In this document: positions 1-64,000 of the stretch, piece after piece
Numbering within the stretch: the stretch's first letter is position 1
Layout: every line of letters starts with the position of its first letter
IMG/VR virus record: IMGVR_UViG_3300037851_000538
Location: 20,368 to 84,367 of that record
DNA from: a virus
Reading direction: 5' to 3' (one strand)
DNA: 64,000 nucleotides
Made by a program: the position numbers and the translations under genes
The notes under the pieces: generated by a model
The model's input: the letters and a program-made list of their open reading frames with translations, nothing else
Told to the model about the DNA's origin: nothing
The model's database searches: none

Positions 1-1
1 G

Positions 2-2239
2 AACCTGGCAGGGAGAATATCTCGTGCTGGTTCTTCGGCTTCTACGATTCCGGGTAGGGTAGTTGGTAAAAACATTGGCGAGGCCGCTAAAGAGAGCTTG
101 AGGCCGGCAAAACAGGAGCTTGAAGACTTAAGCCGGCAGGCCCAAGAAGAGCTGGACAATTTTACTCAGCAGGTTCGTAAGTCAATAAACGATTTGGGGT
201 CAGAGGCTAGAGATCAGATTAACGAGTTTGGGTCTCTTAGCGAGGACGCAGTCAGGGGGGCTGGCGATGTTGTTTCCAACGAAGTCGTTAGGCATCTTGT
301 GGGGTTTACCAAGCAGGTAGCTCCTGGAATGGCCGCTGGGGCGGTGTCTGGGGGTTTGGGCGGTTGGTCGCACGATGACCCTAGGCTTGGGGCTGGCCGA
401 GGTCTTATTGCAGGCGGTATTGGTGGTCTGGGTGGTAGGGCTTTGGGGCCCGGCATGGTTCGTTCCGCTATCGGCGGTGGACTTTTGGGAGGAGCAGCTG
501 GTACCTTCTTTGGGAAAGACAAGTCTGAAGTACAGGAAGCTCCTAAGGGTAAAAACATGTCATCCAAGAACAAGTACGCTGGCGTTACTTTAGACTGGTA
601 CGACGATGAAGGGGAAACTCTGAAGGCGGTGTTTCCTACGTTGAACGACGTCCCAGAGGTCATCAAGACGGCGTCTATCAGACCCAAGAGCTCTTTGTCT
701 TCTGAAGACTTTGCTCTCGTAATGATTGACGGTGGTACGGCGTTTCATAAGTACGCCTGCTATGATCCTGGTACTACAGCAATGTCCATGATCTACCTTG
801 CGGAGCATGGAGACAAGCTTCCAGAAGATGCTCAGAAGACAGCGTCGGCTAACATACTAACCGCCTGTGAAAAATACGGCCTTACGAAAGAGGCAATTAT
901 AGGCCCCGCTATGTCTTTAAGTTTTGCAGGCATTCCTGACGTAGTTGGGTATGTTTTGGGGAATTCGCATGGTAGGGAGGATTATCGTGCAGGCAGACAA
1001 AGACCTCACGGTGTAAGAGCAGTAGATGCGGCGGGGGGCTTAATAGTACCTGGGTACATTGGTTATCAGCTCGGGTACCGATCTGGTTATGACGAGCTTA
1101 AAGACCTAGAAAAGAAAAATCTTGAGAAGGACAATAGATTTTCGGGCTCTACGGAAGAGGACGCTCTAAGAGCGGTCGTTATGTCGGATCTTAGAGAAGG
1201 AAAAGCCGTAGGTGCTTCTAAGTCCCAGCAAAGAAAAGAGTACGAAGCGTTTAGTAAAAACCCAGAAACTTTGGGCGTGGATTCAGAAAAAACATCGAGC
1301 GCCTTTGTAGATGTTACCGGTAAGAGCCCTGCCTTTGTTATTAAGGCAGCCAGTCCTTCTGACCCAAACGACTACGCGGTGGTTCTTTCAGACGGTACGA
1401 GAAAATACCCTATCCATACGTGGGATATGGTGAAGACCGCTGAGGCCTACTTCAAAGAAAATTCCGTACGGATGGAGGCTCCGATACGTCGGCACTTTGC
1501 CGTAAAGCTGGCGTCTAAGGCGGAGTCAATGGGCTATCCTATTGACCCGGACATTAGGGTACGGGGGTCCAGTTCTTACGCCGATAGCGGGCGTCTTCGT
1601 TCGGCATTAGATATGCGTAAGCTATCTTTTTCCAAGAACAGCCCGGAGTCTGGTTTCCTGGATGAGCTGTTTGAGAAAAGGGCAGAAGTATCTCCGTTTG
1701 TTTACTCCGAGTGCCTTCGCAGGTTCGACTTGGAGAACGGGCTTGATCGTCATTGGGACGTGAACATTCCAGACCCTTGGGCGTCCACCTTTGGGATCAA
1801 GACCGCTTCGGTAGTTTGGGAAGACGGCGCGGATCGTGTTACGGAAGAGGAACTTAATAACCTCTCGTTGAATCATAGCGAGCTCAATCAAACAGCATTT
1901 ACTCCGGAGATGGTTAGAGAGTTTCAAAAAGATCCGGTTGGAGTGTTTCAGTCTCTCCCCTTGCCTCAGAAAAGAATGCTGGCTCGTTTGGCGGCTGACT
2001 GTGCCAATGGTGGGGAATCAGAGGGTGGTACCAAATCTGCTGGGGTTTTTGGTAAGGTTATGTCGAAGAGTCTGAGCCAGGGGGCAAAACCTAGGGGGAC
2101 GTTTTACGGGAGAACGGTTTCCGCGGACCCAGAGGTTCAGGCCTTTCTGAAGTCTCCTTATGTTGCCGGCGCCAAGCCCTCTGTTGCCAAGAGGCCGTCT
2201 TCTGATGTTTGGGCTATGCTTCATCCTCAAAAGGTCTAG
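2..2239 (+). CDS. Putative virion/head-associated modular protein (5'-truncated at window edge), with glycine-zipper segments and K-x-A/S junctions
   Basis: The frame is open from base 2 (NLAGRISRAG...). It contains GxxxG-rich segments (GAVSGGLGG, GGGLLGGAAG) and motifs TKQV, IKTAS, QKTAS, TKEA, EKTSS, KAAS, KTAE, KLAS, TKSA. A possible internal start lies at ATG ~557 (MSSKNKY). Confidence 0.6.
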   Translation, partial: NLAGRISRAGSSASTIPGRVVGKNIGEAAKESLRPAKQELEDLSRQAQEELDNFTQQVRKSINDLGSEARDQINEFGSLSEDAVRGAGDVVSNEVVRHLVGFTKQVAPGMAAGAVSGGLGGWSHDDPRLGAGRGLIAGGIGGLGGRALGPGMVRSAIGGGLLGGAAGTFFGKDKSEVQEAPKGKNMSSKNKYAGVTLDWYDDEGETLKAVFPTLNDVPEVIKTASIRPKSSLSSEDFALVMIDGGTAFHKYACYDPGTTAMSMIYLAEHGDKLPEDAQKTASANILTACEKYGLTKEAIIGPAMSLSFAGIPDVVGYVLGNSHGREDYRAGRQRPHGVRAVDAAGGLIVPGYIGYQLGYRSGYDELKDLEKKNLEKDNRFSGSTEEDALRAVVMSDLREGKAVGASKSQQRKEYEAFSKNPETLGVDSEKTSSAFVDVTGKSPAFVIKAASPSDPNDYAVVLSDGTRKYPIHTWDMVKTAEAYFKENSVRMEAPIRRHFAVKLASKAESMGYPIDPDIRVRGSSSYADSGRLRSALDMRKLSFSKNSPESGFLDELFEKRAEVSPFVYSECLRRFDLENGLDRHWDVNIPDPWASTFGIKTASVVWEDGADRVTEEELNNLSLNHSELNQTAFTPEMVREFQKDPVGVFQSLPLPQKRMLARLAADCANGGESEGGTKSAGVFGKVMSKSLSQGAKPRGTFYGRTVSADPEVQAFLKSPYVAGAKPSVAKRPSSDVWAMLHPQKV

Positions 2240-2244
2240 AAGTA

Positions 2245-3117
2245 ATGTCCTCGAATTTGAAATGGGGGGTAGATCTGACAACGCTCCCCGCCAAAGTCGC
2301 TTCGTCTAAAGAGCCCATTGTCCGGTTCTTTGGGTATCACGATGCCCATCCGGTGGCCTTGGTGATGAGTTTATTAGGGCAGTTCGACACCGACTGGGTT
2401 GATTGGGAGCCAGACACTCTAAGAAAAGAAATCCTAACCACGTTTGAGGCTCCTTCCATAAGCCCGCACAATTGGGAGAAGATACAGGCGGCCAGAACCC
2501 TGATGACCGCCTCTACCTATTGGAATGAGTGGCACGTCTTCGAGAAAATAAACCAGGCCCTTAACAACAACATCCCAGTGTTCGATATCTCTCAAAGGTG
2601 CACTGTAGCTCAGTTGATGGCTGGGGTAGACATAGCGTCTCAAATACGAGAAGAACCCTTTGATGAGGACGAGGTAGGTAGATATATAGCATGTTGCGCC
2701 CTTGACGAGTTTATTGTGTATCTTCCTCCGCCCATCGACTTTGCTCAGAAGTATTTGAGCCAGCCGATGTACCGATGCAAGATATGCGGAAACGTAGATA
2801 ACGACGACCTGGACGGTAGGTGTGATTTTTGCACAGCTCGGTTTCAAGACGAGCACCCACTTAACTTCAAGCCGTCTGTCCACGTTTCGGATTCTGCGGG
2901 GACCGAGGTGGAGCGGTTTTTAATGCGCGACCACCTCCCGTCCAAACTACGCTTCGACGAGGTTATCTCTCGTGGGGTCAATTCGGTTAAGCTTAGTGAC
3001 GAGTCTCCAGAAGACGTTCAGGCCTTAAAGCTGTTTGTTGCTCACAGCTACATGCAAATGCGAAGATCTCAGCTTGTGGAGCAGTTGGAGGAGATAAAAT
3101 CGTGGGTAGCCCATTAA
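2245..3117 (+). CDS. Hypothetical protein with CxxC...CxxC zinc ribbon
   Basis: ORF with ATG at 2245; CKIC...CDFC; N-terminal KVAS motif. Confidence 0.65.
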   Translation: MSSNLKWGVDLTTLPAKVASSKEPIVRFFGYHDAHPVALVMSLLGQFDTDWVDWEPDTLRKEILTTFEAPSISPHNWEKIQAARTLMTASTYWNEWHVFEKINQALNNNIPVFDISQRCTVAQLMAGVDIASQIREEPFDEDEVGRYIACCALDEFIVYLPPPIDFAQKYLSQPMYRCKICGNVDNDDLDGRCDFCTARFQDEHPLNFKPSVHVSDSAGTEVERFLMRDHLPSKLRFDEVISRGVNSVKLSDESPEDVQALKLFVAHSYMQMRRSQLVEQLEEIKSWVAH

Positions 3118-3833
3118 GCCAGGTGGTTCTCAGAGCTTTTGTGGACGAGATGCAGAGCATTGAAAAATCTGCGGGACCTATCAGCTACTTTAAGAACTGG
3201 GCGAACAAGCTTCCTCAAGAGATAGGTACCGCGGCCGACAGACTTATCCACCCCATTAGGGGGGTTAGAGAGGGGTGGAAAGAGCTTAGCGGAACTGCCC
3301 ACGCGGCTTCTTTATCTCCTGAGGAGAAGGCCAATCTAGTCTCTAGGGGTTCTGGACATCTTTTTCAGCCGTCTGTGCCCTTGTCCCAGGCCGCTAGGTC
3401 TCCAAACCGCGTTAGTTCTGTTGCCGAGGAGCTATCTCGTCGTGGATGGACGGGGCAGGGAAAGATCACCAAGTATCTTCCAGTGGGGCAAAAAGGACTT
3501 ACGGTAGGGCTTGGTGGCGGATTTGCAGTTCCCTCTGTGTATGAAGCGTACAAACAGGGCCCTGTAGGTCCTACAGGGGAAGGTGGATTAGCAGAGCGAG
3601 GTCTAGGAGAACTGGCCGGTAACGCTGCCTTCATCGCGGCCGGGAAGATGGGTATTGCCCCGGCCCTGGCAATGCATGCTTTGGGTTCTGGCGTGGCTGG
3701 GAAAGCTGGACGTGTTATAGACCGATTAAGAGGTGGCGCTTCGTTGCGTCAAGCCTTGTATGCCCCGTCTCCTGTAGAAGCTCAGGAGCAGATAGCGAAC
3801 ATCGCGGAGAACTATAGTTATGGCAATGCTTGA
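3102..3833 (+). CDS. Putative virion cargo protein with FxDE leader and glycine zippers
   Basis: Leader LRAFVDEMQSIEKSA followed by Gly/Ala-rich hydrophobic segments. Confidence 0.6.
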   Translation: MGSPLSQVVLRAFVDEMQSIEKSAGPISYFKNWANKLPQEIGTAADRLIHPIRGVREGWKELSGTAHAASLSPEEKANLVSRGSGHLFQPSVPLSQAARSPNRVSSVAEELSRRGWTGQGKITKYLPVGQKGLTVGLGGGFAVPSVYEAYKQGPVGPTGEGGLAERGLGELAGNAAFIAAGKMGIAPALAMHALGSGVAGKAGRVIDRLRGGASLRQALYAPSPVEAQEQIANIAENYSYGNA

Positions 3834-5796
3834 TGCATTGAACTTCGGGCCCAGCGGGGCTCTTAGGTTCTCTAGAAATACAGGACGCTCTTTAACCGGG
3901 GAAGGTCTTGGGGCCATAAGGTACCCATCCCCGTTTTTCGACATAGCCCAAACGTACCTGCCCACATCGTTCAAAACGATGCTCAGGTGGTGCCGTTACT
4001 ACTTTCTCACTAACCCCTTAATCAACGCTGTCTGCTATAAGATGGCGGAGTATCCCGTAACTGACCTGATATTCGATTCCAAGAGCACGCACGACAACGA
4101 GCGCTGGCGGGTATTCTTTAACGAGGTTTTACACTTTAAGAAGTTTGAAGTGGAAATGGGGTTAGACTACAATTGCTACGGTAATTCTTTTGTTAGCATC
4201 TATTTCCCATTTCATAAGATGCTGTCTTGCAAGAAGTGCGGACACGCTCGTGACGTTAGAAAGCAGAAGTACATATTCAGAGAGTATAAGTTCGTTGGAG
4301 AGTGCGAGCGCTGTAAGAGCTACGGTGAGTTCGATGTTAGGGACCATTACGTACAGTCCGCTAAGCAGATACGACTTATTAGGTGGAACCCTGAGTACAT
4401 CACTATAGAACACAACGAGGCCACGGAAGAGAGCCGCTACTACTACGTCATACCCCCCTCTCTGGCCAACGACGTTCGCATGGCCAAGCGCCACGTCATA
4501 GAGACTATTCCGCAGGCCTTTATTGAAGCCCTACGACAGAACAAGGCGCTTCTTTTTAGTCGAAGCAACATTTACCACATGGCCCGCCCCACAATCGCTC
4601 AGAAGGATCGCGGTTGGGGTATGCCGATGATTCTTCCTGTGCTCAAAGACACCTTCTACCTACAGGTACTTCGTAAGGCTCAGGAGGCTATCGCGATTGA
4701 GCATGTAGTTCCTTTGAGGCTCTTGTTCCCTCAAACGTCTTCCGCAAGTGCCGACGTTTACAGTTCCATCAATTTATCCCAATGGAGAGATAAGGTTGAG
4801 CAGGAGCTGATTCGTTGGAGGCTGGATAACAACTACATACCGATTCTTCCTGTCCCTATTGGTCAGCAGACTCTAGGTGGTGATGGTAGAGCTTTAATGC
4901 TGGCTCAAGAGTATCGTCAGTGGTCAGAGCACATTGTTTCTGGAATGGGAGCACCCGTTGAGTTCATCTTTGGTGGTCTTAGTTTTTCTGGGTCGAACGT
5001 GTCTTTGAGAATGCTGGAAAACCATTTTCTAGACGTTAAGTCCTTCCGCCTTCGTTTGGTTACCGAGTTCTTGATGCCTCAGATAGGCGCGTTTATGGGG
5101 TGGGAGCCTGTTCCGTGCCACTACAAGCGTTTTAGGATGGCGGACGACCTTCAGCGTAGTGCTCTGTTCCTTCAGTACAATCAGGCTGGGAAGATCTCCG
5201 ACCGGTCTCTGTTAGAGGACACTGATTGGGATTCTGAAAAGGAGATGGAGCTCATCGAGCTCGAGCGTCGAGCGGTTCTGGAAAGTCAGAGGAGGCAGGC
5301 TCTGTCGCAGGCGGCAATACAGGGCGAGTCTCAGCTCATCATGTCTAAGTATCAGACTAGGGCTCAAAAGGTTATGCAAGAGATGATGGCCCCGCCGCCG
5401 CCCCCACAAGAGATGCAGGCTACAGACCCGGGGGCGGTTCCCGCAGAAGCCAGCCCTGCCCCGACCATGGAAATACCTCCTGGTCCTTTGGAGGACCCAA
5501 GCCAGGCACAGAACCAAGACTCTATTCAGTCTCAACTTCAATCACAGATAGGTCAAGCTCCTGCAGGAGGGTATGACGTGATGATGCTGGCTAACAAAAT
5601 AGTTAGCTGGTTGAATCAACTTCCGGACCACGAAAAGGCCCGAGAGCTGTCTGCCATGCAGGCTAACAACCCGCATTTGTATAGCATCATACTTCCTATG
5701 CTTCAGGCGTCGTCAGGAGCTGAAAGAAGTTCGGCAGCCATGCCTCTTCCGGAACAAAAACCCCCTAGAAGGGGCCCGGAGTCTGCTTTGGTCTAA
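3820..5796 (+). CDS. Probable portal protein with inserted zinc ribbon and Pro/Gln-rich tail
   Basis: 658 aa. N-terminal 'RYYFLTNPLINAVCYKMAEYPV', 'DYNCYGNSFV', 'IRWNPEYI', 'IYHM...GWGMPMI' and 'IVSGMGAPVEFI' follow a portal-like layout; CKKC/CERC insert; structural gene context. Confidence 0.7.
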   Translation: MAMLDALNFGPSGALRFSRNTGRSLTGEGLGAIRYPSPFFDIAQTYLPTSFKTMLRWCRYYFLTNPLINAVCYKMAEYPVTDLIFDSKSTHDNERWRVFFNEVLHFKKFEVEMGLDYNCYGNSFVSIYFPFHKMLSCKKCGHARDVRKQKYIFREYKFVGECERCKSYGEFDVRDHYVQSAKQIRLIRWNPEYITIEHNEATEESRYYYVIPPSLANDVRMAKRHVIETIPQAFIEALRQNKALLFSRSNIYHMARPTIAQKDRGWGMPMILPVLKDTFYLQVLRKAQEAIAIEHVVPLRLLFPQTSSASADVYSSINLSQWRDKVEQELIRWRLDNNYIPILPVPIGQQTLGGDGRALMLAQEYRQWSEHIVSGMGAPVEFIFGGLSFSGSNVSLRMLENHFLDVKSFRLRLVTEFLMPQIGAFMGWEPVPCHYKRFRMADDLQRSALFLQYNQAGKISDRSLLEDTDWDSEKEMELIELERRAVLESQRRQALSQAAIQGESQLIMSKYQTRAQKVMQEMMAPPPPPQEMQATDPGAVPAEASPAPTMEIPPGPLEDPSQAQNQDSIQSQLQSQIGQAPAGGYDVMMLANKIVSWLNQLPDHEKARELSAMQANNPHLYSIILPMLQASSGAERSSAAMPLPEQKPPRRGPESALV

Positions 5797-5801
5797 GAGC
5801 T

Positions 5802-5835
5802 AAAAAAGAGGGTCCTAGAGCTAGTAGGACCCTCT
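5802..5835 (-). terminator. Intrinsic terminator between convergent genes
   Basis: 11-bp stem AGAGGGTCCTA (5807-5817) / TAGGACCCTCT (5825-5835), with an A6 run upstream that reads as a U tract on the minus strand. Confidence 0.8.
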
Positions 5836-5843
5836 CTGGAACG

Positions 5844-6080
5844 TCACAGGAACTTTTTCTGCAGACGCCTTTTGCACGCTGGGCATACTTCCTTGTACAG
5901 AAGGTTGCACTCGCGTCTAAAGCGCCTATCCGCTTCTAAAGTTATCCTGTCCTCGAATCCCAGGAACTCTTTTAGATGTTCCATGGAGCAGAAGGACCGT
6001 TCCTTTCTGGAGTCTCCTTCTCTTAATGTGACTACGTCTTCTCCGCAGGCTAGCCCACAGTAGTCACAAGTTTGGATCAT
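5844..6080 (-). CDS. Small Cys-rich (TRASH/YHS-like) metal-binding protein
   Basis: ATG 6080 with AGGA SD; CDYC...FCSMEHL...CPAC. Confidence 0.6.
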   Translation of the reverse strand: MIQTCDYCGLACGEDVVTLREGDSRKERSFCSMEHLKEFLGFEDRITLEADRRFRRECNLLYKEVCPACKRRLQKKFL

Positions 6081-6093
6081 GCCTAATCCTTTT

Positions 6094-6585
6094 TTAGAAG
6101 TCGTCGGCATGTCCAAGATTCCAAAGAGGGAGTCCCCAGATGTCACACGCACAAGCAAAGTGCGCGTGCGCAAAGGAGTCCGGACAAAATACGCTGTCCG
6201 GCCCTTTACCTGTCTTATTTTTCTTGATGTACCCCCACTCGAACCGTATTACTGATTCGGAGAGGTAAGAATCCCGAGGGACGAACTGCTGCTTGCACAA
6301 TTCGCAGCAATCTACGCTGAGCTCGTCCAGGTACAGGCCTGCTGATTCAGAACATGCACGGCAGACCCATTTTATGAAGGTCCTATCCTCAAAAGACCCC
6401 TCGCCTTCGTCCGGGTAGAAGACGACATCGTCCTTCTCGTATTGGACCCCACCTATGGTTATCTTGAAGAGCTCGCTTTCCACTATGCCTTCATCACACA
6501 GAAGGCATATCCTCACTCCATCCTCCTGGTACCGAACAGAACCAGGGTACCTATGAAGGATGCCACTATTATTGTGACCACCCAC
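6094..6585 (-). CDS. Cys-rich hypothetical protein
   Basis: Several CxxC pairs and an HFAC motif; likely GTG start at 6585 next to the upstream stop. Confidence 0.6.
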   Translation of the reverse strand: MGGHNNSGILHRYPGSVRYQEDGVRICLLCDEGIVESELFKITIGGVQYEKDDVVFYPDEGEGSFEDRTFIKWVCRACSESAGLYLDELSVDCCELCKQQFVPRDSYLSESVIRFEWGYIKKNKTGKGPDSVFCPDSFAHAHFACACDIWGLPLWNLGHADDF

Positions 6586-6586
6586 A

Positions 6587-6730
6587 TCAGTTATCTTCTC
6601 TCTCTGTATTGTTCTCCCAGTATCCTGGGAGCTCATTCCCTATTTTTTCACAACAGTTGTGGGCATCGAGGTCGGCCATCTCGACCTCTACGTCTTCTCG
6701 TGGCTCCACTTGTGGCTCCATTTGATCCAA
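6587..6730 (-). CDS. 47-aa acidic peptide (not in ORF track)
   Basis: GGAGG SD then TTG; MDQMEPQVEPREDVEVEMADLDAHNCCEKIGNELPGYWENNTEREDN; its stop abuts the next start. Confidence 0.5.
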   Translation of the reverse strand: MDQMEPQVEPREDVEVEMADLDAHNCCEKIGNELPGYWENNTEREDN

Positions 6731-6769
6731 TTTCCTCCTGTTAGGTAACTAATAGCCAGCTCTTCAATA

Positions 6770-6780
6770 TTCTTATACCC
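6770..6780 (-). promoter_or_regulatory. GGTATAAGAA motif, putative phage promoter
   Basis: Upstream of the minus-strand 3-gene unit; the same motif precedes other non-structural units. Confidence 0.5.
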
Positions 6781-6782
6781 GA

Positions 6783-6811
6783 TTGATGTGCGTTTCTTTC
6801 CGAAGTAGGAT
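6783..6811 (+). promoter_or_regulatory. Sigma70-like promoter upstream of the RNAP gene
   Basis: TTGATG-N17-TAGGAT. Confidence 0.4.
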
Positions 6812-6863
6812 TCGGTCAAAATGCTCTCTGCATAGGCACTTTCAGGAAATCCAGGAGTTAGCT

Positions 6864-9800
6864 GTGGCTTATTACAATCCGACCGAGCCTTTCGAGACGA
6901 TGAAGAAGCGTTTGAGCGAGACGGTAAAATCTCAGTTTCCTGTTGAGGGTCGTCGGCACACGTTAAGAGCGTCTAAGGTCTGGATTGAGGACGATAAGGC
7001 GATCACGGATATCCATTCTCAAGAAGAGGCTAAGCTCAAGGAGAGGTCTTGGACTGTCCCCATGAAGGCTCATCTAGAGCTCGTGGACAAAGAGACAGGA
7101 AAGGTCAAGGACCAGAAAGTCGTAGTGCTGGGACAGCTGCCAAAGATAACTAATAGGTGGACTTACATCGTAGACGGACAAGAGCGCCAGATCGCGAACC
7201 AATTTCGTTTGCGCTCTGGGGTCTATACGCACGTCAGAGAAAACGGAGAACTAACCTCTCAATGGAACCTAGCCAAGGGTCTAGGATTCAATATGAATAT
7301 AGACCCGTCTTCAAAGATTATGTCTATCACTTTTACCAATAAGGCGTCTAAGATACCCATATACTCTGTTTTGAAACTTATGGGTGTTCCTGACTCGGAC
7401 ATTGAAAAGTCCTTGGGTAAGGCCTTTTATGAAGCTAACAAGAACGTAAAGTCCGACAAGGTCGAAGAACTGTACCGCGCATTTAAGGGAACCCCCCCTC
7501 CCTCTAAGGAAGAGGCTAGGAAGGTTGTTCTTCAAGAGTTCGAGCGCATGGCTCTTCTTCCGGACACTACTAAAGTTACGTTGGGCTCTTCTTTTGAAAA
7601 AGTAAACGGAAGCTCTTTGTTGGCTGGAGCCTCTAAGCTGTCCAAAGTGTTTCGTAAGGAAGAAGATCCAGACGATAGAGACTCTTTGGTGTTCAAAGAC
7701 CTATACTCGGCCGAAGACCTTTTAACGGAGCGCCTATCCAAAAAGAACGTAAAGGACATACAGAGGAAGATCCTCAACAACGTAGACAAGAAGTCTAGTG
7801 TTTCAGAGATCGTCCACCCTGATATTTTCGGCAAGCCTATTCGTCAGTTTTTCATTAGCCCTCTATCAGAGTTTCCAGACCAGCTTAATCCGATGAGCTA
7901 CCTGTCTGGTAATCGGAGAACAACCATTCTGAAAGAGCATGGCATATCGGACCCCGTAATGATTTCTTTGGGGGCCAAGGCCATTAACCCTTCCCATATA
8001 GGGTTTCTTGACCCAATCCAAACTCCTGAGTCGGAAGCCCTAGGAGCGACTTTGCAGCTTGCTTTGGGGGTTAGGAAATCAGGACACAAAGTCTATATAA
8101 AGCTCCGAAACGTCAAGACCGGAAAGTACGAAGAGGTGGACGCGGCCAAAGCGCTGGGGACTACTTTTGCCTTTCCTGACCAAGTAAAGAAGACAGATAA
8201 AGGCCTGTTTCCCGTAGACAAGCTTATCAAAGCGAGTGACAAAAAGGGTAACATCGTTATGGTAAAGCCCTCGGAGGTCACTCATGTTTTGGACTCTCCT
8301 AAGGCACTGTTCGATTTCTCATCTAACCTGATACCGTTCTTGCAGAACAATCAGGGCAATAGAGCTATGATGGCGTCAAAACAGCTCGAGCAGGCAATGC
8401 CCTTGAAGAATAGAGAGGAGCCTTTAATCCAGGTCAAAGAGGAGTCTGGTTCCACTTTTGAAAATATTCTGGGGCGTATAGCGGCCGCTCACGTTTCAAG
8501 AGTAGACGGGGTGGTTCAAAAGGTTACAGACAAGTCCATCTTTATCAAAGAAGACAAAACGGGTAAGCCCTATGAGGTAAAGCTCTACAACAATTTCCCC
8601 CTCAACAATGACAAGTCCTTAATACACTCTGAGCCTATAGTTAAGGTGGGGGACAAGGTTTCCAAAAACCAGCCGGTGGCCGATACCAACTTTTCCAAGA
8701 ACGGCACCATGGCTTTAGGCACTAATTTGAGAGTGGCCTATATGCCGTGGAGAGGCTATAACTTTGATGACGGAATAGTTATCTCTGAATCCGCTGCCAA
8801 GAAGTTGACCTCCACTCATCTGTTTAGGGAGCAGGTGGCGCAGGAGAAGAATGTCATTCTGGACAAGAAAAAACTTTTAGCACACGTCGGGGCTACGGTT
8901 TCCAAGTCGTCAACAGATAAGCTGGACGATAGGGGGGTGGTTCAAGTAGGGCAGACAGTCTATCCTGGAGATATTCTTATTGGGGCCTTGAAGCACGAAG
9001 AAATAACTCCAGAACAGCGCCAGCTGGCTGTGTTCTCAAAGAAGCTCATAAAGCCAGTGAAGCCCAACCTGGTGACTTGGGACCGAGAGGTTCCGGGAAC
9101 TGTAGTGCGCGTAGTCAAGCACGGTAAGAACACTACAGTATACGTGAGGGCGGACGAGCCTGCAGACGTTGGGGACAAGATAGTAGGTAGGTATGGAAAC
9201 AAGGGGGTAATAACAACAGTACTTCCAGACCATGAGATGCCGTTAGACCAAGAAGAAAAGCCCCTGGAGGTTCTTCTAAACCCGTCAGGGGTTCCTTCTC
9301 GTATCAACATGGGGCAGATACTAGAGACTGCTGCCTCTAAAATAGCTAGAAAGACTAACACTCCGTACGTGGTCAACAACTTTGACCAAGACATTCCGGA
9401 CTACACTAGACATTTGAAGGACGAACTTAAAAAGCACGGGTTATCGGACGTAGAGAATCTTAAAGACCCTTCTACGGGTAGGGTCTTTAAGGATGTTTTG
9501 GCCGGGGAGCAATACATACTTAAGCTGCACCACACCGCGGAGAAGAAGCTGTCTTCCAGGTCTAGAGATGCCTATGACTCTAATCTTATGCCTAGAGGTG
9601 GAGGGGATGCTAGCGGACAGAAGATGGACGCTATGGGCCTTTACGCATTATTGGCTCACAACGCGCGGTCAGTGATTCGTGAAGCCCAGACTCAAAAGAG
9701 TGAGCGTAACGACGATTACTGGGCTGCGTTGCAGGCTGGAGACTCCTTGCCGGCACCTAAAGTGCCCTTTGTTTTTAAGAAGTTTGAAGGTTACCTGAAA

Positions 9801-12800
9801 GCCATGGGGCTGGACACCGTGAAGGAAGGCAACCACCTCATTCTTCAGCCCTTGACCGACAAGGCCATTCTAAAAACCAGCGCAGGAGAGATTAAAGACC
9901 CCGGTGTCTCTTTTCAAGGCAGCACACTGAAGCCAGAAAAAGGAGGCATATTTGATCCGTCCATTACTGGAACTAAAGGCGCTGGTAAGTCTCTGGAGCT
10001 GGGAACAAACTGGGCTCACATCACTCTAGCGGATAGAATGCCCAACCCTGTTTTCCAGAAGCCCATATCTAGTCTGTTGGGCATGAGCGGAACGCAGTTC
10101 AACGACGTTGTTAAAGGCCACTCTAAGTTAAACGGGGCCACAGGTCCTGGAGCCATAGTCTCTGCCCTGAAATCCATAGACGTAGAAAAAAGACTGTCTG
10201 AATTGGAGTCTAAGCTGCGCTCCTTGCGCGGAACTAAGTTGGATATAGCAAACAAGGAGCTGAAGTATCTGAGGGCTCTTAAATCCAGCGGCCTCAGCCC
10301 TCAAGAAGCTTACACTATAAAACATCTTCCGGTTCTTCCTCCCAATATGAGGCCAGTGTCAGTACAGGAGAACGGCGCTCTTGCCGAAGACCTTGTAAAC
10401 AAAATGTACAACATGATTGGTAACACCAATTACCAGCTCAAGACATTTGATCCGAAGGTACATCCGGAAGAGGAAGTAGCCGTTCCTTTGCGCGCAGAGC
10501 TGTACGACGGTCTTAAGGCGCTAATGCTGTTAGGCACCAAGGTGGCTAAGGGAAAAGAGTTTGCGGGTATTGCCAACATCATTTCCGGAGGCGGTTCCCC
10601 TAAAGAGGGGTTCTTTCAGGACAAGGTGATTGGAAAAAGGCAAGACCTGTCCATGCGAGGCACTATCATCCCAGAACCTTCTATGTCTTTGGACGAGGTT
10701 GGTATCCCTAGGAAGGCCGCTCAGGAGCTCTACAAGCCTTTTATCATGTCTAGACTCATCCGGTCGGGGATCAGCCCAGCTCAAGCATTGAAAGAAATAA
10801 AGAACAACTCTGACATGGCCTTTATGGCGTTACAGAGCGTACTGAACGAGAGGCCCATAATTTTGAAAAGAGACCCGGTTCTGCATAAGTACGGGGTACA
10901 GGCTTTTCGTCCTAGAATCATAGAGGGTAAGGCCGTACGCATTCACCCTCTGGCAACAAGCGGTTACAACGCTGACTTCGACGGTGACGCAATGAGCGCG
11001 TACGTCCCGGTCAGTTCAAAGGCGGTGGAGGAGGCTTTCAAGATGATGCCTTCTCACAACATCTTCAATCCTGCTACTGGAAACGTCATGTATAAACCGA
11101 GTCAGGAGTCCCTGTTTGGCTTATACAAGCTAACTGAGATGGGTTCTGGCCCCGCTAAGAAGTTTTCTGGCCTAGACCAGTTGGCCAAAGCGACGATGGC
11201 AGGAGAAATTGATTTCAATACCCCTGTCAGCCTCAAGAGCATAGACAAAGACATATCCAAGTTGATCAAGATCGGAGCCCCCGAGGTAAAAACCACGGTA
11301 GGTCGGCTCCTTGTTTACAATGCCCTTCCAGAAGATTTGAGAGACCCGGCCATTCTGTCAGATCCTTCGTTTAAGATGACTTCTTCCAGTCTCAACAAGC
11401 TTCTAGGCGCAGTTGCCATTAAACGGCCCCACGATTTTGGAAAAGTGGCAGACGCTCTGAAGAATCTTGGCAACGAATTTTCTACGGGTTCCTCGGTTGG
11501 CCTAGACGATTTTATTTCTCACAAGCACGACCGAGATAGAATTCTTCGGGAGGCTCGCGATCTAGAGAAGGCTATTACCGCCAAGGACAAAGACAAAAGG
11601 GAAGAAGAGACGATCAAGATCTACAACAAGGCTGGTGGTAAAATAGAGGAAGCAGCCTTGGGGTCTATCGAAAAGTCTAAGAACCGCATGTACGATTGGG
11701 TTAAGGCGGGTGCTAAGGGAAACTGGGACCAGTTTCGACAAATGGCAGTAGCACCCCTATTAGTGGTGGACTCTTACGGGAAGACAGTCCCGGTTCCTAT
11801 CACCAAGTCCTATTCTGAGGGCCTGGACGTAGCTTCATATTGGGCATCAATGCACGGAGCTCGTATGGGAACTCTGAGTCGCGTGGAGGGTACATGGCGC
11901 CCCGGTCTTTTGAGCAAAGAGATCATGCAGGCCACTATGGGCCAAATGGTGGTTAGCGAGGATTGCGGAACAGAAAAAGGCATATTGATGCCCATTGAGG
12001 ACAAAAACGTCCTAAACCGATTTCTAAGTCAGGCCGTCTCCTTAGGCCAGAAGACCGGAAAGGACAAGGGGGTCCTGCCCGCAGGGACTCTGGTGACTCC
12101 AGATGTTCTAAATCGTCTAAGAAACAACAAAGTAACCGAGGTTCGAGTTCGTAGTCCTTTGAAATGCGCGCACGGAGAGGGGTTGTGCGCAAAGTGCTAT
12201 GGGATTAACGAGAACGGAAAACTACATCAAAAAGGAACAAACGTAGGAGTCATCGCCTCTCAGGCTCTTGGGGAGCCTATGACGCAGCTGAGCATGAACT
12301 CTTTTCATACGGGTGGCATAGCCGGTTCCGTGGGCGCTAAAGCCACTAGCGTGTTTGACAGAATAGACCAGCTGACCAAGATTCCTAGTATACTTCCAGG
12401 ATCTGCCGTCTTGTCCACCGCGGAGGGAGTAGTTAGCAGTATTTCTAAGGACCCGGCCGGCGGATGGTCGGTGTTTGTTGGAGGGGAAAAGCACTATGTA
12501 CCCCCATCTCGGGAGATTGTTGTTAAGAAGGGCGACTCTTTGAAAAAAGGGGACGCTGTCTCTTCAGGAGTTAAAAATCCGAGGGACATACTTAGGCTAC
12601 AGGGGATAGGCGCGGTTCAGAATTATCTTACGACCGAGCTTGAGAAAAACTACGGAAAGGCCCAGACGCCCCTATTTAGACGTAACGTAGAAACATTTGT
12701 TCGATCCATGACCAACCTGTGCGAGGTGGTGGACCCAGGAAGCCACGAGTCTTACGTGAAGGGAGACACTGCTCCCACGTCTGTCATCCTAGAGTACAAC

Positions 12801-13049
12801 TCCAAAGCTTCTAAGGAGGGTAAAGCCCCCGTAAAGTTCTCTCCAATCCTCAAGAGCGTAGAAACTCTTCCTTTGGACATGCACGAAGACTGGGTGGCTC
12901 GCCTTCAGTCCCGTAGGTTGAAGTCTACAATACTGGATGCGGCCGCCGAGGGGTGGAGGTCTTCGTTACACAGCACCCACCCTATACCAGCAATGGCGTA
13001 CGGCGCAGAGTTTGGACAGGGAACTCCTGATAAACCCTGGCTTTACTAG
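6864..13049 (+). CDS. rpoBC: Single-chain DNA-directed RNA polymerase, beta-beta' fusion
   Basis: beta motifs DPIQTPE, NRAMMAS, YMPWRGYNFDDG, GDKIVGRYGNKG, LKLHH; beta' motifs LPVLPPNMRP, GKRQDLS, RDPVLH, catalytic YNADFDGD (~10965-10988), CAKCYG, GEPMTQLSMNSFHTGG; likely GTG start at 6864 after AGGAG. Confidence 0.95.
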   Translation: MAYYNPTEPFETMKKRLSETVKSQFPVEGRRHTLRASKVWIEDDKAITDIHSQEEAKLKERSWTVPMKAHLELVDKETGKVKDQKVVVLGQLPKITNRWTYIVDGQERQIANQFRLRSGVYTHVRENGELTSQWNLAKGLGFNMNIDPSSKIMSITFTNKASKIPIYSVLKLMGVPDSDIEKSLGKAFYEANKNVKSDKVEELYRAFKGTPPPSKEEARKVVLQEFERMALLPDTTKVTLGSSFEKVNGSSLLAGASKLSKVFRKEEDPDDRDSLVFKDLYSAEDLLTERLSKKNVKDIQRKILNNVDKKSSVSEIVHPDIFGKPIRQFFISPLSEFPDQLNPMSYLSGNRRTTILKEHGISDPVMISLGAKAINPSHIGFLDPIQTPESEALGATLQLALGVRKSGHKVYIKLRNVKTGKYEEVDAAKALGTTFAFPDQVKKTDKGLFPVDKLIKASDKKGNIVMVKPSEVTHVLDSPKALFDFSSNLIPFLQNNQGNRAMMASKQLEQAMPLKNREEPLIQVKEESGSTFENILGRIAAAHVSRVDGVVQKVTDKSIFIKEDKTGKPYEVKLYNNFPLNNDKSLIHSEPIVKVGDKVSKNQPVADTNFSKNGTMALGTNLRVAYMPWRGYNFDDGIVISESAAKKLTSTHLFREQVAQEKNVILDKKKLLAHVGATVSKSSTDKLDDRGVVQVGQTVYPGDILIGALKHEEITPEQRQLAVFSKKLIKPVKPNLVTWDREVPGTVVRVVKHGKNTTVYVRADEPADVGDKIVGRYGNKGVITTVLPDHEMPLDQEEKPLEVLLNPSGVPSRINMGQILETAASKIARKTNTPYVVNNFDQDIPDYTRHLKDELKKHGLSDVENLKDPSTGRVFKDVLAGEQYILKLHHTAEKKLSSRSRDAYDSNLMPRGGGDASGQKMDAMGLYALLAHNARSVIREAQTQKSERNDDYWAALQAGDSLPAPKVPFVFKKFEGYLKAMGLDTVKEGNHLILQPLTDKAILKTSAGEIKDPGVSFQGSTLKPEKGGIFDPSITGTKGAGKSLELGTNWAHITLADRMPNPVFQKPISSLLGMSGTQFNDVVKGHSKLNGATGPGAIVSALKSIDVEKRLSELESKLRSLRGTKLDIANKELKYLRALKSSGLSPQEAYTIKHLPVLPPNMRPVSVQENGALAEDLVNKMYNMIGNTNYQLKTFDPKVHPEEEVAVPLRAELYDGLKALMLLGTKVAKGKEFAGIANIISGGGSPKEGFFQDKVIGKRQDLSMRGTIIPEPSMSLDEVGIPRKAAQELYKPFIMSRLIRSGISPAQALKEIKNNSDMAFMALQSVLNERPIILKRDPVLHKYGVQAFRPRIIEGKAVRIHPLATSGYNADFDGDAMSAYVPVSSKAVEEAFKMMPSHNIFNPATGNVMYKPSQESLFGLYKLTEMGSGPAKKFSGLDQLAKATMAGEIDFNTPVSLKSIDKDISKLIKIGAPEVKTTVGRLLVYNALPEDLRDPAILSDPSFKMTSSSLNKLLGAVAIKRPHDFGKVADALKNLGNEFSTGSSVGLDDFISHKHDRDRILREARDLEKAITAKDKDKREEETIKIYNKAGGKIEEAALGSIEKSKNRMYDWVKAGAKGNWDQFRQMAVAPLLVVDSYGKTVPVPITKSYSEGLDVASYWASMHGARMGTLSRVEGTWRPGLLSKEIMQATMGQMVVSEDCGTEKGILMPIEDKNVLNRFLSQAVSLGQKTGKDKGVLPAGTLVTPDVLNRLRNNKVTEVRVRSPLKCAHGEGLCAKCYGINENGKLHQKGTNVGVIASQALGEPMTQLSMNSFHTGGIAGSVGAKATSVFDRIDQLTKIPSILPGSAVLSTAEGVVSSISKDPAGGWSVFVGGEKHYVPPSREIVVKKGDSLKKGDAVSSGVKNPRDILRLQGIGAVQNYLTTELEKNYGKAQTPLFRRNVETFVRSMTNLCEVVDPGSHESYVKGDTAPTSVILEYNSKASKEGKAPVKFSPILKSVETLPLDMHEDWVARLQSRRLKSTILDAAAEGWRSSLHSTHPIPAMAYGAEFGQGTPDKPWLY

Positions 13050-13059
13050 GACTTAGATA

Positions 13060-14157
13060 ATGACCCGGACAATCGCCGAGACAGAGTACGTACCGTCACA
13101 CGTAGAGGTGGTGCGTATAGTAAACGTAAACATCGTGGACTGGTCTGTAGACTGCGTGTCTGAAAAGGGCGGAAAGCGCTATTTCGATATCCAGGTCATG
13201 TCCCCCTACTTCCACTATATGAACGGGGAGGGGATATACGCTGTTCCAGAGGTCGGGGCCGTGGCTTGGCTATGTCTCCCTAGCGAAGGAAGGTTTGCTG
13301 CCCCTTTTCTTTTAGGGTTCATGTCTCCTTTCGAGCAGGACACACAGAGTTTTAGGAGTGGTCGTCAGAACCTAAACCCCGGTGACATTATGCTTCGGAC
13401 GAGAGATGAGAACTTTGTAGTTCTCCGTCGCGGCGGTGTTCTTCAGATGGGCGCAACCCCGGTTGCTCAAAGGATGTTTATACCTATCCGGAACTATATC
13501 AAGGACTTCTGCGAGAACTACGAGCTGGCTACTTTTGGTGGCACTCTTTCTTGGACTACTGAACGAGACGACCAGACTACGGACGGAAGTTCTCCTACTG
13601 TTTTGAGAATTTCTGCTAAAGAGAAGGCGAACGACTCTGGGAATGCCGTGGAGCTGTCTTTAGGTTCCCATGGAGAGGACAGCCCTACTACACTAGAGCT
13701 GGTTGTTAGGTCTTCTGGAGATAAAAACGCTGAGGCAAAAGTGACTTTGACAATCACCAAAGAAGGAGACGTGGTCTGGGACGTTAAGAAATCAATCTCC
13801 GTAACGGCCTACGGGGACATTGATATATCTACCACGGACGGCTCCCTGAACGTGTCTTCTGGAAAAGACGTCTCGTTGTCGGCCAGTGGTTCCCTCAGCG
13901 CAGATTTTGCCCAGGACGCCAAGATATCGACATCGGGGTCGTTGCTGATGTCTGGAGATCAGGGGGCCACCTTGGACAGCCCCACTATCTGCCTTGGCCG
14001 AGGAGCCTCCAACCCGGTAGTTAAAGGAACAGAGCTGATGCAGTTTTTGGGGCAGCTGATAGCTACCTTGTCCGCTTACCCACCTACTGCAGGAGTGGGT
14101 TCTTTGACCCCACTGATTCCAAACATTGTGTCTACGCAGTCATTTCTTTCTCGATGA
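13060..14157 (+). CDS. Baseplate central spike (gpV/gp5/VgrG-like)
   Basis: N-terminal OB-fold-like 'GEGIYAVPEVGAVAWL', C-terminal beta-helix-like S/T/G-rich repeats, 'LGRGASNPVVKG'. Confidence 0.7.
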   Translation: MTRTIAETEYVPSHVEVVRIVNVNIVDWSVDCVSEKGGKRYFDIQVMSPYFHYMNGEGIYAVPEVGAVAWLCLPSEGRFAAPFLLGFMSPFEQDTQSFRSGRQNLNPGDIMLRTRDENFVVLRRGGVLQMGATPVAQRMFIPIRNYIKDFCENYELATFGGTLSWTTERDDQTTDGSSPTVLRISAKEKANDSGNAVELSLGSHGEDSPTTLELVVRSSGDKNAEAKVTLTITKEGDVVWDVKKSISVTAYGDIDISTTDGSLNVSSGKDVSLSASGSLSADFAQDAKISTSGSLLMSGDQGATLDSPTICLGRGASNPVVKGTELMQFLGQLIATLSAYPPTAGVGSLTPLIPNIVSTQSFLSR

Positions 14158-14169
14158 CAGGAGATACCT

Positions 14170-16188
14170 ATGGCGAGCGCTTCTTTGTTTTTGGACCGTC
14201 CACTTCAATTTGAGGGAGAGGAAAAGCTCGCAGGGTCTTTGACTCGCCTCAGCGACAATGTCGAGATGTGGCCTCGGGAGATTACTCAAGAGGCTTATCG
14301 GCAGATCCCGTACATCAGTGACTTCGATATCAATGTCGTTCTGGACAAGGTTGACGAGCAGAAGGGTTTTGCTTTTGGATCCATCGAGGTCAAGGCGAAG
14401 TCCGAGATGACTATGGAGGAGCGGAAGGGCGGAGACCTTCCTCGAGTCCATGTTCCTATCGTCGTTAAAGACCAGATGCTCTATCCGCTCGACGTCTTTT
14501 TGAACGGAAAGTCCTACGCCTACCTTACTGAGCCCCGTCTACGGTCCGCGCTGTTCCGTCCAGAAACTATGGATGCTGCTCGGACTCGCCCGTACGACCC
14601 CTCGCTAGTCCACGACCTTCAACCGCCTATTAGGGCGGGTTATGGTGGTTTTGGAGCCGGAGGGGTGAAGACGGGGTCTGCGGCTTCAGACGAGCTGGAA
14701 CACCTTCCCATTCTCCCGATGCTTCAAGGTAGGGTTTTGGGAGACCACGTGACGCGTTTGAAGGTTGCGTGCCAAGACCCCAGTCTGCGGTCTCAGGTAT
14801 TGGGAGGCAGTTTAGGTGTTCGTGCTGCGTTCAATTCTGCTTTGGGCCTTAAAGAGACTTCTCAGGAGAAGTGGGCCAGTTCTATTAGAAACAGCGTGGT
14901 TCCTAAGGTAGTTCAGCTCAAGAAACACGGAAGTAATAGCCTCCTGCTCAAAACAGCGGATCCGGATTTCTACGCCCCGGAGATTGAGATCATTCCAGAG
15001 AGCCTGGCTAGGGATTTGGCCGGAGAAGAGGACATCTCTGGCATCATGGAGAGCGACGGTACTATGACCGTCAGTCCAGACACTCCCGTGAAGTCTACTT
15101 TGGAGGCTGAAGAGATTCGAGTTGCTGACTCCTTTGGCCTTTGGAAGGTTCAGGACCTCAGCGGAAACACTCTCATAGGGTGGGTTTTTCCTCAGCTTCT
15201 TTCTATGGACATGCAGCCTTTGCCGTTGAGCCTATTCAACAATGGGTCTCAACACGCTGTCCAAGAGCACGTAGCCGGGGAAATGGCTGGTAAGTCTACA
15301 GACCTACCAAAAGGACACCCTCAGGGTTACGGGTGTTTGTATTTTATTGATCACGGCACAGCTAAGGCCTTCGTTCCTATGCGAGTCACCTCTACCATGC
15401 GCGGGCCTGACGGTCTGATTAGGTATGTGGCCGAAGATGACATGGGCGCCCACTTCACGTTCTACTTCTCTGACGCGGTGAAAACCATTTTGCGCGTAGG
15501 GGGATCCGAGTACTGTATACCGTCTCAAGTTTCTTGGATGCCGTTAAGGGGAAAAACCGAGCTGGTCAATACCCCTGCGTACTTCTCAAAAGTAGCGTCG
15601 GATAGATTCTTGTCCAACAGGGCAGAGCTTGTCGGTGACGGGAACTTGTTTAGCTGGAGGGGTCCAGCTGTCTCCAAACTGGCCAGTGCGGACAGGGCGT
15701 TTTTGAATAGGGACGATGCCTTGTTTCTTGGAGTGTCTTTGGGGATTGACCCGTCATTTTGCAAGGAGGCTTTAGATAGAGCTTCTAAGGGAGAGCTTCT
15801 AAAGTTTGGAAGCGTACGGGTTATCACTCCGACATGGGAGAAGCTGGCGAAGGCCCACGAGTCCGTTAAGGCTGAATTGGCATCTATTCCTAGGCCTATT
15901 AGAAACTATTTCTTGGCTAAGGAAGCGGCTCTTCTGGACGATGCTCTTACTGCGGACAAGATACTGGGTCTTGGGTTTTTAACGGCAGAAAACATTTCTA
16001 CGTTCGTGGATATGATCCCCGCATTGGAAGCAGCCTCGTCAAAAGTGGCTGAGATGCTGGTCGCCGCGCGTATCGGGTTGAGAGATGTTCCGGAGGTGGC
16101 TCTTGAGCGTATGTTGGCGGCCTTGGAGGATGTGATCCAGGGATTGAAGAGTCTCAAGCAGAAAGAAACGTCCAGGTTCTCTATTTAA
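14170..16188 (+). CDS. Putative head structural protein with K-x-A/S junctions
   Basis: 672-aa ORF with GGAG SD; EEKLA, KTGS, EKWAS, KVAS, KLAS, EKLA, KEAA. Confidence 0.6.
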   Translation: MASASLFLDRPLQFEGEEKLAGSLTRLSDNVEMWPREITQEAYRQIPYISDFDINVVLDKVDEQKGFAFGSIEVKAKSEMTMEERKGGDLPRVHVPIVVKDQMLYPLDVFLNGKSYAYLTEPRLRSALFRPETMDAARTRPYDPSLVHDLQPPIRAGYGGFGAGGVKTGSAASDELEHLPILPMLQGRVLGDHVTRLKVACQDPSLRSQVLGGSLGVRAAFNSALGLKETSQEKWASSIRNSVVPKVVQLKKHGSNSLLLKTADPDFYAPEIEIIPESLARDLAGEEDISGIMESDGTMTVSPDTPVKSTLEAEEIRVADSFGLWKVQDLSGNTLIGWVFPQLLSMDMQPLPLSLFNNGSQHAVQEHVAGEMAGKSTDLPKGHPQGYGCLYFIDHGTAKAFVPMRVTSTMRGPDGLIRYVAEDDMGAHFTFYFSDAVKTILRVGGSEYCIPSQVSWMPLRGKTELVNTPAYFSKVASDRFLSNRAELVGDGNLFSWRGPAVSKLASADRAFLNRDDALFLGVSLGIDPSFCKEALDRASKGELLKFGSVRVITPTWEKLAKAHESVKAELASIPRPIRNYFLAKEAALLDDALTADKILGLGFLTAENISTFVDMIPALEAASSKVAEMLVAARIGLRDVPEVALERMLAALEDVIQGLKSLKQKETSRFSI

Positions 16189-16199
16189 GGATTAGATCC

Positions 16200-17063
16200 A
16201 TGGCACACCCCTGTGATTATTTTGCCAAGTACGTTCTTGCACAGAACTGGGATTCGGACCTCAGCGTGGACCACATCAATCGGGTCTTCAAGTCCTACGA
16301 CCTGCCTTTTTACAAAGAGGACAGCTTCAATGAACTCATGGGCGGGTTTCATGTGCCCAACGGGTTCGACTTTGCGGACAAAGGCAGTTCTAAGACTCGG
16401 CAGTTCATGGAAGAAGAAAAAATATCTGCTCTTTGGGACCCAAAGGGCGACGATGAGCGAGTTTTTTCTGATGTAGTAGAGGGTTCAGCTTTGATGAAGC
16501 TGGACATTCACACTCTTATCATGGGTGGGGTTCCTTCGGACGTAATTTCCGACAAGGTCAACGGCAAGTATGGGCTTATGGTGCACCCTATTACAGCCAG
16601 AATGGTAGAAACATACGCTCACTATTTCTGGAACAGAGACAGGGTGTCCCTGTACGACTGGGTAGATATTTTGGGCGGGTACCCTAGCGAGGATAGGCTT
16701 AAGGAGGCTCTGTACGGAGGTCCGCAGCAGGCTCTTTACCAGTGCGGATTCAAGCCTAAGGTGGATGTTTACGCTGCGGTTCGAGAAGTACACCGCCAAG
16801 CCTATTTTAGGCTTGAGGGGCTGCGAAGCTCTGCAACGAATCAGAGAACCACACAGGTGTTTTCTGCTTTGTCGTCTAAGATTCTGGCCTCCCATGAGAT
16901 TATGACTGCGCACGGTGCAGGGTTGCAAGACCAGCTCAAGCAGTTCAGACAAATCATGATGAAGCATCAGGACCCGGACATTAAGCAGGTGGATACCCTT
17001 ATCAACAAGCTAGAAGGGGGAAGCTATAGCGGGGAAGTAAAGCAGGCCTCTTCAGAAGATTGA
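16200..17063 (+). CDS. Hypothetical protein
   Basis: 287-aa ORF with AAGGA SD, in operon. Confidence 0.6.
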   Translation: MAHPCDYFAKYVLAQNWDSDLSVDHINRVFKSYDLPFYKEDSFNELMGGFHVPNGFDFADKGSSKTRQFMEEEKISALWDPKGDDERVFSDVVEGSALMKLDIHTLIMGGVPSDVISDKVNGKYGLMVHPITARMVETYAHYFWNRDRVSLYDWVDILGGYPSEDRLKEALYGGPQQALYQCGFKPKVDVYAAVREVHRQAYFRLEGLRSSATNQRTTQVFSALSSKILASHEIMTAHGAGLQDQLKQFRQIMMKHQDPDIKQVDTLINKLEGGSYSGEVKQASSED

Positions 17064-17090
17064 CCCTCTTTTCCTCTAAGGCTCAAAACC

Positions 17091-17567
17091 ATGGACTGGT
17101 GTTCTAAAATCAAGGGTCTGATGGACAAGTGGGAAAATACTTCAGAAAAGTCTGCCACTCTAAAGCCCTTGGAAAAAAACGTGGTAGATTCTTTCAGCAC
17201 TCATTTTTTGGAGTATGAGCTAAAGAAAGAAGACTTATTGATTCACTTGTTCCCTAGAGCGGGTGGGTCGGATAGGTACTATCCCAGCTCCACATCCAAG
17301 GACGGTAAATACATTCCTGGTCGTTTAGAGGAGCCTGTAGATGGTCTATCCTTCCCGGAAAACGCTCTAGACTGCATAGAAAGAGCCGCGGAGTGCGTTT
17401 GGGCAGGTGATGTTACTGCGGATTACGTTCCAGAGCTTAAGTCCTACGCCGTTCAGTTTATTGGAGCCGCTAACACTTTATGTTCCGAGGCCTCGATGAG
17501 CTCTGGAGCTCTTTCCAAATTCATAGACTTGTTCTCGGAAGCCTTAGACAGAAATTTGGAGCCGTAA
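17091..17567 (+). CDS. Hypothetical protein
   Basis: 158-aa ORF in operon; EKSA near the N-terminus. Confidence 0.55.
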   Translation: MDWCSKIKGLMDKWENTSEKSATLKPLEKNVVDSFSTHFLEYELKKEDLLIHLFPRAGGSDRYYPSSTSKDGKYIPGRLEEPVDGLSFPENALDCIERAAECVWAGDVTADYVPELKSYAVQFIGAANTLCSEASMSSGALSKFIDLFSEALDRNLEP

Positions 17568-17585
17568 CCCTCTCTGGAGTTTTAG

Positions 17586-20500
17586 ATGGGCCTCCTCTTG
17601 TTCTCTAAGCAGGCTTCAAGGATATCTGAGGCCGCATCCTCTTCAAAAAAGAACTCGTCGTATTTAGAAGAGGGCTATATTGGTCCGGGACTTCCTAAAA
17701 AGAAGGTATCGGACCTCCCTAAAGTAGACCTACCCGAGCGTTGGGAATTTTCTGCCCATCCGCACGACGCTAAAAAAAGCGGCCTACACGTAGACGTTCG
17801 TCTGGGAGACCCCGTATCTGGCATAGCTCATTCATTCGTTATTCCTAAGACAGACAAGCTTCCTGAACCCGGGTCTAATGTCCGGGTCATTCCAACCTTC
17901 GATCACAAGATACCGTACATGGATTTTACCGGTACGATATCCACTCCGTACGGTAAAGGAGAAGTCATTCCTGGTCGAAGAGAGGTAGCAGAGGTCTATC
18001 ATTCCACTCCAGAAAAGGACCCAGGCACCAAGGTCAGATTCAACCTATACTCAGGCTCTCATCCAGAAGAATTCGCTATACGAAAAGATGAGAGAGGCCG
18101 TTGGTATCTTCACAATAAGACCCAGACCAGAGAAAGACGGCCGGATATACCGGACTACAAGCCCAAGTACAAAGAGGTATCTGTAGATTCAATAGACCCT
18201 TCTGACGAATCCCAAGCCATGATGCCCAAGCTAGACGGAGCTCATGGGATAATAGATTTGAAGGCTGGTAGGTCTCCGAGAGTGTATTCTTACCGAGTGG
18301 GGGTCAAGACTCCTACAGGACTAATTGAGCACACCCATAAGATACCAGAACTTCTAAAGACCAAAGTCCCTAAAGAGCTAGACGGAACTATTATACGGGC
18401 CGAGATATTGGGCAGAGACAAAGACGGTAAGGCCATTCCTGCTCAAGAGATTGGAGGACTACTTAACTCCAAAGTTTGGGAGAGCCGAAAGAAGCAAGAG
18501 CAGTCGGGGGTAAAACTGTGGGCTTTTCCATTCGACGTTGTGAAGCATAAAGGAAAAGACGTTTCCCATCTGCCTTTTGAGGACAAGGTCAAAATACTCA
18601 AAAAGGTAGAAGAGTCCTTTGGGCCTGTAGAACTTCCTGAGATTGTTTCTGGAACTTTAGAGAAGATAGAGCTTTTGAACAAGATTCGTTCAAAGGCGCA
18701 TCCTTTAACTGAAGAGGGTGTAGTTCTTATAGACCCTAAAAAGCCCTCTGCTCCTATAAAGGCCAAGTTCTCTCCTGACTTCGATGTGTTCGTTAGGGAT
18801 ATACACCCGGCCATCAGCGGAAAGACTGGAGAGAAGCATGATAGGGCTGGGTCAATCAGTTATTCCTGGACTCCTAATGGCCCGATAGTTGGCCAGCTTG
18901 GTGGTTTCTCTCATGGAGAAGCCAGAGAGATGATTAAGAACCCGGACAGGTACATTGGCCGAGTCGCAAAGGTGAAGGCTATGAAAGTGTTTAAGTCGGA
19001 GTCCGGAGATCCGGGAGCTTTGTTTCAGCCTCGGTTCAAAGAGTGGCACTTGGACAAGGGCGACATCGAAAAGAGCTCAGCGGCTTCTATGCTGACAAAG
19101 GTTTCAGAGATGAAGAAAAAGGCAGATAACTCCAGTCTGAAAAAAGACGTGTCTCTCTACGACCATCAGAAAAGAGCTATTGAAAAGGTAAAGAGCCACG
19201 ATGGCAATCTTATCCTTAGCCACGGAACTGGTTCTGGAAAGACCCTTACTGCGATAGCTGCCTTTGAATCTCTTCGTGAAGACGGAAAAGCCACTAAGGC
19301 CCTGGTTGTTACTCCAGCTTCTTTGAGGGCTAACTTTATAGACAACGGGGTCAGGAAGTTTACTACTTCTAGGGCATCTATCATTGGAAATAGCGAGGAA
19401 GCTAAAAAGGGCATAGCTCGTTCTTTAGACGATCCCGATCCTGGTTCTAGGTACCATGTCATCTCCTACGAGATGTTTTCCAAAGACCCTGAAAAGGCGA
19501 TCAAGGCTACTGGGGCAGATACGGTCATTTATGACGAGCTTCACCGAATTCGTAACGATCAGGGGGTGACATACAAGACCATTAAGGACGCCAGGAAGCA
19601 CCACAGGAACTTCATAGGTCTTACTGGGTCTTTGATGAACAACACTCCTGCGGATTTGGTCCCTTTAGTTGACGCTATGACGGATGGCAATCACCGTCTT
19701 GGGACCAAGGCCCGTTTCGAGACTCGTTTTATTTCTGAGTCTAAGGGGGGTAAGAAGATAAACAAACCGCAGGTGGTGAAAGCCCTGCTCAACCCATTTG
19801 TAGACCATTTTGAAACCAAAGACCTCTCCGACGCCAAAATGCCTAAAAAAGTGGTGGAGGAAGTCAAAGTGATGATGAGCCCCTATCAAGAGGAGCTATA
19901 TCGTTACGTGGTCAACAAGATGGATCCTATTACGGCCATCAAGTTCCGTTTGGGAACTACTAAGCTGAAGACGCACGATATCAGCAACATCTTCTCTCAG
20001 ATAATTCAAGCCCGGCAGGTATCTAACTCTCCGCACACCATAGACCTGAGTCTTCCTATCCAGGATGCTCCAGACAAATCCCCCAAGGTAAAGAAATTGC
20101 TAGATGATGTAGAAGAGCATCTCAAAGAGACTAGCGATGGTCAGGTGGTTATTCACTCTAACCTTATTAAGGGTGGCGTGGATGTTCTATCAGAGGGTCT
20201 TAAGCAGAGGAACATTCCCTTCTCGACCTTTGTAGGTAAAGGGCAGCCGGGAGTAACAGAGGACAAGAGGCAGAAGGGGGTAGAGGAATTCAATTCTGGG
20301 AAGAAGCGGGTGATAGTCATATCCGCTGCGGGAGGGGAGGGGTTAGACCTTAGAAACGCTACTATGTTTGCTGGGCTCGACGGCCATTTCAACCCAGAGA
20401 AAGTTAATCAGGCCGAGTCTCGGGCCGTACGAGCTGGCGGACTTTCTCATAGGCCTGAAGAAGACCGGAGAGTAATAGTAAAGAGATACGTGAGCGTGGT

Positions 20501-21383
20501 TCCTAGGTCTATAACCCAGACCCTATTGGATACCTCTGAACTGATATCACCATCTGCGATATTCAAGCGGGTATCTACCCCCGGGACTCCTATTTTCTAC
20601 AACCCTTTTAAGAGGGAAAGGTCCCCTGACGAGTGGATGTCCGAAGTTGCATCCAATAAGGATATCCTCAACAAGCAGTTTAGAGAGCAGTTAAAGACAT
20701 CTGCCGCCGACGAATTTGTTCCTGTGGACTATGTTTTGGAGTCAATGTCCGGGTCATTACTTAAAGTAGCGAAGTTAAACTCTTTTTGTGAGGAGCTCGA
20801 AAAAATATCCTCGGCCGCTAGTAGTAGGATACCATATCAGCCCTACAGGTTCGTCAAGTCCGACCACCACATCATGTCCCATTACTGGGACAAGTTAGGC
20901 CCCGAGGTGGAGAAAATGGACGACCCCTACACTGAAGAACTTAGTAAAAAAGAGGACCAGATAGAGGAACAAAAACACGTTGAAGCCTTGAGAGCGTATT
21001 ATCGAGAAGCGGCCAAGTCCCCTCCTGGCACTATGTCTGCTAAAAATCCCTTATCGGATTCTGAGTACCTTAAACCTCTTCTTTTGGGTTCGGCTGCTGG
21101 AGGGGCTGTAATGGGTATTCCTTTGTCCATGAACGCCATTGAGGTTTTTGAGCCTAAGACTTTGAAACATACTTTGGGGATCGGGGCGGCTGCTGTTGGT
21201 GGAACAGCTCTTTTGAGCGCCGGGTTGGCGTATCACATGGCCAGGAAAAACCCCTCGTTTACTACCGCTAAGTCCAAGGCCAAAAAGCTACATAAGCTCC
21301 CCGATCAAGATCTTAGGGCCATGCTGCGCGGGCTTTCCATTAAGGAAGAGGTTGTTAAAACCACTGAGCATTACATCAAATAA
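17586..21383 (+). CDS. Fusion: LigD-type 3'-phosphoesterase + ATP-dependent DNA ligase-like domain + SNF2-like helicase + glycine-zipper tail
   Basis: PE: HDAKKSGLHVDVRL, HSFVIPK, TFDHKIPYMDFTGTISTPYGKG. Ligase: PKLDG, AFPFDVV, EEGVVL, IKAKF, FQPRF..W.LDK. Helicase: GTGSGKT, DELH, GLTGS, AGGEGLDL, QAESRAVR. Confidence 0.85.
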   Translation: MGLLLFSKQASRISEAASSSKKNSSYLEEGYIGPGLPKKKVSDLPKVDLPERWEFSAHPHDAKKSGLHVDVRLGDPVSGIAHSFVIPKTDKLPEPGSNVRVIPTFDHKIPYMDFTGTISTPYGKGEVIPGRREVAEVYHSTPEKDPGTKVRFNLYSGSHPEEFAIRKDERGRWYLHNKTQTRERRPDIPDYKPKYKEVSVDSIDPSDESQAMMPKLDGAHGIIDLKAGRSPRVYSYRVGVKTPTGLIEHTHKIPELLKTKVPKELDGTIIRAEILGRDKDGKAIPAQEIGGLLNSKVWESRKKQEQSGVKLWAFPFDVVKHKGKDVSHLPFEDKVKILKKVEESFGPVELPEIVSGTLEKIELLNKIRSKAHPLTEEGVVLIDPKKPSAPIKAKFSPDFDVFVRDIHPAISGKTGEKHDRAGSISYSWTPNGPIVGQLGGFSHGEAREMIKNPDRYIGRVAKVKAMKVFKSESGDPGALFQPRFKEWHLDKGDIEKSSAASMLTKVSEMKKKADNSSLKKDVSLYDHQKRAIEKVKSHDGNLILSHGTGSGKTLTAIAAFESLREDGKATKALVVTPASLRANFIDNGVRKFTTSRASIIGNSEEAKKGIARSLDDPDPGSRYHVISYEMFSKDPEKAIKATGADTVIYDELHRIRNDQGVTYKTIKDARKHHRNFIGLTGSLMNNTPADLVPLVDAMTDGNHRLGTKARFETRFISESKGGKKINKPQVVKALLNPFVDHFETKDLSDAKMPKKVVEEVKVMMSPYQEELYRYVVNKMDPITAIKFRLGTTKLKTHDISNIFSQIIQARQVSNSPHTIDLSLPIQDAPDKSPKVKKLLDDVEEHLKETSDGQVVIHSNLIKGGVDVLSEGLKQRNIPFSTFVGKGQPGVTEDKRQKGVEEFNSGKKRVIVISAAGGEGLDLRNATMFAGLDGHFNPEKVNQAESRAVRAGGLSHRPEEDRRVIVKRYVSVVPRSITQTLLDTSELISPSAIFKRVSTPGTPIFYNPFKRERSPDEWMSEVASNKDILNKQFREQLKTSAADEFVPVDYVLESMSGSLLKVAKLNSFCEELEKISSAASSRIPYQPYRFVKSDHHIMSHYWDKLGPEVEKMDDPYTEELSKKEDQIEEQKHVEALRAYYREAAKSPPGTMSAKNPLSDSEYLKPLLLGSAAGGAVMGIPLSMNAIEVFEPKTLKHTLGIGAAAVGGTALLSAGLAYHMARKNPSFTTAKSKAKKLHKLPDQDLRAMLRGLSIKEEVVKTTEHYIK

Positions 21384-21430
21384 CGACTCAAGAAACGAAT
21401 CGTAGAGGGCCTTTCGGCACGAAAAAGATT

Positions 21431-22288
21431 TTGAAGAAAACTTTATCAAAGCGGCGGAGCGACATCTTGAAATACACCCAAAGGGAAGAAAGCGTCGTCA
21501 AAAAGGCTGAGAACTCCGAGATGGGTTCCGCAGAACGAGCAGTTGCTTTTGGAGTTCCCACATCCCTCGCTTCTTATCTTTCATGGAGAGCGGGTAAGGA
21601 ACTAGCCGGAGACATTGCATCCCGAACGGTTAGACATATTTCTCCCTTTGATTTTAGGGACTACAAGAACCTAAAGAGAGAGATGGGGATAACAGAAAAA
21701 GTCCCCATGTATCACAGCGATACTGGCCTTTTTGTTTCTGGAGAACAAGATCCAGACTTTCTCAAGCACCCTTTAAGGGACAAGTACACGGAGCAAGCTC
21801 GAAAAAACATAGCAGCTCAAAAGGGCCCTAGAATATTTGTTCGTAAAAATGATCCGTTATTGGCGGCACATGAATTAGGCCACGCTCGGTTTATGTTGGA
21901 TAACCCTCGTCTTAGCAGAGCAGTGGATATTTTGGGCAAGATTACGTCTAAGGCCGCCCTTCCTGCTGGAATTCTCATGGCGGCAGCGGGAGAAGAGGAC
22001 TCTCCTGTTGTTAAGGCAGCCCCTTTCGTTGCGGCTGCCGCAGGCGCCCCTGGACTTTTTGAGGAGGCTGAAGCTAGTTGGAGGGGCTTGTCGGCTCTGA
22101 AAAGGTTAGGGAAGTACTCTCCCGAGGAGCTGAGAAGAATGTCCCTTCGAGCTTTACGAAATTTGGGCATATACTCTCTACCCACATTTGCCGCTGCAAT
22201 ACCTGTAGGGGTCTTGTCTCTTATACGGTCTAGATCTTCTTCAGAAAAGAAAGACGATGGTGCCCAGGAACAGGGCCAAGCCTCTTGA
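21431..22288 (+). CDS. Putative membrane-associated zinc metallopeptidase
   Basis: AAHELGHA (HExxH), hydrophobic helices, downstream EEAEAS...AL..L as in YugP-like neutral Zn peptidases; start codon uncertain. Confidence 0.7.
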   Translation: MKKTLSKRRSDILKYTQREESVVKKAENSEMGSAERAVAFGVPTSLASYLSWRAGKELAGDIASRTVRHISPFDFRDYKNLKREMGITEKVPMYHSDTGLFVSGEQDPDFLKHPLRDKYTEQARKNIAAQKGPRIFVRKNDPLLAAHELGHARFMLDNPRLSRAVDILGKITSKAALPAGILMAAAGEEDSPVVKAAPFVAAAAGAPGLFEEAEASWRGLSALKRLGKYSPEELRRMSLRALRNLGIYSLPTFAAAIPVGVLSLIRSRSSSEKKDDGAQEQGQAS

Positions 22289-22823
22289 TAGCTTCAATAT
22301 GGTCCTCTGTCCCATACCCAGAATTCTTGTCCCATCCGTACTCAGGGTACGTTCTGCTCAAAGCCCGCATGAACGTGTCTCTAGCGACCTTGGCCAAAAT
22401 GCTTGCCGCAGAAACCTGCCAGAAATTAGCGTCTGCCTTGGGCTCGGCATTTATCGTTTCAAAGAACGCTTTGTCTGAAGGCGAACGTACCCCATCGACG
22501 ATGAGAGTGGTTTTGCTTCCTACGGATATTTTACCGTATAGACTGCGAAGAGCCTCTGACGCGGCTCTTTGCCAAGATTCAGCTATGCCCGCGGAATCAA
22601 CAACAGGGGGACTTGCCCACCCCAATCCGTAACAAATGGCAGCTTCTCTGATGGCTAGAACCAGGCTCTCTCTTTTCTTCGACGTGAGCTTTTTGGAGTC
22701 CACTACTTCTAACATCTGGGGATGTTCTTTTGGGAATACTGCTACGCAAACCACTAGAGGGCCGGCAAGGCAGCCCATCCCTACTTCGTCCATACCAGCT
22801 ATGACTTCTTTACACGTGTCCAT
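22230..22823 (-). CDS. rnhB: Ribonuclease HII
   Basis: GMDEVGMGCLAGP, DSKKL, IVDG, KAD...SAASILAKVARD, YGWDKNSGYGT..H, HRLSF. Confidence 0.95.
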   Translation of the reverse strand: MDTCKEVIAGMDEVGMGCLAGPLVVCVAVFPKEHPQMLEVVDSKKLTSKKRESLVLAIREAAICYGLGWASPPVVDSAGIAESWQRAASEALRSLYGKISVGSKTTLIVDGVRSPSDKAFFETINAEPKADANFWQVSAASILAKVARDTFMRALSRTYPEYGWDKNSGYGTEDHIEAIKRLGPVPGHHRLSFLKKI

Positions 22824-23151
22824 GAAAATGTCTTCCTTTCGTATAGACTTCTGCTTTTATGCCCGAATCGGATATGTTGATGATTGGAACCTCGCAGTCA
22901 TACATCTTGGCCCAGATCCGTATGTACTGCCTAAGAGGTGTTCTAGTGTTTTTGGACAAAGGTCTTTTGAGACTGGCTTCCAGAAAAAACTTTAGGGGGT
23001 CACTGGTGGGTAACGCTTTGAAGGTAGGGTCTATGACATCATCTCCTACGGCGGCTAGGATTCCTTCTCTGGCCTTTTCTATCCATTCTAGCCTTCTTCT
23101 AACTACGTCTCTTTGGTAGTTCATAGGGTGCATTATGCAAGTTAGCTTCAA
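22810..23151 (-). CDS. Hypothetical protein
   Basis: ORF overlapping the rnhB start; exact start uncertain. Confidence 0.5.
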   Translation of the reverse strand: MKLTCIMHPMNYQRDVVRRRLEWIEKAREGILAAVGDDVIDPTFKALPTSDPLKFFLEASLKRPLSKNTRTPLRQYIRIWAKMYDCEVPIINISDSGIKAEVYTKGRHFHGHV

Positions 23152-24940
23152 ATCCTGTCCATATGACGTCTACGATTGCGAAGATAACGACACCACCAAG
23201 TCGGAGTCTTTATACCAAGAAGACATACAGATTTTAGAGTCTACGTCCCTGATACCAGCGACACCGTCTCAGTTTGTAGAGTTCGCCGTCTTCATTCCAG
23301 AAAAAGGTCGATTGGAAAGGTTCAACTTTGCAAAACGTCCGTATCTAAGAGCCATATACGACACCCCCACCAAGAGGAGACTTCTGCTCGCTGGACGTCA
23401 GGTCGAGAAAAGTACACTTTTAGGTAATACCTGCCTCACCTACTCAGCTATGAACCCGTTTTTCAGAACCTTGTACGTCAGCCCGTCTAATCAGCAGACT
23501 AAGGTGTTTAGTAGAGACCGTATCAAGGAGCCCATTAACATATCTCCCGTACTTAAGACGTTTACGGACTCTAGACTACTAGACAATGTCTTGGAGAAGT
23601 CTTTCACCAACCAAGCCAAAATCATTCTTCGATTTGCCTTTCTGAATGCTGACCGCGTTCGAGGTAATCCTGCTGACCTAGTTATGATCGACGAGTTTCA
23701 GGACATTGTTCTGGATAATGTCCCGGTCATTGAGGAGTGCGCGTCTCACTCGTCATGGAAGATGTTTCTTTATAGTGGGACTCCTAAGTCCTTGGACAAC
23801 ACCCTTGAGTATTACTGGAGCAGATTCTCTACGCAGAACGAGTGGGTGGTTCCTTGTAAGAGACATGGACTTCCTAGCAGTCCGGGAAGTTGGCACTGGA
23901 ACATACTAGACGAGGACAATATTAGCCCGTCAGGTCTCATATGCGACAAGTGCGGTAGCCCTATTCATGCAGACGACCCAGACTGCTGTTGGATGGCTTT
24001 GAATCCAAAGCCGCGTGTAGAAAAGCCATATGAGGGATACAGACTTCCTCAGATTATGGTCCCTTGGGTAGATTTCTCTGACATTGCAGACAAGCAGCGT
24101 AAGTATTCACGAGCCAAATTCTACAATGAGGTTCTTGGTAGAAGCTATGACTCTGGAACTCGTCCTCTGACCCGTCAGGACGTATTTCAGAACTGCCGAG
24201 AAGATTTGTCGATGGAGTATTACCATCTAGTCGAGCAGCTATCGACATCATACCCCATATTCTTGGGCGCCGACTGGGGATCTGGAGAGAATACTTACAC
24301 AGTGATATCTTTGGGCGGATACCTTCCTTTTGACCCAGAGCACTTCACATATTTTTATCTAAAGAGGTTTGAAGGTGTAGAGTCCGACCCCCAGTTTCAG
24401 ATCAAAGCTATCAAAGATCTGGCGCGAAGGTTCAATGTTAGGTTTATTGGCGTAGACTACGGAGGAGGTCATTGGCCTAACGACGAACTGGTTCGGGAGT
24501 TCGGCGCTGAGAAGATAAAGAAATACCAGTACGTCGGAAACGTAAAGAAAAAGATAGCGTTTGAACCGCGTTTGGGAGTTCCTCGGTACCTGTGTCATAG
24601 AACCGAAGTTATGTCTGACGTTATGAACGCTGTGAAAAGGGCTAACGTCTTTCGCTACCCTAGGTGGGAAGAGTTTGAAGACCCATTCGGCATGGACTTC
24701 TTGAACATCTTTTCCGAGTATAACGACCGCCTACGTATGAACGTGTACCGGCATGCCCCGGGCATGACAGATGACTCTTTTCATTCGTGCCTGTATTGTT
24801 TTTTGGCGTCGTTCTTTTACAAGCCTCGACCGGACGTCATTCTTCCGACTCGAGAGGTTGATCGTTCTCGGAAGGTTCAGGAGACTCGGGACGCCTACGA
24901 GGGGGCGGAAGATTCCATGGACGATCTTGACGTTTCATAG
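23135..24940 (+). CDS. terL: Terminase large subunit (lambda gpA-like)
   Basis: Walker A GRQVEKST, Walker B VMIDEFQD, coupling motif YSGTP, zinc-finger-like WVVPC...ICDKCG, nuclease LGADWG / GVDYGG / DDSFHS. Confidence 0.9.
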   Translation: MQVSFKSCPYDVYDCEDNDTTKSESLYQEDIQILESTSLIPATPSQFVEFAVFIPEKGRLERFNFAKRPYLRAIYDTPTKRRLLLAGRQVEKSTLLGNTCLTYSAMNPFFRTLYVSPSNQQTKVFSRDRIKEPINISPVLKTFTDSRLLDNVLEKSFTNQAKIILRFAFLNADRVRGNPADLVMIDEFQDIVLDNVPVIEECASHSSWKMFLYSGTPKSLDNTLEYYWSRFSTQNEWVVPCKRHGLPSSPGSWHWNILDEDNISPSGLICDKCGSPIHADDPDCCWMALNPKPRVEKPYEGYRLPQIMVPWVDFSDIADKQRKYSRAKFYNEVLGRSYDSGTRPLTRQDVFQNCREDLSMEYYHLVEQLSTSYPIFLGADWGSGENTYTVISLGGYLPFDPEHFTYFYLKRFEGVESDPQFQIKAIKDLARRFNVRFIGVDYGGGHWPNDELVREFGAEKIKKYQYVGNVKKKIAFEPRLGVPRYLCHRTEVMSDVMNAVKRANVFRYPRWEEFEDPFGMDFLNIFSEYNDRLRMNVYRHAPGMTDDSFHSCLYCFLASFFYKPRPDVILPTREVDRSRKVQETRDAYEGAEDSMDDLDVS

Positions 24941-25223
24941 ACTCCTGGTACTTCTTAAAAGCCTCTGGGTAGCTCTTTATCATCTCAGCGCTTCGTGGGC
25001 TGAGTAGGTCTTCTGGATACAGCACTTTAACGGTTTCTTGGGGCTGCTTGGCTAAAGTTACGCTGTCTTGCGTAATATAGGTGTTCATTGCTCCGGCCAC
25101 GTGGACCGCTACCAACCTTCCGGAGTCGATCATCCGATAGATAGTGGCCCTGGAAACCCCAAGCTGTTTTTTTGCTTCATCTATGTCTATTAGGTTTTCT
25201 CCTTCGACCTTGATTCTTCCCAT
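24837..25223 (-). CDS. Excisionase-type (HTH_17-like) DNA-binding protein
   Basis: LIDIDEAKKQLGVSRATIYRMIDSGRL. Confidence 0.75.
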   Translation of the reverse strand: MGRIKVEGENLIDIDEAKKQLGVSRATIYRMIDSGRLVAVHVAGAMNTYITQDSVTLAKQPQETVKVLYPEDLLSPRSAEMIKSYPEAFKKYQESMKRQDRPWNLPPPRRRPESPEPSENDQPLESEE

Positions 25224-25287
25224 TCTAATCTCCACATGTTAGCGTTTGAATCAATCTTTTGTGGGTCATCAACAATGCGAGGCCGAA

Positions 25288-26832
25288 ATGGCGGATGAAT
25301 TCAGCTTTTTCTCCAACGCTTCTTCCTACGCCAAGCTTTCTTCCGACGATTTGAAGTCGTTGGGTAAAGAGGCGGCTTTAGACTTTCTTCAAGAAGGAAT
25401 CCCTTTGAACGACGCCGTTGTCAAGGTGGCCCAAAGGTATCCTAGCATTTCAACGCACCAAGTTCGTCGCGTTGTAGAGTTTGCCAACCAGGAAGCGTTC
25501 GCCAATCTGTTTGAGAAACAGGCTGGAGACAAGAACGTTGACTTCGACATTGCGGACCCGGCTGAGGTTCTTCACATCATCAATAGCGGGGTTAGGCCTG
25601 TGGAGGTATCGGCGTTTCCTGAAGAGTACGCCTCATGCCCAATCAAGATGGCCTCTTATGACGTAGAGTCGGACTTAACTCTGTGTCGAGAATTTGGGGT
25701 AGAGGTTACGTCTCCCGCCATGCGAAAGGTGGCCTCTTTACCCCAGCTGCAGCCGTCTCCTGCTGACCGTGTTTTGGCCAAGATAGCTTCTCTGAATGCT
25801 AGGTCTAAGAAAGGCTACGCAGGGGTTATTACCAAGATGGCGTTTGGAGAGGCGGCCCCAATGGCCGGTTCCAATCCCAACGATGGTATGTCTGCGGATG
25901 AACATCACGAAAGAATGCTGGCTCTTCAGCGAGAGATCGAACTGGCCAAGAAAAGGGAAGAACTGGCCAAAATTCAGCAGAAGGCCAATCAGGATTTGGG
26001 CCTGGCTCCTCCAGATCAGGCAGCTGGGGACCCTAATGCCGCAGGCGCAGGTCAGACCGGTATGCCTATGGAGCAGATGCAGCAGGATCCTTCTCAAGGA
26101 ATGGCTCCTCCTATGCCGGCACAGACACAGCCAGCGCCCGAACAGCCCATGCCTTTTGCAGGGCCCATGCTCTCTCCTCCGGGTGGCGGAGTCCCGAAAA
26201 CGGCTGCGAGCCTTCTTTCTTCTGCGCTTGCTCATGCTAAGGCTGGAAGGCCTATGTCTCGGGAGGTGGTTGAGGACTTGCAGAAATCTGCTTCGTTGGA
26301 AGAAATACGCTCATCCGTCCGTTCTAAAGAGACGCCTTATCCAAGCGCTGATCCTTATCGAGAGTTGGTAGAGACCAGACAAAAAGTTGCCAAGCTTCGG
26401 GAAGAAGCTGTCTGCGCTGCCGACACGAATAAGTTCATGGCTAAAGAGGCCGCAGACCTGTTCTACAAAGAAGCAGAACAGTTCCTTTGGAATGGTGGCC
26501 GGTTGGGTGAAGTTCTGCACATGATGGAATCTATTTCTCCCTCCTCGGAGATTTTGAAGGCTGCTTCTATTTCTTTGACGAAGAGGTTGAAAGACAGAGG
26601 GTTGGACAAGGTGGCCGCTAGGACAGACCTCATCGAGTATGAGATGTCTAATAAAGGCAAGCACCGTGTCGTAGACGATTCTCATCCAGTGGCTCAGTCT
26701 TTCGGGGCTTTTTGCAAACTAGCCTCCAACCAGCCTGTGCTGGAAACGTCTCGTAACGAGTTGAACCTCCTAAGTCAAAAGCTGGATTCTGCCTTGTCGG
26801 AGGTGTGGAGATTCAATGCTTCGTGCCAGTAA
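25288..26832 (+). CDS. Putative head core/internal protein, rich in K-x-A-S
   Basis: ATG 25288; EKQA, KMAS, KVAS, KIAS, KMA, KTAAS, KSAS, KEAA, KAAS, KVAA, KLAS; Pro/Gln/Met low-complexity segment. Confidence 0.6.
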   Translation: MADEFSFFSNASSYAKLSSDDLKSLGKEAALDFLQEGIPLNDAVVKVAQRYPSISTHQVRRVVEFANQEAFANLFEKQAGDKNVDFDIADPAEVLHIINSGVRPVEVSAFPEEYASCPIKMASYDVESDLTLCREFGVEVTSPAMRKVASLPQLQPSPADRVLAKIASLNARSKKGYAGVITKMAFGEAAPMAGSNPNDGMSADEHHERMLALQREIELAKKREELAKIQQKANQDLGLAPPDQAAGDPNAAGAGQTGMPMEQMQQDPSQGMAPPMPAQTQPAPEQPMPFAGPMLSPPGGGVPKTAASLLSSALAHAKAGRPMSREVVEDLQKSASLEEIRSSVRSKETPYPSADPYRELVETRQKVAKLREEAVCAADTNKFMAKEAADLFYKEAEQFLWNGGRLGEVLHMMESISPSSEILKAASISLTKRLKDRGLDKVAARTDLIEYEMSNKGKHRVVDDSHPVAQSFGAFCKLASNQPVLETSRNELNLLSQKLDSALSEVWRFNASCQ

Positions 26833-27103
26833 CGCAGCGTCCTTGCTGACTAAAGAAGCCTTGATTGGAAGGGCTTTGAGGTTGGGCGGAAGAGTCGCTG
26901 ACGCATCATTGCGAGGCGTGGGTGGTTTCATTCGTAAACACCCAGTGGCCTCCGTTGCTGCGGCGGGTGCTATTGGAACCTCCGTTCCTGTGGTGTCGGA
27001 GGGATTCAGGTCGGGTGCTAGAGGCGTGTCTCCTGACTACGCAAGGGCTCAAAGAATGGGGTATGCCGAAGACCCTAAGGCTCCATACCCGTATTCGTAT
27101 TGA
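26816..27103 (+). CDS. Small putative cargo protein (TKEA leader, amphipathic helix, HP + Gly/Ala TM-like segment)
   Basis: LLTKEA-LIGRALRLGG...RKHPVASVAAAGAIG. Confidence 0.55.
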   Translation: MLRASNAASLLTKEALIGRALRLGGRVADASLRGVGGFIRKHPVASVAAAGAIGTSVPVVSEGFRSGARGVSPDYARAQRMGYAEDPKAPYPYSY

Positions 27104-27117
27104 AAAAGGGGATTCAA

Positions 27118-28953
27118 ATGCCGATCAGTAATTACCTTATAGGGGGCGGGCTAGGTGCTCTAGGCGGGGCAGCCGGCGGTTATCTCTCTAGCAGTTCTGT
27201 AAGAAGTCCTTCAGACGTATGGGCCCCAACTGGGATTGGGGCTTTGACTGGAGCAGGAGTCGGTCTTTTAGGAGCTCGTCTCTCTAAGTCCAAGCTCGAG
27301 CAGATAGGGTCGGCGCTACGAGAATCCGTTAATGAGGCTAGTTTTTCTAGGAGGCAATCGGCAGCTAATAGAGCTCATGCCGAAAAGGGGCAGCTTATAG
27401 TAGATGAGCTTCGTCCTAGTATTCTCAAACGTGAATCTAGCCTTCCGGTTTTGGAAGAAGGTCTCGCTAAGTTTGAGGACAGGCTAACTAACGCTCAGTT
27501 GGTGGGTTCTCCTAAAACCATAGCGAAGGCTAAAATAAACTATGACCTAGCCAAACAAGTCGTAGATAAAGAGAGGCGCCTGTTAAAAGAAGAACGAGAC
27601 GAGGCGTTCCGTATTTCTAAAGGCGTACGGGGTCTTTTAGAAGAAGCCCGCAATCTTGATAAGGCGTACGAAGAAGCCAGACAGGCCACTGCTAAGAATC
27701 TTAAGTCTGATATCCTTACTCGCGTTCTGTACTCTGGAGTTCCGTCTGCCTTGTCCGGTTTTGCCGCCGGAAGTTTGGCTTCTCAGAAAGAAAAAGCTGC
27801 TGCTTTTACAGTAAACCCCTCTCTAAAGTCCAGACTTCAAGGTATTTTGGACAAGGCGAGAACTCAGTTAGTTGAGACTTATAGAGGTCCAGGAACCGTG
27901 GCCGGTGCTACAATGGGCGCCACTACGGGCGCCTCCGCTGAAGGACTTTTTTCGGATGATAGTGGTTATCCCTATAAAGGACTTTTAGCTGGTGCTATCG
28001 GAGGGGCCATACTGGGAGGACCTGTTGGAAGGTACGTTAGGGAGAGGGGCAATAAATGGCGTATCCAGCAAGAATTTGATCTGCTGTCTGGACAATACGG
28101 TCAGACTATGAAGAGACAATCCGAAGAAATAAGAGCCAGAGAAGCAGCCCTTGAGGCTGTTAAGAAGAAAAGGGAGGACCTTATAGCCCATTTAAATGAT
28201 TTAAGCGCGAAGATTAAGGAAGAGAGCCCAGACCCAGAGCTAGGCCCCCTTTTGAATCTAGAGCACGAACAGAAGAGTAGGCTCTTAAAAGGTTTAGATT
28301 CCAGTATTCGTAATGATATGGCAGATATTGAAAATATTAGGCTTTCGCGTCAAAGAATGCAGTCTCAAGTTGATAGAGACATTGCAGAGCTCGAGAGTAA
28401 AGTATTCATTAACGAGGCTGTAGGGGGACTGGCTGCTGGTGCGGTTGGAGGTTCACTGGCAGGTGCCGCAGTGGCACCTAAGGAGAAGACGTCGGCCATG
28501 AAAGACTTGGCAATCTCTGCTGGCAAGGGCGCTTTGATGGGGTTGGGGGTAGCTGCCGGAGGGGCATTGGTCAACGCCGCTATTAGTAAGGCCAAAGACA
28601 TACGCCAGGATATGAACAAGGCGACTTACTACAAGAATATGCTGGATGCGAATCCTACTTTACAGTCTGAGGATGTCAACCCGACGGAAGTTCAGCGACA
28701 TTTCGACACCTTGTTCAAATTCAACCCAGAGTACGCATCCGACCCGGTAGTTTCAGGATCGTATGTTCGCAACGCTTTGGACTACGCCCGTCCGAGTTTG
28801 GAAACGGTTAACAACATAGTCAACGCTCGAAGGAACATCGTTCAGACTAGACGGGATGAAGGGGGAGGGGGGTCTCCTAGACTTCAAGAAGCCGCCCTGA
28901 AAAATGTTATGTCAAACGCGCCAGAGTACGTTGAGATGATGGGCTGGAGCTGA
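27118..28953 (+). CDS. Tri-modular glycine-zipper/coiled-coil protein
   Basis: Two tandem units of [Gly-zipper hairpin, coiled coil, Gly zipper] ending in EKEKAAA and EKTSA, then a third Gly-zipper module. Confidence 0.65.
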   Translation: MPISNYLIGGGLGALGGAAGGYLSSSSVRSPSDVWAPTGIGALTGAGVGLLGARLSKSKLEQIGSALRESVNEASFSRRQSAANRAHAEKGQLIVDELRPSILKRESSLPVLEEGLAKFEDRLTNAQLVGSPKTIAKAKINYDLAKQVVDKERRLLKEERDEAFRISKGVRGLLEEARNLDKAYEEARQATAKNLKSDILTRVLYSGVPSALSGFAAGSLASQKEKAAAFTVNPSLKSRLQGILDKARTQLVETYRGPGTVAGATMGATTGASAEGLFSDDSGYPYKGLLAGAIGGAILGGPVGRYVRERGNKWRIQQEFDLLSGQYGQTMKRQSEEIRAREAALEAVKKKREDLIAHLNDLSAKIKEESPDPELGPLLNLEHEQKSRLLKGLDSSIRNDMADIENIRLSRQRMQSQVDRDIAELESKVFINEAVGGLAAGAVGGSLAGAAVAPKEKTSAMKDLAISAGKGALMGLGVAAGGALVNAAISKAKDIRQDMNKATYYKNMLDANPTLQSEDVNPTEVQRHFDTLFKFNPEYASDPVVSGSYVRNALDYARPSLETVNNIVNARRNIVQTRRDEGGGGSPRLQEAALKNVMSNAPEYVEMMGWS

Positions 28954-28956
28954 CCT

Positions 28957-31900
28957 ATGATTACCAAGCTAGCGACTTTTCGAGGGGTATCTACGGACGG
29001 GGAGCCCCTGGTAAGGGTCTTTCATCCCGGCGACTCTATCAAAAAGGTTGCTGGCGTTTTGATGCCAGATGTTCAGAACTGGCTATCATCCTATAAAAAG
29101 CAAGACGGAAAGATAGCTGTTCTAGTCAACGCGATGGGCGCTTCAGAGTACTGGGGTCAAAACATCAACGGCGACATATTCTACGAGTCGTCGTTGATCC
29201 ACGACTGCCGTCGACACTCTAGCGTAGCTCATCCTATCGACGACTTTACCGGTAAGACCATTCCTCCTTACGGGTACTGGACCTTTTTGAACGCGTTGCC
29301 CTACGTTCACCATAAAAACAAGGACCCTAGCCGCGCCTTTGGAAAAGTCGTAGTGGCGTGCTGGAATCCTAAAATGCGTCGGGTAGAGATCGTGGTCATC
29401 TTAGACCGAGCTCTAGCCATGCAACATGGGGCACAGGGCGTTATAGACAGGATAGACGCCGGAGAACACCCAGATGTTAGCATGGGATGCCTGCCTGCCG
29501 GTTCTCGTATTCTTATGGGGGACGGGTCTATTTCCGCTATAGAGTGCATTAGAGAAGGCGATTACGTCATTACGCACAGAGGGAGACCCAATAAGGTTAC
29601 CTCTGTTATGCAGAGGAAGACCTCTGAGACTTTATACAGCATAAAGGTGTATGGGTTCTCTAGGCCTCTGGAATTAACTGGAGAGCACCCCCTGTGGCTT
29701 GTTCGTGGTGATCAGTTAGAGTGCTCTCCGTCTCCTAAAAAAGCTAATTCCGGAAGGAAACAAAGACACTGCACTCCTTTCGTTAAGGAATCCTCGAAGG
29801 GGTGTGCTGGATGTCTTACGGTGCCCTCTTTTCAATTCCAGTGGACTCGGACAGACCAGGCTGAGGTTGGAGACTATTTAGCCTTTCCCATTCCTACCCA
29901 AGTGGTAGACACAGTTTCTTCAAAAGAAGAGGCCGAGTTTCTTGGGTACTACCTAGCCGAAGGGTTCGTCAAGAAATACAACTCTGAAAAAGAGCAGATT
30001 GTATTCTGCCTCGGTCTGGACGAGGTAGAGCTATCTTTAAGAATTGAAAGCCTAGCTCGGCAATTAGGGTCTCTTGTAGTCTGGCATAACGAGGACCCCG
30101 AAGGCGGTGGAAGATACGTTAACGTGGTTAGTAAGCGGCTAGCAGACCGATGTATCGAGTTCTGCGGAAAAGGTGCTAAGTACAAAAGCCTTTCTTCTGA
30201 CATCGTATATATGTCACCAGACCTTCAGCTTTCGTTCCTCGGAGCTTATTTGGACGGGGACGGCGGATCTTACAAAGGGTCTGCATATTTTTCTACGGCC
30301 TCTGAGGAGCTTGCCAATCAACTATTTGTGATTCTGTCTCGTTGCGGAATCATATCTTCAGTAAATAGAATTAGGCACTATCCGTCCAAAAACTCAGTCG
30401 TTCAGAAAGAAACTGTAGAGTACCAGGTGTGGGTAGGAACGGACTTTGCCCACCTGCTCGCTCCTTATACTAGAAAGCCTGTAGGTAAGTCTCTTAAGAT
30501 TAGGGGCCAGAGATTTTTCTACGAGGACGACTCTGGTCGGTACATCCTGTCTCCTATTTTAGAGATCAAAGAAGACCCAGACTACGATAACTACGTTTAC
30601 AATTTCTCTGTAGAGGAAGATGAAAGCTATGTCGCTGAGGGTCTGGCCGTGCACAATTGCCGGGTTCCGTACGACCGTTGTTCTCTTTGCAACAAGAAGA
30701 GCAAGACTAGGAACGACTACTGCTCTTGCCTTAAAGAGGTGGGAGTCAACAAGATTCTAGATGATGGTCGTCAGATCGGAATGATCAACGACTACCCACG
30801 CTTCTTTGACATCAGCTTCGTCTTTATCGGGGCGGATAAGACGGCGAAGATGATGTGCAAGCTGGGGTCCGCGTCTTCTAACATCCCCCAATCGGTGTTG
30901 GATGCGGAGTACATTTATGGAGAGTCAGACGAGTTAGTTAAAGCAGCTTCAAGTTTGGATAAAGAGAAAGATGCAGACTACGACCTGCTTAAGAGGGTTT
31001 TTACGGGAGCCGCTATTGGTGCTTTAGGGGGGGCTGGTTATCACGCTCTTAAAGGACCGGTTTCAGCAAACATCCCACTGGTAACTAGGAGCCAGGCTTT
31101 GGACAACAAGGGGATTGACCCAGTTTTTGAGGCTGGCAAACGTCTAACGGAAGATTCTCCTCGTCAGGCAGCCGTATCTCGATCTTCTAAGGCATGGCGG
31201 AGGGGTAAAAATATACCTATTTCTGGGATGGACGTTAGGGTTTATAGAGGGCAGTTCGTAGCAGAGGTGTCTCCCGATGGACGAGTAGATGTAGCAGGGA
31301 GAAAAGCCCCTGTTGTCGTAGAGGGATCTTTGCCTAAAGGGTGGACGCCTGAATCTTTGAAAACAAAAATCCAAAAGCACGTAGATGAGCACCTGTTCCA
31401 GATAGGCGACTCTGGGAGCCCCGTAAAAACTTCTGCAGGAAGTATGGCCTTAGTGAAAGAGGCTTACGAGTCGCAGGACTATTCAAGACGCGGGGGCAAG
31501 ATATACTCCGACATTGTCACCAATCGCCCCGACATTGCTGAAGGCTGGAAGTCTAGAGGATTAAATCCGAAATGGTCTGAAGAGGGTTATTGGGAGGTTT
31601 CTGAAGAGGTAACAGACCCCCAAGAGCTTCAAAGCGCTAGTAAGTATGTTTCCGAGATGGAAAGACTCTCTAAGCGCATGTTTAGGGGCTACAACATCGC
31701 GGGTTCAACTGCCGCGGGGGCCACCATGGGTGGTCTTCTAGGGGCCGCCGCGTCTCGTAAGAAACCAATTATCGCTGCGGGGGCGGCATTGGGGGCCGTG
31801 GGTGGTGGTCTTCTAGGGAACAAACTTGCTGAAGCTAATGACCCGGACATTGCTCTTCGTGACTTGGTCAGAAAAGGCCCACCCATAAAGCTCTACGTAG

Positions 31901-34900
31901 GGAAAAACGATACGCAAGATACTCCCGGACGTTCTTTAGTGGGGGACGGACTTCTACGCACCAACGCCGCTCAAGATGAGAGGGATACGTTTCCACAGCC
32001 GTTGACCCCCAGCAAAGGCAAGACAGCTTCCCCCTACGACTACGTTTTGTGGATGAAGCGGAAGACTGCGGCAGACGTTCTTGCTGGTGGTAAAGCAGAC
32101 GGAAAACCCGCGTCTGATTTTTCCCAGTCTCAGCTTGAGATGGGAGCCAAGGTAGAAAAAGAGCATACCCATAGCGGTGAGCTAGCTGAAGAGATTGCTC
32201 GAGACCATCTGGAAGAGATTCCGGACTACTACACCCGTCTTAAGAAGATGGAAGAGCGAGCTAAGAGCGAGGGTAAGTTAAAAGAAGCTTCTTTTCGATT
32301 TCCCGGGCCCACCCTTTCTGAAGAACTATTTAACGAGGCTGTTCTTAAAAGAGCTTTGATTGGTGGGGCTCTGGGTGGAGCTGGAGGTGCCGCAGCTGAC
32401 TCGGATAACAGATTAAGGGGCGGTCTTATAGGGGCGGGTTCTGGAGCAACTCTGGGAGTTTTGGGTGGAAGAGTTGCTAGAGACATTTCTAAGAAAAACA
32501 TACTGAAACAGTTCAAAGATCAGCATCGTAAGTGGCAGGAGGCTCGTGTTTCTCTACGTGATCTAGACAATGAATCTGGTCGTCTTCGTCTTATGGGTAA
32601 AGAAATAAAGAACCGCCCATTTGATGCGAAAGCGTATGACGATCTTAACGCGGCATACAACAGACTTGGCGAGGAAAGAAGTGCCAGGAATCGAGCATAT
32701 TTGGCTTCTAGACCCGATCCTCTATTAAGATACAACTGGCACCAAAAAAGTCATCCAGAGTGGGGAACCCTAAAAGAAGATTATATTGGAGGGCTGGCTG
32801 GTGGAGTTTTAGGGGCAGGCACCGCGGGAGTCGTTGGGGGGGTATCTCCTTCTGAGAAAACTGCCGCTGTTGTAGATAAAGTTATCCTTACAAGCACGCC
32901 AGATAAGGTAAAAAAGCTAGTTGATGTTCTTTACCGCATGGAAGGGGTACGCCCACCCAGTTTGTCCTCTAGAAATTATACTCCAGAAAAGACTAGAGAG
33001 ATTATTAAGAGCTTGAGAAGTTTAAGAAACTCTCAAGCCATAAATCCTGTTCCTCGCGGTTCAGATTTATGGCGTAGAGCCATGAGGGATATAAAAGAGT
33101 CCCGTTTCACAGACTTGGAATCTGGAATAAGCAGTTCTCAGGCTCCTAGCATTTTGAAGTACGGCCCCTCGTCTTCTATAGGAATTCCATCAGAAAATAT
33201 GCCTGAAATCCGTAAGGCCATATCCAAATCTTTAGACTCTGCTAGTGAAGGTTCTTTGAGAAAATCAACGCACGGGATTTATAGCGCTCGTAAAGGAACT
33301 GACCGAACCAAGATGGACTATGCCTCGAGGGCCGCAGAAATAACAAACAGCCGCCCGGAGGTCCTTAGTTTTTCTTTACCTCAGTCCCTGGCGATCCCTA
33401 ATAGCCCTGAGGAATATCGAGTACCCCACTCCGTATTTAGACAGTGGGCTAGAAATACAAAAGTGGCATCTGAGAAAACTGCTTCAGGTTCTCTACAAAA
33501 GGTCTTTTCAGATGCCGCCTCTATTGAAATAGGACCTCCCCCAACTCCTAATCGTAAAGAGTTCCCGTTTGTCGGCACGATCAACTTCAACGGACTGACC
33601 ATACATATAGAAAACGCTCCTGGGGACGTTAGGGAGGGCACTGACCCTAGAGGCAAAAAATGGCGTACGGAGATGAAACTCCCTTACGGGGAGATTAACG
33701 GTACTCTTGGTGTGGACCAGGACAAGCTAGACGCCTATGTTGGTCCGTATGAGGATGCCGACAATGTTTACATCATTCACCAGAACAAGGTGACTGGTGA
33801 AGACAAGGGCACGTACGATGAAGACAAGGTCATGCTTGGATTCAAAGATGCTGAACAGGCTAAAGACGCGTACCTAGCTCATTACAATCGACCCGACTAT
33901 TTTAGGTCTATGACGGTCATGTCTTTAGACCTATTCAAGAAGGCTCTTAGGACTAAAGAAGTGCATGGGGAAAAGGTAGCGTCAGCTTATTCCCACATGA
34001 TGGAAAAGGTTGCTCTTGATATTCGACTGGAAGACCTGTTCGTAAATAGCGGAACGGATTCTAGAAGGGTTCGCGTCTGGAAAGACAAAGAGTCTGGTAA
34101 GGAAACCGTAAAAGTCGATTCCGGCATGGGGTCTTTCGATAAAACAAAGACGGCTTCAGCTCCTCGTAAGATAGCAGCTCAGTTAAAGAGCGCGGACATA
34201 GAGAAGGAGATTCCTCCGTACAAAGCGGTTGGTCGTGCTTCTGCCCTATCTAGGTCTGAGGAAGATCTTCCTCCAGATGTTTTAGACTCCGTGGCGTCAT
34301 CTGGAGTGGAGAGGGCTTTAGCTACTCCTTCTCTTATGGGCATGGTTTTGAAGCCCGAAGAATTCCAGAGGATGGTGCTCGTATGCAACGGTCACAAGGG
34401 GTTGGCCGATGATCTAGACTCCCGCGGAGCAGTGTTTGGCCCTACTGAGGGGGAAGAGCCTCTTACTAGAACTTTGTCCGATTCAGACTTTTCCGATGAG
34501 GTTCTTAGGAAGCTTTTGCCCTATCTAGAAAACCGGTCCTACTTCGGTCCTGTGGTTCGCAGGAGGGTTATACGAATTATCGTAAGGGACCCTAAGCCTG
34601 TGGAGACCCAAAGAACAGAAGAAACCTCTCCTCTTCTATCTAAGATTGGTGCTGCCTACAATTGGTACCGCAAGGAGCAAGTTAAGTTAGCTTCTGCTGC
34701 TGACCGGGTCATTAGGGATAAATCAGACCTCGGCAGAGCTATTTTGGGAGTAACTGACGTGGACTTGTTTAAAGGCGCTTCTCATTACGTTTCAGTAGAC
34801 CCTAAGCTCCTGGGCGTGATGGTGGGTAGTGTTCCTTTGTCTTTGATGTACTCTGCACACTTGAGGGATGCGCGAGAGGGTGGCCAAGACCTTCCTTTGT

Positions 34901-35052
34901 GGAAGGACTTGATAGCGGACCATCCGGTATTGTCCACGATTGGTTCTTTGGCTGCTTTAAGAAAGGTTCTTCAGACTCCGCAAGGAAGGCAGGCGGTGGA
35001 GGAGATCTTTTCTGCTGGAAAGAGGATCTGGACGGGGAAGTCCAGTGAATAG
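28957..35052 (+). CDS. Polyprotein: putative prohead serine protease (intein-split) + glycine-zipper modules + DUF5661-like + inorganic pyrophosphatase-like (InPase) domain + C-terminal domain
   Basis: NINGDIF, YVHHKN, DVSMG|CRVPYDRCSLC and FFDISFV..GAD fit HK97/herpes-type maturation proteases. MGAKVEKEHT...EIARDHLEEIPDYYTRL is DUF5661-like. IHIENAPG..R.G...YGEI.GT.GVD.DKLDAYVGP...DEDKVMLGF is InPase-like. The gene lies upstream of the scaffold and capsid genes. Confidence 0.75.
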   Translation: MITKLATFRGVSTDGEPLVRVFHPGDSIKKVAGVLMPDVQNWLSSYKKQDGKIAVLVNAMGASEYWGQNINGDIFYESSLIHDCRRHSSVAHPIDDFTGKTIPPYGYWTFLNALPYVHHKNKDPSRAFGKVVVACWNPKMRRVEIVVILDRALAMQHGAQGVIDRIDAGEHPDVSMGCLPAGSRILMGDGSISAIECIREGDYVITHRGRPNKVTSVMQRKTSETLYSIKVYGFSRPLELTGEHPLWLVRGDQLECSPSPKKANSGRKQRHCTPFVKESSKGCAGCLTVPSFQFQWTRTDQAEVGDYLAFPIPTQVVDTVSSKEEAEFLGYYLAEGFVKKYNSEKEQIVFCLGLDEVELSLRIESLARQLGSLVVWHNEDPEGGGRYVNVVSKRLADRCIEFCGKGAKYKSLSSDIVYMSPDLQLSFLGAYLDGDGGSYKGSAYFSTASEELANQLFVILSRCGIISSVNRIRHYPSKNSVVQKETVEYQVWVGTDFAHLLAPYTRKPVGKSLKIRGQRFFYEDDSGRYILSPILEIKEDPDYDNYVYNFSVEEDESYVAEGLAVHNCRVPYDRCSLCNKKSKTRNDYCSCLKEVGVNKILDDGRQIGMINDYPRFFDISFVFIGADKTAKMMCKLGSASSNIPQSVLDAEYIYGESDELVKAASSLDKEKDADYDLLKRVFTGAAIGALGGAGYHALKGPVSANIPLVTRSQALDNKGIDPVFEAGKRLTEDSPRQAAVSRSSKAWRRGKNIPISGMDVRVYRGQFVAEVSPDGRVDVAGRKAPVVVEGSLPKGWTPESLKTKIQKHVDEHLFQIGDSGSPVKTSAGSMALVKEAYESQDYSRRGGKIYSDIVTNRPDIAEGWKSRGLNPKWSEEGYWEVSEEVTDPQELQSASKYVSEMERLSKRMFRGYNIAGSTAAGATMGGLLGAAASRKKPIIAAGAALGAVGGGLLGNKLAEANDPDIALRDLVRKGPPIKLYVGKNDTQDTPGRSLVGDGLLRTNAAQDERDTFPQPLTPSKGKTASPYDYVLWMKRKTAADVLAGGKADGKPASDFSQSQLEMGAKVEKEHTHSGELAEEIARDHLEEIPDYYTRLKKMEERAKSEGKLKEASFRFPGPTLSEELFNEAVLKRALIGGALGGAGGAAADSDNRLRGGLIGAGSGATLGVLGGRVARDISKKNILKQFKDQHRKWQEARVSLRDLDNESGRLRLMGKEIKNRPFDAKAYDDLNAAYNRLGEERSARNRAYLASRPDPLLRYNWHQKSHPEWGTLKEDYIGGLAGGVLGAGTAGVVGGVSPSEKTAAVVDKVILTSTPDKVKKLVDVLYRMEGVRPPSLSSRNYTPEKTREIIKSLRSLRNSQAINPVPRGSDLWRRAMRDIKESRFTDLESGISSSQAPSILKYGPSSSIGIPSENMPEIRKAISKSLDSASEGSLRKSTHGIYSARKGTDRTKMDYASRAAEITNSRPEVLSFSLPQSLAIPNSPEEYRVPHSVFRQWARNTKVASEKTASGSLQKVFSDAASIEIGPPPTPNRKEFPFVGTINFNGLTIHIENAPGDVREGTDPRGKKWRTEMKLPYGEINGTLGVDQDKLDAYVGPYEDADNVYIIHQNKVTGEDKGTYDEDKVMLGFKDAEQAKDAYLAHYNRPDYFRSMTVMSLDLFKKALRTKEVHGEKVASAYSHMMEKVALDIRLEDLFVNSGTDSRRVRVWKDKESGKETVKVDSGMGSFDKTKTASAPRKIAAQLKSADIEKEIPPYKAVGRASALSRSEEDLPPDVLDSVASSGVERALATPSLMGMVLKPEEFQRMVLVCNGHKGLADDLDSRGAVFGPTEGEEPLTRTLSDSDFSDEVLRKLLPYLENRSYFGPVVRRRVIRIIVRDPKPVETQRTEETSPLLSKIGAAYNWYRKEQVKLASAADRVIRDKSDLGRAILGVTDVDLFKGASHYVSVDPKLLGVMVGSVPLSLMYSAHLRDAREGGQDLPLWKDLIADHPVLSTIGSLAALRKVLQTPQGRQAVEEIFSAGKRIWTGKSSE
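29488..30657 (+). mobile_element. Intein (390 aa) with LAGLIDADG homing endonuclease
   Basis: Starts CLPAGSRILMGDG; block B LTGEHPL; LAGLIDADG motifs FLGYYLAEG and FLGAYLDGDG; ends VYNFSVEEDESYVAEGLAVHN followed by Cys+1. Confidence 0.95.
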
Positions 35053-35134
35053 TAACTCGGCATTAGAGGAACGTCATCCTTGAGAGAGTGCCGATTGGGT
35101 TTTTAGGTGACAACGTTTTCTTGAGGAGACAACC

Positions 35135-35761
35135 ATGAACTCTTTTTTGGCGAATCTTTACGGTACTGGTCAGGACATCGGCACTAACGCTGAGGTTGAG
35201 AAGCTCGCAGAGGCTCAGGTGATTGACGAGCAGCTTCGGAGTGAGGGCATCGACGTCAATAGCCTCAGCGGCGAGGACATCTTGAAGTGCGCCTACGCCC
35301 TTTTTGGCGACGAGAGTGCTCTCGTCAAGTCGGCTCAAGAAGAGGGCGAAGAGGAAGAAGAGGGCGAGGAGTCAGAAGAGAAGGAAGAGAGCGCCGAGGA
35401 GAAGGTGGCTGAGGCGGACTTCCTTGGTCGTGTGATGGCTCACGCCTACTATCAAGAGAAGAACCTGATCGAGAAGCAGGCTGGCATCAAGGATTCCTTA
35501 AAGAGCATCCCTGGGCACATAAAGAGCCTTCCGGGGAAGTTGGGGGATAAGGCCCGAAGAATGCGCATGTCTCATCAGGATGCTTGGTTGGAGAGCCAGG
35601 CCTTGGGGTCAGGGCGTCTTAAGGCTCACATGAAGGGTTTAGCTAACGTAGCGAAGGAACATCCGAAGACCGTGGCAGGTCTTGCGGGAGGAGCGGCATT
35701 GGCAGGGGGCGGTGGGTACGCTGTTAGCCGGAAGAAGAAGAAGAACACTCAGCAGAGCTAG
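35135..35761 (+). CDS. Acidic head core/scaffold-like protein with C-terminal Gly-zipper anchor
   Basis: GAGGAG SD; poly-Glu tract; EKLA, KCA, KSA, EKVA, EKQA; ends HPKTVAGLAGGAALAGGGGYAVSRKKKK. Confidence 0.6.
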   Translation: MNSFLANLYGTGQDIGTNAEVEKLAEAQVIDEQLRSEGIDVNSLSGEDILKCAYALFGDESALVKSAQEEGEEEEEGEESEEKEESAEEKVAEADFLGRVMAHAYYQEKNLIEKQAGIKDSLKSIPGHIKSLPGKLGDKARRMRMSHQDAWLESQALGSGRLKAHMKGLANVAKEHPKTVAGLAGGAALAGGGGYAVSRKKKKNTQQS

Positions 35762-35763
35762 TC

Positions 35764-36048
35764 ATGATCAAGACGCTGGCTTCTTTCATAGACGAGCTGC
35801 AAAAGATTTCGGCAGCTACCAACGTGGCTTCGGTAATGTCCGGGTCATTAGGTAGGGCCAAGTCTGTGCAGAACGTGATGGGGAAGCCAGCGTTCTCTAA
35901 GCCCAACGTACAAACCATGCGCTTTGGGTCTAGGGATATGACCGCGAAGCCCACTAACTATTCGATTGTTAACACTGAAGCGCCAACGGCGGCGTATGAT
36001 GCGGCAGCTACGAGTAAATCGGTGCCACCGCCGCCTGTGAGAACGTAA
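35764..36048 (+). CDS. Small protein with FxDEL-K leader
   Basis: MIKTLASFIDELQKISA. Confidence 0.6.
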   Translation: MIKTLASFIDELQKISAATNVASVMSGSLGRAKSVQNVMGKPAFSKPNVQTMRFGSRDMTAKPTNYSIVNTEAPTAAYDAAATSKSVPPPPVRT

Positions 36049-36060
36049 GGAGACCGAGCC

Positions 36061-37953
36061 ATGGCAGGTGACCGCACTTCGGTGTACGCGATGGTCCATC
36101 AGGTTCTGGCGGATTCCAAGAAGAAGCTCGAGGAAGGCCAGACCAAGGTGGCGTCGTCTACACAACGCTCGGCTGCTTCTCATACGGTGAGTGGCAGACG
36201 TAGCGGATTTTCAAAGATCGCCGACGCTTGTGATCGTCTTGCCGAGTGTATTCACTTGGTGAACGACGACCGCTCGCCTCGAGAGAAGTTGGCTGAGTAC
36301 GCAGCCATCCACCAAGCCCTGACGAAGCGGGCCTTTGACGTTGGGAACGATGCTCCTAAGGAGCCGTCGTTGTCTGCGTACCAAGGTACCGGCAACAAGG
36401 GTGAGCATCAGGATCAGGAAGCTGAGGGTTCTAGCCAGCCCCCGGTTTCGGTTCCGCTGGACGATGGAAGCCCCAACCCAGGTGGCCCCGACAGTGCGCT
36501 TTTGGCCGTCCCGGCTATGACTCCTGGAGAGTCTTTGGATGCTGGGGAGAGTGGCGAGGCCACAGACGCGCATCAGTCCCCCGATGAAGTGACTCCGAAC
36601 GAGAGTCCTCAGCCTCTTGATGCGGCAAACGCTCTGGAAACTAATCAAGACATGATGATGCCAGAGCAGCCCGAGGACGTTCTTAAGCAGTCTGCCGCAA
36701 TGCGCAAGCACGCGTATATGCGTGCTTTGTCCAAGCAAGCCGATTTGAGCTCTGGTAATCTTTTGAACGTTCGTGAAACGGGTGCGGCAACTCCTGGAGA
36801 GCTACAGGGAGAGCGGGCAGGCAGAAGAGTGGGAGCAGTCAGCGGATTAGCGGCTGGAGCATTGGGAGGAGCGGCCCTTGGTGCTGGAGTTCCTTTGGCA
36901 GCCAGGGACATATCTCCTATGTTTCTGACGGGATTACATCCTGAGGAGGCAAGGAATGCGGCTCAACTTCTTAAGCGTGCTCCCTTCAAGACTTTAGCAG
37001 CTTTGGGTAGCGTTGGAGGCCTACTTGCCGGAGGTGCGCTGGGAACTAGTTTGGGTAGAGGCATAGGCGGAAATCTTGGTTTAACGGTCGGGTCAATTAA
37101 AGGACCTTCTCAATTTGACAAAACATCGAGTTTGAAGAAGGCGTCTTCTGTCCGTAAGCTCCAAATCATGGCCAAGATTGCTGAAGATGCTCTTAACCCG
37201 GCTCAAATCGAGGCCGGTACGGAGCCCGAGCTTCAGTCGGCAGATGGGATTCCGAATCAGCTTTCTCAGGGCTCTGAGGTTGGGGAGCTGACTCCTCGGG
37301 AAACAGCTCCCAATGTTGGTGAAGGCTCTGGTCGAGAGCTCTTGAGCAGCATTGAGGCGGCTATCAACGCTACGAAGTCTGACGCTAAGGGCCAGAACAA
37401 GGGTCCTTTGTCTGAGGTTTTGACTGAGCCGGCAATGTCTGAGGCTCATGATGAGACGTTGGCCGAGTCGTTGGACAATACGGACAGTGCGGGCGTGAAG
37501 ATCTCTTCGGCGCAAGTCAGCGCGGCTCGAGAGCTTCTTCGCCGGTACATCAACTCGGCTCCTGGCAACGCTATGAAGGTGGCTGCCATCTTGAAGATGT
37601 CGGCAGACGGTGCGGATGCCGCGGACATTGCTCCGGGTGGTGGAGGAGCTCCCATGCCGACGGGTGGAGAGATGACCTCTTACCCCACTGATGCCGAAGT
37701 CGCTCCTATGGAGGAGGAGGGTGTCGGTGAGGTTTCGGAAGAGGCATTAGCTGCCGCGTCTCAGGGAGTGACACCGGAAGAGGTTGAACAGGCGCAACAG
37801 CTCTTGGCCATGCAAGAGCTTGCTGGTGGTATGGAAGGCCAGCAAGAGGCTCCGGCAGCAGGGGCAGAAAACATGGAAGTCACCAGCCAAATGGGCGGTA
37901 TGGGAATGTCATCCCAACCGACACCGTCACCTTGGTCCGGTGGTGGGATGTAA
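36061..37953 (+). CDS. Acidic, disordered head core/scaffold-like protein with inserted Gly-zipper module
   Basis: AAGGAG SD; KVAS, KIA, EKLA, KRA, KQSA, KHA, KQA, KTSS, KKAS, KISS, KVAA, KMSA. Confidence 0.65.
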   Translation: MAGDRTSVYAMVHQVLADSKKKLEEGQTKVASSTQRSAASHTVSGRRSGFSKIADACDRLAECIHLVNDDRSPREKLAEYAAIHQALTKRAFDVGNDAPKEPSLSAYQGTGNKGEHQDQEAEGSSQPPVSVPLDDGSPNPGGPDSALLAVPAMTPGESLDAGESGEATDAHQSPDEVTPNESPQPLDAANALETNQDMMMPEQPEDVLKQSAAMRKHAYMRALSKQADLSSGNLLNVRETGAATPGELQGERAGRRVGAVSGLAAGALGGAALGAGVPLAARDISPMFLTGLHPEEARNAAQLLKRAPFKTLAALGSVGGLLAGGALGTSLGRGIGGNLGLTVGSIKGPSQFDKTSSLKKASSVRKLQIMAKIAEDALNPAQIEAGTEPELQSADGIPNQLSQGSEVGELTPRETAPNVGEGSGRELLSSIEAAINATKSDAKGQNKGPLSEVLTEPAMSEAHDETLAESLDNTDSAGVKISSAQVSAARELLRRYINSAPGNAMKVAAILKMSADGADAADIAPGGGGAPMPTGGEMTSYPTDAEVAPMEEEGVGEVSEEALAAASQGVTPEEVEQAQQLLAMQELAGGMEGQQEAPAAGAENMEVTSQMGGMGMSSQPTPSPWSGGGM

Positions 37954-37981
37954 TCGCTGCCAACAAAGAAGGAGAACCGCG

Positions 37982-38335
37982 ATGACCATGAAGAAGATTA
38001 GTTCCCAAGACGCGGCTGCCCTCCTGAAGCAGGCGGCAGCGGCAATTCGGTCTCTTGAAACTCAAAATGTGCAGCTTCAAGAGAAGCTGGCGTTTCGAGA
38101 TCGAGACGACCGGATTGTGAAGATTGCTCGTGACATGGAGACGAAGGGTCTCCTTCCGGACATGACGCTTCCTGAGAAGGTTGCCCATCTCCGTAAGGCC
38201 CAGAACCTCGAGGTCACGGAAGAGGCGGTCAAGCTTGCGGCCCCGCAGGGTCGTGGGTTTGGCGATGTCGTTGATGTTCCTGGTAGTTCGTCTCACCCGT
38301 TTGAGACGTTCATCATGACGGGCGACGACCTGTAG
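37982..38335 (+). CDS. Probable scaffolding protein
   Basis: AAGGAG SD; coiled-coil; directly upstream of the decoration and capsid genes. Confidence 0.55.
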   Translation: MTMKKISSQDAAALLKQAAAAIRSLETQNVQLQEKLAFRDRDDRIVKIARDMETKGLLPDMTLPEKVAHLRKAQNLEVTEEAVKLAAPQGRGFGDVVDVPGSSSHPFETFIMTGDDL

Positions 38336-38372
38336 GACTGAGGAACGAAACCCCATTTGGAGGTAAGGTAAC

Positions 38373-38822
38373 ATGCCGGTTTATTTCAAGCTTGTGAGTG
38401 AGTTTCAGACGATTCATCGTCGTCCCTTTGAGCTCGATGACGCCACGATTCTCAACCCGGTCAGCAGCAATCCGTTGATCGAGGGCGAGTTTCTGGAGTT
38501 CACGACCACGACGTACAAGATGAAGCGTGGCGCTGGCGCTCCTGCGTTGATTCCGTCGTTCGCGTACTTTGCGGAGCAGGGTCGTTACGAGACGCAGGCT
38601 CTTGGCAAGGGTCCGTTCTTGTACCTCGGCCCGTATGAGGCCGATACGATGATCATGGACGCCACGAGTCTGGCGGTCGGCGACGCTCTTGAGGTGTCGA
38701 ACGTGACGATCGGCGGTCTCACGCGTCGTGGTTTGGTGAAGTACACGTCGGGCTTCAAGGTTGGGTACGTGACTCGTCTCCCGGCCGACAACCGCGGCTA
38801 TCTTCGGTTCATTCGGGCGTAG
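38373..38822 (+). CDS. Probable capsid decoration/cement protein
   Basis: 149 aa, strong codon bias, immediately upstream of the major capsid gene. Confidence 0.55.
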   Translation: MPVYFKLVSEFQTIHRRPFELDDATILNPVSSNPLIEGEFLEFTTTTYKMKRGAGAPALIPSFAYFAEQGRYETQALGKGPFLYLGPYEADTMIMDATSLAVGDALEVSNVTIGGLTRRGLVKYTSGFKVGYVTRLPADNRGYLRFIRA

Positions 38823-38864
38823 TTGAGACTGAAAGAGTCACGAGGAAGGTAAGGAGAAAACACC

Positions 38865-39989
38865 ATGAGTATGGTTCAGGCTTCCATCGAGATGTTCAAT
38901 CAGCGTCTCGACTCGCAAGAAGGCAAGGACAAGTTGGCTGAGCTGGGCGGTTCGTGGATTCGCGACCGTCTGCGTGAAGTGTCGTTCATGCGGCACTTGC
39001 TTCCTCCGGAGCAGGTTACGCGGGCTGACTGTCAGCGTTCGGTGAATCACGACACGCTGGTCAAGATCGTTGACATCGAGCCGCAAAGCCGCGCGATGGC
39101 GATCACGTTCCGCGACCAGCCCACGGCCCGGTTCATCCGCGCCCCGAAGGCTGAGATTCCGTTCTTCACGATCTCATCGGAGAAGTTCGAGAAGACGGAG
39201 CAGGAGCTCCTCGCCTACGAAATGCCCATCACCAAGGTCATCGAAGACAACACGGTGAAGGACATTCAGGAGATCGAGGACCGCGAGGGTCTTCGTCACC
39301 TCGAGGCCGGCGTCCAGGCGATGCAGACAGAGGTCAACACGACTACGACGGTTGCGTACAACGCTACCAATATTCGTGCTCTGAATGCCAATGCCCAGGT
39401 CGTTTCGGTTGTGAAGGGCGAGCTCGCTCTTGCGGCTGACGGTACGGACTTTGTGGTTCGTCCGGTGCAGCGTCCTGACTTCGTGAATCTCTTCAAGATC
39501 CTCGACGGCCGGCGTCTCCGTTCGGAGCGCGTTCTGATCACCGAAGTGGACCACGACGACGTTCTTCAGTGGACGGTCGAGGACTTTGGCGATCGCATCC
39601 AGTCCGAGACGGTTGTTGACGGCTACAAGTACAACACGCTGCTCGGCCGCAAGGTTGTTCGTACGGTGAAGACGGACCTTCTCCGCCCGGGCAACATCTT
39701 CGTCTTCACGGCGCCGCAGTTCTTCGGGAAGTTCTACATCCTGAACAACACGAAGTTCTACATCGACAAGATCGCGAACGTCATCACGTGGCAGTCGTGG
39801 GAAGACATCGGCATCGGCCTCATCAACGTGTCGGCTTGGGCGAAGCTCGAGCTCTACCGCGGCTCGGTTCGTCCGACTGCGTATGACACCGGCTGGACTG
39901 CGAAGCTTCCTGTGTCCGAGGAAGATCTGGGCGCAGAGAACAATCGGGTTGACCGCGGGCTGCACTACCCGAGTGTTCAGCAGTATTAG
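38865..39989 (+). CDS. Major capsid protein (HK97-fold predicted)
   Basis: 374 aa, TAAGGAG SD, extreme high-expression codon bias; layout 'IRDRLREVSFMRHLLP...IPFFTISS..F......L......I....DIQEIEDR' and 'LLGRKVVRT....L.PGNIFVF'. Confidence 0.8.
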   Translation: MSMVQASIEMFNQRLDSQEGKDKLAELGGSWIRDRLREVSFMRHLLPPEQVTRADCQRSVNHDTLVKIVDIEPQSRAMAITFRDQPTARFIRAPKAEIPFFTISSEKFEKTEQELLAYEMPITKVIEDNTVKDIQEIEDREGLRHLEAGVQAMQTEVNTTTTVAYNATNIRALNANAQVVSVVKGELALAADGTDFVVRPVQRPDFVNLFKILDGRRLRSERVLITEVDHDDVLQWTVEDFGDRIQSETVVDGYKYNTLLGRKVVRTVKTDLLRPGNIFVFTAPQFFGKFYILNNTKFYIDKIANVITWQSWEDIGIGLINVSAWAKLELYRGSVRPTAYDTGWTAKLPVSEEDLGAENNRVDRGLHYPSVQQY

Positions 39990-39994
39990 AGTCT

Positions 39995-40087
39995 AAGACC
40001 AGGAGTATCCTTCTGGTCTTGGTACGCCCCCAGAGGTGGTAGGGATTCCACCACAACTTGCTCTTCTTACCACTTCTGGGGGCTTTT
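39995..40087 (+). terminator. Tandem hairpins after the major capsid gene
   Basis: AAGACCAGGA/TTCTGGTCTT (39995-40020), then a ~20-bp G:U-containing stem (40026-40045 with 40064-40083) followed by TTTT. Confidence 0.65.
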
Positions 40088-40100
40088 CATTGGAGGAGTT

Positions 40101-40517
40101 ATGTACCTCATTCGTAACCTTTCTCGGAGTCCTTCTACCAAGCGTATTCGAGCGCAGAGAAACGGTCGTTGGACAAGTTTTATGCTGGATACTGGCACCC
40201 GTATTCGGCGCAAAGGTCCTCGGTACACGGAGATTGACGAGTCTACTCTTCGTGCCAATATCGAGGACATCATTTGGGGAGTCGAGGAAGGGTACATTGA
40301 GTTGTTCTCTTCCGACGAGAAGCCTCTTTCAGTGAACGACATTTTGGCACTCGTACCTAAAACAAAGAGTGCTGACTCGGTTCCTCAGCCTGTCCGTGTC
40401 CAGGTTCCTAATGACCCGGACATTAAGGCTAAGGAATCCCCTGAAACAACAACCACTTCCACGGCATCGCCAGCGAAACCGGTTCAGGTCTTTGCCAAGA
40501 AGAAGACTGGAGCGTGA
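40101..40517 (+). CDS. Hypothetical protein (head-associated?)
   Basis: GGAGG SD, ORF. Confidence 0.6.
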   Translation: MYLIRNLSRSPSTKRIRAQRNGRWTSFMLDTGTRIRRKGPRYTEIDESTLRANIEDIIWGVEEGYIELFSSDEKPLSVNDILALVPKTKSADSVPQPVRVQVPNDPDIKAKESPETTTTSTASPAKPVQVFAKKKTGA

Positions 40518-40518
40518 G

Positions 40519-40932
40519 ATGAGCACCAAGATCTGGAATGCGTCAAACACAAGCCGAGTCCTTTTGGGTCGGACCGTTAAGCCTGGTCGTTGCGTGGTGA
40601 CGGGTGAGTCTGTATCGAGTCTTCACAAGCTGGCTACCGGAATTGAGTCTCGCAACGTGATGGTTGGTGATTCGGCTCCGTACGGCAAGCCTCCTCGGGC
40701 CGTCGCAGATGCCCGCCTGGTGAATGGCAAGGGCGAGGTCGAGGGTCCTCGTCGAATAGCGCCGAAGGCGGCTCATGGTCAGGATTCTGTAGAGAGCTCT
40801 GCGGAGCCAAAGAACCTGGACCTGTTTCCCAAAACCACGCCTGAACAGAAAGCTCCCGGAGAGCTAACTTCTTCGTTGCAGGCAACGGATGACGTTTCCC
40901 TTCTGAAGAAAAAAGCCAAGAAGGTGGAATAG
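40519..40932 (+). CDS. Hypothetical protein
   Basis: ATG 40519 after GGAG, tightly packed. Confidence 0.55.
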   Translation: MSTKIWNASNTSRVLLGRTVKPGRCVVTGESVSSLHKLATGIESRNVMVGDSAPYGKPPRAVADARLVNGKGEVEGPRRIAPKAAHGQDSVESSAEPKNLDLFPKTTPEQKAPGELTSSLQATDDVSLLKKKAKKVE

Positions 40933-41456
40933 TGTCGAGCGCACTCACAGAGAATCCAGCTCCTGTCATTCCCCCAGAGATTGACGACCCCCGTTTCAAT
41001 TATCTGGAGATGCGAGTTCGGGATAGGCTCCGTGATTATGCCGAGCTCAATCGTTTAACGTCTGGATACGACCACAGCCCGAGGCTGATTAAATGGGCAA
41101 TCTACGACACCCTAGGCGATTGGGCATCTACTCCGCCATTTATAGGCGTTACTCTAGACAAAATTCTAGAACGCCAATGGACGAGCGTTTTTATCCTTGG
41201 CGTCACTATCGAGCTGTTGAGGTCACTGAGCATTCTTCATATGAGGAACTACCTATCGTACTCAGACGGTGGCGTGAACGTTCAAACGGAGAATCCACAG
41301 CTCATAATGTCGTGGCTGCAGATGGCACAGTCTGAGTACGAGCAAAAGAAGCAACGCATTCTGATTGCAGCCAATATCGAAAGCTCGTTAGGTTCCAACG
41401 TATCCGGGGTTCACGGAGAATACTACTTCATTAACTCGTTCTTCGGGTATTTATAG
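40932..41456 (+). CDS. Probable head-tail adaptor (neck) protein
   Basis: 174 aa, helical, 'RNYLSYSDGGVNV'; position after the capsid gene. Confidence 0.55.
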   Translation: MSSALTENPAPVIPPEIDDPRFNYLEMRVRDRLRDYAELNRLTSGYDHSPRLIKWAIYDTLGDWASTPPFIGVTLDKILERQWTSVFILGVTIELLRSLSILHMRNYLSYSDGGVNVQTENPQLIMSWLQMAQSEYEQKKQRILIAANIESSLGSNVSGVHGEYYFINSFFGYL

Positions 41457-41489
41457 GTATAGTTTCTTTAGAAATTGACTCTTAGAATT

Positions 41490-41499
41490 TGGTATAAGA
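41490..41499 (+). promoter_or_regulatory. TGGTATAAGA motif, putative phage promoter
   Basis: AT-rich intergenic region upstream of the HNH gene. Confidence 0.5.
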
Positions 41500-41537
41500 C
41501 TTATAGGAAGTCTTTACCATTTTTTTAGGAGAGTAGA

Positions 41538-42344
41538 ATGCACGTCAATCCGAAACTAGAAGAAGAAACTCTTAAGCGAATGTACTCCGAGGAAATGTTG
41601 TCAGTACCCGAAATATCCAAGCGTTTGGGGTGTTCCTCCTATGGTGTTCTAAACGCTCTTAGAAGATTCAAAATACCACTACGTTCCAGAAGAGAGGCCT
41701 CTAAACTTCGCCACAGCCATACCTGGACGGCTGACTGGGAATCTTTAGCTAAAGAGTATGAGGCCGGCCGTACCATCGAGGAGATAGCGGAAAAAGCCAA
41801 CTGTTCTTTGGCCACGGTATCTGCACATCTCCGTAGACTTGGCGTTTCTGTACGCCCTAGAGGCTCTGATACACCTATTCATCCCCTGTCCCAAAGAAAC
41901 AGTAAAAGGATAAACATCGACATTGAAAAAGCCGCCGCTATGAACAGGGCCGGTTCTACTCTTACTGAAATCGGAAAGGCTCTTGGAAACATCGCGGTTC
42001 AAGTAGTCTCAAAACGCTTTCGAGAAGCTAATGTCCCGGTCATTGTCAACCGTGCTTCTAAGGACGAATTCAAGAACGTTCAATTCCAAAGGAGGAAAGT
42101 AGCACGTGCCATTAACGCCACAGCTTGCGTTATCTGTGGAGAGACGCGCGCCGTGGACCTTTGCCACATTTTTCCTCGCCATCGAGGAGGAGAGCTCGTT
42201 CCCGACAACACCATAGCTCTCTGTCAGACCCACCACCATTGTTTTGACCGCGGAACTTTGAAGGGCGCTGAGATAAAAAAGATCAAACCGTTTTTGCAGC
42301 AAGCAGCTGCAAAAGGTTTTACCCACCCTCACTATTCTGGATGA
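41538..42344 (+). CDS. HNH endonuclease with three N-terminal HTH-like repeats
   Basis: CVICG..AVDLCHIFPRHRGG....N.IALCQTHH; repeats 'SVPEISKRLGCS', 'TIEEIAEKANCS', 'TLTEIGKALG'. Confidence 0.85.
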   Translation: MHVNPKLEEETLKRMYSEEMLSVPEISKRLGCSSYGVLNALRRFKIPLRSRREASKLRHSHTWTADWESLAKEYEAGRTIEEIAEKANCSLATVSAHLRRLGVSVRPRGSDTPIHPLSQRNSKRINIDIEKAAAMNRAGSTLTEIGKALGNIAVQVVSKRFREANVPVIVNRASKDEFKNVQFQRRKVARAINATACVICGETRAVDLCHIFPRHRGGELVPDNTIALCQTHHHCFDRGTLKGAEIKKIKPFLQQAAAKGFTHPHYSG

Positions 42345-42354
42345 CTTTGGAAAC

Positions 42355-42386
42355 ACTCGCCGCAGGAGTAGTGGCTTGCGGCGAGT
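42355..42386. terminator. Hairpin between convergent genes
   Basis: ACTCGCCGCA...TGCGGCGAGT. Confidence 0.6.
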
Positions 42387-42414
42387 CAGTTATTTTTAGC
42401 CCCTATACTGGAGA

Positions 42415-42567
42415 CTACCTATCTTCCCACTTGCTCATCCACTGTCTGCAAGTGCCTTCTTTGTTCTTAGGAAAGAGCCATCTGGCCCTACATCCGGTAG
42501 GCCACCAATGACGACAGCTGGAGCAATCTTTTTTAGCCGCTTCCATCTTTCGTCGTTGCTCTCCCAC
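42415..42567 (-). CDS. 50-aa Cys/Trp-rich peptide (not in ORF track)
   Basis: AAGGAG SD, GTG start; MGEQRRKMEAAKKDCSSCRHWWPTGCRARWLFPKNKEGTCRQWMSKWEDR. Confidence 0.45.
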   Translation of the reverse strand: MGEQRRKMEAAKKDCSSCRHWWPTGCRARWLFPKNKEGTCRQWMSKWEDR

Positions 42568-42638
42568 GGTCTTTCTATCTCCTTCCAGACCAGTACCTAA
42601 GAAAGGGGGTTCTCCCCCTATTTAGGACACTCTACCCA

Positions 42639-42728
42639 TCACCGGTATATGAAGTACAGAACCATCAAGAATCCCCCTATGGTTATTGCAGTCAGAGTGT
42701 TTTGCAACCATACTGGTAGATTTTTCAT
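42639..42728 (-). CDS. 29-aa single-TM peptide (not in ORF track)
   Basis: Strong TAAGGAGG SD; MKNLPVWLQNTLTAITIGGFLMVLYFIYR; downstream hairpin 42602-42620. Confidence 0.6.
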   Translation of the reverse strand: MKNLPVWLQNTLTAITIGGFLMVLYFIYR

Positions 42729-42746
42729 GTCTCTTCCTCCTTACTT

Positions 42747-42757
42747 TTCTTATACCA
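42747..42757 (-). promoter_or_regulatory. TGGTATAAGAA motif, putative phage promoter
   Basis: Immediately upstream of the SD of the 29-aa ORF. Confidence 0.55.
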
Positions 42758-42794
42758 GTTTCCGTTCTGATTATTGCGTATGTATAGTGTACCA

Positions 42795-43847
42795 ATGCGA
42801 AGAGAAACTTTGGTAGGCTTTTACGACGAAATTACTTCCATTCACGATCTAGAGAAAACAGCTATCGACCCGGTCACTATGCTTCTCGGTGGGGCTGCTT
42901 CTCATATTGGAACTAATCTTGTCGCTAGGAAGCTCCACCATTCTCCGCTCTTAACTTCTGCACGTAGTAAAGGGCTGGGTAGAGGCATACGAGAAGCTAT
43001 AGAGGGAAAACCTAGGGGCTTCAAAAGTAGGGCCACTGAACTCTTGGCGGGTCCGGACTTCACGGCGTCTGAAGATATTGGCCGTCTGTTGGGTAGCGGT
43101 TTGAGAAATAAAAGTAGAGGACAGCAACACAGAGCGTTGAAAAAACTGCGTAAGGCAACGGCTATGGCTCCAGAAGATGTGCGGTCCCTTCCATTTTTTG
43201 AAGATTTGGTTCCTGGTATAAATAGGGCTTTAGAAGCCCCACTTCCTAGAACCGGGAGAATCGAACAACTGTCGCGTGCTCAGAGAGCTGCTCCTTATCT
43301 CGCTGCTGCTCCTGCCGCGATCTTGGAGCCCGGCGCAGCAGTACATATGGGAGTTAATAAGCTAAGGTCCTTGGCCGCAAATTCACCTTTAGGGAAAAAG
43401 TTTGCAAAAAACTCTTTGATAGCCGGAGCTCGAGAATCTACCTTGGCGGATAGGGTTATGGGGGCTCTTCCAGGCGAGGCAAAGACAGACGTCGTCCGTG
43501 CGGGTCTATCTCCAAAGAAAAGAAGCAGGATGAGCGACTTAGCTACGGAGGTGTTTTTATCTCCTGCTTCTCAAGCACCAAAAACTATTTCAAGGGGGGT
43601 AGCGGATTCTTTATCTAATCCTGCAAACGTTAGGCCTATTACTCGGTTCGTGTCGGCTTTACACAACGTTGCGGGTCCTAAGCCTGGTAATGTGGCATCT
43701 CAAGCTCTGTCGAGTATTTCTGAGGCATCTAAAGGTCTGACCGGCACTGTGAGGGATTTGAGCAATCGTGCTTCTGGGGTGATTGGTGCGAAGACCAGAC
43801 CCACTCCTACCTTAATGGGCCGACAGCCCCGTCCGATCCCAGGATAG
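42795..43847 (+). CDS. Putative virion cargo protein with FxDE leader
   Basis: MRRETLVGFYDEITSIHDLEKTA then a basic, amphipathic body. Confidence 0.6.
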   Translation: MRRETLVGFYDEITSIHDLEKTAIDPVTMLLGGAASHIGTNLVARKLHHSPLLTSARSKGLGRGIREAIEGKPRGFKSRATELLAGPDFTASEDIGRLLGSGLRNKSRGQQHRALKKLRKATAMAPEDVRSLPFFEDLVPGINRALEAPLPRTGRIEQLSRAQRAAPYLAAAPAAILEPGAAVHMGVNKLRSLAANSPLGKKFAKNSLIAGARESTLADRVMGALPGEAKTDVVRAGLSPKKRSRMSDLATEVFLSPASQAPKTISRGVADSLSNPANVRPITRFVSALHNVAGPKPGNVASQALSSISEASKGLTGTVRDLSNRASGVIGAKTRPTPTLMGRQPRPIPG

Positions 43848-43945
43848 TCAGTTATTTTGCTAACCAACCCTCATCTTCTGGACCGTTTGCAGAGACGTTA
43901 TAGTCAGGCTGCTAAGAAATTTGACCTGTTTAGAGGAACTGACAG

Positions 43946-44074
43946 ATGAAGCACGCCAACTTTACGACTCCTGAAGAGATGTGCAAGTTCGTTGCGGACA
44001 ATTCTATCGTCCAATCTAAGATCGTGGACATCTTTTGGAAGGAAGGTCGTTGGTACCTCTTCTACTTCATCTAG
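43946..44074 (+). CDS. 42-aa hypothetical protein (not in ORF track)
   Basis: AGAGGA SD; MKHANFTTPEEMCKFVADNSIVQSKIVDIFWKEGRWYLFYFI. Confidence 0.55.
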   Translation: MKHANFTTPEEMCKFVADNSIVQSKIVDIFWKEGRWYLFYFI

Positions 44075-44092
44075 GCGAAAGGGGTTAGGCTA

Positions 44093-45007
44093 ATGACCCG
44101 GACATTGCTGGCGCAAGCCATTAACCGCCTGTGGGAAAGTCATGGTGCTGGGGCGTTAGAAAAGAACGCCGCTGCCCATTACTTCTATGAGCTGAAGAAG
44201 CCAGTTCTTGACGCAGAGGTGTTTGGGGAAGATTTCTGCAAGATGGCCTACGTTCTTGGTAAAGACCCGTGGGCCTTGGCTATCGAGGTTCATGACAACC
44301 TCCCCCGCTTTGAACTCTTAAGAAAAACAGCCAGCGGCAAAGAGTTAGAGCTGGCTAGTTTTTACTTGGAGAGCGCGAAAGATATCTGCAAAAAGGCCGG
44401 TCTCATTGATAAGGCCGTTGGCGGTGTAAAGAACACCTTCGGAATAGGACGAAAGACTTTATCCACTCCAGCGCAGGTGGAGACTCTGACGAATAAGGCC
44501 CACGGACTGAAAGCTACGGCAAAAGGGACAAAAGCGCGACTAACCCAGAAGAGGCTGTCAGCGAATCAGCCTATGCCAGCTTCTATGGCCGCCAGCGCTA
44601 ATCCCCCAACGCTGACGAAAGCCCAAAGACAGCAAATGGCTGCTGCTGAGTCTGCGAAACGTGGGGTACAGGCCAACCCTAGGCAGCAAAGGGTTTTGTC
44701 CGGTCAGGCTGGAACTGGTCCTGTGGTAAGGCCTTCTCAGCCTGCCGTTTCGGGAACTGCCGCTCCGGCTACTGTCCCGGCTAATCAGGTGGCTCGTCCT
44801 CAATCGGCCCCTGCTCAGGCAACTGCTCCTGTTCAAGGAGCTGCTCCCGCGCAGGGAGCTGTTCCCGAAGTTCAAGGTCAAACTCCCCAATCAAACTGGA
44901 CCAATAGGGCTATAGGAGCTGCGGCCTTAGGAGTTCCTGCGGCCGGATACATGGCATTTTCTGGAGCCAATCCTCAGCCGCAACCTCCTCCAGGTTACGG
45001 GTACTAA
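44093..45007 (+). CDS. Putative cargo protein, K-x-A modules, Ala/Pro/Gln linker, C-terminal hydrophobic anchor
   Basis: EKNAA, KMA, KTAS, KKAG; C-terminus AIGAAALGVPAAGYMAF. Confidence 0.6.
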   Translation: MTRTLLAQAINRLWESHGAGALEKNAAAHYFYELKKPVLDAEVFGEDFCKMAYVLGKDPWALAIEVHDNLPRFELLRKTASGKELELASFYLESAKDICKKAGLIDKAVGGVKNTFGIGRKTLSTPAQVETLTNKAHGLKATAKGTKARLTQKRLSANQPMPASMAASANPPTLTKAQRQQMAAAESAKRGVQANPRQQRVLSGQAGTGPVVRPSQPAVSGTAAPATVPANQVARPQSAPAQATAPVQGAAPAQGAVPEVQGQTPQSNWTNRAIGAAALGVPAAGYMAFSGANPQPQPPPGYGY

Positions 45008-45017
45008 GGAGTAGAAG

Positions 45018-46040
45018 ATGAGTTTGTCTCAGTATCTGGAAGTTCTTGTTGAAGAGAAGCGGTCTGAGGAGATGAAGAAGGAGGCGTTCGCGTCTCTTTC
45101 TGACGAAGACCTTATGAAGGTGGCATTCTCCAAATCGGCAAAGAAGGACATGCCGCCCTTTCTTGAGCAAAACAGGCCTGCCAAGGTCAAAGAGATTTAT
45201 GGAGCTTTGAAGCGGGACCACCCGGACATGCCTGCGGGGATGAAGGCTCGCATTGCTTCTCGTCAGGGCAAGAAGGGTAAGCAGCATCAGGGTCCTCCAT
45301 ACAAGGGTCCTTTGACTAAGGGCGCTTCATGGGATTCGGTGGTCAAAGCGGTTAAGGGATTTCCTGGAGCCGTAGCGAACAAGGCCCGACAAGTTAAGGG
45401 CACGTACCAAACGGCCGCTGCTGGTCCTTTAGGTCAGGGAGTTTCTGGACCACTTCTCCCGGGCCAATCTAGGGGTGTTGGTGCTGGTCTAAAGGCGGTT
45501 GCTACTCAGCATCCTGGGGTTGCTGCTGGAGTGGCTGGCGCGACCGGTTTAGGCGCTGGGTACGCTCTTTCTCCTTCAGGAGGCCAAAACAAGACCGCTG
45601 CTCTTCTTTTGAAGGTTGGAGACGCCGTTGGCCGAATGTTGGCCAAGGAAGCTGCAGAAGTAGGCCTTCCAATTTCCGAGCTTCAAGAGTCGATGGAAGA
45701 GGCTCGGGCAAGAGAAGACGTCCCGGGACGTGCTCGAAAATCTGCGATTCTTGGTGGAATCGGGGGCGGAACGCTTGGTGCTGCAGGTGGAGCAGCTGCC
45801 GGTTACGGATTGGGAAGGGTATTGGGACTTCCTAGAGTAGCAACTTCCGCCGTCAGCGGTGCCCTGGGTGGTATCGGCGGCGGTATGTTGGGGGCTGCGA
45901 AGGGTAAGGAATACGGTACTCGAGAAGCTGAGGCCGACAAGGTGTTGTCCGCTCTGAGAGCTGCTAGGGCCGCCCAGTTGGGGTATGGGGCTGGGGTACA
46001 GAGGGGATACATGGCGGGCATGCAAGGAGAGCAGGGTTGA
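45018..46040 (+). CDS. Putative cargo protein, K-x-A modules with glycine zippers
   Basis: KKEA, KVA, KSA, TKGAS, NKTAA, KEAA; GGIGGGTLGAAGGAAAG. Confidence 0.6.
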   Translation: MSLSQYLEVLVEEKRSEEMKKEAFASLSDEDLMKVAFSKSAKKDMPPFLEQNRPAKVKEIYGALKRDHPDMPAGMKARIASRQGKKGKQHQGPPYKGPLTKGASWDSVVKAVKGFPGAVANKARQVKGTYQTAAAGPLGQGVSGPLLPGQSRGVGAGLKAVATQHPGVAAGVAGATGLGAGYALSPSGGQNKTAALLLKVGDAVGRMLAKEAAEVGLPISELQESMEEARAREDVPGRARKSAILGGIGGGTLGAAGGAAAGYGLGRVLGLPRVATSAVSGALGGIGGGMLGAAKGKEYGTREAEADKVLSALRAARAAQLGYGAGVQRGYMAGMQGEQG

Positions 46041-46933
46041 TAGAGGTACTATCTATAATGGTTCGGTCGTACGACTTGGACCATTTAGATGTTTTTTGGA
46101 CTCTTAATTCTCAGTCTGAAGAGTCCATTAGCGCTTACGATTTCTTTGTTCTCCGAAGTGTGGATGGGGCCGCCGGTCCGTATAATACGATCGCCGGCCC
46201 CTTCCATAACACTTACCTGTTTAGGGATGGGGATGTCCAACAGCTACACAAGTGGAGAAACTACTTTTACAAAATCAGGTTGGTACGTCGTTCCGACCAA
46301 GTTTCTTCAGAGCACGGGCCTCAATGCCTTCAAGCCCCTCCTGATCGAATTGCCCTCGAAATCCAAAGGCGCGAAGCCCTTTTGTTCAAAGAGTTTGCCG
46401 GTCGTCTAGTATTTTTGTTTCCTCAGCTAACCTTTGGTCAGCGTTGTGGTCACTGCTGGGACGTTAGTTCGAGGGGGAACACTATTGGAAGAGCCGTGCA
46501 GCAGAACTGCCACTCTTGCTACGATACTACCTTTGTGGGGGGTTTTTGTACGCCTATGGGAATCTTTGTGCAGATAGACCCTTCTCCTATTCAGCCACAA
46601 AGAACGGACTTGAAAGAGCACCAATTCGTCAAGACGACTGCACGAACTTGGGCGTTCCCTCCTATTCGTCCTAAGGACATGATTGTTGAGGCAGAGAACA
46701 AACGCTGGCTCGTGGAGGCGGTATCTGTAACTGAAAAAGGCAGAGCAACAATTAGGCAGGAGTTGTCTCTTACTGCCTATCCCAAAGACGACATTAAGTA
46801 CGCCGTCCCCGTTCAGTCCCCAGCCAACCTCATGCACAGTCCTGAGAGGGAATTCACTCGACCTATGTGTGTGGACTACCCGTCTAATGACCCGGACATT
46901 AGCGCGACGGATAGATTCGAGGTTCCTCTATGA
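46037..46933 (+). CDS. Probable neck/head-closure protein (FN3-like N-terminus, zinc motif)
   Basis: 'LDVFW...FFVLRS...GPY..IAGP...YFYKIR'; RCGHC...CHSC; 'PKDMIVE..NKRWLV'. Confidence 0.55.
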   Translation: MIEVLSIMVRSYDLDHLDVFWTLNSQSEESISAYDFFVLRSVDGAAGPYNTIAGPFHNTYLFRDGDVQQLHKWRNYFYKIRLVRRSDQVSSEHGPQCLQAPPDRIALEIQRREALLFKEFAGRLVFLFPQLTFGQRCGHCWDVSSRGNTIGRAVQQNCHSCYDTTFVGGFCTPMGIFVQIDPSPIQPQRTDLKEHQFVKTTARTWAFPPIRPKDMIVEAENKRWLVEAVSVTEKGRATIRQELSLTAYPKDDIKYAVPVQSPANLMHSPEREFTRPMCVDYPSNDPDISATDRFEVPL

Positions 46934-47304
46934 GAATTTCTCTAGAGTCTTTTTTCGACGAGCTGACTAAGATTGCTGAAGAGTCCCCTAACGCCTCTAA
47001 TCAGCAACAAGAGTGGCGTCCTCCAAACTCTGTAGAGATTAAGGAGCTTTTGCGCCACGCTGCTCTGGCCGGTCTTGGTTCTGGTATTGGGGCTGGTTTA
47101 GGTTTTGTTGTTGCCCCTAAAGTCATACCTAAGCTTTACGAGAAGCTGGGGCCGGAAAAATTCACGATGCTTATGGGCGTTGGTGGTTCTGTTTCTGGAA
47201 TCCTATCGGACTTAGCTTTTAGGAAGGCATACCAGAACATTTCCGCGGCTGGACAAGCTGAAGAGGAGCGCAGGCGTGTCGAGAGAGAGCGTCAGCGTCT
47301 GTAA
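46930..47304 (+). CDS. Small protein with FxDEL-K leader and Gly zipper
   Basis: MRISLESFFDELTKIA; AGLGSGIGAGLG. Confidence 0.6.
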   Translation: MRISLESFFDELTKIAEESPNASNQQQEWRPPNSVEIKELLRHAALAGLGSGIGAGLGFVVAPKVIPKLYEKLGPEKFTMLMGVGGSVSGILSDLAFRKAYQNISAAGQAEEERRRVERERQRL

Positions 47305-48076
47305 CTTTACCCCCATAGGAACTTCTGGGGAGGGTGTGGGTCTAGACAATGACCCGATGTATTACCTCACGCGATTGTTCGTCTACTTTCTCCAGAACCT
47401 TTATAGGGATTTTCCTGAAGGTTATGGGATGAAGTGGAAACCTTCGGTGGAAGACACCGAGATGGTTATTACGGCAGAAAAGCCCAGGCTGGACGCAATA
47501 GAGAAGCGCCCCCACATTGTATGTGTTTTAGGTGGACTTCAGTTTGCGGGTTTGGGTCTTGACCAGCTTCAGGGTATTCAGATGAGCGACGGTCAAAGGA
47601 CTCACACCGACCTAGTCCCCATGTCCATCAACTACCACTGCCAGGCGAAAGAGGGACTTCACTCTAGAAGGATTGCTTGGAACAGCTCATTCTACACGAC
47701 CATCTTGCGCCGTATTTTGATGAGAACCGGTGGTTTGTTTCATGTGGGTGTGAATCACAATATTGGCCCTGAGGGTCCCCTGACTCAGTTTACTGGTCCT
47801 TCAGCCGAGACTGAGTTGGTGGAGGTGGTGGTTTCCATTCCGTTCTATTGGCAACCTCAATGGCGTATAAAAAGAGCATCAGAGCTTTGGAACAGGTTGG
47901 AGATTGCAATGAACATTGATGGGGCTGCTCCTATATATAGCGCAGGTCGATCAATGAAGTTGCGCCCACCGATGGTGAATGGGGTTCCTGTGAAGACTAC
48001 GCCTATGCCTAGTCCTCCTTCAACTGCGTTCACCCAGAAGGTAGTGGTTATCAAACCGTCCGAGGAAGAGGAGTAG
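47276..48076 (+). CDS. Probable tail terminator/completion protein
   Basis: Position immediately before the sheath; size and alpha/beta pattern. Confidence 0.5.
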   Translation: MSRESVSVCNFTPIGTSGEGVGLDNDPMYYLTRLFVYFLQNLYRDFPEGYGMKWKPSVEDTEMVITAEKPRLDAIEKRPHIVCVLGGLQFAGLGLDQLQGIQMSDGQRTHTDLVPMSINYHCQAKEGLHSRRIAWNSSFYTTILRRILMRTGGLFHVGVNHNIGPEGPLTQFTGPSAETELVEVVVSIPFYWQPQWRIKRASELWNRLEIAMNIDGAAPIYSAGRSMKLRPPMVNGVPVKTTPMPSPPSTAFTQKVVVIKPSEEEE

Positions 48077-48080
48077 GAAA

Positions 48081-51000
48081 ATGGCAGGAGCAGCAGAACT
48101 TCCCCGCCCGGGCGTTGAGGTAGTGCAACAGTTCGCTACCACCTCGCCGACAATTGTTACTCCGACTCTGGTGCCTTGCATTGTGGCACCGTTCTTTGAG
48201 GTCATCGAAGCCCTCAACTCGGATGGAACGACAAACGACAATGCCCGGCTCCAGGACCCTTATACTCAGACGGAGCTGGTCGTTGATCAATCTTCGTTCC
48301 CTTCACCTCGGGGAAACATTAACCAGGTGAATGTGCTCGAGGACAGCGTCAGAGCGTTCTTCGAGTTTGGTGGCTCATTGATTGAGCTGTCGAAGACTCA
48401 GGCGTTCCTGACTTCCTATCTCGATCCTGACGTATCCACTCAGCCATACGTGGTTGGATCGACTACGGAGCCTGTTGGCGGTTTTGACGTGGATGGGCGA
48501 ACTCTGATCTTGTGCCTCGATGCACACACTTCGTTGTCTTCTTCGGAGTTCGTTTCTGGCGCCAACCTGCCTACCTCGAAGAACGTAACTGTGACGTTTT
48601 CGGCGGCCGTGGCCGGTGGTAACTTGACTTTGGATGAGGTGATTGCTCAGGTCAACGCTGTTCTTCCTGGCGTCGCTTCTAATGACGGTACTGACAAGCT
48701 GAAGCTCAGCTCTACCAAGTACGGGGCTAAGTCTTCTGTTGTTGTTCGCAAGACTGGAACGGCGATTGCGGGAACTGACCGTCTCGGTTTCAGCGCATCG
48801 TACGACACCGTTGCCGTCGGTTCCGGTTTCTACGCCGACGATGATAGTGACGGAGACACGACGAGCCCTCGTCTGAAGATCTATATGGGGTCTCAGCAGA
48901 TTCTTCAAAATGCCTATCCGGGTACCGCCCAGACTACGACGACTGCTCCTTTCGTTACGTCGTATGTGGAGGCGGGCGATACGGTTATCGCAGACGGGGT
49001 GAACATCGGCGAGGTACTAGAGGTTCAGAGCGACCAGCTCACTATGGCGGTAGAGCAAAGTATTGTTTCTCAGGACAGGGCTTTTGCTCCTCGTCGAGTG
49101 TGGGTGCGGGCTAACAACCTTACCTACCCGGTTCCGTCTAGCAGCGAAGCGGCAACATTGACCGGGACAATTCAGACTGCCGATGAGTCCCCTGCGTATG
49201 TGTGCGGGCAAGCGGCTGCTACTGGTGGATTCCCGATTGGTCCTGCGGAAAGCATTGTCGTCAACGTCGTGGAGAACGGGGTCGCTCTTCCTACCTACAC
49301 AGTGAGTAGCGGCTCTGGGTGGGCTACGCTGTCCGCGGTGGTGTCTGCAATCAACGGTCTGTCGGACGCTCCGTTTGAGGCGTATTTCTCCAACCCGTAC
49401 GGGGAAGAGATAACGCTGGCGTACCATACGGCCCACGCCTCTACTAGCCGGCTGGGTCTTCGTACCAAAGCCGATAACACTGGCAGTGGTGCTGCCATTA
49501 CGGTGGTCTCTTCTACGGTGGCGACGGCGTTGGGGTTCACCTCTCTTCCGGTGGGCGACGTTGGGGAGAACGTTCGTTATATGAAGGGGACCCCGGCTAT
49601 CTTTACTAGCACGAACCCGGTTGCTTCATTCGCGGGTACCGAGTCAATCACCTATACGGTCACTCGTCTCGGCTCTTCGTTGGGAGCTTCTACGTTCACT
49701 CTCCCTTCGGCTACGGGTATCGACGCATGCGTGGCTGCGTGGAATGACTCGGTTCGATACACTGAGGCTTACAAGTCCACGTCTGCTGGAATTCCTTCGG
49801 CTACAGGCACGTATCTTTCCATCCGAACTCGTGGAGAGAACGTCGGTTCTACGGCCTCTATCCTCATTAGTGCTGATAGCGCCAGCATCTTCACGGCTGC
49901 TCCTCCTGTGACGCACGCCGGAACGGACACGAACCTCAACGGCACCGTGTTTAAGTGGTCGTTGGACACCAGCGCTGCCCAGCACCAAGTGACCTTCGTA
50001 GCTGACGAGGACGATGGGGGTACGTCGTTTTTACAGGTCGTTGACAAGATCAACGAGCTCACTCCCGGTATTGCGGCTGCGGATGCGTCGTATCCTCCGT
50101 TCCTTAGCCTCACCTCGAAGAAGTACGGGGAGTCGTCTCAGGTTAAGGTTTTGGACGGTACGGCCAATACGAAGCTTGGTTTTACGACCAATCAAGAGGA
50201 CTTTGGTGACGGACGTCCTGCCCCGGACTTTGCTCTCGACGTGAATGGCGACGCGGTTATTCAGAGCCAGCTTTTGAGAGACGGACTTACCGGTCTTCCG
50301 TATGCGCCGGGCAGTGCGTCGTTACTTATCTCGTATAAGGGTCTTCGACTTGACCTTAGCCCGGAGGCGGATAACCCTTCTCTGCTGGTTATTGACTCGG
50401 TCGATACCCTTCGAGAGGTGGCAGACCCTATCAGCACGGACAATCCCGGCTCCCTGATGTGCTACCTGGCTTTGCTGAATTCTCCTTCTGTGTCTGTGGC
50501 AGCTATTGGTGTGCCCGAGGTTTCTGATGATGCTCCGGACGGAACTCCGGCTGGCTACGCTTCGTGCGCGGACTTCTTGCAGAACCAAGAGGTGTATGCG
50601 TTGGCCATTGCTAGCCAGAACCCCGCCATTCATCAGGCCATGATGGCTCACGTCAATGCGATGAGCGAGCCGGAACAGAAAGGCGAACGCATTCTGTTCT
50701 TCAACCCGCCCATTCAGACTCGCGCAAACTCGACTGTGCTAGGTTCAGGAACGGATGCCAATTCGACGGTCGTCAACAACCAAGTCGTTGTGGACGTCAA
50801 CTTGGCCCCTGCTCTCATTCAGAATGGTATTGACCCGAACATTGACATCAACCCCACTAGCGGGCCGATTGTGAACGAGGTGTACCTCGATCTTGGTGGT
50901 AGCGACAAAAACTACCTGGTTCAAAAGGTAGAGAACGGCACGAAGGTCTATCTTCGCACCTCGTTTGTGTCTGGGGACGGAAATTCAGACAACTTTTACC

Positions 51001-51734
51001 ACACGGTTGCTCTTTCCACTCCGGTGGTTAGCGACAACTGGTCGGTTAGCATTAGAGGCGACCAGTTAGTGGTTCCGGGCACGACTAAGCCGGACTACGG
51101 ACGCATCGCTGAGACCATTCAGGCTGCAGCTCAGGCGTACGGGTTCCGTCGTGGTTTCTACGTGCATCCGGACCAGGTTGGCATCAACGTGAGTGGCTTG
51201 GAGCAGGTGGTGAAGGGCTACTACGCTACGGCGTGCGTTGCCGGCATGGTGGGCCAACTTCCTCCTCAGCAAGGGTTTACGAACTATCCGATTGTCGGCC
51301 TTACCAGACTGGTGGGGTCGAACGACGTCTTCACGAATCAGCAGTTGAACGTGATGGCGGCGGGCGGTGTTTATATCCTGGCTCAGGACGTTCAGGGCTC
51401 TCCGGTGACTTGCCGCCATCAGTTGTCTACTTCGATGACGTCGATTGAGACGCGCGAGCTCTCGATTACGAAGGTGGTTGATTACGCTTCCAAGTTCCAG
51501 AGACTGGGTCTTAGAAACTTCATTGGTCGAAGCAACATCACCCAGCCGTTCTTGGACACGTTGTCTACGGTTGTCACCGGCATGCTGAAGTTCATGTCTG
51601 ATAACTCCATCATCATCGGTGGAGATATCAACAACATCCTTCAGAGTGCTGAGCAGCCGGATACGGTGCTTATCGACGAAACCTTGGACGTGCCTTATCC
51701 CTGCAATTACATTCGTTTGACGATTGTAATCTAG
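48081..51734 (+). CDS. Contractile tail sheath protein with large inserted domains
   Basis: N-terminal 'PRPGVEVVQQF'; C-terminal 'AHVNAMS...GER', 'CRHQLST...RELSI..VVDY', 'VPYPCNYIRLTI'; 1217 aa, S/T/G-rich insertions. Confidence 0.85.
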   Translation: MAGAAELPRPGVEVVQQFATTSPTIVTPTLVPCIVAPFFEVIEALNSDGTTNDNARLQDPYTQTELVVDQSSFPSPRGNINQVNVLEDSVRAFFEFGGSLIELSKTQAFLTSYLDPDVSTQPYVVGSTTEPVGGFDVDGRTLILCLDAHTSLSSSEFVSGANLPTSKNVTVTFSAAVAGGNLTLDEVIAQVNAVLPGVASNDGTDKLKLSSTKYGAKSSVVVRKTGTAIAGTDRLGFSASYDTVAVGSGFYADDDSDGDTTSPRLKIYMGSQQILQNAYPGTAQTTTTAPFVTSYVEAGDTVIADGVNIGEVLEVQSDQLTMAVEQSIVSQDRAFAPRRVWVRANNLTYPVPSSSEAATLTGTIQTADESPAYVCGQAAATGGFPIGPAESIVVNVVENGVALPTYTVSSGSGWATLSAVVSAINGLSDAPFEAYFSNPYGEEITLAYHTAHASTSRLGLRTKADNTGSGAAITVVSSTVATALGFTSLPVGDVGENVRYMKGTPAIFTSTNPVASFAGTESITYTVTRLGSSLGASTFTLPSATGIDACVAAWNDSVRYTEAYKSTSAGIPSATGTYLSIRTRGENVGSTASILISADSASIFTAAPPVTHAGTDTNLNGTVFKWSLDTSAAQHQVTFVADEDDGGTSFLQVVDKINELTPGIAAADASYPPFLSLTSKKYGESSQVKVLDGTANTKLGFTTNQEDFGDGRPAPDFALDVNGDAVIQSQLLRDGLTGLPYAPGSASLLISYKGLRLDLSPEADNPSLLVIDSVDTLREVADPISTDNPGSLMCYLALLNSPSVSVAAIGVPEVSDDAPDGTPAGYASCADFLQNQEVYALAIASQNPAIHQAMMAHVNAMSEPEQKGERILFFNPPIQTRANSTVLGSGTDANSTVVNNQVVVDVNLAPALIQNGIDPNIDINPTSGPIVNEVYLDLGGSDKNYLVQKVENGTKVYLRTSFVSGDGNSDNFYHTVALSTPVVSDNWSVSIRGDQLVVPGTTKPDYGRIAETIQAAAQAYGFRRGFYVHPDQVGINVSGLEQVVKGYYATACVAGMVGQLPPQQGFTNYPIVGLTRLVGSNDVFTNQQLNVMAAGGVYILAQDVQGSPVTCRHQLSTSMTSIETRELSITKVVDYASKFQRLGLRNFIGRSNITQPFLDTLSTVVTGMLKFMSDNSIIIGGDINNILQSAEQPDTVLIDETLDVPYPCNYIRLTIVI

Positions 51735-51779
51735 TTGCGGGTTTAGGGGCCTTTTACTTTTGATTCGGAGAGGTGATAC

Positions 51780-52475
51780 ATGGCATCGCTTTCTTTTGGC
51801 AGTCAGTCTCCTTCTGTTCCTCATCTTAGCACGGGCGAGGTGGGAGATCTTCGCGGAGACATCGAATCTGCGTTTGTGAAGTCGGATGGTCGGGTTGGGT
51901 TCCCGTTCATCAGTCGGGTGCCGGGCGGCATGGGATTGAGCCTGGCCGGTGTCCCTATCACTTGCGGGGTGGTTGGTAGTGGCTTCCTTCAAGGGCAGTC
52001 GAAGGCGACGCTTACGGCGGGCACAGGGACGTCCTCGTTGGCCTTTACGGCCAATCGACCCGGCACGCCCGGCAATTCCATTTCCGTGGCCGTTGTGGCG
52101 GGCAGTGGTTCGCTTTCTGTGGGCGTGGTGGGCCAGGCCATTACAGTTACCTTGGCTGCTGGAGGCTCGACTGCCAACGCGGTGAAGGCGGCTGTAGATG
52201 CCCACGCCACTGCCAAGACATTGGTTCAGGTGGTGAGTGGGGGTACGGGTAGTGTTGCTGCTCTGGCGGCAACAAACCTGTCTGGTGGCACAGGGGCCGG
52301 CTTTGAGGTCAAGATCAACGGCATCGAGCAGCAGGTTGTGGGGTCCTTGACAGACACAGCCCTTCCTCTGGTGGTTTCGGATTTGACTGGCTGCGCGGCA
52401 ACGGATGCGGCTATTCTTCGAGTGTCATCAAACGGTGTTGTGAGCAATGCTGTGGCACTTGGAGTTGTGGCGTAA
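51780..52475 (+). CDS. Tail-associated structural protein
   Basis: G/A/S/T/V-rich, 'FTANRPGTPGNSISV' sheath-insert-like motif; lies between sheath and tube. Confidence 0.5.
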   Translation: MASLSFGSQSPSVPHLSTGEVGDLRGDIESAFVKSDGRVGFPFISRVPGGMGLSLAGVPITCGVVGSGFLQGQSKATLTAGTGTSSLAFTANRPGTPGNSISVAVVAGSGSLSVGVVGQAITVTLAAGGSTANAVKAAVDAHATAKTLVQVVSGGTGSVAALAATNLSGGTGAGFEVKINGIEQQVVGSLTDTALPLVVSDLTGCAATDAAILRVSSNGVVSNAVALGVVA

Positions 52476-52527
52476 CTCGTACTGGGACCGTCGGCAATGC
52501 CGCCGGGCTGAGTGAAAGGAGACAACG

Positions 52528-53250
52528 GTGGCTAGACTGAGTCAATGGCAGCCTTACGATCGCTACGTTCAGGCTGGTCTTGTCGATGGTCAGTTCTTGA
52601 ATGCCTCGTTCTGTTTACTGGCAGCCGGCCCGCCTCGGTTGTCGAACTTGGGGTCAGCTACCTTCGCTACAGATAAGGGGGCGGACGAAATCGTTTTCCC
52701 TCTCGGCATTGTCCAGAACTTTAACCTCAGCCACAACCGACAATTTGCCCGTATCTGGGAGATTGGGTCGGAGCGGTCCTTCTTCATTTCTGGAAGAACT
52801 GTGGGGCAGTTGGGGTTGAGCCGGGTGATGTACCATGGCCCGTCGCTTCTTCGAGTCATGTACGCCTATTACCAGGACCTGTTCCCCCCTACGCTGGTCC
52901 CCTCGGTCATTGGCGCCAACAACGTTGGTGCTTTGACAGTGGCGAACGCCCACAATGTGAAGATCCCTGCCGGCTTTGAGAATCTGTATCTCAACCTGGC
53001 CTCTGACCTTTTCTCCCAGCCGGTAGGTCTCATGACTTACTTCCGGGACAGCAATGAGGATACGGTGGGCTGCGGCTATCTGGAGGCCTGTTACATCCCC
53101 AGCCATCAGGTGGCTACTGACGCCCAAGGAACAGTGATCCAAGAGAACGTCGCTGTTCAATTCGAGCGTTTGGTGCCTGTGGCTGTAAGCGCCCTGGCGC
53201 TTGTTGGGCTGGATGCTTCTGACACGGAAGCTCTGCCGGCAGCGGCATAA
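52528..53250 (+). CDS. Tail tube protein
   Basis: 'PLGIVQNFNLSHNRQFARIWEIGS', 'YLEACYI.SH', 'IQENVAVQFERLVP'; AAGGAG SD. Confidence 0.75.
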   Translation: MARLSQWQPYDRYVQAGLVDGQFLNASFCLLAAGPPRLSNLGSATFATDKGADEIVFPLGIVQNFNLSHNRQFARIWEIGSERSFFISGRTVGQLGLSRVMYHGPSLLRVMYAYYQDLFPPTLVPSVIGANNVGALTVANAHNVKIPAGFENLYLNLASDLFSQPVGLMTYFRDSNEDTVGCGYLEACYIPSHQVATDAQGTVIQENVAVQFERLVPVAVSALALVGLDASDTEALPAAA

Positions 53251-53259
53251 GGAAGTACT

Positions 53260-53532
53260 ATGACATTCAACGATGTTACTACTGCGGCATTCTTTGATGA
53301 GCTGGAAAAGATTGGACACCTCAACAAAGAAGCCATTAGCTTCACTCAGGGCGGCAAGCTGATGAAGGCCTTGAAGGCTGACGTAGCTAAGCCCATTGCC
53401 CAAATGCCTGCTGGACCTATGGCGGCAGGGCCTGCGGCAGCTGCGGTCAATCCGGCTAAGGCTCGCATGCAGGCGCGTTTCGGTGCGGCTATGGCCCCTA
53501 AGACCGTCGGTGGGCGCGGGCTTCAGTTCTAA
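53260..53532 (+). CDS. Small protein with FxDEL-K leader
   Basis: TAAFFDELEKIGHLNKEA. Confidence 0.6.
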   Translation: MTFNDVTTAAFFDELEKIGHLNKEAISFTQGGKLMKALKADVAKPIAQMPAGPMAAGPAAAAVNPAKARMQARFGAAMAPKTVGGRGLQF

Positions 53533-53756
53533 TGGACATTCTTCGCCTCAGCTACTGTGCCCAAGTGCTTTCCAAGCACGCAGCTAATGTCCCGGGCATT
53601 CCAGGGCTGACCGGTGAAGACAACGCCCACATGCTGACTGAGCACCCTCACGGAACCGAAGGACGTCTCTTGCGCAGGCAGAGGGTAAGAAACGTCTTAA
53701 AAAAGGTTGAGGGTCCTCGAGCTTACGCTCCTCGAGTGGGTAAAGTAAGTCCCTGA
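53532..53756 (+). CDS. Small hypothetical protein
   Basis: TAATG overlap; SKHAA motif. Confidence 0.5.
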   Translation: MDILRLSYCAQVLSKHAANVPGIPGLTGEDNAHMLTEHPHGTEGRLLRRQRVRNVLKKVEGPRAYAPRVGKVSP

Positions 53757-53759
53757 AAT

Positions 53760-53814
53760 TGGCGAGGTCCATCGCTCGCCATTTGGAACGGTCGGCCTAG
53801 AGGTCGGCCGTTCC
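53760..53814. terminator. Two hairpins at the end of the structural operon
   Basis: TGGCGAG/CTCGCCA and GGAACGGTCGGCC/GGTCGGCCGTTCC between convergent genes. Confidence 0.6.
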
Positions 53815-54045
53815 TTCTAACACCATTTTCAATTCAGCCGGCATAGGTACGGACCTCTTAAGCTCCTCGATCTTTTGAGGGTCAGATTGAGCTTGCAATA
53901 AATCCCACGCTTCTCTAACAATAGCCGAAATTACGGCAGAGGTAGGTATTTTCTTTTTCTTCTGAGAAGACAGTGCGTGTTGGAAAACGGACAGTATCCA
54001 CCTCTCATAGGGGTCTAACTGTACGAAAGTTCGATATAGGGCCAT
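53797..54045 (-). CDS. Small putative DNA-binding regulator (ribbon-helix-helix-like)
   Basis: YRTFVQL beta strand, then a helix, then 'TSAVISAIVREA'. Confidence 0.45.
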   Translation of the reverse strand: MALYRTFVQLDPYERWILSVFQHALSSQKKKKIPTSAVISAIVREAWDLLQAQSDPQKIEELKRSVPMPAELKMVLEGTADL

Positions 54046-54063
54046 ACTGAAATCCTTTACCCT

Positions 54064-54080
54064 TTTCTTGGTACAAGAAA
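54064..54080 (+). promoter_or_regulatory. TGGTACAAGAA motif embedded in palindrome TTTCTTG-gta-CAAGAAA
   Basis: Divergent intergenic region at the start of the non-structural cluster. Confidence 0.5.
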
Positions 54081-54150
54081 TATGAGGGAACTCTTAGCTG
54101 TTTTGCCGAAACGGCTGTATATCGCAACCAAGCAACAATTTGGAGTGTCT

Positions 54151-54561
54151 ATGTCCGTAATTTCGGAAGCAGAAGCTTTAGAGGCGTTAGAGAAGTTGGG
54201 GATGGGGGCTGGGCCTGTTGAGTCTGTAGGTAGGGAGGATTTGAAGAAACCGGGGGTGATAGTTCACTTGGGGGTTTTGGCCGCCCGGAGCCTGTATCAC
54301 TACGGTACTGCGGTGTTCTGCGTGGACCCCGAAGGGGAAATTGTCCAGGCCAATCCGCTTCACGTCTATTTGAAAAGCGATGCCATCGTTCCTAACGACA
54401 CGGCAGCAAATAACTTCAACTGGGTACGTCCTGTCTTAGGGTCTGGAGCTCCAAGGTACGCTGCGTGGCGGGACGGCATTCTTTGGGAGATTGAGTTTGT
54501 TACTGAAGAGAAGAAAGACGATCTAAAGGACGATAAAAAGGAGGACAGAGCCAGAAGGTGA
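54151..54561 (+). CDS. Hypothetical protein
   Basis: GGAG SD before ATG 54151. Confidence 0.55.
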   Translation: MSVISEAEALEALEKLGMGAGPVESVGREDLKKPGVIVHLGVLAARSLYHYGTAVFCVDPEGEIVQANPLHVYLKSDAIVPNDTAANNFNWVRPVLGSGAPRYAAWRDGILWEIEFVTEEKKDDLKDDKKEDRARR

Positions 54562-54619
54562 TTAGGAATGCGGTGCTGAAGTTCAAACAAGGGGTGGGGT
54601 AGGCGAATGCCGCGGGTAC

Positions 54620-54988
54620 ATGGCCAGGTCTATAAAGAACAAAGAGCCAGCTACTAGACTTATAGAACATTACCATCGCGAAGCTGATCGACTTCGTCGT
54701 AAGGGGGAAGAAAAAGATTGGCTAAGAACTGAGGAGTTTTGTTATGCCTTAGTCGAACTGTACCAGCTACTTACGGGGGAAGTTCCAATGTTTCCGGATG
54801 TGCGGGTGGCCGAGCCCAAGCTACCTGCTGTGGAGTTTGGAACTTCTTCAGAGCTTTATGAAGTGCACGGCGTCAACGTATCTTCAGGTGAGGAATACGT
54901 TCGCCGGTTAAAACAGTCAGGAGACCTAGGTGAAAAAACCCTCCCAGAACGGACTAACCTTCTTCGACCCAAGAGACATAGAGATTGA
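54620..54988 (+). CDS. Hypothetical protein
   Basis: ORF in operon. Confidence 0.55.
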   Translation: MARSIKNKEPATRLIEHYHREADRLRRKGEEKDWLRTEEFCYALVELYQLLTGEVPMFPDVRVAEPKLPAVEFGTSSELYEVHGVNVSSGEEYVRRLKQSGDLGEKTLPERTNLLRPKRHRD

Positions 54989-55790
54989 CCCGACCTTTAA
55001 TATTAGAAAGAACGCCACACCGGAAAAAGAGCTCGTAGAGTCTATTCGGCAGAACGGGATACTCAACCCTGTTCATGTGCGTTCTAAAAACAAGAAAGGC
55101 GACGGAGTAGTTCTTATCGACGGTCATCGTAGAATGAACGCCGCCAAAGAGGCTGGTTGTACCTCTATACCCGCGGTCAACCATGGCTTCCTAGATGATA
55201 AGAGCGCGTACATCATCGCGCTTACTACCAACAAGGATCAGAAGAAGCTGTCTCAGAAAGAGCAGTTCGAGGGAATCTGCCGGCTCAACAAGTTGGGAGC
55301 ATCTCCTGAAGAGATCTCAATCTCAATGGCCTTGGAGATTAGGACTGTTACTGAGGCGATTAGAGTACAAGAGAAAGCCATTCCGGCCATCAAGAAAGCG
55401 GTAAAGAAGGGCGTGAAGGAGGGAGGAGTTAATCCTAGGGTTGCTGCTCGTGCCGCTACGCTTCCGAAACCAGCTCAAGAGAAGCTTCTTCCAAAGATTG
55501 AGGGCAAGCCTAAAGAAGAGGCAATGGTCGAAGTTCGGAAGATGGAAGAAAAGGTGGGCGTGGCGGAATCTAGGACAGGTCCTAAGCCAAAGTCTCGAGT
55601 ATTTGCTCCTAAAGGACCGTACAAGCTTGCTGATGATGCTCTGGACCGATGCCAATCAATGGAGAAGGCAATTAGGGCTAAGCTAAGACATGCGCCAGAC
55701 CATATCGTTCTTAATTCTCAGTTGATGATCATTCAGTGCCTTAAGGGCGAAGTTCATCCAGCAGACCTATTTGGTTGGGAGTATGTGTGA
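54930..55790 (+). CDS. ParB/Srx-like domain protein
   Basis: NIRK....ELVESIRQNGILNPVHVR...LIDGHRR..AA; downstream HTH-like region. Confidence 0.85.
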   Translation: MKKPSQNGLTFFDPRDIEIDPTFNIRKNATPEKELVESIRQNGILNPVHVRSKNKKGDGVVLIDGHRRMNAAKEAGCTSIPAVNHGFLDDKSAYIIALTTNKDQKKLSQKEQFEGICRLNKLGASPEEISISMALEIRTVTEAIRVQEKAIPAIKKAVKKGVKEGGVNPRVAARAATLPKPAQEKLLPKIEGKPKEEAMVEVRKMEEKVGVAESRTGPKPKSRVFAPKGPYKLADDALDRCQSMEKAIRAKLRHAPDHIVLNSQLMIIQCLKGEVHPADLFGWEYV

Positions 55791-56200
55791 TGCAAAACAC
55801 GAGACTTATCGGTATCACCTTTCCAGGATCCAGAGACCCAAACATCTTGCTCGAGCGCTGGGGTAGAAAGGTCTCGGTTAAACTACCTGAAGAGTCGCTT
55901 AGTGCAATTCGACAGGCGTGTTTCATCGAGCTTCCTGTTACAGGAAAGAATAACTCGGGCTGTGTCGCTTCTTGTGGCTACAATGTTGGTACCACGTCTT
56001 TTGGAACCGTTCAGGTGGAGATGTCCGCCCACTTTTCTGAGCTGGTGTCCTCGATCTTGAGCTCATTCATGGTGGAATCGGTCGTATCTCCTTCTTCTGA
56101 GGACGTGGAGCGGCTTAAAGAGTTTGCTCTTCGTCTGAAAAGAGAGAGCGACGTTGCTAAGTCCGATTCGGAAGACTGGTACGGCGGGGAGAACAACTAA
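55790..56200 (+). CDS. Hypothetical protein
   Basis: TGATG overlap with the ParB-like gene. Confidence 0.55.
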   Translation: MQNTRLIGITFPGSRDPNILLERWGRKVSVKLPEESLSAIRQACFIELPVTGKNNSGCVASCGYNVGTTSFGTVQVEMSAHFSELVSSILSSFMVESVVSPSSEDVERLKEFALRLKRESDVAKSDSEDWYGGENN

Positions 56201-56201
56201 G

Positions 56202-56645
56202 ATGATTGTTTCCAGCCCCTTACTTCTTTCTGGACCTGTAGTTCGTCCTACAGGTCCAGAAAGCACGTCTTCGACCCTTGGTAAGAGAGCCGATTCCGTG
56301 AAAACAACTCCTGATTCGGCGGCGTATATACAGATCGAAGTGCGTGGAGTAAAGGGCGCGCCCAGCGGTTCTTACAAGCTAGCCTACTCTAGCGGAGCAC
56401 CGCTTAAATATTATCTGGACATCCTAAATTTGAAGAACGTAGCGGCCAAATCTGCTGTCTACGATTACTCGAATCTGGAGAAGGGGAGATGCAGGATGCA
56501 CTATGTACCTTCTCCAGATTCGAGAATAGTCCTAGGCCCCGCTTCCTACGGCCCGGCCTTTGAATGGCAAAGGTGCAATCATGACGTCAGAGCCCTTATG
56601 AACAACATGGGGGACGGAGCTTCCATTGTAGAACGACCTGTATAG
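56202..56645 (+). CDS. Hypothetical protein
   Basis: ATG 56202 after GGAG. Confidence 0.55.
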   Translation: MIVSSPLLLSGPVVRPTGPESTSSTLGKRADSVKTTPDSAAYIQIEVRGVKGAPSGSYKLAYSSGAPLKYYLDILNLKNVAAKSAVYDYSNLEKGRCRMHYVPSPDSRIVLGPASYGPAFEWQRCNHDVRALMNNMGDGASIVERPV

Positions 56646-56656
56646 AGGAGGTCTGT

Positions 56657-56872
56657 ATGCTCACAGTAGACCCTAAGGCGTGGCTTGGTTCCAGGGGTAT
56701 TCCCTTTATGGAAGCGCAAAAGCTGGCCAAGCAGATAAAGCAGCACTATCCCCGGCTGATAGAGGCCTTAAAGGCACATAAGGACGTTCGTGGAGAGCTT
56801 GAGCTGGTAGAGCTGGTTCATCACGTTCAATGCGGCAGATTCCCCCCTACCAATAAAGAAGAGACCGCTTAA
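56657..56872 (+). CDS. Hypothetical protein
   Basis: GGAGG SD. Confidence 0.6.
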   Translation: MLTVDPKAWLGSRGIPFMEAQKLAKQIKQHYPRLIEALKAHKDVRGELELVELVHHVQCGRFPPTNKEETA

Positions 56873-56895
56873 CCTTTTACCTTCAGGAGACTTCT

Positions 56896-57981
56896 ATGCT
56901 TGTTCATCACGATTCTCGTGACTATGCCGTGGCTTCTAAAGAGGCGGCTAACCATGCTCGTAGCATCCTAGAAACACTTATCAAGAACGGCCAAGCTGGC
57001 GCAGAAAAGACCCTGAACACCATCGAGGAGCAACAGCCCGTAGACAGGTATGAGGCGTCTTCTAACCTACTATTCAAGGCCGACCAGGGAGCTCTTAGGC
57101 TGAATGACCAGTCCGTTCATCGCCACGCGTTTATTCAGGTAGGGGAGAAAATAGGAATCCCTTCCCCCACTAAGTCGGCCGAGTTCTACTCCGACCCAGA
57201 ATACCTTCCTCATTTCTGCTCCATACTTAACAGCGCCTTTGGTCGGCAAGATAAGGTGTATCTGACCAGAAGCGTGAACAATGAGGTTCGTGGATTCCTC
57301 TCTGACAAATTCAGACGTATCGACAGTAGGCCTATTGTTGGGGCCCTTGTGGAGCAGGCCGTTCAATACGGAGCGGTCCCTATCGGCGCAATGTCTTTGG
57401 ACACTAAAGTGTTCTTGAAGATGCTTCTTCCTCAAATCTTCGAGCCAGTCCCTAATGAGGTAATGGCTTTCGGCATTGTCTTTCAGAATTCTGACTTTGG
57501 GGATGGAGCTCTGACGATGAAGGGTTTTGTGTACCGCTTGTGGTGCACCAACCTTGCCATGTGCGAAGACGCTTTTCGACAAGTTCATCTTGGAAGAAAG
57601 GTCTCTCTTCTGGACATTCAGTTGTCCGACCGGACTTACGAGCTCGATACGGAAGCAACTGCCTCACTGGTAAAGGATGTCACCAAAGCAATCCTCAGCC
57701 CCCAAGCCGTCAAGGGAAAGCTGGATAGGGTCAAGGATGCAGCAGAGCGGGAGATTGATGCCAAAGCCGTTATCAAGTCCCTCAAGGACCAGTCCAGGAT
57801 CAACAAGGAAGAGTCTGAGGAGATAGCCAAGCTCTACAACTCCGCAGAGGTAAGAACCATGCCCGCGGGTCAAACCGCGTGGAGGCTATCCAACGCTATC
57901 TCATTGCTTGCCCAGTCGTGCACCGCTGCTCGCTCTTTGGAGTTGGAGGACCTTGCAGGAAAGGTGGCTGGCATCCAATGA
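56896..57981 (+). CDS. DUF932-family-like protein
   Basis: 'VRGFLSDKFRRID', 'GIVFQNSDFGDGAL......YRLWCTNL', 'TAWRLSNAIS'. Confidence 0.7.
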   Translation: MLVHHDSRDYAVASKEAANHARSILETLIKNGQAGAEKTLNTIEEQQPVDRYEASSNLLFKADQGALRLNDQSVHRHAFIQVGEKIGIPSPTKSAEFYSDPEYLPHFCSILNSAFGRQDKVYLTRSVNNEVRGFLSDKFRRIDSRPIVGALVEQAVQYGAVPIGAMSLDTKVFLKMLLPQIFEPVPNEVMAFGIVFQNSDFGDGALTMKGFVYRLWCTNLAMCEDAFRQVHLGRKVSLLDIQLSDRTYELDTEATASLVKDVTKAILSPQAVKGKLDRVKDAAEREIDAKAVIKSLKDQSRINKEESEEIAKLYNSAEVRTMPAGQTAWRLSNAISLLAQSCTAARSLELEDLAGKVAGIQ

Positions 57982-58274
57982 AGGACTACAGCGTCAGGGT
58001 TGGTGTCGAATCTCGCGAAGAGCCGGCGTCCACATGGTCAGAACTGTTCTCTATGAGATATGAGATCTGCGACGACGACGGTTTAGTTATCGACCTAGGC
58101 GAGGAACCTTGGCCAGACCATGTGCAATGCCCGGACTGTAAAAGGTCTGAAATTATGTGGGCAGAGGCTGGGTCAGTGCCCGGCCATCGGATATGCCCTA
58201 CTTGCGGTTCTCACTGGAACATGTACCCGAAAAAGGGTGAGTGGTTTTTAAGAAGAGCTAGGTTTTACAGCTAG
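57978..58274 (+). CDS. Small zinc-ribbon protein
   Basis: CPDC...CPTC; ATGA overlap. Confidence 0.55.
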   Translation: MKDYSVRVGVESREEPASTWSELFSMRYEICDDDGLVIDLGEEPWPDHVQCPDCKRSEIMWAEAGSVPGHRICPTCGSHWNMYPKKGEWFLRRARFYS

Positions 58275-58283
58275 GAGAATCTT

Positions 58284-60275
58284 ATGCCCGTACCTATGAT
58301 TAAGGTTTTCGGTGAAGGTGGGTGGCTGTCTAAAGAGCTGGATGGTTATAGGCCAAGAAAAGGCCAGGATACGTTAGCGGTACTGACGCTGTCGTGCCTC
58401 ACAAGGAGAGCACATTTGATAGCCGAAGCCCCTACGGGTACGGGCAAAAGCCTTGGTTACGGTATCCCCGCCGCTATGTTGGCAATGGAGGGCGGGGGTA
58501 CCGTAGTCATAGCTACCGCAAACATAACTCTACAGGAGCAGCTGATAAACAAAGACCTTCCTCTGATTGGCCGGGTCATTGAAAAAAACCTGGGCAAGGA
58601 GTTGAAGTATTCCTTGGTCAAAGGGATGAGCAACTATCTTTGTAAGGACAAAGTCCGGGCATTGATAGAGGATGGTAAGGCCGGGTCGAACGACGAGCTC
58701 GACATTCTTCTTCGATGGGAGACAGATACCGGAGATAGGTCGGATTTGGAAGTTTCTGTGTCAGAGGATTGCTGGAGCGAGGTGTGCTGTTCTTCTGATG
58801 ACTGCACTAGAGGCAAGTGCGACTTTCACGATAACTGCTTTGCTTTGGCCTCTCGCTATCTAAGGCCCCATGTTGTGGTCACCAACTACCATATGCTTTA
58901 TACCGATGTCTTAGTCCGGCAGGCCACTAAGGAGAATGCCTCTATTCTTCCTGAGTACCGCCATCTTGTGATGGACGAGGCCCATATGGCCTCTGACATA
59001 GCGATGTCTTTTAACGGGTTCGAGATAGGTCTTCATTCTATCAAGAGAGACTGTAGGCCTCTTTTTGACAGCCCGCACCACCGCTCTCTGGCTCAGGCTA
59101 TTGTTAACAGTGCCTCTAGGTTTTTCGATAGGCTTAGAGAGATTCCTGCGGGGCAAATATTCCTATCTCCTCTTGGTTTTGGAGAGGAGCTTCCTTGCGC
59201 ACTAAGGGAGGGGAGCCGCGTTCTTCAAAACTTCGTCAAGAACGACTTGGATTTGTCAGAGGCATCTAACGCAGAGGAGCGGTCTGCGTTAGGCAGAAAG
59301 GCGGCCAGGCTTTACGCTATATCTAAAACCCTGCACAAGAAGGCCTCTTACATTGAGGATCTGTCTGTGGGGGTTGATGGTGGCAATGGCAAGAAAGTGT
59401 TGAAGGAGCATCACGTCTATTACACGTCCAACGTTAAGGGGTTCGTGAAGTTGTGCTGCAAGGTTGTAGACGCCAAAAACTTCCTGAGAAAGAACCTCTT
59501 CGATACCAAAACGGTGATTGCGGTATCAGCCACTATGACGGCCCCAGACAGCCGCGGGCGCCTTTCTCTAGAGTTCTCGGCGGATAGCCTAGGTCTTCGG
59601 GATGGTGAATACGTTCCGCTGACTGTTGATAGCCCCTTCGATGACGCTCAAATGTTTGTGGTCATTCCTAGAGGAGTTCCTCCGCCCAATTCTAACGACC
59701 ATTCGCTGGCCGTGGCTAAAATAATAGAGACAGTCGTTAAGGACATTGGTGGGAGGACGATGGCGTTGTTCACTAGTTATAGAGCTTTGAAGATCGCGGA
59801 GGACTATTTGTTCCCCAGGTTGGGGGACATCAAGATTCTGAGTCAGGAGAGCTGGGAGAAGAGCAAACTCATTAACCAGTTCAAGAGAAATTCTAAATCG
59901 GTTATATTGGCCACTTCGTCGTTTTGGCAGGGTGTGGACATCCCTGGGGAGGATTTGAGTTGTGTAGTTATTGAGAAGTTCCCTTTTCTGCCCCCCACTG
60001 ACCCGGTGCTTCAGTACATAAACCGCTGGTACGGAGACCAGGGCAAATCATCGTTTCAGTCCTACTGTATACCTAAGGCTGTTATCGCTCTAAAGCAGGG
60101 TGTGGGTAGGTTGATTAGGACTGAAACGGACTATGGGGCTGTGGTACTCTGCGATAATCGTATTGAAACTACTCGATACGGAGGCCAGTTTTACCAGGCG
60201 TTTCCTGAGGGTTGCTTGGGTTCTGAGGATGGAGACATTAGAGACGTCAAACGTTTCCTTGAGAGTAGGAGTTAA
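58284..60275 (+). CDS. dinG: DinG/YoaA-family Fe-S helicase
   Basis: Q motif RKGQ, EAPTGTGKS, KGMSNYLC, Cys cluster, VMDEAH, SATM, LFTSY, FWQGVD, KQGVGRLIR..TDYG. Confidence 0.9.
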   Translation: MPVPMIKVFGEGGWLSKELDGYRPRKGQDTLAVLTLSCLTRRAHLIAEAPTGTGKSLGYGIPAAMLAMEGGGTVVIATANITLQEQLINKDLPLIGRVIEKNLGKELKYSLVKGMSNYLCKDKVRALIEDGKAGSNDELDILLRWETDTGDRSDLEVSVSEDCWSEVCCSSDDCTRGKCDFHDNCFALASRYLRPHVVVTNYHMLYTDVLVRQATKENASILPEYRHLVMDEAHMASDIAMSFNGFEIGLHSIKRDCRPLFDSPHHRSLAQAIVNSASRFFDRLREIPAGQIFLSPLGFGEELPCALREGSRVLQNFVKNDLDLSEASNAEERSALGRKAARLYAISKTLHKKASYIEDLSVGVDGGNGKKVLKEHHVYYTSNVKGFVKLCCKVVDAKNFLRKNLFDTKTVIAVSATMTAPDSRGRLSLEFSADSLGLRDGEYVPLTVDSPFDDAQMFVVIPRGVPPPNSNDHSLAVAKIIETVVKDIGGRTMALFTSYRALKIAEDYLFPRLGDIKILSQESWEKSKLINQFKRNSKSVILATSSFWQGVDIPGEDLSCVVIEKFPFLPPTDPVLQYINRWYGDQGKSSFQSYCIPKAVIALKQGVGRLIRTETDYGAVVLCDNRIETTRYGGQFYQAFPEGCLGSEDGDIRDVKRFLESRS

Positions 60276-60277
60276 CT

Positions 60278-60508
60278 ATGCTGCTTTGTAGCGCGTCTCG
60301 AGAAGATCGCCTGTCTCACGACATTCATGATGACGGTATGGCCATTATGAGAAGCCTTCTTCATGTATCCGTGACGCACTTGTATCACCTAGTTAGACTG
60401 TGCCAGACTCCTAGCGAGCAGTGGACAAAAGAAGACTCTGAGTTATTCTCCAAAGCTCAGTCCTTCGTACAAGACTATTTGTCCAAGAACGGGAAAAAAG
60501 AGCCATGA
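60278..60508 (+). CDS. Hypothetical protein
   Basis: AGGAG SD. Confidence 0.55.
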   Translation: MLLCSASREDRLSHDIHDDGMAIMRSLLHVSVTHLYHLVRLCQTPSEQWTKEDSELFSKAQSFVQDYLSKNGKKEP

Positions 60509-60858
60509 GTACTGAAGAAGCCTCCGTCGTTGAGAAAAAGAAGAAGAATGGTGGTGGTAACGGCAAGAATGGAAAGATTATAGGGGTCTCTGTAGAGCCC
60601 GCTCAAGTGGTGGTTTCCCCTACGCCCAAAAAGCCCCCGATGGATGCGGACCACTACATAGGTTACTTGGAGCGCAAGGTGGCAGAACTGGAATGGAAAG
60701 TGCGTCATATGGAGATGGAATCTGTCACTGAAAGGGAAAAATCGCTCATCCGCAAGCTTCAGTATTACGTTCGCCGGATTCAGAATGCCCCGTTCGATGA
60801 GACTGCTCGAGCACTTCTGGACTCTATTAGAGACGAGTCGCTGAAGGGGGTCCGCTAG
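60505..60858 (+). CDS. Hypothetical coiled-coil protein
   Basis: ATGA overlap. Confidence 0.55.
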   Translation: MSTEEASVVEKKKKNGGGNGKNGKIIGVSVEPAQVVVSPTPKKPPMDADHYIGYLERKVAELEWKVRHMEMESVTEREKSLIRKLQYYVRRIQNAPFDETARALLDSIRDESLKGVR

Positions 60859-61499
60859 TGTTAGTAGGCATTTCTGGAAAGGCAGGCAGTGGCAAAGATA
60901 CATTGGCCACAGCCATTGTCAAAAACTTACCACTGTCTCGAGTAACCCATTTTGCGGAGCCCCTGAAGGATGCAGTAAGGGACATTTTCGGCTTCAGCTA
61001 TGACCAAGTGAACGACTCCCAGTTGAAAGAAATCATAGACCCTTATTGGGGGATCAGCCCCCGTCAAGCCTTACAGAAACTTGGCACGGAGGGGTGTCGA
61101 GACGTTTTTGGCAAAGACATCTGGGTGAAATCCTTTCTGCAGAGGGCCTTATCAACCTACAGCCCTATTAGCGGGCTTGTAGTTGCTGACGTTCGGTTCA
61201 TTGAGGAGTTTACGGCGTTGAAGCGCTGCGGGGCGGTTATGGTCCGCATTCACAGAAACGTAAGCACTACGAGCCACACAACACATTCTTCTGAAACTGG
61301 CCTAGACGGCCAAGACCTAGACTGGGACTTCGTGATCGACAATCACGGGACCCTGGAGGAGCTAAAAAGTCACGCTATGCGTATCTCCAAAATGGCATCT
61401 AGCCGCAACTTTAGAGAAGGGATCAAGCGTTATGCCTACGAAATCTGCTCATGCCCCTCTACGGGTGGTGGAATACCCCGATTCGACGGACCGAGTTGA
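60858..61499 (+). CDS. Deoxynucleoside monophosphate kinase
   Basis: GISGKAGSGKDT, FAEPLK, PRQALQKLGTE, VVADVRF..E, HSSE. Confidence 0.9.
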   Translation: MLVGISGKAGSGKDTLATAIVKNLPLSRVTHFAEPLKDAVRDIFGFSYDQVNDSQLKEIIDPYWGISPRQALQKLGTEGCRDVFGKDIWVKSFLQRALSTYSPISGLVVADVRFIEEFTALKRCGAVMVRIHRNVSTTSHTTHSSETGLDGQDLDWDFVIDNHGTLEELKSHAMRISKMASSRNFREGIKRYAYEICSCPSTGGGIPRFDGPS

Positions 61500-62133
61500 G
61501 AAACGCCCCGTACCCTGGGTAGGCTACTTGGTGTTGGCTATTGGAGGTTCCTTATTCTTTTGGAACCAAAGCAACTCCTTTCAGAAGGGGATGTCAGAGC
61601 TGGAGAAAGCGGTAGAAAAGCGCTTCGACCGGCTTGACGGTAGCCTGTCCTCTCTTGCCACATCACCTATGTGCCCTGACCTGGAAAAGGAGCTGACGTA
61701 TTACAAAGTCTTTTCCATGAAGAAGGGCATAAGTAAACGAGTGGCACGGGACATTTCTTCTAGCGTGGTTAAGTACTCTAGGCTGTACGGTAAAGAGACC
61801 GACCTTATCCTCTCTGTGATTGCCGCAGAGAGTGACTTCAACCCCAAAGCCGTATCTCCTACGGGAGCAGTCGGTCTTATGCAGGTTATGCCGTTCTGGA
61901 AAAAGGAACTCGGGATACCCTGCGACCTAAAGTCCGTGGACTGCAATATTCGCTACGGCGTGCATATTCTCAAGACATACGGTTCTCGCTATGAAGATCT
62001 AGAGTACACTCTTGCAGCGTACAACAGAGGTCCCTTGGCTGTGCTAAGGGACGTAGAATCAGGAAACCCCGTAGGTGATTACTACACTAAGCGCGTTCTA
62101 GACTTCAAAAACAAACTAGAGCGTATGGAGTAA
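61432..62133 (+). CDS. Lytic transglycosylase (SLT) with N-terminal TM segment
   Basis: VIAAESDFNPKAVSPTGAVGLMQVMP, NIRYG, LAAYNRG; hydrophobic WVGYLVLAIGGSLFF. Confidence 0.9.
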   Translation: MPTKSAHAPLRVVEYPDSTDRVEKRPVPWVGYLVLAIGGSLFFWNQSNSFQKGMSELEKAVEKRFDRLDGSLSSLATSPMCPDLEKELTYYKVFSMKKGISKRVARDISSSVVKYSRLYGKETDLILSVIAAESDFNPKAVSPTGAVGLMQVMPFWKKELGIPCDLKSVDCNIRYGVHILKTYGSRYEDLEYTLAAYNRGPLAVLRDVESGNPVGDYYTKRVLDFKNKLERME

Positions 62134-62135
62134 CA

Positions 62136-62426
62136 ATGAGCATCTTTAAGAAAGAAACTGCAAACACACCACCCCCGGCAGAGATTCTGAAATGGAAAAG
62201 GGTTAGGAGTTACACCTCTGGAGACGTCAGAACAGAGCTCTCTTCCTCGGAGGGGAAGAGGGGGCTTTTGTACTCTTTCTGCGTGTCGAAAATGAAGAAG
62301 GACGGAACTCCTACCAAGTTCTTTCATCCTATTGACCTGGTAGACATCATTGTCACCCTCGAGGACCTAGAGGCCGACTTGGAGAAAATGGGAGTACCAA
62401 CGTCCAATGCTGGAGTGCGACCATAG
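62136..62426 (+). CDS. Hypothetical protein
   Basis: GGAG SD, ORF. Confidence 0.55.
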   Translation: MSIFKKETANTPPPAEILKWKRVRSYTSGDVRTELSSSEGKRGLLYSFCVSKMKKDGTPTKFFHPIDLVDIIVTLEDLEADLEKMGVPTSNAGVRP

Positions 62427-62667
62427 TTTAGGACGTCCGGCTCTGTTCGAGTTTCTCCCTTCCGAAGGAGAAGCAGCGAACGCCTTGGATGAAATCTCTA
62501 ACCTTTTGAGATGCGGGTGCGTAGAGGAAATCAAAGACATAAACTGGTCCCCCTCAACAGGACTCAGCGCTTATGTCTCGCTGAAGGAACCCGTACAAGT
62601 CTACCCTCTAAGCAATGAATGCAACCATACAGGAACCTCCGAAGAACCAGACAGTGGAGACTCCTAG
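62407..62667 (+). CDS. Hypothetical protein
   Basis: ORF in operon. Confidence 0.45.
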   Translation: MLECDHSLGRPALFEFLPSEGEAANALDEISNLLRCGCVEEIKDINWSPSTGLSAYVSLKEPVQVYPLSNECNHTGTSEEPDSGDS

Positions 62668-62779
62668 TGACAAGCTATTCACACACAAGTGCCCCCACTG
62701 CAATAAACTGTTTCAAGGGCGGAACTCGGCACTGGCCCATATGAGAAAAAGCCATCCAGGCTTCTTTGTGGGCGGTTGA
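62615..62779 (+). CDS. Small classical C2H2 zinc-finger protein (not in ORF track)
   Basis: MNATIQEPPKNQTVETPSDKLFTHKCPHCNKLFQGRNSALAHMRKSHPGFFVGG: C-x2-C-x3-F-x8-H-x4-H; start could be GTG 62654. Confidence 0.7.
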   Translation: MNATIQEPPKNQTVETPSDKLFTHKCPHCNKLFQGRNSALAHMRKSHPGFFVGG

Positions 62780-62813
62780 CAAGAAATACCTTTCTTGAGA
62801 ATATATAACCTTC

Positions 62814-62870
62814 TGGGAGAGGCGCTAACGCACATTCCCTCCCCCCCAAGTGAGTCTGGCGCCTCTCCCA
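62814..62870 (+). ncRNA. Candidate structured RNA hairpin with C-rich loop
   Basis: Perfect 12-bp stem TGGGAGAGGCGC/GCGCCTCTCCCA enclosing CCCTCCCCCCC, in an intergenic region. Confidence 0.35.
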
Positions 62871-62965
62871 ACAATTTGTAACCCAAGCTCATTTTTGTAG
62901 TGCAAACCAAAAAGTCGTGGTAGTAGATGCGTATGTATGCTGTATAGCTTGGAAAGGTGGATCAC

Positions 62966-63136
62966 ATGGCTTCGTCTAACATAGTGTGGCGGTCGGACAG
63001 CCCCTTAAAGCATGTGAGGGAGCTGGAGAATCAGCTCCGCACATCTAAGGGGGACGAGGGTCTTCGAGAGCACTTGAGAATCCTGCGCGAGGCGTGGGGT
63101 ATCAAGAAGGCTAAGAAAAACTTCAAGGCTGCCTAG
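62966..63136 (+). CDS. 56-aa hypothetical protein (not in ORF track)
   Basis: AAGGTGG SD; MASSNIVWRSDSPLKHVRELENQLRTSKGDEGLREHLRILREAWGIKKAKKNFKAA. Confidence 0.55.
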   Translation: MASSNIVWRSDSPLKHVRELENQLRTSKGDEGLREHLRILREAWGIKKAKKNFKAA

Positions 63137-63142
63137 AAGAGA

Positions 63143-63170
63143 CGAGGTGCAGGGATTTCCCTGCACCTCG
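63143..63170. terminator. Hairpin between convergent genes
   Basis: CGAGGTGCAGGGA-tt-TCCCTGCACCTCG perfect inverted repeat. Confidence 0.7.
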
Positions 63171-63177
63171 ATGTCCC

Positions 63178-63408
63178 CTACTCTTTTTTAGCCCCGCTGC
63201 TCAGATATCGCTCAATCTCTTTTTCTATCTGAGGGGCAATGTAGTGCCTTCTTACCGTTACCCATGCTCTAGAACAAACGAAGAAGGCCACCAGTATCGC
63301 TAGTGGTAGGTATAGATATGCGTACGCGAGAACAAGGATTGGTATCGAGACCATAAAGTATATGGCCAGGCCTTGAGCATGTACGTGAAACCAAGTTCCG
63401 CGAGTCAT
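63178..63408 (-). CDS. Small membrane protein
   Basis: Two adjacent hydrophobic helices. Confidence 0.55.
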   Translation of the reverse strand: MTRGTWFHVHAQGLAIYFMVSIPILVLAYAYLYLPLAILVAFFVCSRAWVTVRRHYIAPQIEKEIERYLSSGAKKE

Positions 63409-63412
63409 GTTT

Positions 63413-63706
63413 TTAGGACACAGAAGACGGCACCTCTTCTGCGCGCATTACCTCCTCTAGAAAAAGCCTCTCTGCCTGAAGCTTATCTTCCCCAATCACC
63501 ACTTCTGCAATATGGAAAATAGCCTCAGACCTGCTGTCCAAGTGCTGTCGAGCAGCGTGCCACGTCAACGGGTGGCGCCTTCTAGCGGCTCGTATGATGG
63601 AATCTCTAGCCGCTTGCTTAACCACTCTTCGAGCTCGCTTTAACAGCTCTTTCTCTTCTGACAGAGACCACTTGGTCGCTTGATTGATTTCTCTCTTGTT
63701 TAACAT
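63413..63706 (-). CDS. Hypothetical basic protein
   Basis: AAGGAG SD. Confidence 0.55.
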   Translation of the reverse strand: MLNKREINQATKWSLSEEKELLKRARRVVKQAARDSIIRAARRRHPLTWHAARQHLDSRSEAIFHIAEVVIGEDKLQAERLFLEEVMRAEEVPSSVS

Positions 63707-63731
63707 AGCCTTCTCCTTTATTAACGCGACT

Positions 63732-64000
63732 ATGAGTCGAGATTGGTTTCAGGATGTACTTAGCTTCTGCTCTAAGTTCGAGCATCTGATTTCCCCCACT
63801 CCCCAAGTCCCCGAGGGGAACATTGTAGAACTTCGCCATAAGCTGCACAGAGAAGAGTTCAACGAGCTTCTTATGGCCATGTCTCTAAAACGAATCGACC
63901 TGGTGGCAGACGCTATTGGAGACCTTATTTACGTATTGTTAGGAACTGCTGCCGCTTACGGTATTGATATGAACAGTGTGTGGGATGAAATCCATACAGC
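63732..64000 (+). CDS. MazG-like/all-alpha NTP pyrophosphohydrolase (3'-truncated)
   Basis: MSRDWFQDV..F..KF...LRHKLHREEFNEL...VADAIGDLIYVLLG...GIDM..VWDEIH; runs off the window. Confidence 0.8.
   Translation, partial: MSRDWFQDVLSFCSKFEHLISPTPQVPEGNIVELRHKLHREEFNELLMAMSLKRIDLVADAIGDLIYVLLGTAAAYGIDMNSVWDEIHT

Follow-up and report, generated by a model that had tools for sequence, protein, structure and literature searches.

Cleavage rules of described head maturation proteases

The prohead protease of T4, gp21, cuts after Glu in the motif L/I-x-E (PMC5694885), and its counterparts phiKZ gp175 and SPN3US gp245 cut after the Glu of A/S/G-x-E (PMC5694885, PMC10052503). In the portions of these papers drawn on here, only 9 proteins of SPN3US were found to be cut, at 14 sites that nearly all belong to N-terminal propeptides (PMC5694885, PMC10052503). 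The herpesvirus PrV uses x-x-Ala followed by Ser or Thr, as in the excerpted examples YLQA-T and VQA-S (PMC4498786). Iyer et al. (2017) described polyvalent proteins, multi-domain proteins with InPase (PF18823) and DUF5661 (PF18905) domains, for which packaging and delivery are predicted (PMC5512222); the part of that article used here proposes proteolytic release of domains by an embedded zincin-like metallopeptidase (MPTase) (PMC5512222).

We analyzed a window of 64,000 nucleotides from a large uncultured phage (positions 20,368 to 84,367 of IMG/VR virus record IMGVR_UViG_3300037851_000538), whose proteins are named by their positions in it; all features given below lie on its plus strand. 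On the basis of sequence statistics and predicted structure, K-[T/V/L/I]-A-S is probably the recognition motif of the phage's own prohead serine protease, and its bearers would be processed scaffold and cargo proteins.

A Lys-x-Ala-Ser motif in head-internal proteins

Motifs were counted in 52 plus-strand ORFs (19,572 aa) within the window. In an unbiased scan of gapped three-residue patterns (3,142 scored of ∼48,000 possible), K-x-A-S ranked first, with 34 occurrences versus 8.89 expected (Poisson P 1.2e-10), followed by L.K.A (32 versus 9.65). The usual context is a hydrophobic residue and Glu before the motif, [L/M/F]-E-K-x-A-S-[A/V/I]. We weighed whether such an excess could be functionless, a by-product of composition, of helical stretches of low complexity, of paralogous segments that repeat, or of a signal at the DNA level. 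A, S, and K are abundant in the proteins, and some contexts look paralogous (e.g., ORF2 aa 502 and 14170 aa 584), but only one of the 12 one-gap arrangements of K, A, and S is enriched, the remaining 11 being near expectation in the window (4–17 versus 8.9) and in the pooled counts (45–97 versus 76.9). Moreover, the 34 sites have different flanks and mixed codons (Lys AAG 20 and AAA 14; all four GCN; both TCN and AGY), the minus-strand frames give a mild excess at most (8, 8, and 11 versus 5.7, 4.4, and 6.2), and the excess recurs in phages with capsid proteins at most 24% identical. A functionless excess is already contradicted and is extremely unlikely. The pattern scan, the arrangement control, and the codon variation establish that the K-x-A-S excess is real and acts at the protein level. 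A mixture model placed 72% of K-x-A contexts in the motif class, an untrustworthy figure since K.AE and K.AA overlap the output of E/K/A/L-rich helices.

The original prediction had described a more degenerate motif, [ETN]K.[AS][SA], in about 15 head-region proteins. Its excess over shuffled sequences was confirmed (17 versus 5.7 in window proteins, z 4.8) and lay in the listed proteins (15 versus 3.0) rather than in unlisted proteins before 53756 (2 versus 2.0) or beyond 54 kb (0 versus 0.7); it is sharper as K-x-A-S. The Lys-x-Ala core stood, whereas the A/S and S/A degeneracy was overstated, Ala being strict and Ser preferred in the last position. Eight of the 15 proteins match the degenerate motif and the other seven do not; strict K-x-A-S likewise occurs in eight. 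The seven listed proteins without K-x-A-S are 3102, 26816, 27100, 35135, 42774, 46930, and 53260, and six of them carry an N-terminal K-x-A leader in its place. Protein 27100 has neither, only the looser forms EKAAA and EKTSA.

By protein, 28957 has 10 sites, 25246 has 6, ORF2 has 5, 14170 has 3, and 36061 has 2, so that these five head-module proteins hold 26 versus 2.55 expected. Eight proteins have one site each (2209, 16200, 17586, 22285, 44093, 45018, 47276, and 58284), and some of these are necessarily chance; chance alone would account for about 9 of the 34 sites in the window, so nothing can be concluded from singles such as 58284 or 47276. The predicted restriction to head-internal proteins was borne out: K-x-A-S was absent from the portal, RNA polymerase, TerL, capsid, and sheath proteins (0 versus 1.71 expected), and showed no excess in genes beyond 54 kb (1 versus 1.01) or in 20 upstream minus-strand ORFs of the same genome (1 versus 1.99). 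The portal protein (3820..5796; 31% identity to Arash gp204 portal, E 3e-89), having no K-x-A-S, is thus a spared structural protein.

The excess was found in all 29 related loci of at least 15 kb (8–26 versus 1.9–4.0 expected in each). Pooled over related loci there were 452 sites versus 85.8, with Lys and Ala strict and with Ser preferred in the last position, Glu and Ala coming next. By ortholog group, the counts were 105 versus 10.5 for the protease gene, 66 versus 5.4 for the 25246 family, 67 versus 12.8 for the 36061 family, and 0 versus 2.3 for the capsid protein. Among 120 protease fusions from a 5.8-billion-protein database, K-x-A-S occurred 466 times versus 52.9 expected, with 91 in the reversed control. 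Cultured relatives share the excess. In the regions examined, Salmonella phage Arash had L.K.A as its top pattern (31 versus 6.8) and 17 K-x-A-S versus 5.75, Vibrio phage D69 had 20 versus 3.95, and the head region of Bacillus phage G had K-x-A-S as its top pattern (12 versus 2.42); the region examined in the more distant Gordonia phage Pupper had no excess (3 versus 1.17). As judged from these sequences, the motif tracks the protease clade, being found in Arash, D69, and phage G and not in Pupper. Single sites are unevenly conserved in position: across 5 orthologs of the 25246 family, the share with an aligned K-x-A ranged from 0 to 80% from site to site. Mean identity was 0.49 in motif columns versus 0.27 in the flanks, with only 5 and 4 alignable orthologs.

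An intein-interrupted protease with sites at both ends of its core

The 28957 gene encodes a 2031-aa ORF. Its N-extein (28957..29487, aa 1–177) contains K-V-A-G at aa 30, HH-x-NKD at aa 118, and S-M-G at aa 175; H118, H119, N121, K122, S175, M176, and G177 are invariant in the alignment of protease homologs. Directly after S-M-G lies a LAGLIDADG intein (29488..30657, aa 178–567; Pfam LAGLIDADG_3, Hom_end_hint, and Intein_splicing), and natural homologs without the intein read uninterrupted SMG-CRVPYD. The C-extein core (30658..30876) ends in IGADKTAKMM-C-K-L-G-S, with K-L-G-S at aa 635 (nt 30859–30870).

The protease domain was not recognized by Pfam or by PDB profile search, and a Foldseek search of its model against the PDB gave no match at E≤0.001. 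The AF2 model of the core has pLDDT 80–95, and its structural match to T4 gp21 (5jbl) has a Foldseek probability of 0.93 and a VIA Z of 8.6 (rmsd 2.9, 132 aligned), the next match being at Z 5.7; the herpesvirus proteases (VZV, PrV, HSV, and HCMV) match at Z 4.2–5.7. There were 94 BFVD structure matches at E≤0.001, many named prohead protease, and the tblastn matches included Rhodococcus E3 gp77 "prohead protease" and Gordonia "capsid maturation protease." The gp21 match, together with the BFVD and tblastn matches, upholds the original assignment of a prohead-protease fold to this N-terminus. The modeled structure shows the N-terminal ∼245-residue domain of 28957 to be a protease of the T4 gp21/herpesvirus assemblin fold, with an intein inserted in it. 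The rest of the fusion consists of a train of modules that varies and a C-terminal domain that is conserved.

The tetrapeptide after the G[AS]DK anchor was KLAS in 31, KLGS in 27, KLAQ in 23, and KLAH in 5 of 109 protease homologs, and 90 of the 109 have K.[AG][SQHA] directly after the core. A post-core site occupies the same position in the Arash, Vibrio D69, and phage G proteases; such a site is present in all four lineages, and every protease examined has K-x-A 27–43 residues from the N-terminus, before the folded core. After prohead assembly, the protease would release itself at K-L-[A/G]-S behind its core. Our preferred guess for the scissile bond is Ala|Ser, as in herpesvirus assemblin; a cut after Lys (K|x-A-S) is equally possible.

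The sites might instead be cut by another protease, whether of the host or of the phage. A precedent is Staphylococcus phage 80alpha, which relies on a protease of its host. Yet the motif follows the protease clade over Gram-negative (Salmonella, Vibrio) and Gram-positive (phage G) hosts with Pupper lacking it, the 28957-type protease itself has conserved sites on either side of the core, and Pfam and PHROG scans of the window gave no second head protease. We consider cutting by another enzyme very unlikely and favor the 28957 domain.

Sites beside the modules of the protease fusion

Downstream of the core, the 28957 protein has ten K-x-A-S sites (30940..34782; aa 662, 1022, 1050, 1109, 1502, 1507, 1673, 1731, 1910, and 1939) versus 1.06 expected. 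As originally predicted, sites bracket two of the modules. The DUF5661 module (32128..32259, aa 1058–1101; Pfam PF18905, E 7e-13) lies between KPAS 1050 and KEAS 1109, and the InPase (pyrophosphatase-fold) module (33487..33963, ∼aa 1511–1669; Pfam PF18823, E 4.5e-37) between KVAS 1502/KTAS 1507 and KVAS 1673. The InPase model has AF2 pLDDT 80–95 and matches pyrophosphatases in Foldseek (E 5e-4), and K[VLIE]AS ends the module in 5 of 9 homologs. Four relatives carry the DUF5661 module in other genes, and in L008_13359 KEAS comes after it. By sequence comparison, modules change genes and take their flanking sites with them.

The conserved C-terminal domain and helical tail (34228..35034; aa ∼1758–1935 and ∼1948–2026) are flanked by KTAS 1731/KIAA 1738 and KGAS 1939. 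This domain was found in the protease genes of relatives (29 BLAST matches; AF2 pLDDT ∼90), its sites are aligned in 15 of 25 and 14 of 23 homologs, and a structure search of its model did not identify its fold. Within the model of aa 1001–2031, the two confident domains have a site at most 30 residues outside each of their four borders (chance ∼0.002), and 7 of 9 sites overlap segments with pLDDT<50 (P ∼0.046). The placement at these four borders fits cleavage; KLAS 1910, inside the C-terminal domain in a high-confidence part of the model, counts against that reading. Cutting at the other sites would separate the polyprotein modules: DUF5661, a Gly-zipper region, and InPase.

Scaffold-like bearers and N-terminal leaders

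The 528-aa 25246 protein (25246..26832), encoded after the terminase, has 6 K-x-A-S (versus 0.39 expected) and 5 K-x-A-A; its Arash homolog, gp220, has 5 sites. If every K.A[SA] were cut, the predicted fragments would be 17–139 aa; from its sequence, 25246 is likely a scaffold or core component that is processed to small fragments. The 630-aa 36061 protein (36061..37953) is acidic (pI 4.7) and scaffold-like, with K-x-A-S at aa 29 and 359. The original label of "cargo" for every carrier was therefore overstated, because the small predicted pieces of 25246 and the acidity of 36061 are more like those of degraded scaffold or core proteins. The 208-aa 35135 protein (35135..35761) has K-x-A at five sites (such as EKLAE and EKVAE) and lacks strict K-x-A-S in this genome; its pooled orthologs have 16 versus 2.5 expected. 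The protease would chop 25246, 35135, and 36061 into short pieces.

ORF2 (2..2239; 768 aa in full, starting upstream of the window) has K-x-A-S at aa 222, 279, 448, 502, and 600 of the window reading (5 versus 0.46), and the 672-aa 14170 protein (14170..16188) has it at aa 234, 474, and 503 (3 versus 0.28), with EEKLAG at aa 19 near its N-terminus. For 17586 (17586..21383), a LigD-PE/ATP-ligase/SNF2-helicase fusion by Pfam, a site had been claimed at the ligase/helicase junction. The sequences there, KPSA and KSSA, are of the K.SA type, and since K.SA is at expectation in the window (11 versus 8.9) the junction rests on an unsupported variant; only KQAS at aa 8, in the leader MGLLLFS-KQAS, is canonical. 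Arash gp217, a homolog of the helicase, was among the proteins detected in a virion preparation; the Arash virion table has near-complete coverage of putative substrates and lists 116 proteins, which suggests a crude preparation.

Such leaders are common. K-x-A occurs at aa 5–35 in 17 of the 38 proteins before 53756 (shuffle mean 5.9; 0 of 500 shuffles reach 17), and F.DE[LMIV] occurs 7 times versus 0.59 in the window and 30 versus 4.4 pooled, with 24 of the 30 within the first 40 residues. Examples are F-V-D-E-M-Q-S-I-E-K-S-A-G in 3102 (3138..3185), F-I-D-E-L-Q-K-I-S-A in 35764 (94 aa; 35785..35832), F-Y-D-E-I...L-E-K-T-A in 42774 (42819..42866), F-F-D-E-L-T-K-I-A in 46930 (124 aa; 46951..46998), and F-F-D-E-L-E-K-I-G...N-K-E-A in 53260 (90 aa; 53290..53337). 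The protease may trim leaders of ∼8–30 residues ending in K-x-A, often F-x-D-E-L-x-K-I-A, off many small head proteins and enzymes. The major capsid protein has K-L-A-E at aa 23 (38931..38942) within EGK[DE]K[ILVT]AE, seen in 11 of 11 distinct capsid-protein N-termini shown, and the Arash and Vibrio D69 capsid proteins have K-E-A-G at aa 27; this may be a propeptide cut, or the conservation may be structural.

Leaders and head-internal restriction would also suit an uncut docking signal that recruits proteins into the prohead by binding the protease groove, the scaffold, or the inner capsid surface, and N-terminal capsid-targeting sequences are used by T4 and P1, according to the part of the source drawn on (PMC9024508). 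Pure targeting, however, needs one copy per protein rather than 6–10, the copies flank folded modules and directly follow the protease core, and their dense spacing in scaffold-like proteins resembles degradative processing. Docking is thus unlikely. If the motif is a cleavage signal, part of the products would remain in the head and reach the host together with the DNA.

Comparison with known systems

The 28957 protease shares its fold with T4 gp21, whose substrates include the scaffold core gp22 and the internal proteins IPI–III with capsid-targeting leaders; Pfam and PDB profile searches of the protease domain gave no sequence-level match to gp21. The short leaders on small internal proteins are T4-like, as would be the heavily cut scaffold, the head-packaged enzymes, and the logic of assembling, cutting, and then packaging. 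Unlike in T4, Lys and Ala are fixed here, and the protease heads a fusion of 549–2031 aa with cargo modules. As in phiKZ and SPN3US, many head proteins would be processed at a short motif, the protease would cleave itself at its C-terminus, and a virion RNA polymerase and a mass of ejection proteins would be present, as far as the cited portions describe those phages (PMC5694885, PMC10052503). Unlike in SPN3US, there are also sites between the internal modules.

Herpesvirus assemblin (pUL26 family) has a related fold and the same plan of an N-terminal protease and a scaffold-type C-terminal part, with a release site just after the domain; K-L-G-S at aa 635 is its positional equivalent. The herpesvirus x-x-Ala-Ser/Thr sites resemble the A-S of the phage motif, whose cut position is only a guess, but have a hydrophobic residue rather than Lys three positions before the cut and number only two or three per virus. 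Unlike in polyvalent proteins, as presented in the part of that work cited above, the proposed processing enzyme is an N-terminally fused capsid maturation protease and the linker motif is defined. Phage G gp19, a candidate prohead protease, is 33% identical over the core (E 6e-18) and is the closest named structure match (E 4e-13); it carries LEKVAS and LLKIAS at aa 248 and 274 of 300 and, unlike 28957, stands alone as a 300-aa protein without a cargo train. The motif departs from the after-Glu motifs of T4 and phiKZ, as the original prediction held, and also from those of SPN3US and P1, as given in the source portions used (PMC5694885, PMC9024508), and a Lys-x-Ala-Ser cutting rule, if true, would be unlike the cut-after-glutamate rule of the well-studied phages.

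K-x-A-S is overrepresented in the window proteins

The proteins analyzed were the products of 52 plus-strand ORFs of the window (19,572 aa in total; all of its long ORFs lie on that strand), named here by their start positions. The window covers the final 64 kb of a contig of 84 kb, and the relatives are ~180 to 210 kb. About 15 head-region proteins had been predicted from the DNA alone to share the pattern [ETN]K.[AS][SA], where a dot is any residue, and this pattern was indeed enriched, with 17 occurrences compared with 5.7 in shuffles, the excess being confined to the proteins listed in that original prediction (15 versus 3.0). Because the split into listed and unlisted proteins was made post hoc, we additionally scanned the window for gapped three-residue patterns without a prior pattern. 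K-x-A-S (K.AS) ranked first (34 observed versus 8.89 expected, P = 1.2e-10) and L.K.A second. K.AS alone was raised out of the 12 one-gap arrangements of Lys, Ala, and Ser; the remaining arrangements gave 4 to 17 occurrences versus 8.9 expected in the window and 45 to 97 versus 76.9 in the relatives. The codons at the sites are diverse and the flanking residues differ between sites, so K.AS is a short protein-level motif, neither a repeat nor a DNA signal. A DNA-level signal, paralogous repeats, and composition were rejected as sources of the excess on the basis of the codons, the flanks, and the 12-arrangement control; the minus-strand frames contained 8, 8, and 11 K.AS occurrences versus 5.7, 4.4, and 6.2, a mild excess at most. 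We conclude that the K-x-A-S excess is real. The broader spelling originally proposed fared less well: K.SA-type variants were at expectation, and the suggested junction between ligase and helicase depends on them. A two-component mixture model for calling individual K.A sites assigned 72% of K.A contexts to the motif class and flagged sites in the capsid protein and helicase too; it was dropped as non-discriminating, and strict K.AS was kept.

Gene content of the window

Family scans placed the following features, all on the plus strand: a single-chain beta-beta' RNA polymerase (6783-13049), a ligase and SNF2 helicase fusion (17586-21383), the large terminase (TerL, 23135), a 2031-aa ORF with an intein, DUF5661, a weak Gly-zipper match, and InPase (28957), the major capsid protein (38865), and the tail sheath (48081). 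The portal (3820-5796, plus strand) was recognized by its similarity to the portal annotated in Salmonella phage Arash (31% identity, E = 3e-89). Pfam and PHROGs gave no match for the protease domain at the N terminus of ORF 28957 or for ORFs 2, 3102, 14170, 25246, 26816, 35135, and 36061, and in the same scans ORF 27100 gave a weak sub-threshold Gly-zipper match only.

The beta-like and beta'-like parts of the RNA polymerase are joined in one 2088-aa ORF (6783-13049), and the homologous Arash regions are the separate genes gp206 and gp216. The window polymerase is without K-x-A-S (1.13 expected) and does not have the N-terminal K-x-A-S start found in Arash gp206, a beta homolog (M-P-K-S-A-S, motif at residue 3; locus L083, 12094-16671), and in the beta homolog of Vibrio phage D69 (M-P-K-K-A-S, motif at residue 3; locus L084, 8640-13223). 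A small Vibrio protein (L084, 22341) starts M-F-K-S-A-S. The single ORF at 17586-21383 combines a LigD-type phosphoesterase (weak match), an ATP-dependent DNA ligase, and the SNF2 helicase, and its product has an 11-residue leader ending K-Q-A-S. Amid the structural genes, an HNH endonuclease-like gene (41538-42344) follows directly on the capsid protein block. Two products encoded beyond 54 kb, a protein with a ParB N-terminal domain (54930-55790) and an SLT lytic transglycosylase (61432-62133), are without the motif.

The motif is concentrated in a few protein families

Five window proteins (ORFs 2, 14170, 25246, 28957, and 36061) hold 26 K.AS sites versus 2.55 expected. As had been predicted, the tail sheath and terminase are spared: together with the portal, RNA polymerase, and capsid protein they contain none (1.71 expected), and the 13 genes at 54-64 kb show no excess either (1 versus 1.01). 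The 29 proteins outside these three groups hold 7 versus 3.62. The 20 upstream minus-strand ORFs of the same genome contain 1 (1.99 expected). The relatives gave 105 sites versus 10.5 in protease-gene orthologs, 66 versus 5.4 in the 25246 family, 67 versus 12.8 in the 36061 family, 16 versus 2.5 in the 35135 family, and 141 versus 30.5 in variable proteins outside ortholog groups; the capsid protein had 0 versus 2.3, the terminase 1 versus 1.8, and the sheath 2 versus 3.3. The 25246 orthologs were obtained solely from loci fetched via the capsid protein, and a viral contig scan with 25246 as the query found no relative. In ortholog alignments of only 5 and 4 sequences, motif columns were more conserved than their flanks (0.49 versus 0.27 and 0.50 versus 0.29), and several K.AS sites were without positional conservation.

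The window and 29 related loci together contained 452 K.AS sites versus 85.8, which defined the shape of the motif. The Lys is strict, Arg not being among the residues enriched there, and so is the Ala, with Ser only 1.9-fold enriched at that position. The last position prefers Ser (5.3-fold) over Glu (2.8-fold) and Ala (2.3-fold). Middle residues T, V, L, or I are enriched 8- to 15-fold, and Gly, Asp, and Pro are near expectation there (0.7- to 1.4-fold, versus 5.3-fold for the whole motif). Glu precedes the Lys in 138 of the 452 sites, with L, M, or F one position farther upstream, and Ala follows the Ser in 135.

The motif tracks one branch of the protease family

A search with the capsid protein found 276 related viral contigs, 80 of which were kept. 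Every related locus of at least 15 kb (29/29, including a few near-duplicates) had a K.AS excess, with 8 to 26 sites versus 1.9 to 4.0 (P = 7e-3 to 7e-17). The Arash capsid protein is 24% identical to that of the window; in the Arash regions examined, L.K.A was the top pattern (31 versus 6.8) and K.AS reached 17 versus 5.75, its sites being concentrated in gp220, gp223, and gp225, beside the protease homolog gp222. Vibrio phage D69 had 20 versus 3.95. For Bacillus phage G, K.AS again ranked first among the patterns of the examined head region (12 versus 2.42), with sites in gp4, gp7, gp11, gp12, the portal gp14, and the protease gp19; gp27 of this phage is reportedly processed, according to a study of its capsid. 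Gordonia phage Pupper, whose annotated capsid maturation protease is a more distant homolog, had no excess (3 versus 1.17). Since the excess is found in Arash, D69, and phage G but not in Pupper, the motif tracks a single branch of the protease family, in phages of Gram-negative as well as Gram-positive hosts. The Pupper protease (gene 94; locus L086, 14767-18015) is a long fusion of 1082 aa in a head region whose top patterns are Asp-rich, so long protease fusions also occur outside the K-x-A-S branch.

ORF 28957 encodes a putative prohead protease

Residues 1-177 and 568 to ~640 of ORF 28957 form one conserved domain, interrupted by a LAGLIDADG intein of 390 residues (29488-30657) immediately after S-M-G, the expected place of the catalytic Ser. 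Natural intein-free homologs align over ~245 residues. In relatives the intein is absent or lies elsewhere in the same gene (loci L024, L041, and L054 and several database homologs). Invariant residues of the alignment include H82, H118, H119, N121, K122, S175 (of S-M-G), M176, and G177, with S175 and the His in 20/20 sequences. None of the 20 domain members matched a relevant Pfam family at E<=1, and a PDB profile search with the domain returned ERp29 alone (E = 0.099); the family is too diverged for Pfam and PDB profile models.

An AF2 model built from the 20 sequences has a confident core (pLDDT 80-95). T4 gp21 (5jbl_B) matched it with a VIA Z of 8.6 (rmsd 2.9, 132/164 aligned, next match 5.7) and, in Foldseek, with a probability of 0.93 and an E value of only 0.05; herpesvirus proteases scored Z 4.2 to 5.7. 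BFVD returned 94 matches at E<=0.001; many of these viral proteins bear the name prohead protease, the nearest named one being phage G gp19. Using tblastn, we found phage G gp19 (E = 6e-18), Rhodococcus phage E3 gp77 (E = 1e-5), annotated "prohead protease", and the "capsid maturation protease" of Gordonia phages (E = 2e-7 to 2e-4), these annotations being themselves predictions. The modeled assemblin-like fold and the sequence match to annotated prohead proteases support the protease originally predicted at 28957. Its gene lies in the head module, with terminase and portal on one side and the major capsid protein on the other (TerL 23135, protease 28957, capsid protein 38865), an order kept in Arash gp220-gp226.

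K-x-A-S sites lie near domain borders of the protease fusions

In 90 of 109 homologs that could be anchored, a K.[AG][SQHA] site stands just after the core (…IGADKTAKxM-x), spelled KLAS in 31, KLGS in 27, and KLAQ in 23; the window tetrapeptide is KLGS. Arash, Vibrio D69, and phage G carry [V/I]-L-x-K-V-A-[S/N] at the equivalent position. All four lineages also have a K-x-A 27 to 43 residues from the protease N terminus, in a low-confidence stretch of the model.

The model of residues 1001-2031 of ORF 28957 contains two confident domains, InPase (~1511-1669) and a conserved C-terminal domain (~1758-1935). Each of their four borders is accompanied by a K.AS no more than 30 residues away on the outer side (chance about 0.002), DUF5661 (1058-1101) is flanked by K.AS at 1050 and 1109, and 7 of the 9 K.AS sites in this model overlap segments of pLDDT<50 (P about 0.046). 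One of the sites, at 1910, is inside a confident part of the model. Among relatives, an InPase module terminating in K[VLIE]AS was seen in 5 of 9 homologs, a K.AS site often marks the start of the C-terminal module, and four relatives carry the DUF5661 module in other genes. The conserved C-terminal domain, ~180 confidently modeled residues (34228-34761), recurs in the protease genes of the relatives, with 29 BLAST matches. A single Foldseek search gave no fold match for it, returning only pyrophosphatases for the InPase part. This domain may be an anchor of the polyprotein in the prohead.

Searching a protein database with an intein-free protease domain and retaining longer proteins only, we obtained 1,693 fusion proteins (E<=1e-10). 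Of the 120 listed, not one is called a protease in any source; InPase is present in most of them, and DUF5661, NUDIX, GNAT, SET, or inteins in some. These 120 hold 466 K.AS sites versus 52.9, the reversed pattern occurring 91 times. With crude projected borders, K.AS lies within 15 aa of the protease end in 38/120, after InPase in 47/114, and before it in 24/114. Such borders yielded loose distances only and were set aside for anchoring on G[AS]DK, which was clearer.

Candidate leaders and the capsid protein

T4 internal proteins have cleavable capsid-targeting leaders. Of the 38 window proteins before 53756, 17 have K-x-A at residues 5-35, compared with a shuffle mean of 5.9 and 0 of 500 shuffles reaching 17. 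Five small proteins begin F-x-D-E-[L/M/I]-x-x-I followed by K-x-A or a near variant, and F.DE[LMIV] occurs 7 times versus 0.59 in the window and 30 versus 4.4 in relatives (24/30 in the first 40 residues). These sequences thus appear to include a short N-terminal leader ending in the putative protease motif, as in T4-type internal proteins. Near residue 23, the capsid proteins share a conserved K-[I/L/V/T]-A-E, and Arash and Vibrio D69 have K-E-A-G at residue 27; this K-x-A of the capsid proteins may be a propeptide cut or just a structural feature.

Discussion

The simplest account of the sequence patterns and the modeled fold is that the prohead protease recognizes its substrates by K-x-A-S. 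Scaffolds that are removed from the head are generally acidic. The original prediction labeled every carrier as cargo, but 25246 and 36061 look scaffold-like instead: 25246 cut in silico at every K.A[SA] would give pieces of only 17 to 139 aa and the 36061 product is acidic, so not every motif carrier is cargo. Packaging of enzymes in the head is supported only indirectly, by analogy with Arash, whose RNA polymerase subunits, helicase, and gp220-gp225 were found in a virion preparation listing 116 proteins, according to the accessible text of the report (PMC10585845).

A wider reading, which we regard as doubtful, sees the protease gene as a natural cassette for loading cargo, the Ala|Ser cut as old and shared with herpesvirus assemblin, and the cutting after Glu of T4 and phiKZ as derived. 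Any domain flanked by K-x-A-S and inserted behind the protease head, ahead of the conserved C-terminal domain that would bind capsid or scaffold, would enter the prohead and be freed there. If true, this would explain extensions of ~300 to 1800 residues and the swapped InPase, DUF5661, NUDIX, GNAT, and SET modules. Current knowledge of prohead proteases comes from a handful of model phages. The clade described here takes in at least 276 viral contigs besides the 1,693 fusion proteins, and among its cultured members are Arash, Vibrio D69, D148, and D181, and the 497-kb phage G; a second well-defined motif, if true, would make its mature head proteome predictable from sequence alone. It would also show enzymes reaching capsids by riding on the protease gene, and a leader plus site would be a compact tag for packaging foreign proteins in phage heads.

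The site sequences of the HCMV and HSV proteases are known, and phage 80alpha uses a host protease. In the accessible portions of the literature on prohead protease cleavage motifs, Glu-type motifs only are described: cleavage is after Glu in T4, phiKZ, 201phi2-1, and SPN3US (PMC5694885) and in P1 (E120/S121; PMC9024508). Searches for K-x-A-S spellings gave no phage report among the matches listed, the phage G capsid paper (J Mol Biol 2020) lying outside their coverage. Here the prohead would be assembled, its proteins cut, and the DNA packaged in the same order as in T4 and the phiKZ group. The likeness to these phages lies in that assemble, cut, and package logic, whereas the residues used differ and protease, cargo, and conserved C-terminal domain are in a single gene. 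The joining of unrelated effector-type domains, including InPase and DUF5661, in one polypeptide resembles the polyvalent proteins, as described in the available sections of Iyer et al. 2017 (PMC5512222), and their hallmark domains in the 2031-aa ORF are InPase (PF18823, E = 4.5e-37) and DUF5661 (PF18905, E = 7e-13), next to a sub-threshold Gly-zipper match. Delivery of such proteins into the recipient cell along with the DNA would have the same indirect evidence behind it, the finding of Arash homologs in the virion preparation. The A-S pair of the motif and the site after the protease core are reminiscent of herpesvirus assemblin, for which the accessible text of PMC4498786 lists the sites YLQA-T and VQA-S. 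The phage cut may fall between Ala and Ser or else after Lys; a cut at Ala-Ser, if true, would tie the maturation of phages concretely to that of herpesviruses.

Follow-up and report, generated by a model that had tools for sequence, protein, structure and literature searches.

The leader motif that we describe here is real: a short, mostly N-terminal peptide common to otherwise unrelated proteins, which is confined to one clade of phages and, within their genomes, restricted to the late/structural block. The clade consists of uncultured large (~190 kb) tailed phages. We favour, with a probability of about 0.5, the reading that the motif is a capped docking helix recruiting cargo into the virion through one common partner in late assembly.

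Results

The leader motif in the window

The window, i.e. the whole stretch of 64,000 nt that was analysed, belongs to a contig of 84,367 bp. A six-frame scan for F-x-[DE]-E-[LMI]-x-x-[IL] (regular expression F.[DE]E[LMI]..[IL]) retrieved six matches in the window and the same six in the complete contig, all of them on the + strand and inside ORFs of the late/structural block (3102-3833, 17586-21383, 35764-36048, 42774-43847, 46930-47304 and 53260-53532), and none on the minus strand of the contig (Table 1). The motif Phe lies 7-13 residues past the likeliest start codon in five of the six ORFs; the sixth match is placed deep inside its protein, 13 codons past an in-frame ATG (20745) preceded by GGAG. 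The eight peptides quoted in the sequence-only reading of this DNA were all found where it had placed them, and its claim that the sequences after the leader are unrelated was borne out, the post-motif parts of the six ORFs being mutually dissimilar (best BLASTP E 0.059).

Table 1. Leader sites, look-alike segments and neighbouring genes in the window.
Feature	Position	Strand	Score and context
GFLDELFEKRA (no leader copy)	1652..1684	+	inside a 768-aa protein beginning 67 bases before the window
Leader LRAFVDEMQSIEKSA ('IEK-x-A' variant)	3129..3173	+	18.0 bits; N-terminus of ORF 3102-3833 (243 aa)
Portal protein	3820..5796	+	annotated portal of Arash at 33% identity, E 8e-79; Bacillus phage G portal at 23%
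Internal leader LNSFCEELEKISS	20775..20813	+	15.9 bits; about residue 1066 of 1265 aa
Polyvalent protein, 2031 aa (intein, DUF5661, InPase)	28957..35052	+	no leader; 14 K-x-A-[AGS] sites
Scaffold-like protein, 208 aa, acidic, all-helical	35135..35761	+	alignment of 29; AlphaFold2
Leader LASFIDELQKISA	35776..35814	+	24.5 bits; N-terminus of ORF 35764-36048 (94 aa)
Major capsid protein	38865..39989	+	phrog_2522; 24% identical to the major capsid protein of Arash
Leader variant LVGFYDEITSIHDLEKTA	42810..42863	+	13.3 bits, 7.8 bits with a narrower model; N-terminus of ORF 42774-43847 (357 aa)
Leader LESFFDELTKIA	46942..46977	+	24.3 bits; N-terminus of ORF 46930-47304 (124 aa)
Leader TAAFFDELEKIG	53281..53316	+	24.4 bits; N-terminus of ORF 53260-53532 (90 aa)

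The first leader gene starts with a GTG at 3102 behind GGAGGAG, lies directly upstream of the portal gene and overlaps its start; the gene in this place carries the leader or a variant at its N-terminus in all seven related loci holding it, and also in the genome G005. The 94-aa family is the most widely conserved carrier, being made up of the leader, a variable linker and a conserved C-terminal TNY...PPPPVRT, with F8, E11 and K14 invariant in its alignment. Possible start codons for LVGFYDEITSIHDLEKTA are found 3-15 codons upstream. ORF 46930-47304, whose product has Gly-zipper-like segments, has a conserved gene on either side and lies upstream of the sheath gene, and G005 has a leader gene at the matching position (160.8 kb). 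The last carrier gene, with an ATG at 53260 behind AAGGAAG, follows directly on two tube-region genes, and a search of 5.8 billion proteins with its 90-aa product returned no homologue other than itself.

The internal copy LNSFCEELEKISS belongs to a phosphoesterase/ligase/SNF2-helicase and sits directly past the helicase part, followed by a conserved C-terminal tail that contains two hydrophobic Gly-rich segments; three of seven related helicases (L303, L304 and L305) have a leader at the same spot and four have none. This is the only one of three internal copies listed in the sequence-only reading that held, the other two, GFLDELFEKRA and AYYQEKNLIEKQA, scoring below 5 bits. GFLDELFEKRA lies inside a conserved folded domain and aligns to a conserved ..EL.EKRASIEP.. 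stretch in four orthologues. AYYQEKNLIEKQA corresponds to the last 13 residues (nt 35444-35482) of ADFLGRVMAH-AYYQEKNLIEKQA, the most conserved segment of the 208-aa protein, which is leader-like and in register. The regular expression matched the orthologous segment in only 4 of 80 related loci (3 distinct sequences), and the leader model scored at least 5 bits on one of the 29 family members and 10 bits on none; to judge from these scores the segment is no more than leader-like. The 208-aa family alignment (n=29) has D95, G98, R99, A102, H103 and E108 invariant, the AlphaFold2 model exceeds pLDDT 90 at residues 21-70 and 91-115, and Foldseek with the 208-aa protein gave no match; the protein may be a scaffold.

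Spread in relatives and controls against chance

In 80 related loci (1.01 Mb) the regular expression matched 38 times on the gene strand versus 2 on the opposite strand, and the HMM search of the leader in relatives, which the sequence-only reading had proposed, retrieved 59 gene-strand matches versus 0 at 12 bits or more. Five complete relatives gave 28 versus 1 matches on the two strands, and 0 with the reversed pattern. FFDELEKI is N-terminal in 34 of its 47 occurrences in IMG/VR under a Met rule (39 of 47 with any start codon), as against 3 of 76 (7 of 76) in prokaryote genomes (Fisher p ~3e-16); it is preceded by S/A/G in 43/47 and succeeded by A/G/S in 44/47 of the IMG/VR sequences, the flanking small-residue figure for prokaryote genomes being 11/76. 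The counts in relatives, together with the strand, reversed-pattern and prokaryote controls, therefore exclude chance.

The leader-carrying clade is marked by the major capsid protein, which has 276 relatives in IMG/VR and itself bears neither a leader nor a K-x-A-[AGS] site: all 10 large leader-carrying contigs tested encode a homologue of it (39-68% identity), and Arash and Vibrio phage D181, the nearest cultured relatives, have no motif match. In G000 the motif is found in 6/31 structural-block versus 0/31 other proteins (p 0.024, a modest value for a split made by gene position and annotation, not by proteomics), the replication block being devoid of it. Leader genes of G005 occur in the tail, head and neck modules and also surround the cluster of helicase and InPase genes.

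Form of the motif and its carriers

Among 97 leaders F0 and E3 are invariant and D/E2, L4, K6 and I7 near-invariant. The F, D, E, L, K and I positions of 83 distinct sites draw on every synonymous codon, thus indicating selection on the peptide level, and the strong conservation of the motif while the rest of the carriers diverges past recognition argues for present-day selection. The hydrophobic moment of the leader (1.0-2.05 at 100 degrees versus 0.3-1.0 at 160 degrees) and the AlphaFold2 model of the 94-aa protein (helix at residues 3-21, pLDDT ~70, coil elsewhere) agree with the amphipathic helix that the sequence-only reading had claimed. The consensus [S/A/G]-F-h-[D/E]-E-[L/M]-x-K-I-[A/G/S] may form a portable docking helix of nine residues, in which small residues would cap both ends, the N-terminal turn would be acidic, a Lys would stand near the C-terminal end and F0, L4 and I7 would make up the hydrophobic stripe. 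C-terminal and internal copies of the leader also exist in the clade.

The 115 distinct carriers identified fall into 69 unrelated families (hence at least 69 in the clade), in keeping with the proposed portability of the tag. As with the T4 capsid-targeting sequence (CTS), one short N-terminal peptide is common to unrelated proteins of a single phage, with five such copies in the window, and the positional orthologues upstream of the portal and at the p124 position have kept the leader while their remainder diverged beyond BLAST. Gly-zipper-like patterns occur in 52/114 carriers versus 33/176 background ORFs, and a classical hydrophobic segment in only 5/114. Enzyme carriers include InPase and SNF2-helicase/ligase modules. 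G005 encodes its helicase, its InPase and its small proteins in genes of their own, all of which bear the leader or a variant; the window protein joins helicase and ligase in one chain and retains one internal leader.

Discussion

Proposed recruitment into the virion

According to the reading that we favour, the phage would attach the docking helix, mostly at the extreme N-terminus, to a fast-changing set of some 6-13 proteins per genome. A single partner, the same for all of them, would gather these proteins while late assembly is under way, and they would end in the virion, most probably as cargo that is ejected or stays inside the head. Much of the tagged set consists of small Gly-zipper proteins, polyvalent-type enzymes (InPase, SNF2 helicase, ligase) being tagged too. 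We infer that the leader binds a partner, presumably a procapsid component and possibly one also bound by the look-alike segment of the scaffold-like protein, and that the carriers are packaged. The SNF2 helicase part of the window protein is 29% identical (E 1e-44) to Gp217 of Arash, for which mass spectrometry of virions is reported to have yielded 38 unique peptides and 1148 spectra, and the N-terminal part of the 2031-aa polyvalent protein is homologous to Arash Gp222, listed as a virion protein by the same method (PMC10585845). Since the homologous helicase is packaged there in a phage devoid of the motif, packaging in the Arash lineage does not depend on the tag. The sequence-only reading had expected leader-bearing proteins in virions; this stands as far as some carriers contain domains, among them InPase, whose packaging is expected from the literature, but not for the capsid as their destination, which may not be the head because some carrier genes sit in tail/baseplate modules.

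It is tempting to speculate, if only tentatively, on a two-part virion-loading code, in which a capped docking helix copied from the binding segment of the scaffold would be combined with a K-x-A site that serves a head protease outside the known families. The phage could then load and rapidly exchange at least a dozen cargo proteins per genome, from Gly-zipper membrane proteins to pyrophosphatase, ligase and helicase modules, and polyvalent giants would be split into tagged genes and re-fused.

The full model of the sequence-only reading, a T4-like propeptide targeting its carriers to the procapsid core and cut off by a head maturation protease at the terminal K-x-A, is a doubtful explanation; the same protease would also cut big head-module proteins at K-x-A-[S/A/G]. 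What speaks for it is the distribution of these sites. Structural-block proteins have an excess of K.A[AGS] (54 observed versus 21.9 expected, z 7.8, the expectation coming from a whole-protein shuffle that does not model local low-complexity composition, for which the reversed motif controls partly), hardly seen in other proteins (14 versus 12.6), and the reversed A.K is not enriched. The sites cluster in seven proteins, several of them at residues 8-30, and none falls in capsid, portal, sheath, tube-region or spike proteins; in the 2031-aa protein K-x-A-S sites flank both DUF5661 (1050, 1109) and InPase (1507, 1673). G005 repeats the enrichment in the same orthologue families (48 versus 24.3), where it is confined to the block at 121.5-171 kb. 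The family encoded in front of the portal gene retains K-x-A at a variable spacing from the Phe, and K-x-[AGS] ends 77/97 leaders, although the strict K-x-A-[AGS] is fitted by only 18/97.

Cleavage is further called into question by the search for the enzyme: Peptidase_S77 (PF03420, gp21-type; E up to 1) and Peptidase_S78 (PF04586) are absent from G000 and the same four complete relatives, CLP_protease (PF00574) and Peptidase_S49 (PF01343) from the five complete relatives G001-G005, and Pfam and PHROGs searches on 41 window proteins gave no protease match. No known head protease family was found in these searches, and the sole HExxH protein is not conserved in five relatives. C-terminal leader copies would shed only a few residues if cut, and the small residues flanking the helix would be equally well explained as helix caps, the capping preferences of such residues being established. 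With no gp21-type system found, likeness to the T4 signal holds at most by analogy.

Docking of the carriers elsewhere, at a tail-lumen, baseplate or ejection complex, or the action of the motif after ejection as a membrane-surface or oligomerisation helix, for instance helping Gly-zipper proteins to build a channel in the host envelope, seems unlikely. The excess of Gly-zipper-like patterns among carriers would fit such a role, as would the placement of window leader genes on both sides of the sheath and tube region and of G005 leader genes at 60.8, 61.6, 62.3 and 76.0 kb amid large tail, fibre and baseplate-like genes; however, soluble enzymes (InPase, helicase/ligase) are tagged too, few carriers have a classical hydrophobic segment, and the leader is acidic and without a basic face, which would be unusual for a membrane-surface helix. 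A handle for a chaperone, timing/degradation or another non-structural process, with which the short length and N-terminal position agree, or a functionless, recombination-spread remnant of an ancestral N-terminal module is very improbable given the strong conservation of the motif while the remainder diverges and its restriction to the late block.

If the tag does load virions, it would represent a packaging signal that is portable by nature, very short and defined by its sequence, occurring on no fewer than 69 unrelated families. It would provide a rule for spotting injected cargo among the 'dark matter' genes that a widespread environmental clade encodes, would add to T4 a second case from nature on which to base engineered protein delivery by phage capsids, and would connect the way in which giant polyvalent proteins evolve with modules that are tagged separately. 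The K-x-A pattern, in turn, would point to a maturation protease missed by current family libraries.

Comparison with known systems

The targeting peptides of encapsulins and microcompartments are short and portable and dock unrelated cargo inside a protein shell without cleavage; the encapsulin shell has the HK97 fold, and the peptides of encapsulins are mostly non-helical and placed at the C-terminus. Unlike these peptides, which belong to cellular nanocompartments, the tag described here is mostly N-terminal, predicted to be helical and found in a DNA-packaging tailed phage.

In the giant phages phiKZ and SPN3US the protease is known and its cleavage sites have been located by mass spectrometry; the propeptides are not known to share a single helix. 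Their head and ejection propeptides are described as being removed by the prohead protease at a short consensus, with several sites near the N-terminus (PMC5694885, PMC7411985, PMC10052503). K-x-A-[AGS] in our phages appears to be distributed like those head-internal protease sites, but the shared element of the clade is a defined 9-residue helix, and no protease was recognised.

Polyvalent proteins, with InPase-type domains predicted to be packaged and injected, have the same domain repertoire (InPase, DUF5661, helicase/ligase, Gly zippers), and the account of Iyer et al. (2017, PMC5512222) explains their packaging by their being fused with head-associated domains in a single large polypeptide; in contrast, the same modules also exist here unfused, every gene bearing a short tag of its own.

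The T4 CTS is reported as a short N-terminal peptide that steers diverse proteins into the prohead scaffolding core and can carry GFP (PMC3012670). In both cases a short N-terminal peptide is the sole element common to otherwise diverse proteins, but the leader is a different peptide, lacks an accompanying Peptidase_S77 gene, has C-terminal and internal copies and many more carriers per genome, including polyvalent-type enzymes, and is known here from sequence alone. By analogy, the leader may be classed as a variation on the T4-type capsid-targeting idea.

A leader peptide shared by unrelated proteins

The shared leader, a predicted F-x-[DE]-E-[LMI]-x-x-[IL] helix found mostly at the N-terminus of otherwise unrelated proteins, is a solid observation. 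All eight peptides quoted in the sequence-only reading occur in the sequence, and a six-frame search with the pattern F.[DE]E[LMI]..[IL] retrieved six matches in the window and the identical six in the whole contig (G000), every one on the + strand and in the frame of a gene. Five of these copies lie 7-13 codons downstream of the likeliest start, two of the five with a clear Shine-Dalgarno sequence. The sixth is internal to the ligase-helicase protein, near residue 1066, and 13 codons ahead of it stands an in-frame ATG preceded by GGAG; judging from the sequence, translation might also begin there and give a nested product of roughly the 210 C-terminal residues of this 1265-aa protein, with the tag at its N-terminus. 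The remainders behind the six leaders are not related to one another (best BLASTP E 0.059). The peptide GFLDELFEKRA, which had been counted as an internal copy, scores below 5 bits and belongs to a conserved folded domain. A homologue search with the 90-aa carrier recovered only the protein itself, the method being unable to trace a 9-residue tag because it needs several shared 5-residue words, and tblastn with its first 30 residues yielded no match among 50,697 GenBank phages.

Residues were counted over 97 distinct N-terminal leaders, a set whose seed is biased by the pattern and by a scan for FFDELEKI. Phe at position 0 and Glu at +3 are present in 97/97, as the pattern demands; position +2 is Asp in 90 and Glu in 7, +4 is Leu in 82, +6 is Lys in 85 and +7 is Ile in 91. 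Position -1 is Ser, Ala or Gly in 90/97 and +8 is Ala, Ser or Gly in 79, position -3 is often Leu or Met, and +1 mostly Phe, Leu or Val. The hydrophobic positions 0, +4 and +7, together with -3 and +1, fall on the same helix face, and the hydrophobic moment is 1.0-2.05 at 100 degrees versus 0.3-1.0 at 160 degrees. By the established preferences in helix capping and helix dipoles, a short helix that stands alone should have small residues at both ends, an acidic first turn and Lys towards its end; we infer that the leader fits this expectation. In AlphaFold2 models of the 94-aa family a helix spans residues 3-21 with moderate confidence and the remainder is coil. A second flavour of the leader has three residues inserted, as in F-V-D-E-M-Q-S-I-E-K-S-A in the window, and relatives of the gene that precedes the portal retain both Phe and a closing K-x-A, with a variable spacing between the two. 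The 94-aa family (the window member and 20 relatives) has a second conserved element, the C-terminal K-P-T-N-Y-S-x-V-N ... P-P-P-P-V-R-T, modelled without secondary structure (pLDDT 69-85), which could be a candidate second docking peptide.

Searches across the genome and its relatives by pattern, profile and DNA pattern, of the kind that the sequence-only reading had suggested, revealed an excess on the gene strand and a clade-wide occurrence. Across the 1.01 Mb of 80 loci that surround related capsid genes, the pattern matched 38 times on the gene strand and twice on the other, nearly always 8-20 residues past the preceding stop, and a small motif profile at 12 bits or more gave 59 gene-strand matches against 0. 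A stricter DNA pattern applied to the five complete relatives (G001-G005) found 28 matches on the gene strand, 1 on the other strand and 0 when reversed. DNA encoding FFDELEKI was present at 51 loci when all IMG/VR was scanned; the octapeptide was N-terminal in 34/47 (Met within 14 residues) or 39/47 (any start codon), with Ser, Ala or Gly directly before Phe in 43/47 and Ala, Gly or Ser directly after Ile in 44/47. The same scan of prokaryotes, with one genome per species, returned at least 120 loci, and among the matches listed only 3/76 (or 7/76) were N-terminal and 11/76 had Ser, Ala or Gly before Phe; the difference in N-terminal placement from IMG/VR, again among the matches listed, has a Fisher p of about 3e-16. 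The octapeptide is thus not N-terminal by nature, being mostly elsewhere in the prokaryote matches listed, and only this phage group so places it. The window's capsid protein has a homologue, at 39-68% identity, in each of the ten large leader-carrying contigs tested. The loose DNA pattern had no match in Salmonella phage Arash or Vibrio phage D181, with about 0.3 chance matches expected by estimate. Synonymous codons are freely used at the motif (83 distinct sites); the target of selection is therefore the peptide and not a DNA or RNA signal.

Carrier proteins

A profile scan of all fetched sequence gave 189 matches of at least 10 bits in 135 distinct stop-to-stop segments, classed by a crude rule as 168 N-terminal, 17 internal and 4 C-terminal; among the 17 'internal' ones several merely have GTG or TTG as their start codon, and three belong to unrelated contigs. 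True C-terminal copies end a ligase ORF and the next ORF (64 aa) of the complete relative G001, and a 149-aa ORF of G005. Grouping of the 115 distinct complete carriers yields 69 families without detectable similarity behind the leader, a count in which short, fast-evolving proteins are over-split by the method. Their median length is 108 aa, and Gly-zipper-like patterns are seen in 52/114 carriers versus 33/176 background ORFs; a classical hydrophobic segment is found in only 5/114. Pfam was run on 64 of the 69 representatives (three from G000, scanned separately, and two chance matches being omitted): one contains InPase, one DUF6321, two have weak Gly-zipper matches and one a P-loop kinase whose 'leader' is probably due to chance, with no Pfam domain in the other 59. 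Two carriers of 150-168 aa (L083 and L098) show a C-x-C ... C-x-H pattern resembling by eye a SWIM zinc finger, with no Pfam match. Another short N-terminal motif, M-P-[FY]-x-S-E-x-Q-R-R-[LF]-[FL], stands at the start of some helicase orthologues (L305, L306, L307) and also starts a small ORF (64 aa, L089) that ends with the leader.

Genomic setting and modularity

G000 measures 84,367 bp, of which the window takes up bases 20368-84367. It is 42% complete (CheckV) and belongs to a large clade of uncultured tailed phages whose genomes measure 178-202 kb and in several cases carry direct terminal repeats. Its capsid protein has 276 relatives in IMG/VR. Arash and three Vibrio phages come closest among those in culture, Arash with 24% in the capsid and 31% in the terminase. 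The portal and a 672-aa protein gave nothing useful in phmmer searches of the PDB, and the latter no match in GenBank phages. Two inteins are present, one a Hint and LAGLIDADG insertion at about residues 177-569 of the 2031-aa polyvalent protein and the other a splicing domain in a DnaB-like helicase. A well-conserved family of about 290 aa (L294-L301 and L168 in related loci) is encoded two genes upstream of the portal; the family, which includes the 302-aa protein of the window, has a helical build into which a CxxC...CxxC zinc ribbon is inserted, the ribbon being absent in the G005 member.

Features of the contig, in window positions unless stated otherwise
Feature	Position	Remark
Region among the densest in K-x-A-[AGS]	-67..2239
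Conserved family of about 290 aa	2209-3117
Portal	3820-5796	33% identity, E 8e-79, to the portal protein annotated in Salmonella phage Arash
Fused beta-beta' RNA polymerase	6783-13049	2088-aa ORF
Spike-like baseplate protein	13060-14157
Region among the densest in K-x-A-[AGS]	14170-16188
LigD-phosphoesterase/ligase/SNF2-helicase protein	17586-21383	1265 aa
In-frame ATG before internal leader	20745
HExxH protein	21431-22288	285 aa
Large terminase	23135-24940
Region among the densest in K-x-A-[AGS]	25246-26832
Polyvalent protein with intein, DUF5661, InPase	28957-35052	2031 aa; among the densest in K-x-A-[AGS]
208-aa protein	35135-35761
94-aa protein	35764-36048
Region among the densest in K-x-A-[AGS]	36061-37953
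Capsid protein	38865-39989
Sheath	48081-51734
90-aa carrier	53260-53532
ParB, helicase, dNMP kinase, transglycosylase	from 54 kb on
RusA, RecA-like protein, HU, PolA, primase, DnaB with intein, UDG, helicase	first 20 kb of contig, outside window	other strand
DnaB-like helicase with splicing domain	contig 13402-15798, outside window

Leaders occur in the contig only between 3.1 and 53.3 kb of the window, that is, in the late block, with 0 in the replication block and 0 in the 54-64 kb block. By our own split of the genes, the motif is present in 6/31 structural-block proteins versus 0/31 others (p 0.024). The complete relative G005 has about 11-13 leader genes, four of them at the window's positions and with sequences beyond BLAST detection: one upstream of the portal, one of the 94-aa family ahead of the capsid gene, one between the two conserved genes that precede the sheath, and one past the tube region. 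Four further ones are interspersed, at 60-76 kb, with large genes of tail, fibre and baseplate-like type. Between 100 and 103.6 kb a cluster runs from a leader protein through an SNF2 helicase that begins with the leader variant SLWEELEKCA, an 81-aa protein (AFWGELESLEKQA) and a 291-aa InPase protein to a further leader protein. The window differs in that its helicase is fused to a ligase and InPase lies inside the 2031-aa giant; hence the same modules occur either separately tagged or fused. The internal leader is kept at the window's position in three of seven related helicases and missing in the other four.

A scaffold-like protein as possible source of the tag

Four genes upstream of the capsid gene lies the gene for the 208-aa protein, which is acidic and, by prediction, helical throughout. 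Its 28 relatives are longer, the window copy stopping about 90 residues early without the conserved C-terminal helix pair (..SALD.LAE.RA.E.. and ..AVE.RA.E.LE.AGY..). The most conserved stretch of the protein, A-D-F-L-G-R-V-M-A-H-S-Y-V-x-E-L-x-x-I-(E)-K-x-A, is modelled with pLDDT above 90 and aligns with the leader residue for residue from Ser onward. The segment AYYQEKNLIEKQA of this protein, which the earlier reading had taken for a leader copy, is not supported as one: it matches the leader profile weakly, with 1/29 family members at 5 bits or more, and only 3 distinct orthologues match the pattern. If the 208-aa protein is the scaffold, the cargo tags may imitate the scaffold's binding segment, a lead drawn from this alignment. 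Foldseek searches with its model found no counterpart in PDB or BFVD (E up to 0.001) and support no fold assignment. A prediction of the complex of the capsid protein with the N-domain of the 208-aa protein (residues 1-70) and the leader part of the 94-aa family (residues 1-40) scored 0.01 against a mark of 0.32, which is neutral on binding. A profile search did not bear out the idea that this N-domain recurs in the proteins of 340, 304 and 528 aa (best E 0.29).

K-x-A sites and possible removal of the tag

It is possible that the tag is cut off at K-x-A, as the sequence-only reading had proposed. The signature K-x-A-[AGS], mostly K-[TVL]-A-S, is directionally enriched in structural-block proteins (54 observed versus 21.9 expected from shuffles, z 7.8) but not in other proteins (14 versus 12.6), and the reversed A-x-K is not enriched. 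The sites concentrate in seven proteins of 768, 672, 528, 2031, 630, 304 and 340 aa and are missing from the proteins of the capsid, portal, sheath, tube region and spike. A number of them fall within residues 8-30, and the 2031-aa protein has them on either side of DUF5661 and of InPase. The same orthologue families are enriched in G005, in the head block only (48 versus 24.3 expected). This distribution looks like that expected of maturation-protease sites, which would make the signature a candidate processing site. However, strict K-x-A-[AGS] is found in only 18/97 leaders, although 77/97 end with K-x-[AGS], and almost nothing would be lost by cutting at the C-terminal leader copies. Nor did the searches provide an enzyme: Pfam and PHROGs scans of the window gave no head protease; of the four families usual for head proteases, PF04586 and PF03420 were not found in G000 and four complete relatives, nor PF00574 and PF01343 in the five complete relatives; and the only HExxH protein, with a HELGH motif and hydrophobic segments, has no homologue in these five. 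In another contig (L128) the leader is directly followed by a HELGH motif. The conserved 302-aa family, also considered here, is helical, has a zinc ribbon and does not resemble a protease.

Link to virions and comparison with known systems

That the tag loads its carriers into the virion is moderately likely, on indirect evidence, and we propose this role for the uncultured clade. Phage polyvalent proteins and their InPase domains have been argued by Iyer et al. (PMC5512222) to be packaged in the head and injected. For Arash, 116 virion proteins are reported from mass spectrometry (PMC10585845). Gp206 and Gp216, subunits of the RNA polymerase, rank with the most abundant; 38 unique peptides and 1148 spectra came from Gp217, a DNA helicase, and 16 unique peptides from Gp222. 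Gp217 is homologous to the helicase part of the leader-bearing 1265-aa protein (29% identity, E 1e-44), and Gp222 to the 2031-aa protein in its N-terminal part. The RNA polymerase of the window is of the multisubunit type, a single ORF fusing beta (Rpb2-type) and beta' (Rpb1-type) domains, whose two halves match the separate genes of Gp206 and Gp216; by analogy with Arash, this suggests that it would be virion-packaged too. Packaging of such enzymes is therefore a trait of the broader lineage, and for one carrier family a homologue is a virion protein. Since Arash packages its enzymes without the motif, the tag is to be seen as a device of this clade rather than a universal requirement.

A full-text literature search, with most subscription journals outside its reach, found no paper with the motif strings. 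The closest known thing in function is the capsid targeting sequence of T4, the only element conserved among diverse internal proteins and able to load foreign proteins (PMC3012670). The leader is not a member of the T4 system: its peptide is different and a gp21-type protease is absent, its copies are also C-terminal or internal, and its carriers, unlike those of T4, are far more numerous and include enzymes.
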